From Ginglymostoma cirratum (taxonomy: Eukaryota): 64,000 nt of DNA. The stretch is taken from the NCBI GenBank assembly GCA_024137785.1, contig JAHRHZ010000139.1, positions 38,052,717 to 38,116,716 of the forward strand. The letters run 5' to 3'. A program made the translations under genes and the position numbers. The notes under the pieces were generated by a model. The model made no database searches. It worked only from the letters and a program-made list of their open reading frames with translations, and was not told the origin of the DNA. Positions 1-64,000 of the stretch are shown here, piece by piece. Numbering within the stretch: position 1 is the first letter of the stretch; the number at the start of each line of letters is the position of its first letter.

Positions 1-194
1 ATTTCACATCCACTAGAGTCAACACAGGCTGAGACGCTCAAGACTTGGAGAAAGAACTAACTCTTTAAGATGCCATTTGAAAATTTATGGGAAATTCAGA
101 CCTCTAAGTAGGGCTAAGCCAACGAATACCTGGCGTGTCATTTATCAAGAAAATGAAAGTAATAAAAAAAGGCGAGAGAAACGCTTGCATGAAA

Positions 195-222
195 TTTTCA
201 CTGTTGTCGCTTTGTTTTGCAG
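195..222 (+). promoter_or_regulatory. 3' splice acceptor of the last SLC35G1 exon
   Basis: Pyrimidine tract ttttcactgttgtcgctttgttttgcAG immediately before the homologous coding sequence. Confidence 0.85.
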
Positions 223-988
223 AATAGACTTGCTGGGACCAAAGGGCCTGAGAGTTTTGCTGTGCACACGTGGGATTCTAGGTGCTGTAGCAATGATGTT
301 GCTCTTCTATGCAATTCAGCAGATGCCTTTGGCTGATGCCACCGTCATCATGTTCAGTAACCCGGTCTTTGTCAGTGTTTTTGCGTGGATTTTTCTGAAG
401 GAGCGCTGCACTTTTTGGGATCCAGTCTTCACTGTGTTCACTTTAACCGGGGTGGTCCTTATTGCCCGGCCCCCGTTCCTTTTCGGCTCCCGGGTTTCGG
501 GATCGGAAAGTGACTACAAGAACCGCATGAAGGGGACCGCTGCCGCTTTCGGGAGCGCGGTCTGTGCCGCCCTGACCTTGACAGTCATCCGCAAAATGGG
601 CAAATCTGTCAGCTATCTGCTCTCGATCTGGTACTACTCTGTGATCGGATTAATTCTGTCCGTGATCATGGTGTCAGCCCTTCAGGAATGGAGCCTGCCC
701 TTCTGTGGGACGGATCGGGTGCTCTTGCTCTTGATCGGTATCTGCGGACTAGGAGGGCAGATCTTCCTCACAAAAGCCTTGCAGATTGAGAAGGCTGCGT
801 CGGTGGCCCTGATGAAGACCACAGAAGTGATGCTAGCCTTCGTATTTCAGTATTTATTCCTCAATTACACTCCGAGCTGGTGGAGTTTAGGAGGAGCACT
901 TTGTGTGACACTTGGCACCTCTGGTGTGGCTTTCCAAAAATGGTACAACACCACACACACCAGGAAGATCACAAACAGCGCAAATTAA
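223..988 (+). CDS. SLC35G1: Terminal coding exon of solute carrier family 35 member G1 (EamA/DMT transporter, TMEM20/POST); upstream exons lie outside the window
   Basis: Translation (LGPKG..RGILGAVAMMLLFYA..MPLADATVIMFSNPVF..ARPPFLFGS..IRKMGKSV..GLGGQIFLTKALQIEKA..WWSLGGALCV) closely matches vertebrate SLC35G1 as I recall it. Similarity starts just after the acceptor tttgttttgcAG (221-222, phase 2). Stop TAA at 986-988. Confidence 0.95.
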
Positions 989-1384
989 CTGTGGCCTAAT
1001 CTGTGTTGATGTGGAGTAGAGGATCTGCTCAGGCGCATCACCTGAAAACGTAAATGTAGTCCGTGCTAGATTGTTAAACGAATTACTCAGAAAAAGGACA
1101 AGGCTGCCTGGTGAATTCCTTTCTGAATACTCTGTTATAGTCGTATCCTTAACGTAAGATTTCCTCAGGATGACTATGTAATGAAAACAAATTTTGGGTC
1201 TTTCCAAATATTTTTTAAAAATCCATTTTTTTGTAATATTTTATACATATAACTTATGAGCAATTGTGACAAGAATGTCTCTGCAATAATGGTAGCAATT
1301 TTTCCCCCCCCACACTATTTCATAACTTAGGACAATTGTTGTCCATACCCTTTGAGTTCATTTAAGCTGCCTTTGACCTTTTTT

Positions 1385-1800
1385 GTGGGCATTGCTCGTG
1401 GCTCAATAGTGGCTCTACTGCCACTTTGGAGCCTCAGATGGAGCACCAGTCTAAAGACGTGCTTATATATCCTCAGCTAGCCTTTTACAGTACAGCACAG
1501 TGTGCTGCATGTTTGAGGTCCCCTGTTATCACCTGAGAGGATAAAATGAGGCCGTGCCTACCCTCCAATATGGCTGTAAAAGATCTCTCAGCACTACTGA
1601 CAAGATAGCAGGCAAGTTGTCCTGATGTCACAGTAAACATTTAGCTGTAAAAGTGCCAGATTATCCAGTTGCTTTATTTCAGTGTCGCTTGTGAGAACTG
1701 ACTGCAATTTGACTGATGCCAAAGACTTACATCCAACGATACACTTTTGAATTGAACATTCTTTGGGGTGTCTGAAAGACATTCTATAAAGTTGTTATTT
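1385..1800 (+). mobile_element. Old DeuSINE-like (SacSINE1/AmnSINE1-type) SINE in the presumptive SLC35G1 3' UTR
   Basis: Degenerate tRNA-like head (gtggctcaatagtgg), Deu-domain-like tgagaggataaaatgaggccgtgcctaccctcc...tgtaaaagatctc, and an L2-type tail. Confidence 0.55.
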
Positions 1801-1908
1801 CTCTTAGTATTGTAATGTGGCTCTTGAACAATAGATGTATGATGTTCCGTAATGAGTATAGCATTATTTAACTTTCAAAACATTTGATAGAAGTGATCCT
1901 TAAAAACG

Positions 1909-1914
1909 AATAAA
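1909..1914 (+). terminator. Candidate proximal polyadenylation signal of SLC35G1
   Basis: AATAAA about 920 nt after the stop codon. Confidence 0.35.
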
Positions 1915-3047
1915 ACTTCAGAGCTGGGTGAAAAATCATTACAGCTGTAAAGTAACCAAATTGACTTGGCTCTCTCAGTACAGCCATTCTGCACATGTGC
2001 AACTGTTATCCATCAACATATATAAATGTGTTGATTGATAAAGTTGCTAACCTTTTGCAACACATTCCAAACAGTAAACTGCTGGACACAGTTAAGTTCT
2101 GATTTTCTGTACGTGGAACACCAAATATCATTGCACTGTCTGCTATACTCTTGAGAAATAAGTAGTTAGATCACTGGGATGCATGGAAAAGCACTGTTGA
2201 ATTTGCAAAAAGTATTTTGCTACTTTTGGCCAGTCCCTGCAACACTCTCTTTAGTAGCAAATACCAAAATGCATGCTTGAAGGGTCAAATTTTAATGTTA
2301 AATTATATTTATAATTTAACCTGCGACTTAGTATTTATTTATTTTTTTTATGTTAATCAGCCTCATTTTGTAGAACATGAAGCAGGGCCGTTTGTTTTGT
2401 GTGAATTGTAACAATATAAGGGCAAAAATCCTTAGAAATATTGTGCAATTATTTTGCTTTCTTCCCCCCACTCCCACAATTTAAAGCCAGGAGATATTTG
2501 GAACTGACATCGCTGTTCTGATGTTTAACGTGTTATACCAAAGTCCCTTCTCCACTACTTGTCAATGAACATGTTAACCCTTCAAAATAAACAGTTAATT
2601 CTTCGATTTTAAAATGGTGGTAAGAAGAATTTGATGTGAGTTTGCCTTATTGTTGCATAATATTGCTTCCAGTAATTTCCAGGTTTTGCCCCAGTCTCCT
2701 GTAAGCTTATTAATTTATGGACAAAACTAGATAAGCAGGCTCATTTAAGAGAGAGAGAGAGATGCATGATAAATTTGACGAGCAAAGATCTAGGATTTGT
2801 GTGTTAAGATTTATAGATGTACTGTCAAATGTACAGCTGTACAAAATAGCTGACACAGTATAAGGGCTGAATATGAATGATTAGTGTACAGGTGGATTTT
2901 GTTTGTGTCTTTTGACTTGAATTGCTTAAAGTGTCACAAATCAAAACTTTGATTTTCCACACCGTTTTCTTTTAGAAACACAAATTGTGAATCTCAAGAA
3001 TTTTCTTCAAGTCAGTTTTGCAGCTCACCAAACCACTCCCTTTTTAA

Positions 3048-3172
3048 AAACCAAAATAACTACGAATGCTGTAAATCGGGACAAACAGAAATTGCTGAAA
3101 AAGCTCAGCAGGTCTGGCAGCATCTGTGATGAAAAAAGAGTTAACGTTTCGGGTCTGGTGACTCTTCCTTGT
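3048..3172 (-). mobile_element. Mini Penelope-like element (family B 3' end) with a degenerate hammerhead motif
   Basis: Perfect 14-bp TSD cactccctttttaa (3034-3047 and 3173-3186). Minus strand starts aaggaagagtcaccagacccgaaacgttaa. Confidence 0.75.
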
Positions 3173-3249
3173 CACTCCCTTTTTAATTCTTAGATCTTTC
3201 TATATTGTTCATCATTCCGTTCCCTGTCTCTTTTATACCACTACTCTCT

Positions 3250-3640
3250 TTCATTGCAGTTGACTGACCACTTTTTTTTAATATTTGTTTCTGTTGCTTC
3301 GGTTTCCTGTTCGTCTGGGTACCTTTTCCACTCCTCTATCAAACTACTATTGCAAAGCTGTTTCTGGCTTCAAACATTGTACTCTCCACCAATCCTCAGC
3401 CCTTGTGCACATCTAGTTCTTACCACTTCTTCACTTTGTCGTCAGCTTTCTAGCCCTAAACTGTGGAATTCTCCTCATTAACATCTTTCTCTCTTGAAAT
3501 TAGTGTTAAGTCAAACCTAAAAATTGAGAAAGAGGTAGGTTTTTGGATCGCCTGCCCTAGTATCTCCCTGTGATTGGGTATCAGATGAAGACCCTTGAGA
3601 CCTCTGTTAAACGTACTATTTAAGTGCAAGTTTTTTTAAA
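3250..3640 (+). mobile_element. Decayed L2-like LINE 3' end
   Basis: cagctttctagccctaaactgtggaattctctc... and a tail ending ctattttaagtgcaagtt-like; resembles 31700-32080. Confidence 0.5.
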
Positions 3641-4157
3641 CCATCTAATTAATTTTCAATAAAGCCATTACATTGTATGCCAGAGTAAGGTAAGGGTTTA
3701 CGAAAAATGCACAGTGCAATGGGTGCTGGGGTAATCCTGGAAAAATGATGCACTGATGCTTACTATGCTGTATACCAACATATCCCATTTATTGCTGTCA
3801 TAAAGTTAATTAAATGTGTGAGATAGGTATATGTCTCTTATTTTGATACTTTCTTTAATTGAGACAACATAAAGCCTTTCCAGTTTGAGCGATAGCACTG
3901 ATAAAAGCTATACCCAAGGATGTGGATGTCATTTTGGTGGTTGGAGCATTGTCTGTGGATAAATGGACAAAGTTCCCATTATGATAAACATTAACTATAA
4001 TTATTGGGCAATAGCTTTAACAAAGAATACATAAACTAAAATTCACTCCCCTCTCCGTCAGAATTTTAACAGCTGTTGTGATTTGGTCTGCATGTAAATC
4101 CACTGCTGAATTCTGGGAATCATAACATGTCTTCCACAGTTAATATTCAGTCACCTA

Positions 4158-4253
4158 CAAAAATAGAAATTGTTAGAAAAGCTCAGCAGGTCTGGCAGCA
4201 TCTGCAGAAGGAAGCTGGAGTTAATGTTTCGGGTTGAGTGACCCTTCCTCGGG
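4158..4253 (-). mobile_element. Mini Penelope-like element (family B)
   Basis: 12-bp TSD ttcagt(c/t)accta (4146-4157 and 4254-4265). Minus strand starts ccgaggaagggtcactcaacccgaaacatt, a hammerhead remnant. Confidence 0.72.
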
Positions 4254-4327
4254 TTCAGTTACCTATGTTGAAGAAAGACTTTATAGAGGCATTTTGTATT
4301 TAGAAATGAATTGTTCTCACAGTATTA

Positions 4328-4540
4328 GAGATAAAAGATACTGCAGATGCTGGAGAATCCGAGATAACAAGGTGTGGGGCTGGATGAACACAGCAGGCCA
4401 AGCAGCGTCATAGGAGCAGGAAAGCTTGACGTTTCGGTCCACATTTCTGATGGAAGGGTCTAGGCCCGAAACGTCAAGCTTTCCTGCTCCTAGGATGCTG
4501 CTTGGCCTGCTGTGTTCATCCAGCTCCACACCTTGTTCTC
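4328..4540. mobile_element. Fold-back (palindromic) mini PLE, family A
   Basis: 4366-4437 is a near-perfect reverse complement of 4466-4537 (72-bp arms). Arms match the 3' end of the PLE at 59201. TSD ttgttctcaca(g/a)tatt (4311-4326 and 4533-4548). Confidence 0.88.
4444..4478 (+). ncRNA. Hammerhead ribozyme motif with a 1-nt insertion in the core (CUGAUG-g-A)
   Basis: tttCTGATGGAagggtctaggcccGAAACGTCaag. Confidence 0.6.
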
Positions 4541-5149
4541 ACAATATTGTTGCTTGGCCTATGATTTTAAGCTCTTGCCACTACCACTGCTGCTTCATGT
4601 GTTGTTATAAGATGTGAGCCCTTTTTGTTGTTTCCTGTCTTCCCCCTTGAAGTTTTTTCTCTTTCATGAGTTCATTCCTACAAACTTGCTGTCTTTTGCT
4701 ACACAACATTGTTGCATTTTCTAGTCTCTCCTCAGTGGTAAATAGCTTTATTACAATGTTGCTATAAACCTGTCCTTGCTATAAATCTCTCCTTGCTGGC
4801 TTGCTTTCTGTTTTAAGTGCCCGTTCCCAAAAAAAATTTAATTTGAGGATTTGGTGACTCTCATCCTTTTTCAGTAAAATTATTGAACTTCTGATTTTAT
4901 TTGAACATTTTCCTCAGTGAATGATGAACAAGCTGAAGTCTTGATGGCAGTAGTGGCAGGAGCCTGGTGGTCCCACTTTTACAATCAGCTGGACTTTTCA
5001 CTTCAGTCAATGGAGAGGAAATTCAGGCTGGGTTTTTATTGGGTGAGCGGCCTGTGTTGATTTGATTTGACCATGCTAACCCTGTGGTACTGGTCACATG
5101 GCCAGCACAGACCAACCAGAGGCAGAAAGAAATGATACAACCACATGTT

Positions 5150-5370
5150 CAAAGAATCTTACAGTTAGAATGTGGAACATCTTACAAAGAGTGTTTTGAG
5201 GTGAGTAGTGTAGAAGTATTTAAAGAAAAGCTAATAACCACAAGAGGGAGAAAAATGGAAGGTTACACTAAGAGGGAAGGCTCATGCACTCTCCATGAAA
5301 GCCAGAATAGACCGGTTGGGCTGAATGGCCTCTTCCTGTGCTGTAAATTCAGTGTACTATCTGCAGTCAA
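5150..5370 (+). mobile_element. CR1 3' end fragment
   Basis: gaatgtggaac...tttaaagaaaagcta...ttgggctgaatggcctcttcctgtgctgtaaatt, a typical CR1 tail. Confidence 0.6.
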
Positions 5371-5856
5371 ATAGACAACCTTACAAAACTTCCTTCATGT
5401 TATCTTGAGCACGAATAAATGACGGTTTGAGTGGAAAGATAGAGAAAGGTGTGTCCTATTGGAATAGGATGCTGAGTCAGGGTCCATGAAGATGTGGAGC
5501 CCAAGACCAGGATTGAGAAAGTGAACCGAACAGGCCATATTGTGGTTCCATGATGTGCTGTGGTATGATTGGCCTGTGCTGATCATCTGACCGACTGCGA
5601 TGGTAATCGTGCAAATGATGGAAAGCTCTTTATCATCAAATATTCAGTACAAGTTTACAATCTTACACCAAACTTTTAATAATGTTCTTAGTCATGACAT
5701 TTTAGTTATTTTTAAAACTTTAAAAAAATATATTTTCAAATGATGTTTTGGGGAAAAGGTAATATTTTTCTTAATATACTTTGTCAAAAGATTCTATATT
5801 TGAATTAAACGTTTCAATGAGAGATTTGTTTCTAATTACTGGACATAAATGCCTGT

Positions 5857-5887
5857 AATAAAATGTTTGTTTGTATATCTCAATAAA
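5857..5887 (+). terminator. Tandem AATAAA signals; candidate distal poly(A) site of SLC35G1
   Basis: AATAAA at 5857-5862 and 5882-5887, ending an AU-rich stretch with UGUA motifs. Confidence 0.5.
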
Positions 5888-5987
5888 TATGAAACACTTA
5901 AACACAAACCACTGATTTCCATATTATCTTATCACATGGTTGGACAGTTGCTGCTGATATTCTGTGATCTAACATTCCCTTCCTATT

Positions 5988-8365
5988 ATAACAAGGGGTA
6001 GAGCTGGATGAACACAGCAAGCCGAGCAGGAAAGCTTGACATTTCGGGCCTAGACCCTTCTTCAGAAATGGGGGAGGGGAAGAGGGTCCTGAATAAATAG
6101 GGAGAGGCGGATAGAAGATGGATAAAGGAGAAGATAAGTGGAGAGGAGACAGACCGGTCAAAGAGGTGGGAATGGAGCCAGTAAACGTGAGTGTAGGTGG
6201 GGAAGTAGGGAGGGGATAGGTCAGTCCAGGGAGGACAGACAGGTCAAAGGGGCAGGATGAGGTTAATAGGTAGGAGATGGGGGTGGGACTTGAGGTGGGA
6301 GGAGGGGATAGGTGGGAGGAAGGACAGGTTAGGGAGGCGGGGACGAGCAGGGCTGGTTTTGGGATGCAGTTGGGGGAGGGGAGATTTTGAAGCTTGTGAA
6401 GTCCACATTGATACCATTGGGCTGCAGCGTTCCCAAGCGGAATATGAAATGCTATTCCTGCAACCTTCGGGTAGCATCGTTGTGGCATTGTAGGAGGCCC
6501 AGGATGGACATGTCGTCTGCGGAATGGGAGGGGGAGTTGAAATGGTTTGCAACTGGGAGGTGCAGTTGTTTAGTGCGAACCGAGCGCAGGTGTTCTGCAA
6601 AGCAGTCCCCAAGCCTCTGCTTGGTTTCCTTGATGTAGATGAGGCCACAATGGGAACAGCGGATGCAGTATACCACATTAGCAGATGGGGCCTGGGATTG
6701 GGGTGTGGGGGCAGGTGTAGCACTTCCTGTGGTTGCAGGGAAAATTTCCAGGTGTGGTGGGGCTGGAGGGGAGTGTGGAGTGGACAAGGGAGTCACGGAG
6801 AGTGTGGTCCCTCCGGAAGGCAGATAAGGTTGGGGAGGGAAAATTGTCTTTGGTGGTGGGGTCGGATTGCAGATGGCAGAAGTGTCAGAGAATGATGCAT
6901 TGAATCTGGAGGTTGGTGGGGTGGTACGTGAGGACGAGGGGGATTCTGTTTTGGTTTTTATTGCGGGGAGGGGGTTTGAGGGATGAGTTGCGGGAAATGC
7001 GGGAGACACGGTTGAGGGCGTTCTTGACCACTGAGGTGGGGGGCGGGGGTGGGGGTCGGAAGTTGTGGTTCTTGAAAAACGAGGACATCTGAGATGTACG
7101 GGAGTGGAATGCCTCATCCTGGGAGCAGATGTGGCGGAGGCGAAGGAATTGGGAATAGGGGATGGCATTTTTTGCAGGAAGGTGGGTGGGAGTCGGTGTA
7201 TTCTAGGTAGCTGTGGGAGTCGGTGGGCTTGAAATGGATATCGGTTTCTAGGTGGTTACCCGAGATGGAGACAGAGAGGTCCAGAAAGGAGAGAGCGAGG
7301 CATTGGAGACGGTCCAGATGAACTTTAGGTTGGGGTGGAAGGTGTTGGTGAAGTGGATGAACTGTTGGAGCTCCTCACGGGAGCACGAGGCGGCGCTGAT
7401 ACAGTCATCAATGTAACGGAGAAAGAGGTGGGGTTTAGGGCCAGAGTAGGTACAGAAGAGGGATTGCTCTACGTAACCTACAAAGAGGCAGGCATAGCTT
7501 GGGCCCATGCGGGTACCCATGGCCACCCCTTTTGTCTGTAGGAAGTGGGAGGAATTGAAAGAGAAGTTGTTGAGGGTGAGGATGGGTTCGGCTAAGCGGA
7601 TGAGGGTGTCAGAGGAGGGGGAGTGGTCGGGCCTGCGGGACAGGAAGAAGCAGAGGGTCTTTAGGCCATCAGCATGGGGAATACAGGTGTACAGGGACTG
7701 GACGTCCATAGTAAAAATGAGGTGTTGGGGACCGGGGAATTGGAAGTTCTGGAGGAGGTGGAGGGTGTGGGCGGTGTCACAGATGTAGATGGGGAGTTTT
7801 TCTGGACCAAGGGGGAGAAAATGGAGTCGAGATAGGTGGAGATAAGTTCGGTGGGGCAGGAGCAGGCGGAGACAATGGGTCGACCAGGGCGGTCAGGTTT
7901 GTGGATTTTGGGAAGGAGTTAGAAGTGGGCGGTGCGGGGTTGGGGAACGATGAGGTTGGAGGCTGTGGGTGGGAGGTCACCTGAGATGATGAGGTTGTGG
8001 ATGGTTTGGGAGATGATGTTTTTGTGGTCGGGTGTGGGGTCATGATCAAGGGGGTGGTAGGTGAAGGTGTCGGAGTGTTGGCGTCTGGCCTCAGCAATGT
8101 AGAGGTCAGTGCGCCAGACTACAACTGCGCCTCCCTTGTCTGCGGGTTTTATGGTGAGGTTGGGATTGGAGCGGAGGGAGCGGAAGCCTGCACGTTCTAT
8201 GGGGGAGAAGTTGGAGTAGGTGAGAGGGGTGGAGAGGTTGAGGCGACTGATGTCACGACGGCAGTTGGAGGTGAAGAGGTCGAGGGAGAGTAGGAGGCCT
8301 TGGGGTTGTGTCCAGGAGGAGGGGGTGCGTTGGAGGTGGGAGAAGGGGTCAGTAGAGGGAGGGTT
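5988..8365 (-). mobile_element. Penelope-like retroelement (Neptune-type RT + GIY-YIG endonuclease), 5'-truncated and frameshifted
   Basis: RT motifs [28 protein letters not shown] and LRYIDDC (7248-7709). Endonuclease NVVYCIRCSHCGLIYIKETKQRLGD..EHL. Pyrimidine-rich 3' UTR and terminal hammerhead. Confidence 0.93.
6035..6068 (-). ncRNA. Minimal hammerhead ribozyme motif (CUGAAGA core, one stem III substitution)
   Basis: Minus strand tttCTGAAGAagggtctaggcccGAAATGTCaag. Confidence 0.6.
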
Positions 8366-8461
8366 AGGCTCACAGTTAAAGAAGTAAGCGTGGAGGCGGA
8401 GGCCTCTTTCCTCTGAGTCACTTCGTCTGTTTTACATTTGCAACTTTTAAAAATGCAACTT

Positions 8462-8515
8462 CTTTTTTTTTCTCTCTTCTCTCTTCTCTCTTCTCTCTTC
8501 TCTCTTCTTCTCTCT
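8462..8515 (+). repeat. (TTCTCTC)n pyrimidine microsatellite
   Basis: Direct reading. Confidence 0.9.
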
Positions 8516-8614
8516 GTAGCCAGTAAGCGGCTGAGCAGAAATGAAGTTGCACTCCCTCAAATGATTTCTGCCCTCTGTCTTTTTCCTCTCTTCAGAACTG
8601 CACTTAATAAGGAA

Positions 8615-8740
8615 ACGTAAGGGTGTAGGGAAAAGGCAGGAAATTGAAGAGGAGGATTACCAGATCAGCCATGATCTCATTAAACAGCGGAACAGACTCT
8701 GGGCTGAATGGTCTACATCAGCTCCTCCATATTTTATCTT
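8615..8740 (+). mobile_element. CR1 3' tail fragment
   Basis: agggaaaaggcaggaaattg...gatcagccatgatctcatt...gggctgaatggtctac. Confidence 0.6.
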
Positions 8741-10332
8741 CGGAGCCTATCCCAACTTGTCACACATTTACACAAATAAGCCTCTGGCCTTTTGAAAGCA
8801 CACTCGATAGATTGTGTGGATTCATAGCTTCCAGTATAATAGCGGATACATTGCTCTTTGAAACACTGCAATCCTTTCAGAACGCACTTACTAGTGCCTT
8901 CAGGCTGCAGAGTAGGTGATGGATAACCTTTCCTGGTAGTTTCCCACTTTGACAGAGACTGTGTTTAAACTGACCCACAGGAGAGGCTGAGGGGGGCTCA
9001 GACTCCACACATGGAGAATTAACTACATCCCCTGCACCTCCTGCGAGCCATACCATAGAGCACAAAGCAGTACAGGCCTCTGCTCACCTTTTATTAAAAG
9101 ACGGGCTTGTGGATTTAATGGGGTGGACCTGACATCATTATCCCCTACAATGTCTGAAGTTGGTAATCTCAGCTGGGTTTGCCAAACCCATGGGAAAAGG
9201 CAGGCGTTTCGGATTAGCCCCATGTTGCAATGTTGCAATGTTGGAATTTCAATTATTGGCATTGGCATTCCCACTCCCACTTCGTTTTGATGTAAGTTCC
9301 AGAGAGTAGTCTCTCCCTCGTACAGTCCATGCCTGTACCTAATCATGGCATTTTGTCAATTCCCCTTTGTGGCAGAGTCTATGGTATTGGTTACAGGCAG
9401 ATGGGGCTCCTGTCGTATGGGCAGGTTAGAGCACCGTTTCCATTTGTTAAATGGAATGATCAGTGAAGCATACTACAACATCCCTCGAGGTGGCAGTATT
9501 GGCCAGGCCAACTCCAATTAGAGAAGTTTACTGGCGTTAACGTGGAGAGTGAGTCAAAGATTGCTTGCCATTTGCCCACATTGCAGCTGTGACTGCACTT
9601 TTAAAAGCACCTAATTAACTGTAAAGTGCTTTGAGATGCCCTAAGAAAGTTTTATAAAGTACCTGTACAACGCAGTATATTTGAAAAAAAGCAAGAAACG
9701 TGAATAAAATTGATCTAGATGGACAGGGTTGTGACAGCTTTGGAGTTCGCTGTCCCTTTTTTCTCTGTCTCTTGTCTAGTCCCACTCCACCACAGTCAAA
9801 ATGTAAACTCATTAATTATGTGGTTCCTGGTGTGGCCAATCATATGCTTCCTTTATAATAAATGTTTAAATAATTGATTTATTGTAAACAAAACTTATTA
9901 AATGGTGCACAACTGATTTGTACTGTGAAAATATCAATGTTTAAATAAGTCTCACACAAATACACACACTGTAGGGGGGAGTTCTTGATTTCTATTTACA
10001 GAGATTCGCCATTGTGTGGTGGGCTCTTTGGCATGATCTTGGTAGCTACAAGCTATGCCACCCCTCACCCCCCACCTCCCCCCCCCCCACCCCCAGAAGG
10101 TGCAGATGGTGTGTTGGGGGGGACTGTTCAGTCCACACTTCATTGGCAAATCGCAGACACTGATCCTGGCAGAAGTGAGGGTACAGTTTCGCTCGAACAC
10201 CCCTGAGGAGGTTACAGACTTTAATGAAGAACCTTTGATCCCTCCTTCCCGTGTGCATGTATTTCCCCTTCCTGCTGCAGCCTGTGATCTTCAAATGCTA
10301 TTGAATTCCTGCGGGAGGTCCAGCGCCACTGC

Positions 10333-10846
10333 ATTAGAATCCCTACATTGTGGAAGGAGGTCATTCGGCCCATCTAGTCCACACCAAGCTTCTGAAAGGC
10401 ATCCCACCCAAACGCACAACCCTACCCCTGTTGTAATCCTGCATTTCCCATGGCTAATTCACCTAGACTGCACACCTTTGGACTGCGGTGGGAGGGGGTA
10501 GGAAATCAGAGCACCTGGAGGAAAGCCAAGCAGACGCGGAGAGAATGTGCAAACTCCATGCATACAGTGGCCCGAGGCTGGAATCAATCCTGGGTCCCTG
10601 GTGCTGTGAGGCAGCAGTGCTAACCACTGAGCCGTTGAGAGATAGTAAGAACTGCCGGTGCTGGAGTCTGAGATAACACAGTGTGGATCTGGAGGAACAC
10701 AGCGGGCCAGGCAGCGTCAGAGGAGCAGGCAAGTCGACGTTTTGACTCGGGACCAAAACGTCAGCTTTCCTGCTCCTCTGATGGTGCCTGGACTGCTGTG
10801 TTCCTCCTGCTCTACACTATGTATATCCCTAAGCCATTGTGCTGCC
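10333..10846 (-). mobile_element. tRNA-derived V-SINE (HE1-like), its 5' end interrupted by a PLE hairpin
   Basis: Minus strand ggctcagtggttagcactgctgcctcacagcaccagggacccagg...ggagtttgcacattctc with a CR1-type tail. The first bases of the head resume at about 10832-10846. Confidence 0.8.
10639..10828. mobile_element. Fold-back mini PLE (older family A variant)
   Basis: Inverted arms around the apex gacgttttgactcgggaccaaaacgtc. Diverged TSD ctgagccgttg / ctaagccattg. Confidence 0.8.
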
Positions 10847-13800
10847 TTTCTGACTCCAATAATGCTACAGTACTTCCACTCATTGTGAAGCAGCAAAAGG
10901 AAAGTGGAAGTCCTTCAGCAAGTCCCATGCTGATAGTTATAAATAGTGTTCGTGGAGAGAGCTTAATGGGTGTCCTGTTGGGTTTTTAAAGAGATGGTGT
11001 TAATTTATGAATCCAAAAATGATAAGCTGGATATAAAGTCAGTATGAGACACTGATTGATCTTCCCACTCAATCTTGATTGTAAGTGGAACTGGTATCCT
11101 GCTGTCCTTCCAAACATGGCAATCAGTACAGGCTGTGTTGTAAGTAGATCAACTGCCATTTTTGGGACTCCTGGCTCCTATAGCATGGAGACCAGCAAAT
11201 GCTGGGGAGCTCAATTTTCCTGCCAAAGTGTGTGCTCTAGAGGTAGAGAAAAACAAATGCAATAAATTGAAATCGACAAAACAGATTTTGCTGAGTATGC
11301 GCTTCAATCTCCATGCTAGCTTTGAAAAACATTCTTGCAGTTGTAGAAAAGTGTATGAAAACAGAAATGGGATGCAGCATTTGGATTTTCCTCTTACTTA
11401 CATGGGGACTTACCATGTGTATGTGTGATAATGTTCGAAGACCATCACACTGCCAGTGTTCAAAGAAAACAATTACTGGGCCCAGAAGCACAGCAAGTAG
11501 AAAATCTAGGGAAACAAATGGCAGCTGCTCTTATGAGATGCAGTTAGCAAACTATACAAGACTAGGCAAGAAGAGAGTTCTGAAGGCCAATAACAGGATA
11601 GCAAGTGTCACTCATTCTAAACAGCCACTTCCACTCTAATAATCGACAACAATTTCCTTCTACCTTCCAAGTATGGAAACATTAATGAGTTTATGCAGCT
11701 GTGTTTGATAGACTTGGTTTTAAATGAGGCCCATTGTATGAATCAACAATAGATATTCATGGAATGTTGTGCTGTACTCAGTCTGACACTACAGTCCTTA
11801 CAGCAGTTTTCTCTTCTGGGTTAAATCTGCCAGAAAATCAAGCTTGATGTCTAGGGTCCATACAGTATCATCTACTATCTTCCGTGTACCTGGTTGGAAG
11901 GGATCGAAGTGAAGCAGCTGTGCTGTCCTGAGGGATATCTGATTCTGTTCTGCTGCAAGGTTGGCCTGTGAGTCACTGTTGCAAGCTGATCTTGTCAGCT
12001 TTGTGAATAGGGCTGTATTTCCATGTTGGCATACACAGAGTACATTGGGTGGAATCTTGCTAGCCTGTCTGCGGCTTTTGGAAAGCCACACAGGAAATGG
12101 TAATTGGGCTGGAGACCAAGTGTCAATTTCCCCACGGCAGGTTAAACTTCTGTTCGTTGGTTTTTCAAAAGTTTTCAGACAAGCCAGTCTTCCTGACCAG
12201 AGTTGGTGGGAGCCAGGTTTGCATTCGTGAGCTACAAATGCGATACGCATCTAGTAGCTGTTGGGATTCACTGCCCCACCCAGTCTCTGGAGGATACTTG
12301 GCTCCCTCAGGATCAAGCTGTTTCTTTGCACAAGAGCTTTTAGTGTTAGGGCCGAAGGCTCCCTGTGTACAGCAGTTCACAGGGAGTCTCATCCACACGC
12401 AGTCTACCAGTTTGTCCTTAAACACACACAGTGTTAGGGACGTTCACCAGCTCAATAGGGCTGCTAGTCTGCCCTGCAGAGGTAGCCACATGGGCTGGTT
12501 TTAGCTCATGTGACTGGGCCAGGCAAGGGAGCCATAACTGAAAGGGGAGACCAACTTAACTGGGGCTTTAAACTAAAGGGCGTTCAATAGAAAAAGGGAT
12601 GGGCAAAAAAGGAGGACAGGGAACTGAGCTGGGTGGAAAGAAAAGTAATGGGTGTGATTGTTGGGGTCCTCAGAGAGAACCTGGGGAACAGAGGGAGCAA
12701 GCTGCAATGCAGGGGAGAGAGCAACAGTTAGAGGGGCAAAGGGACAACAAAGGGTGGGAGCTGGATATTAAGGAAGGGGAGCACAATGGGGTAAGTTGGG
12801 TGTCAGGAGGGAGAAGGAGTAGTTGAAATGAATAAGGGTGTAATTGTGAGACTAGAAATGGGGATCTCATTGGGAGTGGCACAGGTGTATCAAAGAGATA
12901 GAGAAAGGGCCAGTGTCAGAGTGGGGGTGGGATTTGGAATTTAAGAAGAACAGAGGGGATGGGAGATGAAAGGAGAAGGCAATGGAAATTTATGGATGGG
13001 AAATTATATACAAAAGGGGGAGTTTGTGGCTGAAAGAGTCAAAGCTAAACCTTAACATCACCATCTTGCACCAACCCATTTTCTAGACGAGGGTTCGAAG
13101 AATCTGCATTTCTGGGAACTGTTCATGTGTTTAAACAGTCAGTGCACACCGAAAACAAGAGAGCAAAACTGAACTTGCCAGAAACTATTGCTCAAGCAAT
13201 CTCTGAAGACCTTTGAATTGAAGTTAAACAATAACTGTACATTAAAGGCGTTTAAGGTCTAACAGCAGCAATCAAATTCTCACCACCCATTTCCATTCAT
13301 TCATAAATCTTACACAAGCTAGGCAGGCAAGTTCACCAGCTGTGCCGATGGTGGAGGTAAGCTGGTAGTGGGGAATGAGTGTGTGATCATTCACTTTGGA
13401 TCACTGACAGGCCTGAGGATATAAGAGCGAACAATTTAGTGACGATACTGAACCGACTGATGTATGAGGTTTGCATCACTCTCCATGTACACCCACATAA
13501 ACACCCCCTAGATAAGAGCCCAAAGCTGCTATTGACTAAGATAAGACACAAAATATAAACTGTATACCTCATTCCTGCTACTTATTCACAGATCAGTAAC
13601 TCCATGCCAGATGTTGGAACTGTTGAACCCAGCAGCTATATTAACATTAACAAAACTAAGATGGTGAAGGGTGAAGGGAGGAGAAGGAAAAAGCAACTAC
13701 AGCAGAGTGAGAGACATGAGGCTCGGGGCTGTGGTTGTGGACCTTCAGGAAGCTCATGAAGAGGGGTACCAGGTAACTGTTGTTGAGCGTTTGACAGGGA

Positions 13801-14847
13801 AGGAGTGTGCAGTGATCTTCCGATGAGTGAACTGCAGTGCTCTGCAATTTGAGAGAAGCCACCAGGACTGGAAGGAATATCTGAGCCTGTTGGTCTGCAG
13901 AATACAACTAGCATTAGACCTCCTCTGTACCAGTTTCTTTCAAACGTCAACTCGAAACTTGTGGGTCATCTCCCAACCTTGAAAATACGCTTCCACTGCC
14001 TGGATTGCTCAGGAATGGCTCCCAGGTGGATGATGTCAGGCAGGGTCTTCAGATTAGTAATTGTTTTCTTGGCCCTCAGTCAATGACAGGGTGAGAACGT
14101 AGCTGTGGGACAGAAGGAGAGACCTCCTCACCTGTCTCCTCAGTAGAGGTATGATGGACATACTGACATAGATCTCCAGAATCATTTGACAAGGTTCCAC
14201 CTAAAAGTTTATTGCACAAAGTAGTACCTCAAGGTAAAGAGGCGTTATGTTCGAGCATGACAAGAAGATTGGCTGTCTGGCAGAAAACCACAGGAGTAAT
14301 AGCCAGTTGAGATACATCAGCCATACTGCCCTGAAGGAAATGGTTGTAAGATACACAGCATTTGTTTGCAGGAGACCTTCCACTTGCCGACATATAGAGG
14401 AACTGCATGTGCTGAATGCCTAACCCAACACATCCAGGTAGCCTTGAACTTCCCACTTCCCAAAGGATTTGCTCCTCCCAGCTGGGAACTGTGCACTGAA
14501 ACTGCAACGTTCTTTACAAACCTGCACGTGAAACATGTCCAGGCTGAGCATCAAGATATTAATAAATGTTCCATCACTATATTGTTTTTAATAATATTAT
14601 ACTACTCCCGAGGTATTCTGAAAAGGAATGCAAAACTGTTTGAGGTATATCAAGATTGCAGAAGACCTAAGGATTTTGCAAACTTGCGGTGCATTAATTT
14701 ACATGTAAATGCTTTACAAACCGCACTCAAAATTCATTCAATGTTCTTTTAGTTTTTGTTACCTACCATTGTGTCTGGGTGCTCCCTAAAGAGGTGCCTT
14801 GTTACAATGACTTCGGTGGCTAACAGCTGGTGACCCTGTGCAGTGAT

Positions 14848-15074
14848 TGTAACCATGTCAGTCAGGTGGACCTCATAGAATATGTGTTCCCTGACTGGGG
14901 TTGTTAATCTGGTTCAATCAGGGAGCCCTGGCTGATGGATTTAAACAGGAGTGTCAGAGGTTCTGTTCTTTCTGAGAGCTGGCTCAAAGGGAGCTGGATC
15001 AGTGTCAAGGACTGTCCATGTGTAAATAAAGGGGGACTTAGTGATGAGATACTGGCTTCTGTGGAGTTATTTCC
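14848..15074 (+). mobile_element. Probable solo LTR (Gypsy-like)
   Basis: Starts TGTAACC; CCAAT-like and TATA-like (gatttaaac) boxes; AATAAA near 15025; ends gagttatttc(c). No clear TSD. Confidence 0.55.
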
Positions 15075-15099
15075 CCCTGGGCCTAGAGAATACCAGCCT

Positions 15100-16100
15100 G
15101 ATCCGGGTCTACTGCACATGTTCAGGAGCAAAGCTCCCTGGAAGGAGCTTTTGGAGGTATCTGGGCCACTGGCAGAGGGGGGTTGGTGTGGCAGGGCACC
15201 TCTGGAGTGTCCCATGAGGACACTCCCTCGGTCTGTAGCTCCTCCTCCCTGCTGGTGTGGAATGGCACCTTCCTTAGCCTTTGAGGGAATGAGGCAGGAG
15301 TAGGAGCTCCAGATATCTCTTGCTTAGAAATGAAATCATCCAAAGATGCAGCAATGGAGTGAAGGTCCACCTCTCCACCCCCACCCTGACACACCCAGCA
15401 GGTAATGACTGTTCTGCTGGATCTGGATCTCCATGGCAACCATCCAGAGAGTTAGCCAGATGTTCACATGTCAGAGCATGGGCTGACTCCACTCTAGTCT
15501 GCCCAGGATCTCTTGCACCTCTGCTTGTCTCTTCAAGTCCAACAGTTCATGAATGACTGGGCCAGGAGTTCCAACATCAGCAAGAGCCTGTTCTTCAGCA
15601 ATTCTCCAAGTGTCTTAGCCCCCAGGCCTGTCTTCCTCCTGTGGGCCCGTGTCAATGCTGTACATACCAGAATGGGATCCTGAGCCCACTGTAGTGACAG
15701 GACTCCCCGCAGTTGGAGTCTGCGCTGGGATGTGTTGGGTGTAGATTGCCACGATACTACTCCTCCAAGTGGGCTTGGAGAGGGAGGGTAGGAGGATAGA
15801 ACGTTGCCCCATTCTCGATGGCTCTGTGATTGTGAACCACAGGCTGCAGAAAGAGAAACATAAAGATGTGTCAGTGTCCCAAGGCACCTCCCTTACCAAA
15901 AGTTTTTGCTTGAAATGCAGATGAGAGAAGCTGCTTGTAGGTTTATTCACTGGATGACTGTGGATACCCAATCCTAGTCCTATTCCCCATGCTCTCCTGC
16001 CAGTTAGGCATAACGATCCAGAGTTTGGGTATGCCACCCTCTGAGTTGGCACTCGCTCTCCAGTCGTCTACATTCTTCGGCAGTAAGGGCATAGGCACTA
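15100..16100 (-). pseudogene. Decayed Myb/SANT-like gene of a PIF/Harbinger transposon (C-terminal exons)
   Basis: Minus strand near 16000-16065 reads RERVPT / EGGIPKLWI across a frameshift, like the RER..TGGG.P.L.IL motif of Harbinger Myb proteins. Confidence 0.35.
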
Positions 16101-16190
16101 TGTTTGCCTGCATTGATCAGCACAGGTACAGATGTGAACCCTCAGATCTGCAATTGTCTGTATGCACTCTGTGTAAGAAGAAAGTGGTTT

Positions 16191-16523
16191 CATAGAATCT
16201 CTACAGTGTGAAACCAGGCCATTCAGTCTGTCAAGTCCACACTGACCCTCCAAAGAGCATTCCCACCTCGACCCACTCCCCTACCCTGTCCCTGTAACCC
16301 TGCCCTACCCATGGCTAACCCATCTAGCCCGCACATTCCTGGACACTACAGGACAATTTAGCATGGTCAATCCAACTAACCTGCACATCTTTGGAGTGTG
16401 GGAGGAAACTGGATCACTCGGAGGAAACCCACGCAGACACAGGGAGAATGTGCAAACTCCACACAGACAGTCGCCCGAGGGTGGAATCAAACCCAGGTCC
16501 CTGGCGCTGTGAGGCATCAGTGC
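16191..16523 (-). mobile_element. V-SINE (HE1-like)
   Basis: Same family as 10333 and 34839; tRNA head remnant, V domain and tail tctatg. Confidence 0.85.
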
Positions 16524-17269
16524 GGGGGACCTTGAGGGATTGAGAGGGTCCGAAATAAAATGTGGCGATGTATGGCCAAAAGGCTGGAATCAGTGGATAT
16601 CAGGATGTGAATGTGCTCAAGGCACATTCAGTACAGCCTCTAGCAGCACTGCATCTAGTCACGCCTCAGGGTTGATAGTGCATTGATATCCTGAGTCATA
16701 TTCCCCTAGTCGTAATGCTCATTAAAATCCTAAAAGGGAAGCCGAAGAGGAAAGTGCAAAACCACAAGGTGTGGAGAAATCAGCAGAGGACCTGCCCTGA
16801 GGCCGATCACTAACTTCAACAATGATAACCTCATCCTTTAATAACTCAATCTCAGTGTAGAATTTCCACAAACAACTATTGAACTTAAATTAACCTTGGA
16901 GGCTGTGTGGATAAGAATTTTAACAAATCTGAATTCTAGCGTTCTGTTATTTAAACCATCACATCAGATAACGATCTGTTTGATAAAGTGTTATTTTGCT
17001 TTGATACTCTTTCCTAAATACGAAGAAATCTGGAGAAGCAGTCTATTGTCTAACATGATAAGAGAGAGTGAAGACATTCACATCTATTGTCCAGTGTGCA
17101 ATTTATGTGTGTAACGGTTTGATCTGACTTGTACTAACCCATTCCAAGCAGAGCATAAAGACATAAAGAGATAAAAGGTACTGCAGATGCTGGAGAATCC
17201 GAGATAACAAGGCGTGGGGCTGGATGAACACAGCAGGCCAAGCAGCATCGTAGGAGCAGGAAAGCTTGA

Positions 17270-17369
17270 NNNNNNNNNNNNNNNNNNNNNNNNNNNNNNN
17301 NNNNNNNNNNNNNNNNNNNNNNNNNNNNNNNNNNNNNNNNNNNNNNNNNNNNNNNNNNNNNNNNNNNNN
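17270..17369. other. Assembly gap (100 N), probably a false or negative gap
   Basis: 17223-17269 and 17370-17416 are the same 47 bp. Confidence 0.85.
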
Positions 17370-17424
17370 GATGAACACAGCAGGCCAAGCAGCATCGTAG
17401 GAGCAGGAAAGCTTGATTTCATCA

Positions 17425-17458
17425 TTTCTGATGAAGGGTCTAGGCCCGAAACGTCAAG
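17425..17458 (+). ncRNA. Intact minimal hammerhead ribozyme motif
   Basis: ttt-CTGATGA-a-GGGT ctag GCCC-GAAAC-GTC-aag. Stem I uuu/aag, stem II 4 bp, palindromic loopless stem III (ACGU). Confidence 0.72.
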
Positions 17459-18529
17459 CTTTCCTGCTCCTACGATGCTGCTTGGCCTGCTGTGTACATC
17501 CAGCCCCACACCTTGTTATCTCATAAAGACATAAACTCTGGATTCGAAGGGAATCAAGGCTTGATTTCATTTTCTGGAAATTCCTATTTTGAAGTCGCAC
17601 TCACAGGGAGTATGGGTTAACAAAGTATTGGCCTACACCTGGTTACCCTTCCATCAGATTTAATGAACAGGAAATCGGGGAGTGCAGATTTAAAAAGTAT
17701 TGTAAATAAATTAAGATTATCTCACTGGCTCCTTCGTTTTTCAACACGTCTTCCCAGCATTGGCGTTCCTTGCAGCCACATAAAGCAAGAAATACGTCAA
17801 TAGCCAAAATCCTATCATCTCATTGTAAGACACATATCTGAGAAGATTTACATGCCTGGCATCATTTCTAGTGAAAGATGCCAGAGGTAGCAGGAGAGAC
17901 CGGAAGACTGACAGAAAGGCATTCCAGTGTGTAATTCCAATGGAAAATCTAAGCTATGGTTTCTGCAATGTGTGCCAGGATTACTGCAAAATTCAATGGA
18001 AAGATTGGCAAAATTCATATCTTCTCTGTGTATCCTATGTCATAACATTGGAATTCAAATATCTTACCTTTTAACGGCCAGAGTGGTCAGCTGATTGTGA
18101 CCCGTGATCCCTGGGCTTTTGGAAATCGGAATAGTTAAGAGTGGCCGACCTGTCTCATCATTGAGAGGGACGGGAGGGGACGGCACTGACAATTGTAGCC
18201 AGTACATAATGCATGTCTGTATAACACATTAGCTTGGATTACAGTACCAGCCAAGACTGGGCCACCCGTGTGACAGCTATGAGCAGTCTGACTTGGCTCA
18301 CTAGTAGCAATGTGGTTCCTACAGATAGTAACTGAACCAACCAGACCCGAGCCCCCGTTTCCTGTCAAGATCTACAAATCTAATTAAATTTCTGCTGACC
18401 TCCTGACATGCCATTTTTAAACACTTCTCAGATATCAATATTTAAACACTATACTTAAAAAAAATTTTAGAAACAAATTTACTGCAAGAAACTAATAAAA
18501 ATCGGTTCCTGAGAAGTGATTCTAGAAGT

Positions 18530-19060
18530 ACACATTGGCTGCTGCTGACGTCTTTATGCACTACCAGTAGAGCTGGCACTGTTGGGACATTCCATACGTC
18601 TGTGAGTCTCGCCCCATCATATAAGGCTAACCCAGCTGCATAGGTTGACAAAACTTGTAACACATGATGTATTTGGAACTTGCCAAAGACACCAGCAGGA
18701 TTTCCCACATCATAGGCTCTTAAAAGGCTTCTGGCTGCCCATAAAGCTGTTATTCGTGTTGAACTACTGAAAATGACTGGGCATCCACAATGGCATAATT
18801 TTGCTGGATTTCCTGTACGGCAGTATGTAGCTCAATTTGGAGGAAGTCATGCGGCTTGAGAGTTCAGCCAGGGCAGCATGTGTGAGGGTGACAGGGCATA
18901 TCAGTTGCCCTAACCTGTGCCCAGCTGTGTCATATTGTTGGAGGGCAGCACATGGATGCCAGGATAAGTAAATATACATGTGACAAGCTAGTTTATCAGC
19001 TTGTTGCTATAAACGGGGTTCAATACCAGGCACGAAGAGTGCTGGGCACAATGCCAACTG
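18530..19060 (+). pseudogene. Decayed Harbinger (HARBI1-like) DDE transposase
   Basis: Colinear remnants: RLYA..TVG(D)I (~18550-18595, frameshifted), AGFP..IIG (18695), VAQFGGSH..FSQ then GDRAYQL in one frame (18827-18907). These resemble LRFYA..GD, GFP..IG.IDG, A..PGS.HD and GD.GYPL. Confidence 0.45.
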
Positions 19061-19066
19061 CAGTTG

Positions 19067-20125
19067 GAGTTATAGAGTCATAGAGATGTACAGCAAGAAA
19101 CAGACACTTCTGTCCAACTCGTCCATGCCAACCAGATTTCCTAAATTAATCTAGTCCCATTTGCCTGCATTTAGCCCATATCCCTCTAAACCCTTCCTAT
19201 TCATATACCCATCCAGATGCCTTTTCAATATTGTGATTGTACCAACCTCCAGCTCTTCGTCTGGAAGTTCATTCCATACATGCACCACCCTCTATGTGAA
19301 AATGTTGCCCCTCAGGTTCCTTTTTAATCTTTCTCCTCTCACCTTAAACCTATGCCCTTTAGTTTTGGACTCCCCTACCCTGGCAAAAGACTTTTGACTA
19401 TTCATCCTATCCATGCCCCTCATGGTTTTATAAAAATCTCAATAAGGTCATCCCTCAGCCTCTGACGCTCCAGGGAAAATATCCCCAGCCTATTCAACCT
19501 CTCCCTATAGCTCAAACTCTCCAACCCTGGCAACATCCTTATAAATCTTCTGTGAACCCTTTCAAGTTTCATCACTTCTTTCATATCAGATCAGAATTGA
19601 ACACAGTAAGACCATAAGACCATAAGACGTAGGAGTGGAAGTAAGGCCATTCGGCCCATCGAGTCCACTCCACCATTTAATAATGGCTGATGGGCATTTC
19701 AACTCCACTTACCCGCACTCACCCCGTAGCCTTTGATTCCTTGCGAGATGAAGAATTTATCAATCTCTGCCTTGAAGACATTCAACGTCCCGGCCTCCAC
19801 TGCGCTCCGTGGCAATGAATTCCACAGGCCCACCACTCTCTGGCTGAAGAAATGTCTTCTCATTTCCGTTCTAAATTGACCCCCTCTAATTCTAAGGCTG
19901 TGCCCACGGGTCCTAGTCTCCCTACCTAACGGAAACAACTCCCCAGCGTCCACCCTTTCTAAGCCATGCACTCCAAAAGTGGCCTAACCAACCTCTTGTA
20001 CAGCCGCAACATGACCTCACAACTCCGTTACTCAATGCACTGACCAATAAAAGCAAGCGTACCAAGTGTCTTCTTCACTTACCTGTCTACCCCACTTTCA
20101 AGGAACTTGCGCTCCAAGGTCTGTT
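19067..20125 (-). mobile_element. CR1 LINE 3' fragment, interrupted by a younger CR1
   Basis: Tail repeats tatagagtcatagag; RT C-terminal similarity; host sequence resumes at 19970 (actccaaaagtggcc). Confidence 0.85.
19607..19970 (-). mobile_element. Young CR1 3' fragment with an (ATGGTCTT)n tail
   Basis: Uninterrupted C-terminal ORF (..TRGHSLRIRGGQFRTEMRRHFFSQRVVGLWNSLP..), CpGs retained, taagaccataagaccataagac tail. Confidence 0.88.
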
Positions 20126-20979
20126 TTTTTTTGAATACACAACCATGCTCATTATTTTCTACATCACTTGGCTATTTTGCTATATCATGGTGCTACTTGC
20201 ATTCCCTGTTAAATTGGTCAAATTTCAAGCAAAAACTTGCTATAGGCACAAAGTTGCTTCTCTAGCCGCATGGTCAGGCATTCATATAAGGTGTTGAGGC
20301 TGTGGGTTATCAGCACAGTGTTATATTTAATTGCAATGGCTTATTATCATTCTTTATCCTTGGCCCAACAACATCAGCAACCTTCCCTCTGTTATAAGGT
20401 CAGAATTGAGGATATTCACTGCATAATGTTCAGCACCATTCATGACTCCAGTAAGGAATGGTACAAATACCACCTCTAGGTGGCACAAAGAGCATGCTAA
20501 GAGGAAGCTGCTGCCAGTCAGAAGTGACAGAAATTTTTCTCATGACACTAACAGGTGGACATTTTTCAAGTGGGAAACTGACAATTTTTACTGCCCGTCG
20601 GATGACTGCCAAATTATTTGCACAGTGTCCAGGAGATTAATTCCTGAAAACATTAGGAAGATTAACAACCCCGAAGTTTAGCAGGAAAGCAAAAGAGCAG
20701 AGGTTCACTAAAGATCTGCAGTGAGTGAGATACCTGAAAAAACGTGAGCAACTTGTAATGTGTACAGTTTCATCTGTGATACATCAAAATGATATCTATA
20801 AAGTATACATCCGCACTTGCTGCTAAAACAAGCACTGAAAGGGAAAATAGACTAAGTGAGGGACCAACCCCTGTTGCCTCAGTTCCCACATGAATCCCCA
20901 CCCTGTCCCTGGATGAGGAAACAGGAGGGAGCGTGAGAAGTACTGGCAAGGCAGTACAGTACCTTGGTTGTGACTGGTT

Positions 20980-21200
20980 ACGTACTGTCTGTCTGAGTCA
21001 CTGCACAGCCAATTGTAACTGTATTGTTTTTGCAGTAGTGCATTCCCTCTGCTAATGACATATTTTCTTGCTGCATCACCTTGCAAACTTGATCAAAGAC
21101 TTGGGATTTCCTTGGTCCATGGGAAAGACTACCCCTCCCACGTGTCTCACAAAGTTTGTTATTGTGTCAGCTGTTGAGTTTGTTAGGACCTGTTAGCTTC
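20980..21200 (-). pseudogene. Decayed Myb/SANT N-terminal exon of a Harbinger element
   Basis: Minus strand LTNSTADTITNFVRHVGGVVFPMDQGNPKSLIKFAR*, resembling F.D..L..LL..V......LFP.D..RP..L.K.AW. Convergent with the transposase remnant at 18.5-19.1 kb. Confidence 0.35.
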
Positions 21201-21749
21201 GTCAACCTGCAGCAGCCAGGTCATATCGATGTCCGTTTCTTGGTTGCTCTTCAACACTACAAGACTTCAGTTTAATTAGCACACCTTTCTGTAAATCCTC
21301 CATGGTGGGGTGGATGCAATTACCAGCTCAACAATTCTGTTTGCCAGCTCCCCTTCTGAAAAATCACACAAATGAGGCCTTTGCATCTTTTCACAAAGCG
21401 GTCCATGATTCTGGAGGTTTCTATCCAAATGTGAGTTCTAATGAATGAATACTGGAGTTGCATCTGAGAGTTTTGTAATGTGGTCAGTGAGCAGGTTATT
21501 GCTGAGGAAGTGTCACATTAGCCCCCGGCAGCAACTCCCTCCATCACCTTGCTGATGATGGAGAGTAGACTGGTGTGCTGGTAACAGGCTGAGTTGGGTT
21601 TGGCTTGGCTGCTCAGGACTCTTGTTTGCAGACTGAGTGCCTGGAGAGAGATAAAGTACCAGTATTTACATTTGCAGCTGTAGTCTGTAGAGTGGGAGGG
21701 AGAGACCTGAGTTTGGTGTAGAGCGGGTGAGGTTGTGTAAATGGTTTTT

Positions 21750-22072
21750 TTAATTATTCATTTGTGGGACGTGAGCTTCATTGGCTGGCCAGCATTTATT
21801 GCCCATCTCTAGTTGCCCTTGAGAAGGTGGTGGTGAGCTGCCTTCTTGAATCGCTGCATTCCTCCTGTTGTGGGTTGACCCATAATGCTATTACGGAGAG
21901 AATTCCAGGATTTTGACCCAGCAACAGTGAAGGAACTGTGATATATTTCCAAGTCAGGATGGTGAGTGACTTGGAGGGAAATTTGGAATGTGGTGGCGTT
22001 CCCATATATCTGCTGCCCTTGTCCTTTTAGATGGAAGTGGTCGTGGGTTTAGAAGGTGCTGCCTGAGGATCT
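21750..22072 (-). mobile_element. 3' end of a non-LTR retrotransposon (CR1/L2-group family recurring in the window)
   Basis: ggctggccagcatttattgcccatc...gagaaggtggtggtgagctgcc...caagtcaggatggtg is shared with the copies at 48200, 50380 and 57810. Confidence 0.75.
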
Positions 22073-22099
22073 TACATCTGGATTATTGTCTGTTTTTGG

Positions 22100-25000
22100 T
22101 AAGATCGATTTAGTCGATGAGGTTCAAAATGGCAGGACAACTTGGCCCTGCAGAATGGTCCTCCTGCAGTATGCGGGAAATCAGGGACGCTTCCAGTCTT
22201 CATGGAGACCATGAATGCAGGAAGAATGTTCAGCTGCAGCTCCTGATTTGCCATATGGAGTGGTTGGAGCTGTGGATGGATTCACTATGGAGCATCCATG
22301 AGGCTGAGAAAGTCGTGGATAGCATGTTTAGTGAGCTGGTCACACCACTAGTAAGGGTTTCACAGTTAGGGAAGAGTTGGGTGACCACCAGGAAGACAAG
22401 TAAGCGTGGGCAGGCAGTGCAGGAGTCTGCTGTGGAGTCGGTTGCACAACTGGCTCTGTTTTATAGCAGGGAACATCAAATCGTAGGTGAGCAGTAGTGA
22501 TAGGGTTCTCAATATTCAGGGGCACGAATAGGTGTTTCTGTAGCCACAAGTGAGTCTCTAGGATGGTGTTACACCTCCCTGGTGCTAGGTTGAAGGATGT
22601 CTCTGAGTGAGCACAGGATCTTCTGAAGGGGGAGGGTGAGCAGTCAAAGGTTCTGGTTCATACTGGTAACAATAACATTGGCAGAAAGACAGGTGAGGTC
22701 CTACAAAGGGAGCTCGGGGAGTTAGGTAGGAAATTGCAAAGCAGGACCTCTAGGGTTGTAATCTCAGGATTATTTCCTGTGCCATGTGCCAGTGAGGCTA
22801 GGAATAGAAAGATAGTTCAGTTAAATATGTGGCTAAAGAGCTGGTGTAGGAGGGAGGGCTTCAGGTATGTGGATCATTGGGATATCTTCTGGGGCAGGGG
22901 GGACCTGTACAAGAAGGACGGGTTACACCCAAATAGGAGGGGCACCAGTATTCCTGGCAGGGAAATTTTCTAGTGCCACTCGGGAAGGTTTAAACTAGTG
23001 TGGAAGCGGATCATAACCAGAGCAATAGATCAGGAAGCGAAATGACTGAGGAGGAGTCAGAGACTAAGTCCAGTAATGCTGGGCAGGGAGAGGGTACTGA
23101 TCACAGCAGGACTGGCAATCTGAGGTGCTTTTGTTTTAATGCGAGGAGTATGACAGGTGAGGCAGATGTACTTAAAGTTTGGATTAATACATAAAACTAT
23201 GAGGTTGCAGCTATTAGAGAGACTTGGTAGAGTGAGGAACGAGACTGGCAGCTTAATGTTCTGGGATTTAGATGTTTCAGGTGTGATAGAGAGGGATATA
23301 AAAGAGGTGTGGGAGTTGCATTACTGATTAAGGAGAATATCACAGCTCTGCTGAGGGACGACACTTTGGAGCGTTCATCCAGTGAGGCTACGTGGATACA
23401 GCTCAGGAACAGGAAGGGTGCTGTCACTTTGATGGGATTTAACTACAGCCAGTGGGTGATAGAGAAATAGGTATGTGGAAAGATTATGGAAAAATGCAAA
23501 AACAAGGTTTCTCGAGGTGGGTGATTTTAACTTCCCCTATATTAACCGGGACTCAATTAGTACCAGGAGCTTAGATAGGGGGAGGAATTTTTTGAAGCAA
23601 TATGCAAGTAGTCCAACTGGGAAGGAGACATTCTAGACCTGGGATTGGGAAATGAGCCTAGCCAGGTGATCGACCTTTCAGCGGGGGAGCATTTCGAGAA
23701 CAATGACCAAAATTCTGTACGTTTTAAGTCATTTAGGGATAAGGATAAAAGTAGTCCTCAGGTGAAAGTACTAAATTGAGGGCAGGCTAACTACCACAAT
23801 ATTGGGCAGGAACTGGGGAATGCAGACAGTGGGCGAGTTGTTTGAGGGTAAATCCACATCTGGCATGTGGGTATCTTTTACAGGCCAGTTGATTAGAGTT
23901 CAGGATCAGCATGGTCCTGTGAAAATGAAGGATAAGGATGGCAACATTCAGGAACCTTCGCACAAGAGAAATTGAGAAAGTTTAGTCAAAAATGAAAGAA
24001 GAGGCGTACATAAGATTTGGGAAACTGAAGACAGTCAGAGCCCTTGAAGAATATAAAGGCAGCAGGAAAGAATTTAAAAAAGGAATTAGGAGGGCTAAAA
24101 GGGACCATGATGTGTCTTTGGCGCAACAGGATTAAGGGAAAACCCAAGGTTTTTAATACACATGTAAGGAGCAAGCGAGTAGCTACAGTAAAGCTAGGTT
24201 CATTCAAGGACAATGGAGGGAATTTATGCATGGAGCCAGAGAAAGTGGGTGAGGTCCTTTATGAATACTTTGCAATGGTGTTCACAAAGGAGAAGGACAT
24301 GGTGGATGTAGGGTCCCCAGGACCTGATGGGATCTATCCCAGAATGCTGAGGAAGGCATGGGAGAAAATTGCTGGGGCCTTGTATGAAATCTTCATATCC
24401 TGTTTAGTCACAGGAGAGGTCCCAAAGTACTGGAGAATAGCCAATGTTGTTCTTTGTTTAAGTGGAAATGACAAAGATGATTGATGATTGTGCAGTGGGA
24501 AATGTTGTCCACATGGACTTTAGCAAGGCCTTTTTACAAGGTCCCCCATGGCAGGCTGATACACAAAAGGGAAGTGACATAGGATCCATGGTTAGCTGGT
24601 AAGATGGATACAAAGCTGGCTTGGTCATAGAAGATAGAGGGTGATGGTGGAAGGGTGTTCTCCTGACTGCAGGTCTGTGACCAGTGGTGTTCCGCAGGGA
24701 TCAGTGTTAGGACCCTTGTTGTTTGTAACATGTATCTAAATGATTTAGACGAGAATATAGGAGTTCTCATTAGTAAGTCTGAAGACAACATAAAGATTGG
24801 GGGAACTGTAGATGGTGAGGAGGATTGCCAGAGAATACAGCACGATAAAAATAGGGTAGATGGAATTTAATTGGGAAAAATGCAAGGCGATACTTTTTGT
24901 GAGGTCTCATACAGGAGGGAAGTATACAGTAAATGGCAGAACCCTTGGTAGCATCAACATACAGAGGGATCTAGGTGTACAGGTCAACAGTTCCCTGAAA

Positions 25001-25640
25001 GTGGCATCACAAGTGGATAAGGTGTTGAAGAAGATATATAACATGCTTGCCTTCATCAGAAGGCAGAGTATAAAAACTAGGAAGTCATGTTGCAGCTGTA
25101 TAGAACTTTGATTATGCCACATTTGCAATATTGGGTACACTTCTAGTCACCAAACTACTAGAAGGGTGTGGAAGCTTTAGAGGGGGTACTGAAACTGTTT
25201 ACCAGGATGCTGCCTGGTTTGGAGGGTATTAGCCAAGAGGAGAGCTTGGACAAGCTCAGCTTGTTTTCTATTGAACATTGAAGGATGAAGGGCAACCTGA
25301 TAGAAGTTTACAAAATTGTAAGAGGTATGGATAGAATGGATAGTTGTAGTCATTCTCCCAGGGTAGAAATTACCAGGGTACACAGGTTAAAGTTGGGGGG
25401 GTGATGTTTAAAGGAGATATGAGACACAGGTTTTTTACACAGAGGGTGGTAAGTGCTTGGAGTGTGGTGCCAGGGGAGGTGGTGGAGGCAGATACAATTG
25501 CAATGCTTAAGAGACATCTTCACAGATAGACGAATAGGCAGGGTAACAGAAAGATTATGGACCATGTAAAGAAAAAAGGTTTTTAGTTTAGAAAGGCATC
25601 ATGTGTCAATGTAGTATTGGTGGGCTGGAGGGCCTGTTAG
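22100..25640 (+). mobile_element. Near full-length, inactivated CR1 LINE (ORF1 zinc finger + SGNH esterase; ORF2 APE endonuclease + RT)
   Basis: ORF1: SSCSMREI..HECRK..QLQLL and SRTSRVVISGLFPVP..WCRREGF..DGLHPNRRGT. ORF2: CFNARS, SPGPDGIYPR, WRIANV, SGVPQGSVLGP, MEFNWEKCK. CR1 3' UTR. Many stops and frameshifts. Confidence 0.92.
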
Positions 25641-25679
25641 AGCACAAAGTTTTCATTGTTACTGTGGGAATGTTGCTAT

Positions 25680-26210
25680 GGGTCATAGCCCTGGGCTGAA
25701 GAATGGCATCTGTGATGCTAGGGACATCAGGAGGAGGCTGAGATAGCAGATGGAACAGCACCTAGTCACAAATGCTTCCTTTGCACTGATGTACCAGTCT
25801 CCCCCATTAAGGAGGATGTGGATATTTGTGAAGTCTCAAACTCCTGTTAGTTATTTAATTGCCCACCACCTTTTGAAACAGTATGTGGCAGGACTGCAGA
25901 GCTGATACCTGATTAGATGGTTGTGGGATCACTTAGGTCTATCTATCACACACTACTTCCACATTAGGTTTACAGCTTCACCAGGTTATACCTCAGTTTT
26001 AGATGTGACCGGTATGGCTCCTAGCATGCCATCCTGCACTCTTTATTGAAGCTGGGTTGATCCCAGTACTTGATGATAGCGATATAGGGGGAAACACGCT
26101 TGGTCATGAGGTTACACAGTTCTGCTGCAGCTGAAGGACCAGAGTGCCTCATGGATGTCCAATTCTGTGTTGCTAAACCTGTCTAAAATCTGTTCCATTT
26201 AGCGTGGTGG
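25680..26210 (-). mobile_element. Internal fragment of an old LINE (same group as 61175-62150)
   Basis: tttaattgcccaccacc..gtggcaggactgcagagctga..ggttgtgggatcactta; weak similarity. Confidence 0.5.
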
Positions 26211-27576
26211 GAGTATACAATAGTGTGCATCCTCTAGGGTAAGGGGCATTGTCTGTTGGAGGTTTAAACTTCTGTGTCATTCCCTCAGTGTTGGCACTGG
26301 GACTTGGAGAGTACGACCTGTACCTCGGATTATACATCTCACCTCCAGCTACTGTATGTGGATTCTGAAGGGTCTGGGCCAAGATATCTGTAGCTGTGTT
26401 CTCCCTGATTGTTCTTTATTATCTGAATGTTCTTTCTTTTTCTTCAAACACTGATTGATGAGTGGTTCCTCATCCTACAATGAGTGTATTCACTTAGGTC
26501 CGGATGAATTGAACAATTATGTGATTTTTTCCCCCCCATTAAACGTAAGCTGAATTTTTGCAAGACTCATTGAACACACAGGGAAATGTGTGGTTACCTG
26601 TTTGATGCAGCCATTAAAATATGATTTGGCTTATTATCTCAACTGCCTGCAAAATAAGGAACATCTTTGTAAACAATGCAAGGTGAGAGAAAACACGCTT
26701 TGGCGCAGCTGATGCACATCAAGAACTTACTGACTTCCATGACCAGATTTTCAGCTAGTTCGATTGAGGAGAAGAATGAATTGATCCATCTCTTAACACA
26801 ATTTCCCTTCCTTATCTCTATAATCTTTGATATCTTCATGGGTATCTGGAGTGTCTAGAACTATCGAGAGGAGATCAGTAGAGTGCACAAAATCAGGCTG
26901 CATGTGAGGAGAGATTGAATTATATAAAGGATGCTTAATTAACAAATGATTATAAATCGGTTTGGCTGAGCCAAGGTTAGAAACACTGAAGTTGTGAGTT
27001 ATTGCGACCTGTTGCGGAGAAGAAAATGGCAAGTGGGAACTTGTACCAAGATCCTGTCATCATTTTAATCGAGGACTTCTCAGGCACAGGAGGGCTGCTC
27101 ACTTCAGGTAGACCAGGGGCCTAGTTAACAGGTTAAAGTTGCTACCATTTTGGGTGGAGAGACACTAAATCTGTTGTCGAAACCTGGCAGAATGGCCAGA
27201 AGAGACCAAAATAATTTATTTTGCAAACTTTTGCTGAGGATTTCTTGTAGATCTGAAGGAACCGTACAGTTCTACAACTCTGCATGTCATTGTCATTGGG
27301 TTTCTCCAGCCTCAGCAAACCACACCCCTGCCCTACCGTATGTCACGTTCAATTGTTCTGTGTCTGACTATGTGACTGTATATTACTTTTTTTTAGCCAT
27401 TGGTGTTCGCTGTGCTTAATTATTTAACCCTGGGTATAAAATGTGAGGAAAAATAACTGGAAAAATTGAGAAAAAAGTAGCTGGAAGCAAAGAGCTGTAA
27501 GTATGGGGTGGATATTTGAAAGAACGATAAAGAAAAATTGTTACACACATAGAGACTAATGTCATTCTCTTCATAA

Positions 27577-27715
27577 CTCCAAGATAGAGTCATTATGAAA
27601 TCAAAATGTTAACCTGATTTCTCTCTGCACACATGCTGCCAGCCCCTGCTGAGGTTTTCCATCATTGTTTTTGTTTGTTTCAGATTTCCAATATCTGCAA
27701 TATTCCGCTTTTATA
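27577..27715 (+). mobile_element. Old mini PLE (family B), the only plus-strand copy seen
   Basis: gatagagtcattatgaaatcaaaatgttaac...atgctgccagcccctgctgaggttttcc...tttcagatttccaatatctgca. Confidence 0.6.
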
Positions 27716-28314
27716 TAGAATATCAACAATTTTCTGCATTCAGAATTTCCCAACAACAAACTTTATGTTGCATTTTGTTCCTTAGGAACCTTGTTACATT
27801 TGTGTCTTGGTAGAGTTCCTATTTCCACCTTTGACTTGGTCTAGGAGGGTGATGGGATGGACCTGCCAAAAGTAATTGAGCTCTGGAGTTCAAATGGAGT
27901 CAGGCCTCATAATCACCGCAGGAGTTTCTCTTCAGTCTTACATCCCACCTTTACTGAGCCTGTGAGCAGTGAGAATGAATGGGAAGGACTGGGGAGCTGA
28001 GAGAAGGATTGAGATCATCCGAGTAGATACACAGCAGGCAGTGAGAACAGCCAGAGAGAAGAGAGAAATTCGGATTAGTCTGGCATCGTTTGAAGGATTT
28101 AAAATAAAAATTGGATTAAATGAATCAACCTACACATTATTTCTTTATGGTTGGAGCTCCATTGAGGAATCAGCATGAATAACTCCAGTCACATTTTCAT
28201 TGAAAAGACTGTGGTAGCTTCATACAATTCCCTATTATTGTATCAGAATGTCTTTGATGGGAAGCACTCTGGTTGTAAATTAGGTTGATGCTTTTACCTG
28301 CTGTGAGAATACGT

Positions 28315-28730
28315 CAGGCTTGGCTGAGTGGTAGCAGTTCTACGTGTGAAAGGTGTGGGTTCAATCCTACTCCAGGAACCTCAGTATAGAATCTAGTTTG
28401 TTACTTCAGTAAAGAATGCTTACAGGATGTCCGCATTGCCAGAGCAGCATGTTTTGGGTTAGACATTAAACTGAAACCCCGTCTGTTCTGATTGATTTAA
28501 AAAGATTAGTTGACACATTCTAAAGTGCAGAGGAATTAACTTGGCTATAAGTTACCGTGACCATCAGTGAAAAGTTGAATTATTTGGCTATTAGGCTCAT
28601 TGATATTTGTAGGGTCTTCCCCTGCGCAAGTTAATTCCTGCCTGTCCTTATATTACAAACCACTTTATTAAACTTAACTAATTGCCCATGAAGTATATGC
28701 AGATATGAAATGAATTATGCAAATGATAAT
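28315..28730 (+). mobile_element. DeuSINE-like SINE
   Basis: A-box-like tggctgagtgg, B-box-like ggttcaatcc, and Deu-like agacattaaactgaaaccccgtctg. Confidence 0.6.
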
Positions 28731-29139
28731 TCTATAATTGCTCTCATACTTCAGCGGAGGTGGAGAAGCATAAAACTTCATTGGAATATAAACTGCTTCT
28801 GTTAGCCTGGCCATGTCTTGTTGGCATTTCGTCTTCAAGGGGGAAGGTATGTCTATTTCTTCTAAGGTAATTTAAGGAATGGGGGGATTTTAATCAACAG
28901 CTGTTGGCAGAGGTAGAAACAAAGAAGTGCTGAAGTTAGAAAAAGGAAGTAAAATTGTTGCAACAATGATTACGGAGTGATTTGTTGAACAAGGCCTTGA
29001 ACTCTATATAAAGATAAGTGAAGATCTCACAAATCCTACAGTCAACACACTCACTGACAAAAGACTGAAGACCGTGGTTAGGTTATGTGGCTACTTTTAA
29101 CCTAATCTTCACATTGTATCCTCACATTTCATGTTTGTA

Positions 29140-29560
29140 AAAAAAGACTTTTCTTGGGTACTGCAAGCAAGCATGGTCCATCTATAGTTGTCCTGAGAAA
29201 GTGCTGGTGAATCTCCTTGAGTACCTGGGTTATTGGGTTGATGGGGTTCCCACAAAGTATTGAAGCATTGCCAATCAAGGCGCAACAGTACAGGTCCGGG
29301 TCAGAATAAGGTGGGACTTGAAGGTGATGGTGATTCATGATATTCCTGATGTTGTATTGCCCTGTAATAGAGGTCATAGAAAAGGAAGCTTTGTGACTTA
29401 TTTTAAGAAAATCCATGTGGCAGCCACAGTGTATCAGTGATTGAAGGGTTAGGTGCTGAGTCAAATACTCGCGATGCTGACCAAGAAATTGCTCTGTCCT
29501 TGATGGTGTTGACCTTCTTGTGTTGCTGGGGCTACATCCTGTTAGGTGTGAGGTGACGAT
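29140..29560 (-). mobile_element. Very old LINE 3' fragment (family of 21750)
   Basis: Degenerate match gtcctgagaaagtgctggtg...ccttgatggtgttgaccttcttgtgttgctgg. Confidence 0.45.
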
Positions 29561-30039
29561 TCAATCATTCTTCTGTTTTGAGTTTTGCTTTGAGACTTTC
29601 CTACAACTCCCCTGCCCTAAACATTTAGTATCCTTCCCATGTTTCTTTCTTATCATCCCTCGTGCTCTCTCGGAGATCACATTGTCCTATTACTTGACCC
29701 TATTCCCATCAAACTGCTGACCACCTTTCTGCTTCCAGGTTCACTGAGAATTCCTCCATCCCTGCAGGTAGTCTCACTCTTACCTTCAAATCTGCATTCA
29801 TCAAACCTCTTCTAAAAATTCACCTTTGACTTGTCTGCCTTTAAAACCTACTGTATCATCTCCAGTTTGCCTTTCCTCTCCAAAGTCTTTTAGCATATTG
29901 CAGCATCCCAAGTATAAGCCTATTTTCCTATAATTTCATATTTGATTTTCCTGAGACATGTTTCTGTCCCTGCTACAGTCTTGAAACGGGTCTTACCCAA
30001 TCACAAATGAAATCCTACGCCAAACTAGTTTAAAGATAA

Positions 30040-30245
30040 TCATGAAGCAATGTTGATTGTTGTAAAATTAATCTGTTTCGCTAACGCTTTTTAGGAAAGG
30101 AAATCGGCTGCCCTTACCTGGTCTGGCCTACGTGTCACTTCAGACCAACAGCAATGTGGTCACTCAGTTCAAGAGCAGCTAGGGACCAGTAATAAAAATG
30201 CTGGCCAGCCAACAATACTCATAACCCACAAGTGAATATATTAAA
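30040..30245 (+). mobile_element. SINE fragment sharing its tail with the 21750-family LINE
   Basis: Matches 40483-40690. Confidence 0.65.
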
Positions 30246-30249
30246 AAGT

Positions 30250-30830
30250 ATATATACTGTGGCTACAAGAGCAGATAAGAGGCTAGAAATTCTGCAATGA
30301 TTAACTTATGCCCTGTGTCCCCAATTCCCGTCCACTACCAACAAGGCGCAAGAGTGTGATGGAATACTGTTCACTTGCTTGGATGGGTGCAGCTCCAACA
30401 CTACTCAAAACAATTGACACCATCCAGGACAAAGTGCCTGCTTGATTGGCATTCCATCCACCAACTTCACCATTTGCTCCTATCACCACCAACGATCTGT
30501 GCACCACCTACAAAGTGCACTGCAGGAACTTCCCAAGACTCGAAATTGTGACTTGTACCATGCTGAAGGACAGGGCCGGCAGAAACATAGGAACTCCGTC
30601 ATGTGCAAGATGCCCTTCAAGCATATACAATCCTGACTTGGAATGATTTTTCCTTTCCTTCACTGTCATTGGGTGATCCCTTTGTACCTGCACGGTGTGT
30701 GTAGTTACACCTCAAGAATTGCAACAATTCAAGAGGCAGCTCACCATTACTTTTTCAAGGGTGATAATTCAGACAATAAATGCTGGCCCAACCAACCACA
30801 CCTAAACAAAATGATTAAAAATAAAAAAAA
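30250..30830 (+). mobile_element. LINE 3' fragment (family of 21750, plus strand)
   Basis: ggaatactgttcacttgcttggatgggtgcagctccaac..ccatccaggacaaag..ggcagctcaccat..caataaatgctggcc. Confidence 0.7.
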
Positions 30831-32487
30831 TGTGACTGTGTAAACTATCCCTTGTAATCCACTTGACCCGTTACACTCTTGATATTGTTGATCATGCCAT
30901 CCTCTCCAATGGCCCTCCTTTATTGCCCAACTGCTTGGGACTGCCTTCACTTGGCTACATTCCTTTGAGTCCAGTTACAGTCAGAAAATCACCCGTAATG
31001 TCTTCTCTTCCCACTGTGCTGCCATTAACTCTGAAGTCTCCAATGGATGTATCCTTGGCCCTTTCCTGGTTCTGATCTTCAAATCCTGCCCACCGGTGGC
31101 ATCATTCCAAAACACAATGTCTGATTCCTCGTGCACACTGATGATGCCCAGCTCAACATCACCGTGACCAACCTGCCCACTGTCTCTGACTTGTTACACT
31201 GCCTGTCAGACGTCATGTAAAAATCCTGGGAAGACTGTACCCATTACCTTCGCCCTCCTCCACAAATTCGCTTTCCTAGCTATCAAAACCATCCCTCTCT
31301 CTGGAAACTGAACAATGCAGTTTGCTTATTTGATGTTGTACTTGACCACGAGATGAGCTTCTCACTACATTTCCACTTTGTCTCCAAGGCTACCTACTAC
31401 CACCTTTGTCACATTGCCTGACTCCACACCACCTCACCTTATCTGCTGTGGAAATCCTCATTCTTGCTGTTGTTATTTCTACAGTCAACTATTCCGATGC
31501 TCCTGTCTTTACCCTGCACTCACTAGAAATTTCACTGCCCATATCCATCGATTACATCCTGTTTGATAACACCTCATTTTTGGATCCTCATTCTCACTGT
31601 CAAATCCATCTTTGGCCTCATCCCTCCCTCTTCCTGTAGCCTTCAAAAACTTCCCCATCCTTTGAGGAACCCATCCATGCTCCTCCTATTCTGAACTCCT
31701 CTGCATCTTCGATTTTAATCGAAAGTGACATTGTGAAATTGCACATGTTTTCCAGCAAAGCATTGGACTCTTTAGGAATCCTGCCATTAAAACTGCGACG
31801 GCAGATTCTGCTTCTAAAGCTGTAAGAAAACAAGTTACACTTACATTGGCAGTTATGCCTTTAACTTCCTGGGATTTTCTCCTTAAGCCGCTTTCTGTCT
31901 CTTTCACAGTTTGTTTTAAGATGTTTTGTAAAACCTACCTCTTTATCTAAGCTTTTGATTATTTGACTTAATATCGCCTAATACGGGAAGGTGTCAAATT
32001 TTGGTCGATAATTCTCTCATAAAGCACCTTGATACATCTTAATGTGTTGAAAGTCGATACAAAAACAAGCTGTTGTTGCGGACAGGGGAACTGAGTGACT
32101 TTGAGGGAAGGAAAATTGAGTCACTCACTACTGAGTTTGCAGTCTTTGGTCTCCTTGCCGTCACAGCGTTGATATGGCTGGTTGTATCTGTTCAGCGTTT
32201 GCTCCAACAGTGATAGTGATGAACCTAATACCTTCTTGCTGCTGAAGGTCAGGGGCAGTTGGCTTTGTTAGTTGTCGCTGGTCGCTTAGGTGGACTGAAT
32301 CTTACCAGTTGTCAGCTCAAGCCTGGACGTGGCCTGGGTCATGTTGTAAGCAGCAGAAAAAATGTGAATAGAGGAGAATGGTGTCAAATCATCAACAAAA
32401 TATTGTACGGACCTGTTGATGGAGAAGAAGGCACTGAAGAAACATGTGAAGACCCATTCCTGAGGAAACTAGAGCAATTTTAATAAT

Positions 32488-32580
32488 GAGATAACAAGGT
32501 GTAGAGCTGGATGAGCACAGCAGGCCAAGCAGCTTCAGAGGAGCAGGAAAGCTGACATTTCGGGCCTAGACCCTTCAGAA
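32488..32580 (-). mobile_element. Single-arm mini PLE (family A)
   Basis: gagataacaagg...gctgacatttcgggcctagacccttcagaa. Flanking duplication aattttaat (32476-32484 and 32584-32592). Confidence 0.8.
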
Positions 32581-34838
32581 AAAAATTTTAATTCTGATCT
32601 GGCAATCGTAACCAAATGCTCAATGTTTGGCTTCTCTGCAGCCACTGGGGGAGTGTTTTTCCTTTAATTTCTGCATGTGTCTGATTGTTTTCCATTTTGT
32701 GATGTTTCCCTACTGGACATTGATCAGGTTGAGCATTCAGTGGGGACACGGTATCAATGCTTAATGAGTGTTTAGGCAGAATACAGCTGGGGAGAGGTAA
32801 AGTGTGGTGTGTTGGTGAAATAGCAACAAGGGTAAGAGAATGCGATTGATTGTGAGAGGGAATGTCAGCCTTTCCAGCTCTGGACAGATGGCTTCGCGGC
32901 TGCTATGCCTTTCCTTTGCCGGGGGCTGGGGTGGGGTGGGGGTCAACAACAGATTGCCAACACTTGTCCGGGCACACAGCGGCATTTTAAAGCTGTCATG
33001 GGTGCAAGGAATGCTGGTCTTTTGGCAGATATCCACTAAGTGCTGAGCTGTTCTAAGAATGGTGCATGATGTGAAGGAGATAGAATCAGATGCTCCATGC
33101 CATGGTAGTAGTTAATGCAGCAAGTTTTAAGACCTGGTGAGAAATCTCACCACTCCACATGGCAGAAATCCCTCAAAATACCGGACGCAATTTGCCACTT
33201 AGCTGAAAAGAAACATAAGATTTAGCCCACTGTGCCCAGCTTGAACTTGAAAACAAATGATTTGGGGAGGGGGGTGAGGGTGACTGCTACCAATTGATTC
33301 ATATCGTTTTCTTGAGGTGTGATGCAAATGAGGAGCCTTTCCCTTGGGCACTGTGTAATGGGAAATCATGTGAACAACGCTCTTAACGTTTCCCATCCAT
33401 TTTAATGGATGGAAGTCAAGCACTATTTTGCCCTCTACTACCTATTAGTTGCAATGATAATGAGTTTGATAATAGTGGCAATCAACCTCTAATGATTAGT
33501 GTACTACAGACTCGCAAATGCCAATATGAACTTAGAAAATCAACACACTAGGCTTCTGTTTAAACAGAAATAGCAGCAAAAGCATATGCTATCAAAACCA
33601 GACAGCCGGAAAACTCTGAACTCATGTATGCATCCTGCACATTAGCGTCAACTTTCCTAATTTTCTTCACGGGTAATCTGCCTTTTTTTTTAAATAGAAA
33701 ATTTTAATAACATGCTTATTCACTTATTTCTGCTCTCCAGGAGCAACGCCCACAGGTCTTTTCAGAGTTAAATAAAATATATGTTTCTGCTTTTCAGCAG
33801 GCGTTGGTGATTTTGCCACAAGTAAAATTTGCAAAGAAAAGAACATTTTCTGGCATGGTTTTACGGTGAAAAGCAAAGTAGAATATTTGTCGCTTGGAAA
33901 CGGAGATGAAAAGCTTTTATTTGCATAAATGAATTACACAAGAATGTGCGTGGGCGTGTGGAATAATTAATTTTCCTGAAAATGCCAAAGTGAAATTTGC
34001 AGCGAATCGAGCTCATTTATCCAATCTCTTCAAATCCAGTGTAAAGAATTCCATTCGTATGGCAATTATGTGCATTGTTTAGTAGACAATAATATATCAA
34101 CCAGATTCTGTAACAAATCCCTATAAATCATCCTTTTGATTGTTTTGGATGGGAATAGTAGCACAATGCCAAACTTTAAAGCTCTTTTTCAGCTGGATTC
34201 TCATTTGCAATAACTCGAGTCAATTTTTTGTACTGACAGAACTTTTTTTAAACCTCTTCTCTTCAAATGACAGCTACGGACACAATTTTTTTTATTGTAA
34301 GTGCCTAATTGAAGCTGACTAAATGCTGCAATGGTTATTTCTCTACGGGTTATAGTTGAAACAGAGAGTTCCAGGCAGAGAAATGGGTGGAAAGAGCCAA
34401 TTTGTTCTTGATAATTGAATGTAATGAGAAGTACTGAGAATGCAGAGCCGAAGCACATGCAGAGAAGTGACTGGAATTATTGAATATTGGCTTCTTTTCT
34501 AAGTGAAGTGGATTCACTGCAGCTAGTTTGACGAGTAATAATAATCAGATCATTGTCTACTTGGATCAGGATTTGACATTTCGGTATTTTGCTGTGCGGA
34601 TTGAGGATTTTATTGCAAAATAATGAATAATAAGGAGCTTCAGTTGTTTACAGCTTATTATCACTGGGACTGAACAGTTCTTGTGATTTGGCACTTGAAC
34701 AAAATTACACCCGGATTGCTTGTCTCCAACTAACTGGTTTACATAGATTTTGGGAAATGTAAACGCGTAACAGTTTCCTCTCCAGTATGGTTACCTTGCT
34801 TGTCAAAAATACAACTTTTGTTCACTGCACACAGGTTT

Positions 34839-35185
34839 CATAGAATACCTACAGTGTGGAAACAGGCCATTCAGCCCGTCAAATCCACACCAAACCCTCC
34901 AAAGAGCACCCCACCCAGGGTCACAACCCCTACCCATAACCCTGCATTTCCAGAGGCCAACCCACCAAGCCTGCACATCCCTGGACACAATGGGCAATTT
35001 AGCATGGCCAGTCCACCTAACCTACACATCTTTGGACTGTGGGACGAAACTGGAGCAGCTGGAGGAAACCCACACAGACACAGGGAGAATGTGCAAACTC
35101 CACATAGTCACCTGAGGGTAGAATCAAACCCCAGTCCCTTGCACTGTGAGGCAGCAATGCTAACCACTGAGCCACCATGCTGCCC
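34839..35185 (-). mobile_element. Full-length V-SINE (HE1-like)
   Basis: Minus strand gggcagcatggTGGCTCAGTGGttagc...GGTTTGATTC (A and B boxes), V domain, CR1-like tail. Confidence 0.88.
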
Positions 35186-36379
35186 TGTCTTTTATCTGCT
35201 TATCTTACAGATGTGTAGCTCTGCCAAACTAATATTTTGGACTGTAAAAGCCAAAATGGAAACAAACTTTTATTAGACACTGACTGGACTCAGAAAAAAT
35301 CATGTTTATTAATGTCCATATCTTTGAATCATAAGTTAATGTTAATTGTAAACGCTTTCCTTTATTTCTTTTCTTAGCATGGAGGGTGTGGGTGGGTATG
35401 TGTGGGTGTGTGTGAGAGAGATAGGGATAGACAATAAGCACACTAGACTTGAATACACTACTTCAGCCTACATTGTTGACCAATGAGACAGGATGAACTG
35501 CTAACCACACAGTGAAAGTGCCCCTCTAGCATAACCTGATTGAATCTTACATACAGTTTAAGACGGAGTAGTGTGAGTCTAAGACTACTGTTTTGAATTT
35601 AAACGAGGGCATGAAAGCAAAGCTGGTAAAATAGTGAACTAGCAATTTAGGTTAAGGGTTAAGTCAATAGAGATGCAGTGGCAAACATTTAAGGCAGATA
35701 TCCCCAAAAAACAGAATAGATATACTTGACCAAACAAGAAAAATTCTAAGAGGAGGACCTGGTTAACTAAAAATGTCAAAGATAGTATCAAATGCACTGA
35801 AAAGGCATTTTAATTGTGCAAAGATCGGTGATGGTCAGAAGTTTGGGTAGAAAATTTTAAAAAAGGAAAGAATTACTAAAAGATTAATAAAGAGAGAAAA
35901 TTAGAATGCAGGAGAAACTTAGCCAGAAAAATAAAAACAGATAGGAAAAAGTTTCTTATGATGTTTAAAAAAGAAAAAAATTAACAAAGTTAAGCGTTGG
36001 ACCCATAGAAAATGAGTTTGGGAGCTGGTAATGGAGAATAAAAAGATAGGAGATGAATGGAACAGATATTTTGCATTGGTCATCACTAGACAGGATATAA
36101 CTGGAATCCTGGAAGTAGCTGTAAATCAGGAATTGAAACAGAGGGAGCAACTCAAGACATTTACAATTACCAGAGAAGTAGTAATGAGTAAATTGTTGGA
36201 ACCACAAGTTAATAAATCCCCAAGTCCTGATGGATTTCATACCGAGGCATTAAAAGTAGTAATTTGTGAGATTGTTGATAAATTAGTTTCCAAAACTCAT
36301 TAGATTTGAGGGAGGTTTCTTTAGATTGGAAAATAGCTTGGAAAAGTGAGGGAGGCAGAAAGCAGGAAACTGTAGGCCA

Positions 36380-37730
36380 GAGATAGTATGAACTGCAGAT
36401 GCTGGAGTCAGTGTGGAGCTGGAGGAACTCAGCAGGCCAGGCAGCATCAGAGGAGTAGGAAAGTTGACGTTTCGGGTCAGGACCCTTCTTCAGAAATGGG
36501 GGAGGGGGAAGGGAGCTCAGAAATAAATAGAGAGACGAGGGGTGGGGCTGGGGAAGATAGGTGGGATGCTAATAGGTGAGTGCAAGTAGGGAATGGTGGG
36601 AATTGGTCAGTGAGGTGGGAGGAGCAGATAGGTGGGAGAGAAGATGGGCAGGTTGTGTCAGGTCAAGGAGGCGGGGATGAGAGGGAGTGTTGGTCATGGG
36701 ATGAGGCCAGGGGGGCGGTGGGGATACTTTGAAACTAGTAAAGTCCACATTGAGACCATTGAGTTGTAGGCTCCCAAGGTGGAATATGAGGCGCTGCTCC
36801 TCCAGTTTTCAGGTGGTGTCATTGTGACATGGAGGAGGCCCAGGATGGACATGTCACCCAGGGAGTGGAAGGGGGAGTTGAAACAGCTTGCGACCGGAAG
36901 GTGTTGTTGTTTGTTGCAAACAGAGCACAGGTGCTCTACAAAGCGGTCTCCGAGCCTCCGCTTGGTCTTACCGATGTAGAGGAGGCCACATCGGGAGCAG
37001 CGGATACAATAGACCACATTAGAGGATGTGCAGGTTAACCTCTGTCTGATGTGAAAGGATTGTTTGGTGCCTTAAATGGAGGTGAGGGGGGAGGTGTAGG
37101 GGCAGGTGTAGCACTTCCTGCGGTTGCGGGAAAAGACGCTGGGGTTAGTGGGGATAGTGGGGAATATGGAACGGATGAGGGCGTCAAAGAGAGAGCGGTC
37201 CCTACGAAAGGCAGCTAGAGATGGGGAGGGAAATATCACTTTGGTTGTGGTGTCAGATTGTAGGTGGCGGAAGTGGCGAAGAAAGATACGGTGGAAAAGG
37301 AGGTTGGTGGGGTGATATGTGAGGACAAGGGGGATTCTGTCTTTATTTTTGTTGAGGGGAGGGGATGTGAGTGCAGAGGTGCGGGAAATGCAAGAAATGC
37401 AGTTGAGGGCATTTTTGATCATCGAAGGGGGGAAGTTATGGTCCTTGAAATAAGAGGACATCTGGGATGTGTGGGAGTAGAATGCCCCATCTTGGGAGCA
37501 GACGCGGCGGAGGTGCAGGAATTGGGAGTAGGGGATCGCATTCTTGCAGGAAGGTGGGTGAGAGGAGGTGTGGTCTAGGTAGCTGTGGGAGTCGGTTGGC
37601 TTGAAATAGATGTCGATTTCGAGGCAGTCACCAGAGATGGAGACAGAGAGGTCCAAGAAGGAGAAGGTGGTATCGGAGATGGTCCAGGTGAATTTGAGGT
37701 TGGGGTGGAAGGTGTTAGTAGAGTTGATGG
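36380..37730 (-). mobile_element. Penelope-like element (Neptune-type), 5'-truncated
   Basis: YFKPTDSHSYL..SSHPPSCKNAIPYSQF, RRKCYTCP, VYCIRCSRCGLLYIGKTKRRLGDRFVEHL. Diverged TSD ctgtaggcca / ctataagtca. Confidence 0.92.
36463..36496 (-). ncRNA. Minimal hammerhead ribozyme motif
   Basis: Minus strand tttCTGAAGAaGGGTcctgACCCGAAACGTCaac. Confidence 0.65.
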
Positions 37731-39619
37731 GCTATAAGTCAGTTAGCTCAACATCTGTCATAGGGAAAATGTTAGAAGCTATTATTAAAGTTGTTATAAC
37801 AGGGCATTTGGATAAGTTCAAGGTAATATGGTTTTTCCAAAGGAAAATCATGTCTAACTAATTTATTGGAGTTCTTTGAAGAGATAAGCTGTGCCGTAGA
37901 TAAAGGGGAATAAGTGGATGCATTGCACTTAGATTTCCAGAAAATATCTGATAAGGTGCCACATCAAAGATTATTGTGGAAAATAAAAGCTCATGGAGTA
38001 AGGGGTAACAAGTTGGCATGGATAGAAGAATGGCTTGCTTACAGGAAGCAGAGAGTAGGAATAAGTGGGCCTTTTTCAGGCTGGCAGGGTTGCATGAATG
38101 GTGTGCCACAGGAGTCAGTGATGGAGCCTCAATTCCTTACAAGCTGTATAAATGATTTGGCCGAAGGGATCGAAGGTATGGTAGCTACGTTTGCTGATGA
38201 TACAAAAACAGAGAGGAAAGTGAGTTGTGAAGAGGACAGAAGCAGAATTCAAAGGGATATAGATAGGTTAAGTGAGTGGGCAAAGATTTGGCCAATGGAG
38301 TACAATGTGATAAAGTGTAAAATTGTCCACTTTGGCAGAAAGAATAAAAAAAAACTCATATTACTGAAATGTGAGAGGTTGCAGATCTGAGACGTAGAGA
38401 GATCTGGGTGCATGAATTGCAGAAGATTGTTGTACAGGTGCAGCAAGTAAGCTGGAAAGTTCATAGAATGTTATGTTTTATTGCAAGAGAAATTGTATAT
38501 AAGGGTAGGGAGATCAAACTTCAGTAGTACACACATTGATGATACCTCATCTGGAGTACCGTGTGCAGAACTGGTCACTGTACCTACAGGAAAATGCACT
38601 GGAAGCAGTTCAGAGAAGGTTTACTGTACTAATACCTGGAATGAGTGATTGCTTTATGAAGAAAAGCTAGACAGACCAGGCCTCTATCCTCTGGAGTTTA
38701 GGAGAATCACAGGTGACTTAATTGAAACATATACGATCCTGAGGGGACTTGACTGGGTGCATGTTAAAAAGATGTGAGATGATCTAGAATTAGGGGTCAT
38801 AATTTTAATATAAGGGGTCGCCCATTTAAATTAAAGATGAGAAAATAGTTTGTGGTCTGGGGATTGCGAGTCTGTGGAATTCCGTTCTTCAAAAGGCATT
38901 GGATGTAGAAATATTTTACGGTGGTGGTAGATAGATTCTCGGTTACCAAGGGGATGAAAGGTCATTGGGAATGTGCAGGAATGTAGAGTTGAAGGTAAAC
39001 TCAGATTAGCCATGAATTTATTGAATGGCAGAGCAGGCTTGAAGAGCCGAGTGGCCTATTCTTGTTCCTTATTTGGATGTTTATGTGTCATAGAGTTTGT
39101 TGGACTTCACAAACAAAGAATTTTGGGGGAAAGCAGTACAGCATTTTGCAGAAGGTGAAAGTAGTATGAAAAATAAAAAAAACCTTACATCCAAAAAAGA
39201 AGAAAAATAAAAGAATGACACTTGCGTCTGTTCCCCTCTATCTATAATAATTATAACAATGCCTACTGCTTCAAAAATATTTAATTTGCTATAACATGTT
39301 TTGGGATATCTAATGGCCACGAATGTTAATATAAGTCTTTCTTTCCAGAAACCTGTACATTTAAATATTCCCTATCTGAGGTAGCAGCCATTGGTATAAG
39401 CCTTTGGATCTCAAATGGGATGTTTGCCACATTTCCTGATTCTTTTTAAAAGTGTACATGGTTAAAAAGTACTGTTTGGATTTATTTCCGGATGATAGTC
39501 TACATTGAGGCGAGTAAGTAACAAAATACAAAGAAAATAAAACATAAAAAACAACAACAAAGTACATTTTGTTCACTAACTGTTGTAGTTCCTCTCGCAG
39601 TATGCATTTTTATAAATGA

Positions 39620-40830
39620 GAAAGAAATGTGAAATTAGAATAAGTCGGATGTTTTTGAGTTACCAGCTTGTAACAACTAGGGTTTTACAATGGGTGCACT
39701 TGAGCTTGTGCTATTTACAATCTACAGTAATCATTTAGATGAAGGGACTGAGAATAATGTCTCAGATGCTGTTGATCCAAAATTAGGTGAGAAGAACAGT
39801 GAGGAAGATGCAAAGAGGCTGGAGATGTTTGAATGTATTCCATCTGCTAAGAATTTGTCCAATATAACAAATTGTGTAGTTATCTACTTCGGTAGGAAAA
39901 GTTTTTTTTAAAAAACGTGGTTTTCTGAACAGTAGAAATTTTGAAAATGTTTACGTTTAGATTGTGTCCTTGCACTGTACACAAATCACTGAAAATTAAC
40001 ATGCCGGGTGGTTTTAGTTACAAATGGTTTGGAGAATAAGAGTCAATAAGCACTATTGTATTTACTTGGGGATAACGTTGTGTTATTCTGGTTTTCTTAC
40101 CTAAGGAAGGACATACTTGTCCTGGAGAGAATGCAATGAATTTTCAATAGACTCATTCCTGGGGTGAGGATATTCTCCTATGAGGAGAGGTTGAGTATGG
40201 AAGGTTTACATCTCTGGAGTTTAGAAAAAAGAAGTGACGTGATCTAATTGAAACGCAAAATAAAATCATAAGGGGCTTTATAGGAGGTAAGCTGAGAAAA
40301 TGTTACCCCTCGGTGAAGAATCTAGAAGTTGGGGTTGCAGTTTCAGAATAAGGGGTCAAACTTCTAACATGGGGATGAGGAGGAATAACTTCATTCAAAT
40401 GATTGTGAATCTTTGGAATTATTTACCTCAGGGAGCTGCGGATGCTCAGTTATTGAGTACATTCAAAGTTGACCGCGAATCTATTGTCAATTGTTGGAAA
40501 AACCCATCTGGTTCACTAATGTCCTTTAGGGAAGGAAACTGCCATCCTTACCTGGTCAGGCTGACATGTGACTCTAGACTCACAGCAATGTGGTTGACTC
40601 TTAACTGCCCTCTGGGCAATTAGGGATGGGCAATAAATGCTGCCTAGCCAGCCACGTCCTCATCCTATGAATGAATAAAGGAAAAAAAAGTAAGTAGATT
40701 TTTGTGTAATATTGGAACTAAGGGATATCTGGGTAGTGTAAGAAGTTGGAGTTAAGGTAGAAGATCAGACATGATCTTATTGAACGATGGAATAGCCTCA
40801 AAGGACTGAATCTCCTAATCCAATTCGTGT
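39620..40830 (+). mobile_element. Old CR1 3' fragment
   Basis: LVLFTIYSNHLDEG; MLPLGEESRSWGCSFRIRG..FIQMIVNLWNYLP. Confidence 0.75.
40483..40690 (+). mobile_element. SINE nested in CR1
   Basis: aaacccatctggttcactaatgtcctttagggaagg...gggatgggcaataaatgctg...atgaatgaataaa, then an A-rich end. Confidence 0.75.
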
Positions 40831-40959
40831 TTTTTTAAAAACACGCATCACAAAAAATAGGTAATCAGATAAATATTTACCTAATCTTTGTATTGTGGTG
40901 GGAGATCGTGACACAGGTGTTGGATAAGCAAACCAGAGACCGAAGCTGAAATTGTATCA

Positions 40960-41084
40960 GAGATAAAAGGTACTGCAGATGCTGGAGAATCCGAGATAAC
41001 AAGCATGGGGCTGGATGAACACAGCAGGTCAAGCAGCATCATAGGAGCAGGAAAACTTGACGTTTCGGGCCTAAACCCAAGGGT
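40960..41084. mobile_element. Family A mini PLE, probably a hairpin, running into the gap
   Basis: gagataaaagg...cgtttcgggcctaaaccc followed by aagggt, the start of the inverted arm. Confidence 0.8.
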
Positions 41085-41484
41085 NNNNNNNNNNNNNNNN
41101 NNNNNNNNNNNNNNNNNNNNNNNNNNNNNNNNNNNNNNNNNNNNNNNNNNNNNNNNNNNNNNNNNNNNNNNNNNNNNNNNNNNNNNNNNNNNNNNNNNNN
41201 NNNNNNNNNNNNNNNNNNNNNNNNNNNNNNNNNNNNNNNNNNNNNNNNNNNNNNNNNNNNNNNNNNNNNNNNNNNNNNNNNNNNNNNNNNNNNNNNNNNN
41301 NNNNNNNNNNNNNNNNNNNNNNNNNNNNNNNNNNNNNNNNNNNNNNNNNNNNNNNNNNNNNNNNNNNNNNNNNNNNNNNNNNNNNNNNNNNNNNNNNNNN
41401 NNNNNNNNNNNNNNNNNNNNNNNNNNNNNNNNNNNNNNNNNNNNNNNNNNNNNNNNNNNNNNNNNNNNNNNNNNNNNNNNNNNN
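41085..41484. other. Assembly gap (400 N)
   Basis: Run of N. Confidence 0.99.
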
Positions 41485-41800
41485 GAGACCGAGGCTAATG
41501 CTTTGTGGATAGTGGTTCTGATTCCATCACAGAAGCCGATTTCAATCAATGTAAAGGTCTGGAAAATAAAACCAGTCTCAGGAATGGTGTAATGAAAATG
41601 TCATCCATTACTTTAAAACGCATTTGATTTACTAATACCTATGAATGAAGGAAATGTGCCACCTTTACCTGGTCTGGCCAACATGTCATTCCAGAGGCAC
41701 AGCTGTAGTTGACTGCCCATTGAAATGCCCTAGTGAGACAACTAGTTCAAGGGCAGTTCGGGATTGGAAACAAGTACTGCCCAAGTCCCATGTAAGTATG
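41485..41800 (+). mobile_element. Old SINE (family of 40483)
   Basis: gaaggaaatgtgccacctttacctggtctggcc..agttcaagggcagttcgggattgg. Confidence 0.55.
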
Positions 41801-43369
41801 AAACCTGTATACATCCACCTTTGAACCATCTCCTCCTCCATTTCAGCTTGTTTGCTATTGTATGCTGTATACTCACTGACTTGCATTGGCACCTTGGGAT
41901 AAATTTTTGGGGTTGGAATGGGGTGGGGGTTTCCATATTGCTTGCTCACTCCAGCTGAACTATGTATTCCCAACTTGTCAACTTGAAAAAGCACTACCTT
42001 GAGGCGGATAATACCCTGGGATGGTTTCAATGACTTCAGGACAGGAAGTTCCATTCCTAGCAGTTGCTAGTCAATCCCAGCAAGCCAGAACACAGGAGCA
42101 GCTGCTGCTGGAATTCTATGCAGTCTCGAGAAGAAGATCCATGGATGTAGGACTGGAACGTGAGTTTGGGTTTTTTTCAGTTGGGAAGGAATCGAAGAGT
42201 CCATTGATGAGAGGGGTAGGATGGGGGAGTCAGGTTTAAAAACCCAGGTGGTGGGGGGGAGTAAGCACATGGGTTAATGGACATAGGAGACCTCCCATTG
42301 GAAGTTCTCTTTTTCTTCCCATCTCTTACCCCGGACTGGAAGAGTGGTTGGCTTTTCATTCTGCATCCACCTTTTTCTGCCTACTGTATCAAGGAGATGA
42401 TGGAGACAGACCCTTAAGCATCTTTTCATTGTCAATTTAAGAGCCTTAATAGGCCTAAGGATGGACAGGCTGGTTGATGCCTTTTCCATTCACTCTACTG
42501 TGGGAGTCATCAATGGACAACTTTCAAAACAAACAGGCACAGTGGCCTAATTCATCCCCAAATTGAGGTGTGTGTGGGAAAGAACGAGGCTGCTGGGGGT
42601 TGGGTGGATTGGGGGGGGGGGGGAAAGGAGATGAGGCTACAAGGGAAGAGGGGGGTAAGAGGCTGCAGTCAGTGAGATGGAGATTGGGGGGGTGGGGTGA
42701 GTGAGAGGGAGGCTTAATGGCAGGTGAGAGACAAAGCTGCTGTGTGAGAGGTAGACTGAAAGAAGGTGAGAAAGTCAGAAGCTGTAAGGAATGAGGGAGA
42801 GATTGGCTATGTGGGAGCGGAGGCAAGAGAGAAGTTGTAAGGGGTGGAGAGGAAGGCTGCAGGAAGGTGACAATGACAGAAGCCAGCTGTGAGAAACCTG
42901 GGGAGGGCCTGGTGGTGGCAAAAGAGAAACTACAAGGGGTGGAAAGGAAGGCTGCAAAGGAAAGAGGATAGTTCTAACAAAAGAATACTCAGTTGTTCAG
43001 AGACGCAATGAACTTCTGGCAAATGAATATAGAGTCTCTAACTTAAGGCTACATGTGTTGAAGAGCTACTAAATGGGGAAAACCACAGCTGATGCTATTG
43101 AAATGATCACTGTGCTGATAATTAAATTTCGATTTGAGATTGAAATACATAAGCTTTACATATCTGTGATGGAAATGCATTAGCTGTAAGCTCACCAGTC
43201 TCAGATGGCATTTTATGTGTCGAAAACATGTGTCTGTTATGTTAAAAATAAACTTTTGCTAAATTATGTGTATTATCTATTTAAATGATGTGGTTTTAGA
43301 AGTGACACTTTCCTTCAGTGTTGAGACTTCAGGTTTAACAGGTAAATATTGGGGATATTGATTAATATG

Positions 43370-43590
43370 CAACTTGGCCCACCATTTAATATAATCAAGA
43401 CTGACCCGAGATCTCAAAGGCATATTCCTGTGTTCTCCCCCTAGCCCTTGATGTCTTGAAAAAAACCAAGGAATCAATCTCTTTCTTGAATGTATTCAGT
43501 GACTCGGTCTCCACGGCCATCTGTGCTGGAGACTTCCACGGGTTTACGACCCTTTGACTGAGGAAATGTTTCCTCCTCTCAATGCTAAAT
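43370..43590 (-). mobile_element. CR1 3' fragment
   Basis: RRKHFLSQRVVNPWKSPAQMAVETESLNTFKKEID. Confidence 0.8.
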
Positions 43591-44399
43591 AAATTTGCCA
43601 CTCTCTGCATTGTTTCTCTTTTCTGTTTTTAAGGCTAAATGCTCACCAAACGTTTTGCTAATTGGACAATTTTTCCCCCCCACAAAATTGATGCATTTGG
43701 AAATTACTACTTATTTGTTCTAATTTATTCTAAAGCTGAGATCAGACACACACATTTTGTTTGAAGCGATTATCTTTGATGGATTCAGAATGAAAACATA
43801 GTGTGTACAACATTCCTGACAGAAAACAATGTTGGTATTGATGTAGCAGAGCTGCAAAACCTCCTGCATAACAAGAGCTTCCCCCCATCAAATACAGGTG
43901 CAGAATTTCAGATATCCTTCTGCCTAGGACAGATTTACAGAGTTTAATTTCTAAAGCAATTGGCAATTAACCTCTTTATTGATCTGTTTGGCCAGATGGA
44001 TCTTAGTCTTCCACTCAAACCAGCAAGAAATTACTTAATGCTGTGACACTGTGCAAACGGCTACAGCTAAGCTCATTTAAATTGTATTTCTCTTTGCAAG
44101 TGGCAGTAAAAAAAATGTGGAATTGAGTGATTTGTTTGCTAATTCATGAAATGTTTTCTCCCTCCGCTACCCCCCTTAATTCTTTCCCCTAAAATAAAAG
44201 CCTTTCTAACAGGAGAGAATAGTTGGCAACTCTGAGTGGAGCAGAGGTTGCAGTGTTGTACTACTGAGGAGACTGTTGAATTGAGGCATTGTTTTCTTGA
44301 GATATCGTACATTTTTCACTGGACAGGGGGAGCTGGGCGTAAAAAAGGCACCTTGTGTGCAACTTCTGGCACAGCATTGGGAGCGAATAAGATGTGAAT

Positions 44400-45900
44400 A
44401 AGTTCTAGGCAATTCAGCGTCGATTCAAAGCCCCTCGCAAGTGGAGTTAAGTCAGACATTCCAAAGTTCTGACACAGCCCAGGGAACTCTGCTTCATAGC
44501 TTATCTGAGGTTAGCCTGGTATTTCACATACTGAATCTGCCACTGAACTTTCACTCACTGCAGTACAATGGCTACAGCTCAGCCTGCATCGTAACGTCTG
44601 TAGACAGCACCGAGCAATCGGTCCAAGACGGACACAGCAGCAGCACACTGTCAAAAATGGGTTACAGCAAGAAGGTAGGAGAAACGCTCATTCGAGTCGA
44701 GATTGAATGGATTTGGATAAATAAAGTGACCCGAAATGGATTTTAATATTTGGACTGAGATTCTGGACCTGTTGCTGGTCTGTTGTATTCGTGGGGGTCA
44801 AATTGTGCGCAAAAGCTACCCTACCAGGCTGATGTACATGATAAGGATTTCTGAACACTGCAAGAACAATTGAATAGATTGATCAGTGTTAATTATCAAG
44901 TAACTGCAAAGTTGCAATGTTAAACATCCCACTACTGATGGTCCTTCAAATATTAAGAGTTCGACTTGCAGTGATCCAGATATTTCACCATAGGCTAATG
45001 GGAACCAATAATGCTTTAATTGCAGACAGCGTTCTTCTCTTTCTCCTACAGCATCACTGCCTACTTTTGCAACCGTTAGTGCAAATCGTGAAGTTATATT
45101 CTGGAACTGGCAATAAACTCCTTAACTACAGACGCAGACCTTCCGCCTGCTAGTCTTATCTAACCACAATATTAATTGGAATGACTTTGCAGTATTTGTA
45201 ATGAAAAGCGTTTACTATAGTTAATGTACCCATCTCCGCCGCCCATTTTATCTGATTACCTACAGGAGAATTGGAAAACTGAAGTGTTTTTACACGCGCA
45301 GATTGGGGAGGGGGTGGGGAAATGTTGGATACCGTAGTGCTGTGTAAAGAAAACTGGATGTAGTAACGAGGAACAGTGGAACTTTTACAGAACCAGTTGT
45401 AGTATCATCCAAAAGAATTTCCGTTCCTGTTGAGGGCTTTTGTGCATCGGATATTTGTAACTTCATATTTAGTATCTTTGCTTATCCGATCTGGGCCAAT
45501 TATTGATTTTAAATACCGTGCACTAAATTTTATTGAGACATAGTTCATTGTAAAAGGGGCACTGGCTAAGCAGGCGCTTCTGTTCCTACAAACATGCAGC
45601 ACAAGATGTAAACACACCACTCTGCCACTTGCCATTGTGGAAGGAAGTAGTACAAATCTCACTTATTTGTCTTCTCTCTCAAGTGACAATTTAATTGTTA
45701 AAAATGCTTTTAATAAAGGTGGTTCTCCTTTAAGTGTTGTGTACGCTGCACTGAATTGGCTCATCTTATACTCATCAATTTTATAATCAATTGATTGGAG
45801 TGGGATTGCACTAATGAGTTGTTAAAGCGGATGGCCCCCGGGAGGGCGGGGGAATGATTATATGCACCTCAGAGTTCCCCAGTTTTTACTTTTTGTCATT
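44400..45900 (+). promoter_or_regulatory. Candidate promoter / first exon region of a downstream gene (PLCE1 expected by synteny)
   Basis: Repeat-free, with locally raised CpG (44580-44810). AAG|GTAGGA donor at 44675, strong acceptor at 45032-45051, GC box GGGCGG near 45845. No coding homology seen. Confidence 0.3.
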
Positions 45901-47439
45901 GTTATTGCAAGGAACGAAAATGGTGTGTGGGGGAAAAAAAAGAGATAAATGCTCTTTTCCAGTAAGATGTGACTTCCGAGCTCAAATGATGAGCGGTCAC
46001 AGTTGGAAGGTTGATAGATTTGTCAAGACTCATAGAAGTAATAACTTTTGTTTAAAACACAATTGTTCAAATCTGTACCACCCACCCTCGAAGGCTGGTG
46101 GAAGCAAATCCGACAGTAACTTTCAAGAGGGAATTGGATCTGTAATCGGAAAAGAAATATTTGTGGGGTAGTGAATGGAGTTTATCAGAAAGTCCTTTTT
46201 AATGAAAGGGTATGCACATTAGCCTGAATGGTCTCGTATTGTATTCTGACATTGTGATAAAGTTTTCAATTTTCCTTTAGACTTTATAAAAGTTTTAGTT
46301 ACTGCTCTCAAGTTTTTGTCATAATTTGCTTGTTAATTTGGAGGGTTTGTTCCTCTACAAATACCTAGCCAGTTTAGCAAATGTGACTACCATTCTAATG
46401 GCAAGGGTTAGCAATAATGCAGCATAATTGGAGCCTGAAATGTAAAGTTGGAGGCAACACTGTTGCTAATGCCTCCAAACTTGTCACGTGCAATTGTTTG
46501 AGCCCTCTCAGAAATTGGGTATCTATCTGTGTCTGCAGTTACAACAGCTTTTGAACTATTCCACACTATTGTTAGTTACTGACCTCCATTGACACCATTG
46601 TGTTGATCTGTGGTTGTTAGGGACTGAAGTGAACATTTTAGCTGGGCTGTAAACTAAATTTCCATCTTAAAGAGAAATAGCATTTCATGACTTGCTATAT
46701 GAAAAAAAATTGCAAATAACTCTCAATCCTGGTAGTAATGGAACTTAGTTAAATACTTCATTTGCCTGTCTGTTTACTGCCTTTTTTATTTAAAAGAAAT
46801 GAGCATTTCTAGTAGGTGGGGAAGAATAGGCATCTGGCCATGCGGATAAGCTGGTATTCTTGACATCCTTTCATATTCCATTGTAGTGTGAATTTTTGAA
46901 GAGCGATGTCTTAGACACTAGGAGCTGCTAATTTGGCCTTTTTTTGTCATTTATCAGTGACCTGCAGCTTTTAACATCATATATCTACATCCAAGATATA
47001 TTATTGCTGCTTGACTGTCCCACATATGGAGAGAAAAGGCCATTTAATAAATGTCTTTTGAAGGCTGTACAAGGATAATTGTTTGAATCATTAATTTAAA
47101 AGAAATCTTGTAACTAATGCATGGCTTTTAAAGTGCCGTTAAAGACGCATCATTTAATGCAACATTTATTCGGGCTGAGATCCATTGCTCAAATGTTGAC
47201 GGAAATACTATTCTCTGGGAACTTTTTTAGTTTGTGGGTTCTGGTCTTCGGCTTGGCTTGTATGCTGTGGTTAGTGAAAATTGGAACAGACTGTCAGCCT
47301 GGGTTAAGGTTGGGCTGTGTGTTGAAGTCTTGCTGAATGTTTGGTAGCTTATGCTACACTTTTCAAGAGCTCTTATTGTGAATCTGTCTGTGAGCAAATT
47401 TCATTTTAACACAAAGCTTTGGGCCTTGAATATCTAAGT

Positions 47440-47950
47440 ACTTTTTTTTTTTTATAGATTGAGGGTTTCTGCCTGTATGAACCTTTCCAGATCCACATCC
47501 CCACTACCCTCTGGGTAGAAGAAAAAAATTTCAGGTAAGAGGTTTAAAAAGGGTCCCAAGTCTCTGTTCCATTTTATGGGTGCATCAACCTTTTAAACAC
47601 CTCTGTCTAGATGCCTTTACATAATTTTATATACTTCAATACACTTCAATCCTAGTGTTTCTAACTTTTTCCTCCTAACTGAAATTCTGTAGTCCAAACG
47701 ATATCCTTGCAAATTTCCTCTATCCTGTCCTAGTGCAGCCTTGTTGTTCCGATAATGCAGTGTCCAGAATTTCAAGTAGAATTCCAGTGTTTTGTATAGG
47801 TTTAGCAGAGCATCCCTGCTTTTATATTCCACACTGTAGCTAATATGGGTGTACACATCCCTATGCCTTCCTGACCACTTTACTTACCTGTCCAGCCAAG
47901 TTAAGGAGTTTGTGGACGTGCACTCATAAGCCGTCTGTTTCTCTATCGGT
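47440..47950 (-). mobile_element. Old CR1 fragment
   Basis: EYKSRDALLNLYKTL..LKFW..HYR..IEVYKIM. Confidence 0.7.
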
Positions 47951-48199
47951 CCCCTTGTTTTGTTAGCTGTTGTGTATTTCACTCAGTTCACCTAACAAGT
48001 ACTCAACCACAGGCAGCCATTAATGAACAATTTTATTTGTACCTGCACAAGAGTGGGCAACATAACAATTATATTTCATTTCCTTCCCACAAAAAAATCA
48101 TACTTGAATTGTAAAATGAAGCGTACCTAGTTTCAACACCATGACTAGATCAACATAAACCATATCTGAAAATCTAACTGGTTGGATTATATTTCCCTC

Positions 48200-48460
48200 T
48201 TGTCATAAGATGTGAATATAGCTGGTAACACCAACATTTATAATCTATCCCTAATTGCCTTTGAGAAGGTGGTGGTGAGCTGCTTTCTTGAACTGCTAGT
48301 GTCTTTTGGGATAGGGATAGTCACAGTGCTATGAAGAAAATTCTAGTATTTTGACCCAGTAGCATTGAAGGAATGGTGATGTTTTTCCAAGTCAGGATGG
48401 TGTGTGGCTTGGAGGGGAACTTGCAGGTGGTCACTTTCCCAGCATCTGCTTGCTTTTTAT
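48200..48460 (-). mobile_element. LINE 3' end (family of 21750)
   Basis: gagaaggtggtggtgagctgc..caagtcaggatggtgtgtggcttggagggg. Confidence 0.7.
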
Positions 48461-50379
48461 AGCTAATACTAATGGCTAATATTGTCACGTGGCCCTCCTT
48501 TCTCAAAGGTTACTCAGCACACTTCCTCTGTCGGATGTAGTCTCACTGATCACTATTGTAACTAACTCAGCCCAGTTCAATTGTATCTTAAGCCAATTCC
48601 TTCTCATGGTTGGAGACCTTGTTCCCTCCTCCCATTGTCACTGACAATTAATATGATGCTTCTTCATATTCTGCTGTAACACCTCACTTCACCTAACATT
48701 GGAAGACTCTTATTGGAATGCTTGTGAGATCCCCACTAGTTTGGGCAGTGGAGTTGTGACTTGGGGACTACTTATACTCTTGTTCAGAGACAACAGACAT
48801 GGTGCAGCTATATCAATGATTTAAAAGTAAATTGTGACTCGCCAATGCATTTTTATTGTGGAGCCTAGAAATTTCTTCTGGTTACTCTCTCTCATTTTCT
48901 GCAAGCTATGTTTCCTGTTGTTTGAGTACAGCTCATGATCTTCCTTCCTTCTCTATAAAATCCAATTATTTTAACATCTACCAAGTGTATTCAAGGATTT
49001 TCAGACTTGGAAACTAGGTTCAACCTCACAACATAGCTGTGACCTGAATTTTACCACAACCTGGAGTACAAATGTTTCCTGTGATATATAATGCCATCTG
49101 GATATGAAGGACTTTTCTCCCAGATGTAGAGCTTTGGCTGCGAATAGATGCATCCAAAATAGTTGGTGATTACCGTGATAATGATAGCATCTAAATTTCT
49201 GTGAACTGGGCTGATTTGACCTGGATCTCATTGAAATCTAAAGGACTCTTGCAATTTGCAATGATCTGTTTATGCTATTTCCGTAGCTGTGACCTCATCA
49301 CGGGTTTCCTTTACTCAAAAACTGAGCCGGAATTTTATTCTTTCAGTCTCATGAACCATGTCACTAAACAGTTTTTTTTAGAAGCTTTGGAAAAAGTGCA
49401 GAAAGTGTCACTATGTTCTTCAGTCCTTAATTTCTCAAATGAAATGCAAAAGTATTCCATTCTCCCTCTTATAAGAATCTTTCAGTACTATATATGTGAG
49501 AATGTTAGGACATGTTCATCTGCAGGAAGCCTTATCAAAACTTTATGTGCATCTCTCCAACAGGGAAGACTATATGAAAATGCTCAGATCCTGCAATATT
49601 ACATTAGCCTTCCCCAAATACGTTATCTCACCCCTATCCTTGACTTTGTAAGATAAACAATTGAATTCCGTTTCCACTTCAATTCCACTGATCTAATTAA
49701 TCAATTGGCATTTATTTGGAGTCTATTGTGTTCTTCATTATCATCTCCAGGGCCAATTTTTGCATCACCTGCAAATTTACTCATACCTCCTACATTCTAG
49801 TCCAAATCATTGATTTTATATACCACAAAGAAATAAGGCGTACTTTAAAACTTCACAAAAAAGCCTCCAGTTACAAAAACAAATCTATCAACCATTAATC
49901 ATCCTTTTTGCATTGTATGGTGATTATCTAGTTCTTAATTCATTTTGGCTTTAGACTAGAACGCTTTAACTTTAGCAATTAAAGCTTCTTAAATGTAGAT
50001 AAACAGGGACATTTTGTTGAGAAACTCATTGAATACAACAGATATTAATGCAGTTCGAACAGGCTTGAATTTAATTTCACTTAGTTTTTAAGTTTTTTTT
50101 ATCTTAAAGGTCAAAGAGAGAGGTAGAAACACTGAAAGATTGTCTGACATATCTTTTAAAATGTGGATAGAGCCATGATGTCCACAATTATTCTAGCGAA
50201 GGATCTTAACTTAGGAATGAAGTTTCAATGAAATGGGTGTTTCTTCACAGGGGCCCATAGAGTCAGAAGAAAGTGTCAAACTTTGAGTGCTACTTTCTGA
50301 TTCTGTAATGCATATGAATAACCAAGTAAAATAACTTGTTTGCCTTTCTGTTTGAGGATTAATGGCCTGATGCTTTTTA

Positions 50380-50780
50380 AAATCATGTGTGGGTCATGGG
50401 TGTCATTAGCTGGCCAGTATTTATTGCCCATCTCTAGCTGCCCTTGAGAAGGTGGTGGTGAGCTGCCTTCTGGAACCATTGCATTCCACCTGCGGTGGGT
50501 TGACCCACAATGCTATTAGGTAGGGAATTGCAGGATTTTAACTGAGCAGCAGTGAAGGAACAGTGATGTATTTCCAAGTCAGGATTGAGTGTGGCTTGGA
50601 GGGGAACTTGCAGGAGATGGTGTTCTTGTATATCTGCTGCCTTTGTTCTTCTAGATGGAAGTGGTCATTGGTTTAGAAGGTCCTATCTGAGGATCTTTGA
50701 ATTTCTACAATGCATCTTGTAGATAGTACACGCTGTTGCTAGGTGGTGGAGGGAGTGGATGCTTGTGGATGTAATATTAA
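50380..50780 (-). mobile_element. LINE 3' end (family of 21750)
   Basis: Close match to 21750-22072. Confidence 0.75.
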
Positions 50781-51329
50781 TCTAGTTATAATTAACAAAT
50801 ATGCTATGTTTTATGAAGGTAGATTGTTTTACTCGGTGAATTTTGGGAGGATTAATTAACTGCAGATTGGTCCTTGTGCAGTTTGCAGTTCACTGTTGGG
50901 AGAGCTAAAGGAGATAAATAGCAGTCAGGCCTATATTTAAGCAGAGGAAACACTAATGCTTTTTCTCACACACTGAAATGTGGATGAAATTCCATTTCGG
51001 TTTGAAAGTTATGGGGAAAGAAACTGGATGACTTGCTTATGTTGAAACTTGAATGAAATCTAGTGATCTTCACAAAGTCTTGTGGAAGAAATTATTCTGC
51101 AGAGTTAGCTTGGAACCTGGGAAGGCAACTAGAACAGCACTGAAGCATCATTAATCTTGAGGTATTATATAAAAGTCTTGAAGATGAGCTGAACCACTGA
51201 CTAGAATTAAAGCCAAAATTAAGTCTGGATGTTTCCTTGTTGAAAAGGGGTTAACATAGTTTACCCAATAGAATCAAGTATTTTGAGATTGTGGAGCAGC
51301 AAATGGAAGCTAGAGTACTTGGGGAAATA

Positions 51330-52890
51330 AACAATGAAATCTTAGTATTCATGTTACAGAGGAGGAGATGCTGGACTTCTTAAAACACAAAGGTGTATAA
51401 ATCCCTGGGAACTGATCAGGTGCATCCCAAAACTTTGAGAAGCTAGACAAGTTTACTGGGCCTCTCTCTTTCTGATAGCCATGGGTGAGGTGCCAGAAGA
51501 CTGGGGATTGGCTAATGTGGCATTATTTAAGAAAAGTGAACTATAGACTAGTGAGCCTGACATCAGTGATGGGTAAGTTTTTTTTTTATTGGAGGGGATT
51601 CTGAAGGACAGGATCTGCACGTATTTGGTGAAGCAAGGACTGATTAGGGATAATCAGCATAGCTGTGTGCATGGGGGATCTTGTCTCACTAGCTCGATTG
51701 AGTTTTTTTTTTGGAGAAGTGACAGAATATTGAAGGCAGAGTGGTCGATGTTGACTATATGGACTACATGGCATTCGACAAGGTTCTGCATGGTAGACTG
51801 GTTGGCAAGGTTAGATCACGTAGAACCTAATGAGAGCTAGCCAATTGGATACCCAGTTGGCTTGAAGGTAGGAGACAGGGTGATAGTGGAGGGTTGATTT
51901 TTCAGATGAGGCCCGTGACCAGTGATGTGCCATAAGGATCAATGCTGAGTCCACCGGTTTTTGTTTTTTAGGTAAATTATGTGAATATAGGAGGTATGGT
52001 TAGTAAGTTTGGAGAAGATGCCAAAATTGGTGTAGTGGACAATGACAGTTACCTTGGAGTACAAAGGGACCTTGATCAGATGGGTTGATGGGCTGAAGAA
52101 TGCAGGTGGAGTTTAATTTAGATAAATGTGAGGTTTTGCATTTTGGTAAGGCAGATCAGTGCAGGATTTAGACACTTAATGGTAAGGTCCTGGGTAGTGT
52201 TGCTGATTAGACACCTTGGGATGCAGGATTATAGTTCCTTGAAGGCGGAGTAGGCTAGTGAAGAAGGTGTTTGGTACACTTGTCTTTTGGTCAATGCATT
52301 GCGTATAGGAGTTGGGATGTCATGTTGCAACTGTATAGGACATTGGTTAGGCAACTTTTTGAAGACTCTGTGTTCAATTCTGATCACCCTGCTATTGCAA
52401 AGATGTTAAAATTGAAAGGGTGCAGAAAAGATTTGACTGTTGCCGGGGTTGGAGGGTTTGTGCTAGAGTGAGATGCTGAATAGGCAGGGGCTATTTTCCC
52501 TGGAGCATCAGAGACTGAGGGGTGACCTTTTATAGATGTTTCTAAAGTCATGAGGGGCACAAATAGGATGAAGTGCCAAGGTCTTTTCCCCTGGGTAGGG
52601 GAGCCTAAAATCAGAGGGCATAGTTTCAAGGCGAGAGGAGAAAGATTTTAAAGGAGCCTGAGTGGCAACCTTTTCATGCAGAGGGTGGTGCGTGTATGGA
52701 ATGAGCTGCCAGAGGAAGTTGTGGAGGCTGGTACAATTACAATATTTAAAAGGCACCTGGATGGGCACATGAATAGGAAGGGTTTAAAGGGATATGGGCC
52801 AAATGCTGGCAAAGGGGACTAGATTAATTTTAGGATATCTAGTTGGTGTGGATGAGTCGGACCAAAGGGTCTGTTTCCGTGCTATACAGC
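51330..52890 (+). mobile_element. CR1 RT and 3' end, decayed
   Basis: YRLVSLTSV, LIRDNQHS..GSCLT, YRSWDVMLQLYRTLVR; tail ggaccaaagggtctgtttccgtgctatac. Confidence 0.85.
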
Positions 52891-53589
52891 TCTCGCTCGA
52901 ACTTGCATTAAAAGTCCAGAGGCATAATAAGATTATTGTCATAATGTGCTGATTTTTGCCCTTCAGTTTAAGGTTTGATTCTGAGATTGTGTAATTTGGG
53001 ACTTCTTTAAGCGAGGTACAGCCTGACCACAACGATGTGTGTAAATTTATACTTTTAAAAGGTTGATAAAGGTGGATATGTTTTGTGTGGCTAGTTACCT
53101 CTGGAAGCATTGTGTCCCATGTCTTTATTAATTTATGGATTTGTACAATCTGGTTAAAAACCAGAACTGTGTGGAAGTTTGGCTGTAAATTGATGGACTA
53201 AAAAATTTGAAGCCAATTTGAGAACAGTGTAACTGGGATATGAGGTGTTACATTTTGCATTGTCTTGGCCTGGGCTTGTTTATTTGCTATTTGAGTGTCA
53301 TTCTGACCTAGATGCTAAACTTGTCATATATGTTGTTCAGCCTTGGCTTGGGCTTGCTGGTTTTGTTTGGTGTTGGTCTTGGCTTGTGTGCCTAAAGTCG
53401 TGGAATTGGAAACAATAGTTTAAAGATCTGTTTGTGTAAAATGGGGACTGTGCTTATCCAGTATGATGGACTGTGTGTGTGTGTGCACGTTGCTTAAACA
53501 TACAAGCTGCTCACCACATTGAAGTATAGGGGTCTAGGACTCCTGCCTGGTGTAGGTTTTTTTGTGCAGGTAGCAAACTTCTTGCCTGA

Positions 53590-54140
53590 AACGGAAAGAA
53601 AACAGAAGTTGCTGGACAAGCTCAGCAAGTCTGGTAACATCTATGGGGAAGAAAGCAGAGCCAATATTTTGAATCTAATCACTGTCTTCCTCAGAATAGC
53701 AAGTTTTCCTGAAGCCAAGGTTGGGGGGAGGAGCGAGAGTGAAAGTAAACGGGGTGATTATGGGTTGTAAGAGTGGAACTGGAGGAACACAGCAGGCCAG
53801 GCAGTATCAAAGGAGCAGGAAAGTTGATGTTTCGAGTCGGGACCCTTCTTCCTGGATTGTGCACCAATACACAAGTTGAATAAGTGATAAGAGGCTAAGA
53901 GTAGGAGAAGTTGGGTGGCGATACTGAATGCAACCCATTTAATGTGATAATGGGCCTGTGAGTATGGGAGAATAGGTGACTGTGTGCTAAAAGCAATCCT
54001 TGTCATAACAGGACTGGGCATGGGGATGGGAAAACCTGCAGAGATGGAATCAGGCTCTAAAGTTATTGAACTGTGTTGAGTCCTCGAGGCTGGAGGGTCC
54101 CCAAGTGGAAAAGCCTGATGCCTTTCTTTTTCTCTTAACA
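53590..54140 (-). mobile_element. Old PLE 3' fragment (family B) carrying a nested family A mini-copy at 53769-53852
   Basis: acagaagttgctggacaagctcagcaagtctgg...; the nested copy ends at gacccttcttc with flanking tgg(g/a)ttgt (53761-53768 and 53853-53860). Confidence 0.65.
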
Positions 54141-55714
54141 TCAAATTCCTTGAAATTGCCCTGATGTGACAGGGCCTAGAGCCAACTATTTTCAAGTTCA
54201 CCAAGGCTACATGTGTCCTAAGTAACTTCTCAATGTACAGTGGCTGAATGTGGAGCTGGAGAGAGCTGGAGTACTCTCGATTTGTGTTGCCACCAGCTAT
54301 GTGACCTCATACCACTTGCTTTCACTCTCAGCCACCCCACTCCATCCCCCTCCCAGGAGCTACCAGACAATAGATGCTTTGCCTGAGTTTTCCAAGGGCT
54401 TTGGTTGTGTTGCTGAGTACATTCCTGCGGAGTGGGCCTGCCTGTTCCAATGCTGTGGTTACTCCCCATGCCTCACTTTGGGGATGAATTTAAATAGGAA
54501 CAATCTGAGGCTGAATATGAATGGTCCTTTTGAGGATGCCCCTTTTCTCTCTCTCCTAATATTCTTGATCTTGAAATTCCTCCATGTTTTGCTGTCTCTG
54601 AAGCTATGGCAGAGGCATCCCTGCCCCCAAAAACGAAAACACGATGCTGTAATGAGTTTCCACAATTTCTGAAGAGACTTGTAAGTCACCATGTTTTTGA
54701 AGGGTTGGATGAAGCTTGTTTGGGGATTGTCACACTCCTGATTGTGCACTTGCCAAGAGCCCTCGTTGAGGGCAAATATTGCTGAACTTCATTGGAGTGT
54801 GCATGTTCTATACTGGCCAGGTAAAGTCAGGTATGGCCTCCTACAAAAAGACGTCTTAAGATGAGCTAACTATTTTTAAGAAAAAATACATGTGCTTTGC
54901 ATGTACCTTGTTTGGGGAAGGGTTAGTGTTGGGAGGAGTGTGGGCTTCTGGATTCCAGGGATAATGGGTAGGGAAGATGCCAAACGTGACCAAATTGGCA
55001 CATGAATTTTTCTGCCTTGTGCAAATAGTGACCTTTAGCTGAGGTTGGGTGGAGGGTTTCTGTTGCTGGGTACAACCAACGTACACACTCTGACACGATG
55101 TAGTTTATGGACTCTGAGTTCTCTTTGTGGGATGTAGATGCCACAGAGCAGGTGAATATTTATTGGCTTTTTTGAGAAGGTGGTGATCAGGCCTTAAATC
55201 ACTGCAGTCCACATGGTCTAGGTGGGGTTAGTAGCCAAAGCAAAATGAAACCTGATGATGTGGCATGTAAGTGCAGACTTTCCAAGAGAGTTCTATTTTG
55301 ATGACTATTGCAGCCTAGCTTTTAAGGGATTAATAGAAACCACTGAGCTGGAGGTTAACCTGGAGGCTTGCTATTTCAGTGCAGCATTTTGGAGCACATT
55401 ATTGTCTGAAAATACCTGCTGGAATGGTTGCATTACCATATGCTGGAGTGCTGAATCTTGGAATGGAGTATTGTGTGTCTGAAGTAATGTGGCTGCTTTG
55501 TCTAGAATGAAACATTGCCCAGGCCATGTTGTGTAATTTTTTTTCAGTCACAAGACAATCTACAGTTTTTTTTTTATATTTTTTTGGCAAAACAAAAATA
55601 GCTGGACTTACTAAAAATGATAAACTGCTGATTTTAAATCAAGGACAGGTACCCGAGATCCTCTCTGGATCGAAACCAGGACTGTTAGGTGGCTCTAGAC
55701 CTTCTAAACCAGGA

Positions 55715-55830
55715 AGACAAAAACAAAATGGTGTGGATGCTGGACATCTAAGGGGAGGGGGGGGAATGAAAAGTGCTGGAAATAGCCATCAGGTCACACT
55801 GGGAGCTATGGAGAAAAGAGCAGAGTTAGT
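55715..55830 (-). mobile_element. Very old mini PLE
   Basis: aaaacaaaatggtgtggatgctggacatct..aaagtgctggaaata..cagg..ggagaaaagagcagagtta. Confidence 0.5.
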
Positions 55831-56246
55831 CAGCTGGGTCTGTTGTCTGGGAAATAGGAGTGGGGCTATTTCCTGAGTTTGCAAACGTGAGCCCATCACC
55901 CCTACCTATTCCCAGCATGGGTTTGTCCTCTGGTGATGTGGGCAGGCAGCATTCGGGTTTTCAAACTCTAAAACCGCATTGAAGGAATGCAAGTGCCTGC
56001 CTTTGTTCACTGGGATACTGATCCAGCTCTTTAACATAATTCTTTTGCCCCCTGACCTTAATCCCTCACTCCCTCGCCCTCCCCATCTGTGCCTTTTTAT
56101 ATTGTCCATGCCTTTGCACCATTTCTGCTCCTTCGTACACATCATACCGCCTCAACGTCCTTCCTGTATCCTGCAGAGCTATTCACCCACTATCCATTAC
56201 AGACAGACATCAGGATTTTTTTAAGATGAAACTTAAAATCCCGTTA

Positions 56247-56571
56247 GGAGCGGTACAATGGTTAGCACTGCTGCCAGGGACCTGGGTTTGAATCCAGCCT
56301 TGGGCGACTGTCTGTATGGAGTTTGCACATTCTTTCAGTGTCTGCCTCCCACAGTCTAAAGATGAGCAGGGTAGGCAGATTGGCCATGCTAAATTGCCCT
56401 AGGTGTATCGGGATGTGCAGGCTAGGTGGATTAGCCATGGGAAAAGTACGGTTAGAGGGATAGGTTAGTGGGAGTTTGGGGTGGGCGTAAGTCTGGGTGG
56501 GATGCTGTTCAGTGGGGTGATGTGGACTTGATGGGTCGAATGGCCTGCTTCCTCACTGTAGGGATTCTATG
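56247..56571 (+). mobile_element. V-SINE (HE1-like)
   Basis: tggttagcactgctgccagggacctgggtttgaatcc..ggagtttgcacatt..ctgtagggattctatg. Confidence 0.82.
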
Positions 56572-57809
56572 AAGAGAAATGGCACTTGATATTGGGGGAG
56601 AAAACTCATTTAATAATCCACAAAATGTGCTCAATTTGTTACAAAAGCAAACACATCCACTTGGATTATCAAAGGCAGTTTTTAGAAAGAATTAAAGATC
56701 TACAAATTAATGGCAACAGTGGTTCTAAACCATTTGAAATTCAATCGAGCATTCCATAATAGCCCCAGCTATCAAACCAAATCCCAAGAAATGTAACCAT
56801 CAAAATAGCAATGGGTTAGAGTGAGACTGCAAAATAAACTTGCAATCAAAAATCCTAAATTTTGTTTGCTTTCCCAAACTCATTCTCACCTCCATGGGTG
56901 AGATTTAATCTCCTGAATGTACTAAGTCAATGACCTTTTGCTCGGTTTTTGTGTATAGTTGCAACTTGACCTGCTGTGTAGATAGGCAAGTATGTAGCCA
57001 TGGTTCTCACAGGACCATAGGCATCACTTGCTATTGGACAACAACAACGACAACTAGTTTTAATACACGAGCACCGCATTCCAGAAATTTAGGGCAAGCG
57101 AGGAGGCAATCCTTGAGTTTACCTCTGCCATAACAGAAATTGAGCCCACACTCTGCTCTGCTGTTATGAACCATATGCTAGCATCCAGCCAATGCAGCTA
57201 ACTGACCCCTTACTTACTGACTCTTTCCAGTAGTTTCTGTTTTCATCAAACCAGGAAGACAGTGGTTGAATACCACTTGAGAGCCAAATGTTTCTTTTGG
57301 CAACAATTAGCCACAGTCTCTGTGCAGAAAACATGTAAGTACGTGAAAAAGCTTTTGTTCTGGGTTAAAGGTAAACATTGAACTGCATCCCTGGACAAGT
57401 TGTCACCATTAGACCAGCAATTGTTCAGAAAGGAATTCAGAAAAGTAAAATCGAAACACACGCAAACACAGCACATGCTTGAACGTTCGTTGCAAGTGTA
57501 TATTTTGGCTGCAGCTCAGGACCTGAACCAGTACTTAACTTTTGCTCCCATCAACTATTGAGACATTTCCCTTCCAACCAGTCAGTATGCTGTTTTATTT
57601 CTTCCTTTTGTGTACTCTGCCCTCACTTACTTCAATTTCTTTCCCCCAACAATTTACGACACCATTACCTGTCTATTTCCCTGCCTTCATCACTGACTTG
57701 AACATCAGCCCTATCTGTCCCCAAATTCTTCACCATAGTGACCCTGTACTACTTATGGAACCATTATATTTAAAGGAATTTTCTTTGCTAAGGCTAAAAT
57801 TGATTGCCT

Positions 57810-58380
57810 GGCTTTAATTGCCCTTGGGAAAGTGTTGAAGCCCCTTTGCAAAGGGAAATGTTCCATTTGGTTTATGGCCACTTATAGCACTGTTTAGAGG
57901 AGGATTCTAACTTTTTGACCCAACAACATTGAAAGGATAGTTCCAGGTCAGGATGGTGTGTGGCTTTAGAGGGGAATCTGAAAGCTCTGCTGTCGCCCTC
58001 CTTCACGGAAGCAGAGATTGTAAGTTTGGTGCTGTCGACCGCTCTTGAGTAGTTTCTACATCTTGTAGATGATAAATGTTGCTGTCGATGGTGGAGGGAG
58101 TGAACTTTTTAAGGTGGTGGGTGATGTGCCAATCATAAATGCTTTTTTTTTCCCTGGATGGCATTAAGTTTCGTAAGTTTTGGAACTGCATCTATCAAAG
58201 CAAGTGGAAAGTATTCCATCACACTTCTGATTTTGTGCCTTGTATGTTTTGGACAGACTTTGGGGAGTTAGGAGATGAATTATTCAGCTGCAGACTTAAG
58301 TTTCTGACCTGCTCTTACAGCAGCAGTATGTATATTGCTGTTACAGTTCAGTTTTTCGGTCAATATTAACACTAGCATAC
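57810..58380 (-). mobile_element. Old LINE fragment (family of 21750)
   Basis: aattgcccttggg..ttttgacccaacaac..caggatggtgtgtggc. Confidence 0.6.
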
Positions 58381-59200
58381 AACTGGTATATGTTTAGAAT
58401 GTTTTAAGTGTTTTGTACAGAAAGCTAATCTCTTTTCAAAATGGACATAGATATTGCAAGATGACTTCCAGAAGTTGCATGGCTTCTCTGGTGGATTTAC
58501 TGCCATGAAGAAAGAAACAAGTTGCTGTGTTATCTACACCTAATTCACTGAGACATTTTAAATTTGATTAATCCTAGGAAAACCCAATGGTTTCTTTCAA
58601 AAGTGTGAGAATTCAAAGCCTCTTGGAAAGCAGGAGAGAGTAGAAGAACATCACAGGGAATTCCAGCATTAATCACTTTCCCACAAAGCCAGGGCAATAA
58701 TCAGATTAACAAAGTGGCCTTTCTCCTTTGGTTGTGAGAAGTTGTGCTGACACAACCCCCATTTTGTTTAAATTTAGTTAGACACCAGCAGAAAGAGGAG
58801 TTCTCTACAGGGGGATGGAGAGAGGCAAAATAGACACGGACTCCTGTATGGACCCAGACCAACAAAGGTCCTAAGCTGTCGTATTTAATGATAGAGTTCA
58901 GCTGCCAACCCTTCACCTTAAACTGAAATCTTCAAATCTGCAATGATAACCAACTGATCTTTCTTAACTTCTAAGTAACTTTGTCCTTATTTCCTTTTTA
59001 ATCTTAGGATTTTAGCTGACAACGATATTCACTGTTATTACTTCCAATAGTTGTGTAATAAACTAACATCTTTATTTGCTTTGTTTGTGACTAAAGCTTC
59101 TTTGCTGGCTGTCTTTAATTTGGAGCACTGAAGCTTTTCAAAAACAAAAGGGGTGAAATGAACATTAGAAATTGATGATTCATGGGCCATTGTTTGGATA

Positions 59201-61170
59201 GAGATAATAGGAACTGCAGGTGCTGGAGAATCCGAGATAACAAGGTGTGGAGCTGGATGAACACAGCAGGCCAAGCAGCAGCATAGGAGCAGGAAAGCTT
59301 GACGTTTCGGGCCTAGACCCTTCATCAGAAATGGGGGAGGGGAAGAGGGTTCTGAAAAAAATAGGGAGAGGGGGAGGCGGATAGAAGATGGATAGAGGAG
59401 AGGATAGGTGGAGAGGAGACAGACAAGTCAAAGAGGCGGGGATGGAGCCAGTAAAGGTGAGTGTAGGTAGGGAGGAGATAGGTCAGTCCAGGGAGGACGG
59501 ACAGGTCAAGGGGGCAGGATGAGGTTAGTAGGTGGGAGATGGGGGTGTGGCTTGAGGTGGGAGGAGGGGATAGGTGAGAGGAAGAACAGGTTAGGGAGGC
59601 AGGGACGAGCTGGGCTGGTTTTGGGATGCGGTTGGGGGAGGGGAGATTTTGAAGCTTGTGAAATCCACATTGATACCATTAGGCTGCAGGGTTCCCTGCT
59701 GTTCCTGCAGCAGGGCATCATTGTGGCACTGCAGGAGGCCCAGGCTGGACATGTCGTCTGAGGAATGGGAGGGGAAGTTCAAGTGGCTTGCGACTGGGAG
59801 GTGCAGTTGTTTGTTGCGAACTGAGAGCAGGCATTCTGCAAAGCGGTCCCCAAGCCTCCACTTGGTTTCCCCGATGTAGAGGAGGCCACAACGGATGCAG
59901 TATACCACATTGGCAGATGAGCAAGTGAACATCTGCTTGATGTGGAAAGTATTCTTGGAGCCTGGGATTGGGGTGATGGAGGAAGTGTGGGGGCAGGTGT
60001 AGCACTTCCTGCAGTTGCAGGGAAAAGTGCCGGGTGTGGTGGGGCTGGAGGGGAGTGTGGAGCGGACAAGGGAGTAACAGAGAGAGTGGTCCCTCCAGAA
60101 AGCAGACAAGGGTGGGGAGGGAAAAATGTCTTTGGTGGTGGGGTCTGATTGCAGATGGCGGAAGTGTCGGAGGATGATGCGTTGGATCTGGAGGTTGGTG
60201 GGGTGGTATGTGAGGACGAGGGGGATTCTTTTTTGGTTGTTATTGCGGGGGCGGGGTGTGAGGGATGAGTCGCAGGAAATGCGGGAGACACGGTCGAGGG
60301 CGTTCTCGACCACTGTCGGAGGAGGGGGATGTTGTGGTCCTTGAAGAATGAGGACATCTGAGATGTCCGGGAGTGGAATGCCTCATCCTGGGAGCAGATG
60401 GGGCGGAGGCGAAGGAATTGGGAATAGGGGATGGCATTTTTGCAGGAAGGTGGGTGGGAGGAGGTGTATTCTCGGTAGCTGTGGGAGTCGGTGGGCTTGA
60501 AATAGATATCGGTTTCTAGATGGTTACCCGAGATGGAGACAAGTCCAGGAAGGTGAGAGAGGTGTTAGAGATGGTCCAGGTGAACTTCAGGTTGGGGTGG
60601 AAGGTGTTGGTGAAGTGGATGAACTGTTTGAGCTCCTGGTGGGAGCACGAGGCAGTGCCGATACAGTCATCAATGTAACGGAGAAAGAGGTGGGGTTTAG
60701 GGCCAGTGTAGGTACGGAAGAGGGATTGCTCCACGTAACCTAAAAAGAGGCAGGCATAGCTTGAGCCCATGCGGGTACTGTAGGAAGTGGGAGGAATTGA
60801 AAGAGAAGTTGTTGAGGGTGAGGACAAGTTTGGCTAAGCGGATGAGGGTGTCGGTGGAGGGGGACTGGTCAGGTCTGTGGGACAGGAAGAAGCAGAGGGC
60901 CTTTAGGCCATCTGCAAGGGGAATGCAAGTGTATAGGGACTGGACGTCCATAGTAAAATTGAGGTGTTGGGGACCGGGGAATTGGAAGTTCTGGAGGAGG
61001 TGGAGGGCGTGGGTGGTGTCATAGACATATGTAGGGAGTTCCTGGACCAAGGGGGAGAAAATGGAGTTGAGGTAGGTGGAGATGAGTTCGGTGGGGCGGA
61101 GACAATGGGTCGACCAGGGCATTCAGCTTTGTGGATTTTGGGAAGGCAATAGAAGCGGGTGGTGCGGGGA
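59201..61170 (-). mobile_element. Penelope-like element (Neptune-type), 5'-truncated and frameshifted
   Basis: [29 protein letters not shown], linker PCNCRKCYTCPH, GIY-YIG-like NVVYCIRC..YIGETKWRLGDRF; complete 3' end (..ttatctc-tail-ttatctc). Confidence 0.93.
59298..59331 (-). ncRNA. Intact minimal hammerhead ribozyme motif in the PLE 3' terminal repeat
   Basis: Minus strand tttCTGATGAaGGGTctagGCCCGAAACGTCaag. Confidence 0.75.
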
Positions 61171-61174
61171 TTTT

Positions 61175-62150
61175 AGTTTGGTCATGATGCCAAGATGTTA
61201 ATGGCATGTTCAGCATTGGTAATGCCATTGAATGGAGATGGGTAGATTAGCCATTATTATTTGGCACTTGTGTAGCATAAATGTTACTTGCCACACACCA
61301 CTCCAAGCTTTGGTGTTAACTGGATCTTTCTGCACGTAGACTCCAACTGACTGACCAGCTGAGGATTTGTGAATGGTGCTGAATGTTGTCACTATCCCTC
61401 CCTCTGACCTTTTAGGGAGAAGAAGGTTATTGATGAAGCAACTGACAGTATCTTGAACATGTGCAATGTCGTTCTGGGGCAGAGATGACTGCCTCTCAAC
61501 AGCCTTGGTTATCTTTGTGTTAAGTATGACTCTAGCCAGAAAATAGTTCTTTGCTCTTACTTAATTTGATTCTAGTTTTGTCAGGGTTCCTTGCTACCAC
61601 CTTCAGTCAAATCTGGCATTGATATCAAGAGCAGTCATTCAATCCTTATTTCTGCCATTTGCACTTTTGCCCATGACTAGGCTTGTAATGAGATCAGGAA
61701 TAGAGGGAGCCTAGTGGAACTTGACCTGCTCACTGCTCAGTTTATTGTTAAGCAAGTACCGCTTGGTTGCAATGTTGATGACGTTTCTTCCATTACTTTG
61801 CCGCCACATGTTTATATTCTCAATCACTTGGGCCGGGTAATGGCCTAGTCTTTTTGTGGACAGAAAGACCAATTTTCTACAAACAGGTAGATACCTGTGG
61901 TGTAGCTGTACGACAGCAGCTTGCCATTGAGCGCAAGTATTCAGTGCAAGACCAGGCTGTTTTGGAGATCTTCTTCGCTTTTGCTGTGTTCACTGCTTCA
62001 GCTGTTACTTAATATTGCGTGGAGTGAGTCAATTAACCCGAAGTCTGGTATCTGTGATGCTGGGATAGTCAGAAGAAGCTCATGTGGACTTAATCATTAA
62101 GATCCTTACCATCCATCACTTAGTTATGGATGATTGCCATGAATCTCCAG
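61175..62150 (-). mobile_element. Old LINE RT fragment (CR1/L2 group)
   Basis: WSGVWQVTFMLHKCQ (cf. W...WQVTF.P.KCQ); ttgatatcaagagcagtc, which reads TALDIN on the minus strand. Confidence 0.6.
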
Positions 62151-63554
62151 CCTTTGACTGAAACTTGACTCATGTTGCTCTTTGCTGTTCTCTCAAACGC
62201 TCCTATTTGCTGTACTTTACACCACACTATCCTGCCCTAGTCATGTGTAGTGTTAGTGAAGAATGTCTCTTGCCCTCATCTTGGGATTAAGCTTCAAGTT
62301 AATGCAATGCCGCTTAGTCCACTATGCCATCTCCCATGTTCTTGTGCCTTTGACTATAGGACATTTTTGAGTACTACTGAATATATTTTGTAAAATTTGA
62401 AGTGAGCCTTACAAGATCAATTCTCATTCCTCAATGTCATTTCCCATAATTTGAAACCAATTATCAACTAATTCTTGAAGTTTTGTTGTATCAACCTCGT
62501 TGCTGGCTTATGTTCTGCGTAATACTGCCGCAGGATAAAACTTGGGGGTAAATTGTTAATGAGAACTGTTTATCTATGATAAGGGTCTGTCAATCTGAAA
62601 TAAAAAAAAAACCCACGAAAGGAACGGAGGGTGGCATTTCAGCTGTGAGCCTTAATTAGAGCTGGCATAATCGGGCTGAAGAAAACATTTTAATAGGATT
62701 CACTGAAGTGAGGACGGATGGATAGTGTTGGGAAATCTGGTAGTTTGTTGTGGTATGGGCCACATGCCCAAAGCTCAGCTGCAGTATTGTCATTGGAAAA
62801 CTTTTTGTGGCTGTTCCGTTTGTTCTCAACATGCTTTGATCATTGCTGCTTTGTATATTTTTCTTATTATATTAATGTTCATATTTACTGGGACAACTGG
62901 CTTTGTTTAGACTCTTTGATCATTTGAGATTATTTTGTCAGTGTTGTATGCACATGTATTCTTAAGGGATCATAATGTTTGTGATCAGACAGGCTCAGGT
63001 TACTGTGACTGCAGGTCGCCCAGTGTCAGGGAGCTTGAGGGTGAATGTTCTGTACCTCCTGTTGCCTAAGGGCTACTCCTCCATATCTGGCTTCAAGTCA
63101 GTTCATGCTCCAGATCTTTTCGACTGCCTGACTGAGGCAGGACCAGTGGCATGGATCTACTGAGGGTTGTCCAGGTTAGGCATGGCTCTTAGAGCTAGGT
63201 GCTGTGGTTACCTGCCCTTTTTGTTTCCTGTGATTCTGGATGGTAAGCGTTGCATGAAGCTGGAGAGTGAGCAGGATCTCAGTAATAAAATACTATCCAA
63301 ATTTCACCATCTGTTTTATTTGGTATAACTGTAAAACTGTCTGTCTTTAATGTTATCCCTCATTATGAAAACCTTCAAGCGATTTTCTAATAACATCATT
63401 TAAACTTCAGTTTCTTTCTGCCTTTTTTGTTTTTTGATCATCTAATCCTTCGAATTCAGACCCTCAAAGCAATTTTTAAAATCTTTTATTTAATGCTCAG
63501 ACAACCCTAGTTGCTGGCTTATTTAGGCATGCCCTAAACACTGATCTTTCATTT

Positions 63555-63960
63555 TTAAAGGAAGATTTTATGTTTGTACATCGCTTTCATGATTTCAGAA
63601 TTCCCCGAAGTGTTTTGTAAACAATCAAGTAGTGTTGAAATATAACTGTTCTTAATGTCGGACAAATGTTAGCTAGCTTGGCCTTAAGATGGATGGCCAG
63701 ATCATCATCCATTTCCAGCTGTTAACAGACAGATCAATATTGTCAAGGAGACAGAGAATTCACTACCTTCTGTTTTCCTGATAGTATCATTCGGTGTTCT
63801 GTATCTGTGGGAGACACCAGACAGAGTCTTGCTTATTGGCTTATCGGGAAAAATCACATGTCTATCAATATTCTTTTTTTATTTTGGAGTACTGACTTAA
63901 AGAATATTTTGTGGACTCCTGCATGGTACCACTCTGGTATTATGTAGTTTGTACATTGGA
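63555..63960 (-). mobile_element. DeuSINE-like SINE, old
   Basis: Reverse-complement similarity to 28315-28730 and 1385-1800. Confidence 0.5.
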
Positions 63961-64000
63961 GATAGCCCTGTATATTTCATACAGGACAACTTTACCTGTT

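Follow-up and report, generated by a model that had tools for sequence, protein, structure and literature searches.

Short insertions of Penelope-like elements in the nurse shark genome end at a predicted RNA start in front of a hammerhead motif

Penelope-like elements and their short copies in the window

The window, the 64,000-nt stretch of nurse shark DNA analysed here, holds Penelope-like elements (PLEs) belonging to three families, A (59201-type), B (36380-type) and C (3048-type), one more than an earlier note had counted. All three long copies lie on the minus strand. The reference copy of family A (59201..61169), delimited by self-alignment, translation and an RVT_1 match in a sister copy (E 4e-06, under the Pfam cut-off), is 5′-truncated and contains, in order, the end of the reverse transcriptase (RT), a linker, a GIY-YIG-type endonuclease, the 3′ UTR and a terminal repeat with a tail. 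The endonuclease was read in translation, in family A only, as a YCI..C..LYIG-type motif with an internal CxxC; a Pfam search of the degraded frames returned no endonuclease family and no GIY-YIG match. As translated, family A has the layout of a C-terminal endonuclease-bearing (EN+) PLE, RT followed by a GIY-YIG endonuclease with internal CxxC, and the CX2CxxC of its linker, before the endonuclease, fits the CX2-5CxxC given for the Neptune/Nematis clade in PMC8557442. An assignment to Poseidon from the position of the ATG was dropped, because that ATG, in the hammerhead core, does not share the frame of the main ORF and because the linker motif points to Neptune/Nematis.

The terminal repeat of the reference copy contains a predicted minimal hammerhead (59297..59332, minus strand; motif search and alignments), with the predicted RNA +1 at 59332, core C3 at 59328 and the predicted cut at 59301/59300. 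It has the features of PLE minimal hammerheads: CUGANGA, a bulge, stem II, GAAA, a palindromic stem III and NUH. An Rfam scan of the window (E<=1) returned no hammerhead and only two miRNA-like matches, from hairpins. The optional 33-bp tail (59201..59233, minus strand) spans the gap between two preferred 3′ ends, at d=1 and d=34-36 in 3′-end histograms, which lie 33–38 bp apart. The second long family-A copy (5988..8403; self-alignment) is without a tail and keeps an RT fragment at 7251-7892; the long family-B copy (36380..37729) has a tail, a hammerhead core at 36493 and a TATA-like hexamer at about 36524-36529. A hammerhead had been ascribed to all three; the core is exact in the 59201 and 36380 copies, and its GAAAC part is mutated in the 5988 copy.

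Some of the short copies are single arms of the terminal repeat. We placed their ends on a scale, t, in element RNA sense, on which +1 is the A that precedes the C of CUGANGA by four bases and the predicted cut follows t32 in families A and B and t34 in family C. On the minus strand, the family-C stub with tail at 3048..3172 ends at t8 and has an exact 14-bp target duplication; the family-C stub without tail at 4158..4253 ends at t5-7, with a 12-bp duplication carrying one mismatch; and the family-A stub without tail at 32488..32583, which has a 3-bp deletion in the hammerhead core, reaches roughly t2 plus a run of A, with an exact 9-bp duplication. The 8–14 bp duplications claimed earlier for single arms stand for these three and are weak for the fourth, the tailless family-B stub at 53770..53851 (minus strand, end t7), where only 8 bp with one mismatch are repeated and the duplication script missed them. 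Two older family-C stubs are new here: 53593..53696 (minus strand, 78% identity, end t3) and 27604..27714 (plus strand, 82% identity, end t28).

The remaining short copies are head-to-head insertions, or hairpins. The family-A insertion at 4328..4540 joins a tail arm ending at about t20 to a no-tail arm from t0 and has a 14-bp target duplication with one mismatch, and the family-B insertion at 10639..10828 joins a tail arm at t14 to a no-tail arm at t23 with a 2-nt overlap, within an 11-bp duplication with two mismatches (by eye). Both are as first described; the other two hold assembly gaps that had gone unmentioned. In the family-A insertion at 17168..17522, 100 N (17270-17369) plus a duplicated stretch intervene, and the apex (arms t25 and t0) and an exact 14-bp duplication are still visible. 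At 40949..41496, a family-A tail arm (the 40960 copy) runs to t13, followed by six inverted bases and 400 N (41085-41484); this is a probable hairpin, by eye, whose second arm is not visible, with a probable 12-bp duplication (40936-40947 / 41485-41496, one mismatch) and 11 bases past the tail that match, by eye, the sequence after the upstream repeat of full-length copies. The view that the short copies are PLE terminal-repeat stubs with target duplications is borne out, and it is largely confirmed that single-arm and hairpin copies are real, abundant 5′-truncated insertions of three endonuclease-bearing PLE families.

Distribution of the 5′ ends

End statistics draw on the window and on 160 further stretches, each of 10 kb; 40 stretches were unreadable, and 1.22 Mb of the nurse shark genome was usable, with about 224 arms per Mb. 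From 379 arms, 233 were kept. Left out were arms below 85% identity, 35 next to N, 7 at the edge of a stretch and 39 that had served as search seeds; because the 35 arms adjoining assembly gaps were left out, hairpins are undercounted. Flanking duplications were found in 18 of 115 single arms and in 0 of 571 shuffled pairs.

The 5′ ends are sharply clustered. An 8-nt interval just before the hammerhead core takes 83 of the 233 arm ends, against 5 within 2 nt of the predicted cut, and these 83 are drawn from the 150 arms that end anywhere in t-40..t+40 (binomial p ~1e-43); loci not picked by any search cluster in the same 8 positions (56/107). Per 100 nt at risk, the rate of arm ends is 9.36 in t-2..+5, compared with 1.07 in the body of the ribozyme and 0.51 at the cut; downstream it is 0.32, and upstream 0.45 and 0.14. 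Each of the three families has the peak, with family C ends spread over t0-t4. Genome-wide counts for family A, made with exact sequence patterns and no alignment, agree: 13,186 of 33,102 matches leave the element over three positions at the front edge of the hammerhead, after t2 (7,561/33,102), t1 (3,212/25,541) and t0 (2,413/22,329). The commonest end, t2, is one base short of the predicted +1; only 218 of those 7,561 departures run on into the upstream G-run, and the next base is A in 79 of the first 100 matches listed. Departures at the predicted cut number 931 of 33,303 (2.8%), point mutations included. The earlier note was right that the ends are non-random and that simple cleavage at GUC does not set them; the clustering that it described lies far above chance, but it peaks at the front edge, before CUGA, instead of extending through the ribozyme. 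A further 66 of the 233 arms extend past the peak site, which 3′ priming may explain.

In all three families this interval coincides with an initiator-like motif that follows a TATA-like box at a distance of 29–31 nt (a hexamer at -31 in A and B, TATAAA at -29 in C), a layout that is not universal, because the internal promoter of Drosophila Penelope is TATA-less (PMC2377424). In addition, of the 3,212 family-A ends at +1 counted genome-wide, 1,600 are followed by an additional C in the cDNA (G in sense), where 27–40% would be expected (p 1.6e-29 against 40%). Hand counts in the first 100 matches listed gave an extra C in 46 for family C, 45 after t0, 24 at the cut and 7 after t2, and sample arms carry it in 12/19 cases at t0/t1 versus 6/26 at t>=6. 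In L1, the cap leaves an extra G in full-length insertions (PMC11702581), and the promoter-like context together with the extra G suggests that the peak marks an RNA 5′ end, at a predicted start site. Part of the excess may come from slippage that recopies the last 7 bases, a pattern present in 5 of 19 C cases among 30 loci, or from a C-rich partner arm. Contigs from four runs guessed to be RNA list no pile-up of starts or ends and, being contigs only, are evidence neither way. We consider it probable that the ends pile up 0–4 bases before the hammerhead core because the RNA is capped there and RT, primed 100–130 nt downstream, runs off its end. Against this reading stand the offset of the commonest end from +1, the spread of ends in family C, the arms that extend past the site and the near-full-length copies, in only 1 of 12 of which the upstream repeat ends at +1.

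Head-to-head insertions and alternative origins of the ends

An inverted, 5′-truncated partner and a one-sided tail of 30–40 bp, so that a tail arm faces a no-tail arm, are found in 38 of 43 short pairs and 18 of 39 long copies, and the same head-to-head architecture occurs at arm lengths up to 2.5 kb. The hairpins are best read as the short end of this continuum of tail plus no-tail insertions. Pure snap-back of a single cDNA was rejected: the tail arm is the longer in 18 of the 38 short pairs, but the no-tail arm is the longer in 19, as is the partner in 7 of the 18 long pairs. The 38 hairpins have 37 distinct junctions, and 14 of 23 junctions without an insert show an overlap of at least 2 nt (microhomology). 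The two arms of a hairpin have more variants in common than random pairs do (3.0 vs 1.1 per 100 nt in family A) and still differ by 7 per 100 nt; the shared variants may stem from the same template or from later conversion.

The strongest competitor to run-off, itself improbable, is the earlier proposal that the boundary is set by the ribozyme fold, as monomer or dimer, through stalling of RT or induction of strand switching. Stem I has its 5′ end at the predicted +1, ends are about three times as frequent inside the ribozyme as downstream, and among the 33 of 43 hairpins with one arm ending at t-3..+5, at the front edge, 21 have a partner that ends inside the ribozyme (t6-32); the earlier placing of apices inside the hammerhead is partly right, in those partner arms. 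A helix should, however, stop a 3′-to-5′ polymerase on entry, near t25-37, where no peak is found; the peak comes only once copying of the whole motif is complete, with an abrupt drop upstream, and the fold is unsupported as the main stop. Its predicted stability is no better than that of shuffles (MFE, z -0.55 to +0.73), it leaves the TATA spacing and the extra G unexplained, and ends in the ribozyme body come mostly from paired arms (33/93 vs 15/100 unpaired), which fits trimming at a head-to-head join.

As in C-terminal EN+ PLEs, the terminal repeat recurs before the ORF (as a pLTR, in partial tandem) at locus L119 and 12 near-full-length loci. It is less likely still that the stubs arose as solo repeats when the two direct ~130-bp repeats of a full insertion recombined. 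An adjacent inverted repeat would leave a hairpin, target duplications and the same boundary, still a transcript start, would result, and solo pLTRs have been described (PMC3846280). However, the upstream repeat ends at +1 in only 1 of the 12 near-full-length copies, with 4 reaching further upstream and 7 stopping short, whereas 83 of 167 arms ending at t>=-2 have peak ends. Copies with the ORF start are few in the sample, and repeats as short as ~130 bp recombine poorly.

We give little credence to the suggestion that the stubs are a self-propagating form of the non-autonomous, retrozyme-like unit proposed earlier. Their density, the existence of internally deleted copies with two ribozymes ~450–630 bp apart and the derivation of retrozymes from PLE repeats (bioRxiv 2026.07.22.740005) would agree with it. 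Against it, nearly all junctions are unique, and the recurring one has its tail and no-tail arms swapped (L001 vs L031); the cut does not form a common boundary, the TATA-like box is missing from stubs that end at t>=0, and the architecture is continuous with long copies. Two direct ribozyme copies occur only in the deletion derivatives, and no head-to-tail array of stubs was seen.

That ribozyme-cut RNA is the template, with 5′ ends marking the cut, is very unlikely and, as the main route, refuted by the low rate of departures there. A small class remains, comprising the 5 arms near the cut and 5 pairs among the first 100 matches listed that are palindromes centred just 3′ of it; those palindromes, though, centre on a pre-existing 8-bp palindrome, and the anole element has no reads starting at the cut, with mutants inserting normally (PMC11167929). 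Finally, it is barely credible that the peak is an artefact, either of alignments dropping off at the G-rich upstream run or of the way palindromes were assembled. Although 35/379 arms adjoin N gaps and families A and B have low-complexity sequence upstream, long copies align through that run, family C has the same peak without it, alignment-free counts agree and flanking duplications are present.

A proposed run-off model and its relation to known systems

Run-off from a capped RNA would proceed as follows. Pol II would start at +1/0, so that the transcript would carry its first ~130 nt, led by the ribozyme, at each of its ends, and uncut RNA would be the main template. The enzyme would nick the two DNA strands 9–17 bp apart and prime at the tail or the no-tail site; priming in the 3′ repeat would give long copies, and priming in the 5′ repeat a 100–132 nt run-off cDNA. 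Retroviral minus-strand strong-stop DNA is likewise a short run-off cDNA from a 5′-proximal primer. A single-arm stub would be one such cDNA joined to the flank, and a hairpin two, one per strand, joined head to head. At the join, one end would anneal by 2–3 nt inside the other, whose overhang would be trimmed, so placing the apex in the self-complementary ribozyme region. Of 17 internally deleted copies, 11 rejoin at t-6..+4, as run-off followed by a jump would predict.

A wider, joint reading, which we hold only tentatively, is that these PLEs replicate through a strong-stop-like intermediate and use the hammerhead as a self-decapping switch. The target-primed cDNA of the first 100–132 nt of the capped RNA would either integrate as a stub or jump to the 3′ repeat by terminal redundancy, rebuilding the upstream repeat and promoter, and the hammerhead in the first 32–36 nt would remove the cap, its products not serving as templates.

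The insertion unit described for C-terminal EN+ PLEs comprises 5′ truncation, a pLTR, an adjacent inverted copy and a 30–40 bp one-sided tail (PMC8557442 / bioRxiv 2021.04.23.441226; PMC3846280). The shark elements share with these the RT followed by a GIY-YIG-type domain and the inverted partner (Craig et al. 2021; Arkhipova et al. 2013), as well as the one-sided tail, 9–17 bp duplications and a hammerhead in the repeat; they differ from the accounts in PMC8557442 and PMC3846280 in that ORF-less products of 85–230 bp dominate and 5′ ends peak at one predicted capped start. For the anole Poseidon element PAc in vitro, two internal RT starts define the tail, both strands are cut and extended, the RNA 5′ end sets product length and the ribozyme is not needed (Frangieh et al. 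2024, PMC11167929). Here too, two internal RT starts would lie ~100–150 nt behind the hammerhead, with both strands extended and cleavage dispensable; unlike PAc, family A has the CX2CxxC linker of Neptune/Nematis type, and the passages of PMC11167929 covered report no transcription start or run-off at a cap.

In metazoan PLEs, minimal hammerheads mostly occur singly, as dispersed motifs, or as pairs on opposite strands, ascribed to PLE truncation (Cervera and de la Pena 2014, PMC4209133). The shark motif resembles them in the bulged base before stem II and the rudimentary palindromic stem III. Cleavage and circularisation were proposed there, whereas in the shark the cut is not where insertions end, and the motif would form the first 32–36 nt of the RNA. 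Non-LTR retrozymes consist of canonical ribozymes arrayed head to tail and are expressed in circular form (PMC7229834; bioRxiv 2026.07.22.740005); the stubs are likewise short, ORF-less, hammerhead-bearing and PLE-related, but single or head to head, with unique junctions. L1 offers parallels in the extra G found where the 5′ end is complete, in the use of one cut for two primings and in microhomology at the internal join (PMC11702581). In contrast to L1 twin priming and retroviral strong-stop synthesis, both primings here would be target-primed at the element's own two fixed sites, and unlike retroviral strong-stop DNA the short product is integrated. The literature covered, which excluded subscription papers, Repbase/Dfam notes, Arkhipova 2006 and the supplement figures of PMC11167929, reports no peak of ends at PLE hammerheads that bears a cap mark.

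Tens of thousands of stubs in the genome are base-level records of the insertion reaction, and in annotation they should not be labelled MITEs or retrozymes. Their ends predict where transcription starts, speak against frequent copying of cut RNA and favour two-strand priming over fold-back. PMC2377424 and PMC8557442 treat as open how repeats are made in PLEs, which are the closest relatives of telomerase RT, and what the hammerhead does; the strong-stop reading, if true, would supply the missing step of pLTR regeneration and a role for the ribozyme.

Penelope-like elements and their short terminal-repeat insertions

The long copies in the window (5988, 36380 and 59201) are Penelope-like elements (PLEs) on the minus strand, in which an RT fragment is followed by a CX2CxxC linker and a GIY-YIG-type motif, both read from the translation; as far as the available text of PMC8557442 goes, linker and motif point to Neptune/Nematis. 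The terminal ~132 bp is found again 5′ of the ORF in near-full-length copies. Three terminal families were distinguished (A, B and C, typified at 59201, 36380 and 3048), each with two preferred 3′ ends 33–38 bp apart in the 3′-end distribution. The stretch between them is the known optional tail, which in an anole element lies between two RT start sites (PMC11167929, in the part available). At three sampled loci where the repeat runs into the ORF (L164, L175 and L167), an ATG within the hammerhead core opens a short frame, 14 or 53 codons long, that is not in register with the main ORF; the first Met of the main ORF is ~45 nt past the tail.

Elsewhere, the window holds an EamA transporter-domain open frame (17–985, plus strand, E 1e-26), probably a retrocopy or an exon of a host gene; a second RT fragment (37914–38387, RVT_1 E 7e-10) on the plus strand, opposite to the adjoining 36380 element; and, by self-alignment, dispersed repeat families at 10335–10633, 16186–16523, 34834–35173 and 56256–56573, at 19082–19606 and 52368–52893, and at 21747–22073 and 50374–50697.

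Six of the eight short insertions (stubs) are, as the earlier note described, single terminal-repeat arms (3048, 4158, 32488 and 53770) or head-to-head hairpins (4328 and 10639), with weak flanking duplications at 53770 and 10639; those at 17168 and 40960 hold assembly gaps (17270–17369 and 41085–41484), and the second arm of the supposed 40960 hairpin is invisible. Beside these eight we sampled 1.22 Mb of readable sequence from the 4.36-Gb animal assembly, yielding 379 arms (233 after filters), and counted exact patterns genome-wide without alignment. Because runs of 100 or 400 N in the assembly frequently coincide with head-to-head insertions, at sampled loci too (35 of 379 arms adjoin gaps), hairpins are undercounted. 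Flanking duplications accompanied 18 of 115 sampled single arms versus 0 of 571 shuffled pairs and are therefore beyond chance, most single arms having none under the criteria used.

Arm ends and the predicted transcription start

Positions (t) follow the element RNA, +1 being the A four bases 5′ of the C in CUGANGA; on this scale the hammerhead core begins at +5, with the predicted cut after t32 in families A and B and after t34 in C. Among the 233 arms, 83 ended at t−2 to +5 (a rate of 9.36 for every 100 nt at risk), 48 within the body of the ribozyme (1.07), 5 within 2 nt of the predicted cut (0.51), 27 downstream (0.32) and 26 from t−3 to t−290 (0.45/0.14). Loci picked without any search gave the same picture (56 of 151 arms at t−2 to +5). 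Genome-wide, exact patterns of family A departed from the element after t2 in 7,561 of 33,102 matches, only 218 of these running on upstream as mutated long copies, after t1 in 3,212 of 25,541 and after t0 in 2,413 of 22,329 (together 39.8%), and at the predicted cut in 931 of 33,303. A smooth spread of ends, which would have refuted the idea of a hammerhead-set boundary, is thus not what is seen, but the peak lies at the front edge of the hammerhead. Perfect palindromes centred on an 8-bp palindrome just 3′ of the cut (five pairs in the first 100 matches listed, for example G000:C2:373432-373467 among the cut departures) may be either cut-RNA products or microhomology joins.

In all three families the peak coincides with an initiator-like pyrimidine-A motif, and a TATA-like hexamer lies at −31, −31 and −29 in A, B and C, respectively. 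The cDNA base after +1 was C in 1,600 of the 3,212 family-A exact matches that leave the element there genome-wide; flanking sequence would give 27%, and a partner arm rich in C at most 40%. Hand counts in the first 100 matches listed gave C in 46 for family C, 45 after t0, 24 at the predicted cut and 7 after t2. Full-length L1 insertions bear an extra G as the mark of the cap (PMC11702581, in the part available). A cap-marked end peak was not found reported in the literature searched. One inspected C case was a mutated long copy, and in 5 of 19 the last seven bases were recopied, for which slippage alone could suffice; whichever the cause, extra C and recopied bases are marks of a template end. 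Such recopying, seen once before the join at L193, L200, L203, L211 and L216 near 1523, resembles the realignment of telomerase.

Further support for a template end at the predicted start comes from internally deleted copies, 11 of 17 of which join ORF sequence to a repeat starting at t−6 to +4, and from the 40960 arm, whose template was a transcript 5′ end because, read by eye, the arm bears 11 bases found only 3′ of the upstream repeat. A caveat on the cap reading is that t2, with A as the next base, is the commonest 5′ end. Against run-off at +1, of 12 near-full-length copies just one ends there, 4 reach further upstream and 7 fall short. We consider it quite probable that reverse transcription runs off the RNA at the predicted capped start, and the end distribution likely maps this predicted start.

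Joining of hairpin arms

A tail arm was paired with a no-tail arm in 38 of 43 sampled hairpins, the longer arm being the tail arm in 18 and the no-tail arm in 19. Fold-back of one cDNA is excluded as the general route, in short pairs and long copies, because 18 of 39 long copies are built in the same way and the no-tail arm is often the longer (in 7 of the long copies). Priming on both strands, observed in vitro for the anole element (PMC11167929, in the part available), fits. One arm ended at t−3 to +5 in 33 hairpins, of which 21 had the partner end at t6–32, and 14 of 23 junctions without insert overlapped by at least 2 nt. One run-off end would anneal inside the other, whose overhang would be trimmed; what survives of the earlier ribozyme-fold idea is that the self-complementary stems may supply the pairing. 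Some multi-part insertions contain several template switches (L206/L207, L159:5693-6537 and L171/L172); at L206/L207 each arm stops at +1, carries an extra C and is linked to the other by a 231-bp bridge that includes ORF-start sequence.

Comparison with retrozymes and significance

Almost no junction recurs (37 kinds among the 38 tail-plus-no-tail hairpins). Each stub is thus a dead end that arose independently and not part of a propagating unit, contradicting the proposed non-autonomous retrozyme-like unit. Retrozymes, in the available parts of PMC7229834 and bioRxiv 2026.07.22.740005, are head-to-tail and circular, whereas the stubs are single or head-to-head. Among internally deleted family-A copies, 5 of 17 (L163, L165, L173, L183 and L189) carry two direct hammerheads ~575 bp apart; their ORF-side junctions cluster 440–445 nt past the tail, behind a T-rich run, and each repeat-side junction differs. 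Possibly these are a seed for retrozyme-like units, or reflect a recurrent RNA 3′ end.

Earlier papers already describe inverted repeats, the tail and truncation, as well as minimal hammerheads that are dispersed or on opposite strands (PMC3846280, PMC8557442 and PMC4209133, in the parts available). The stubs are real and abundant, the element class is known, and the end distribution renders the PLE copying mechanism testable.
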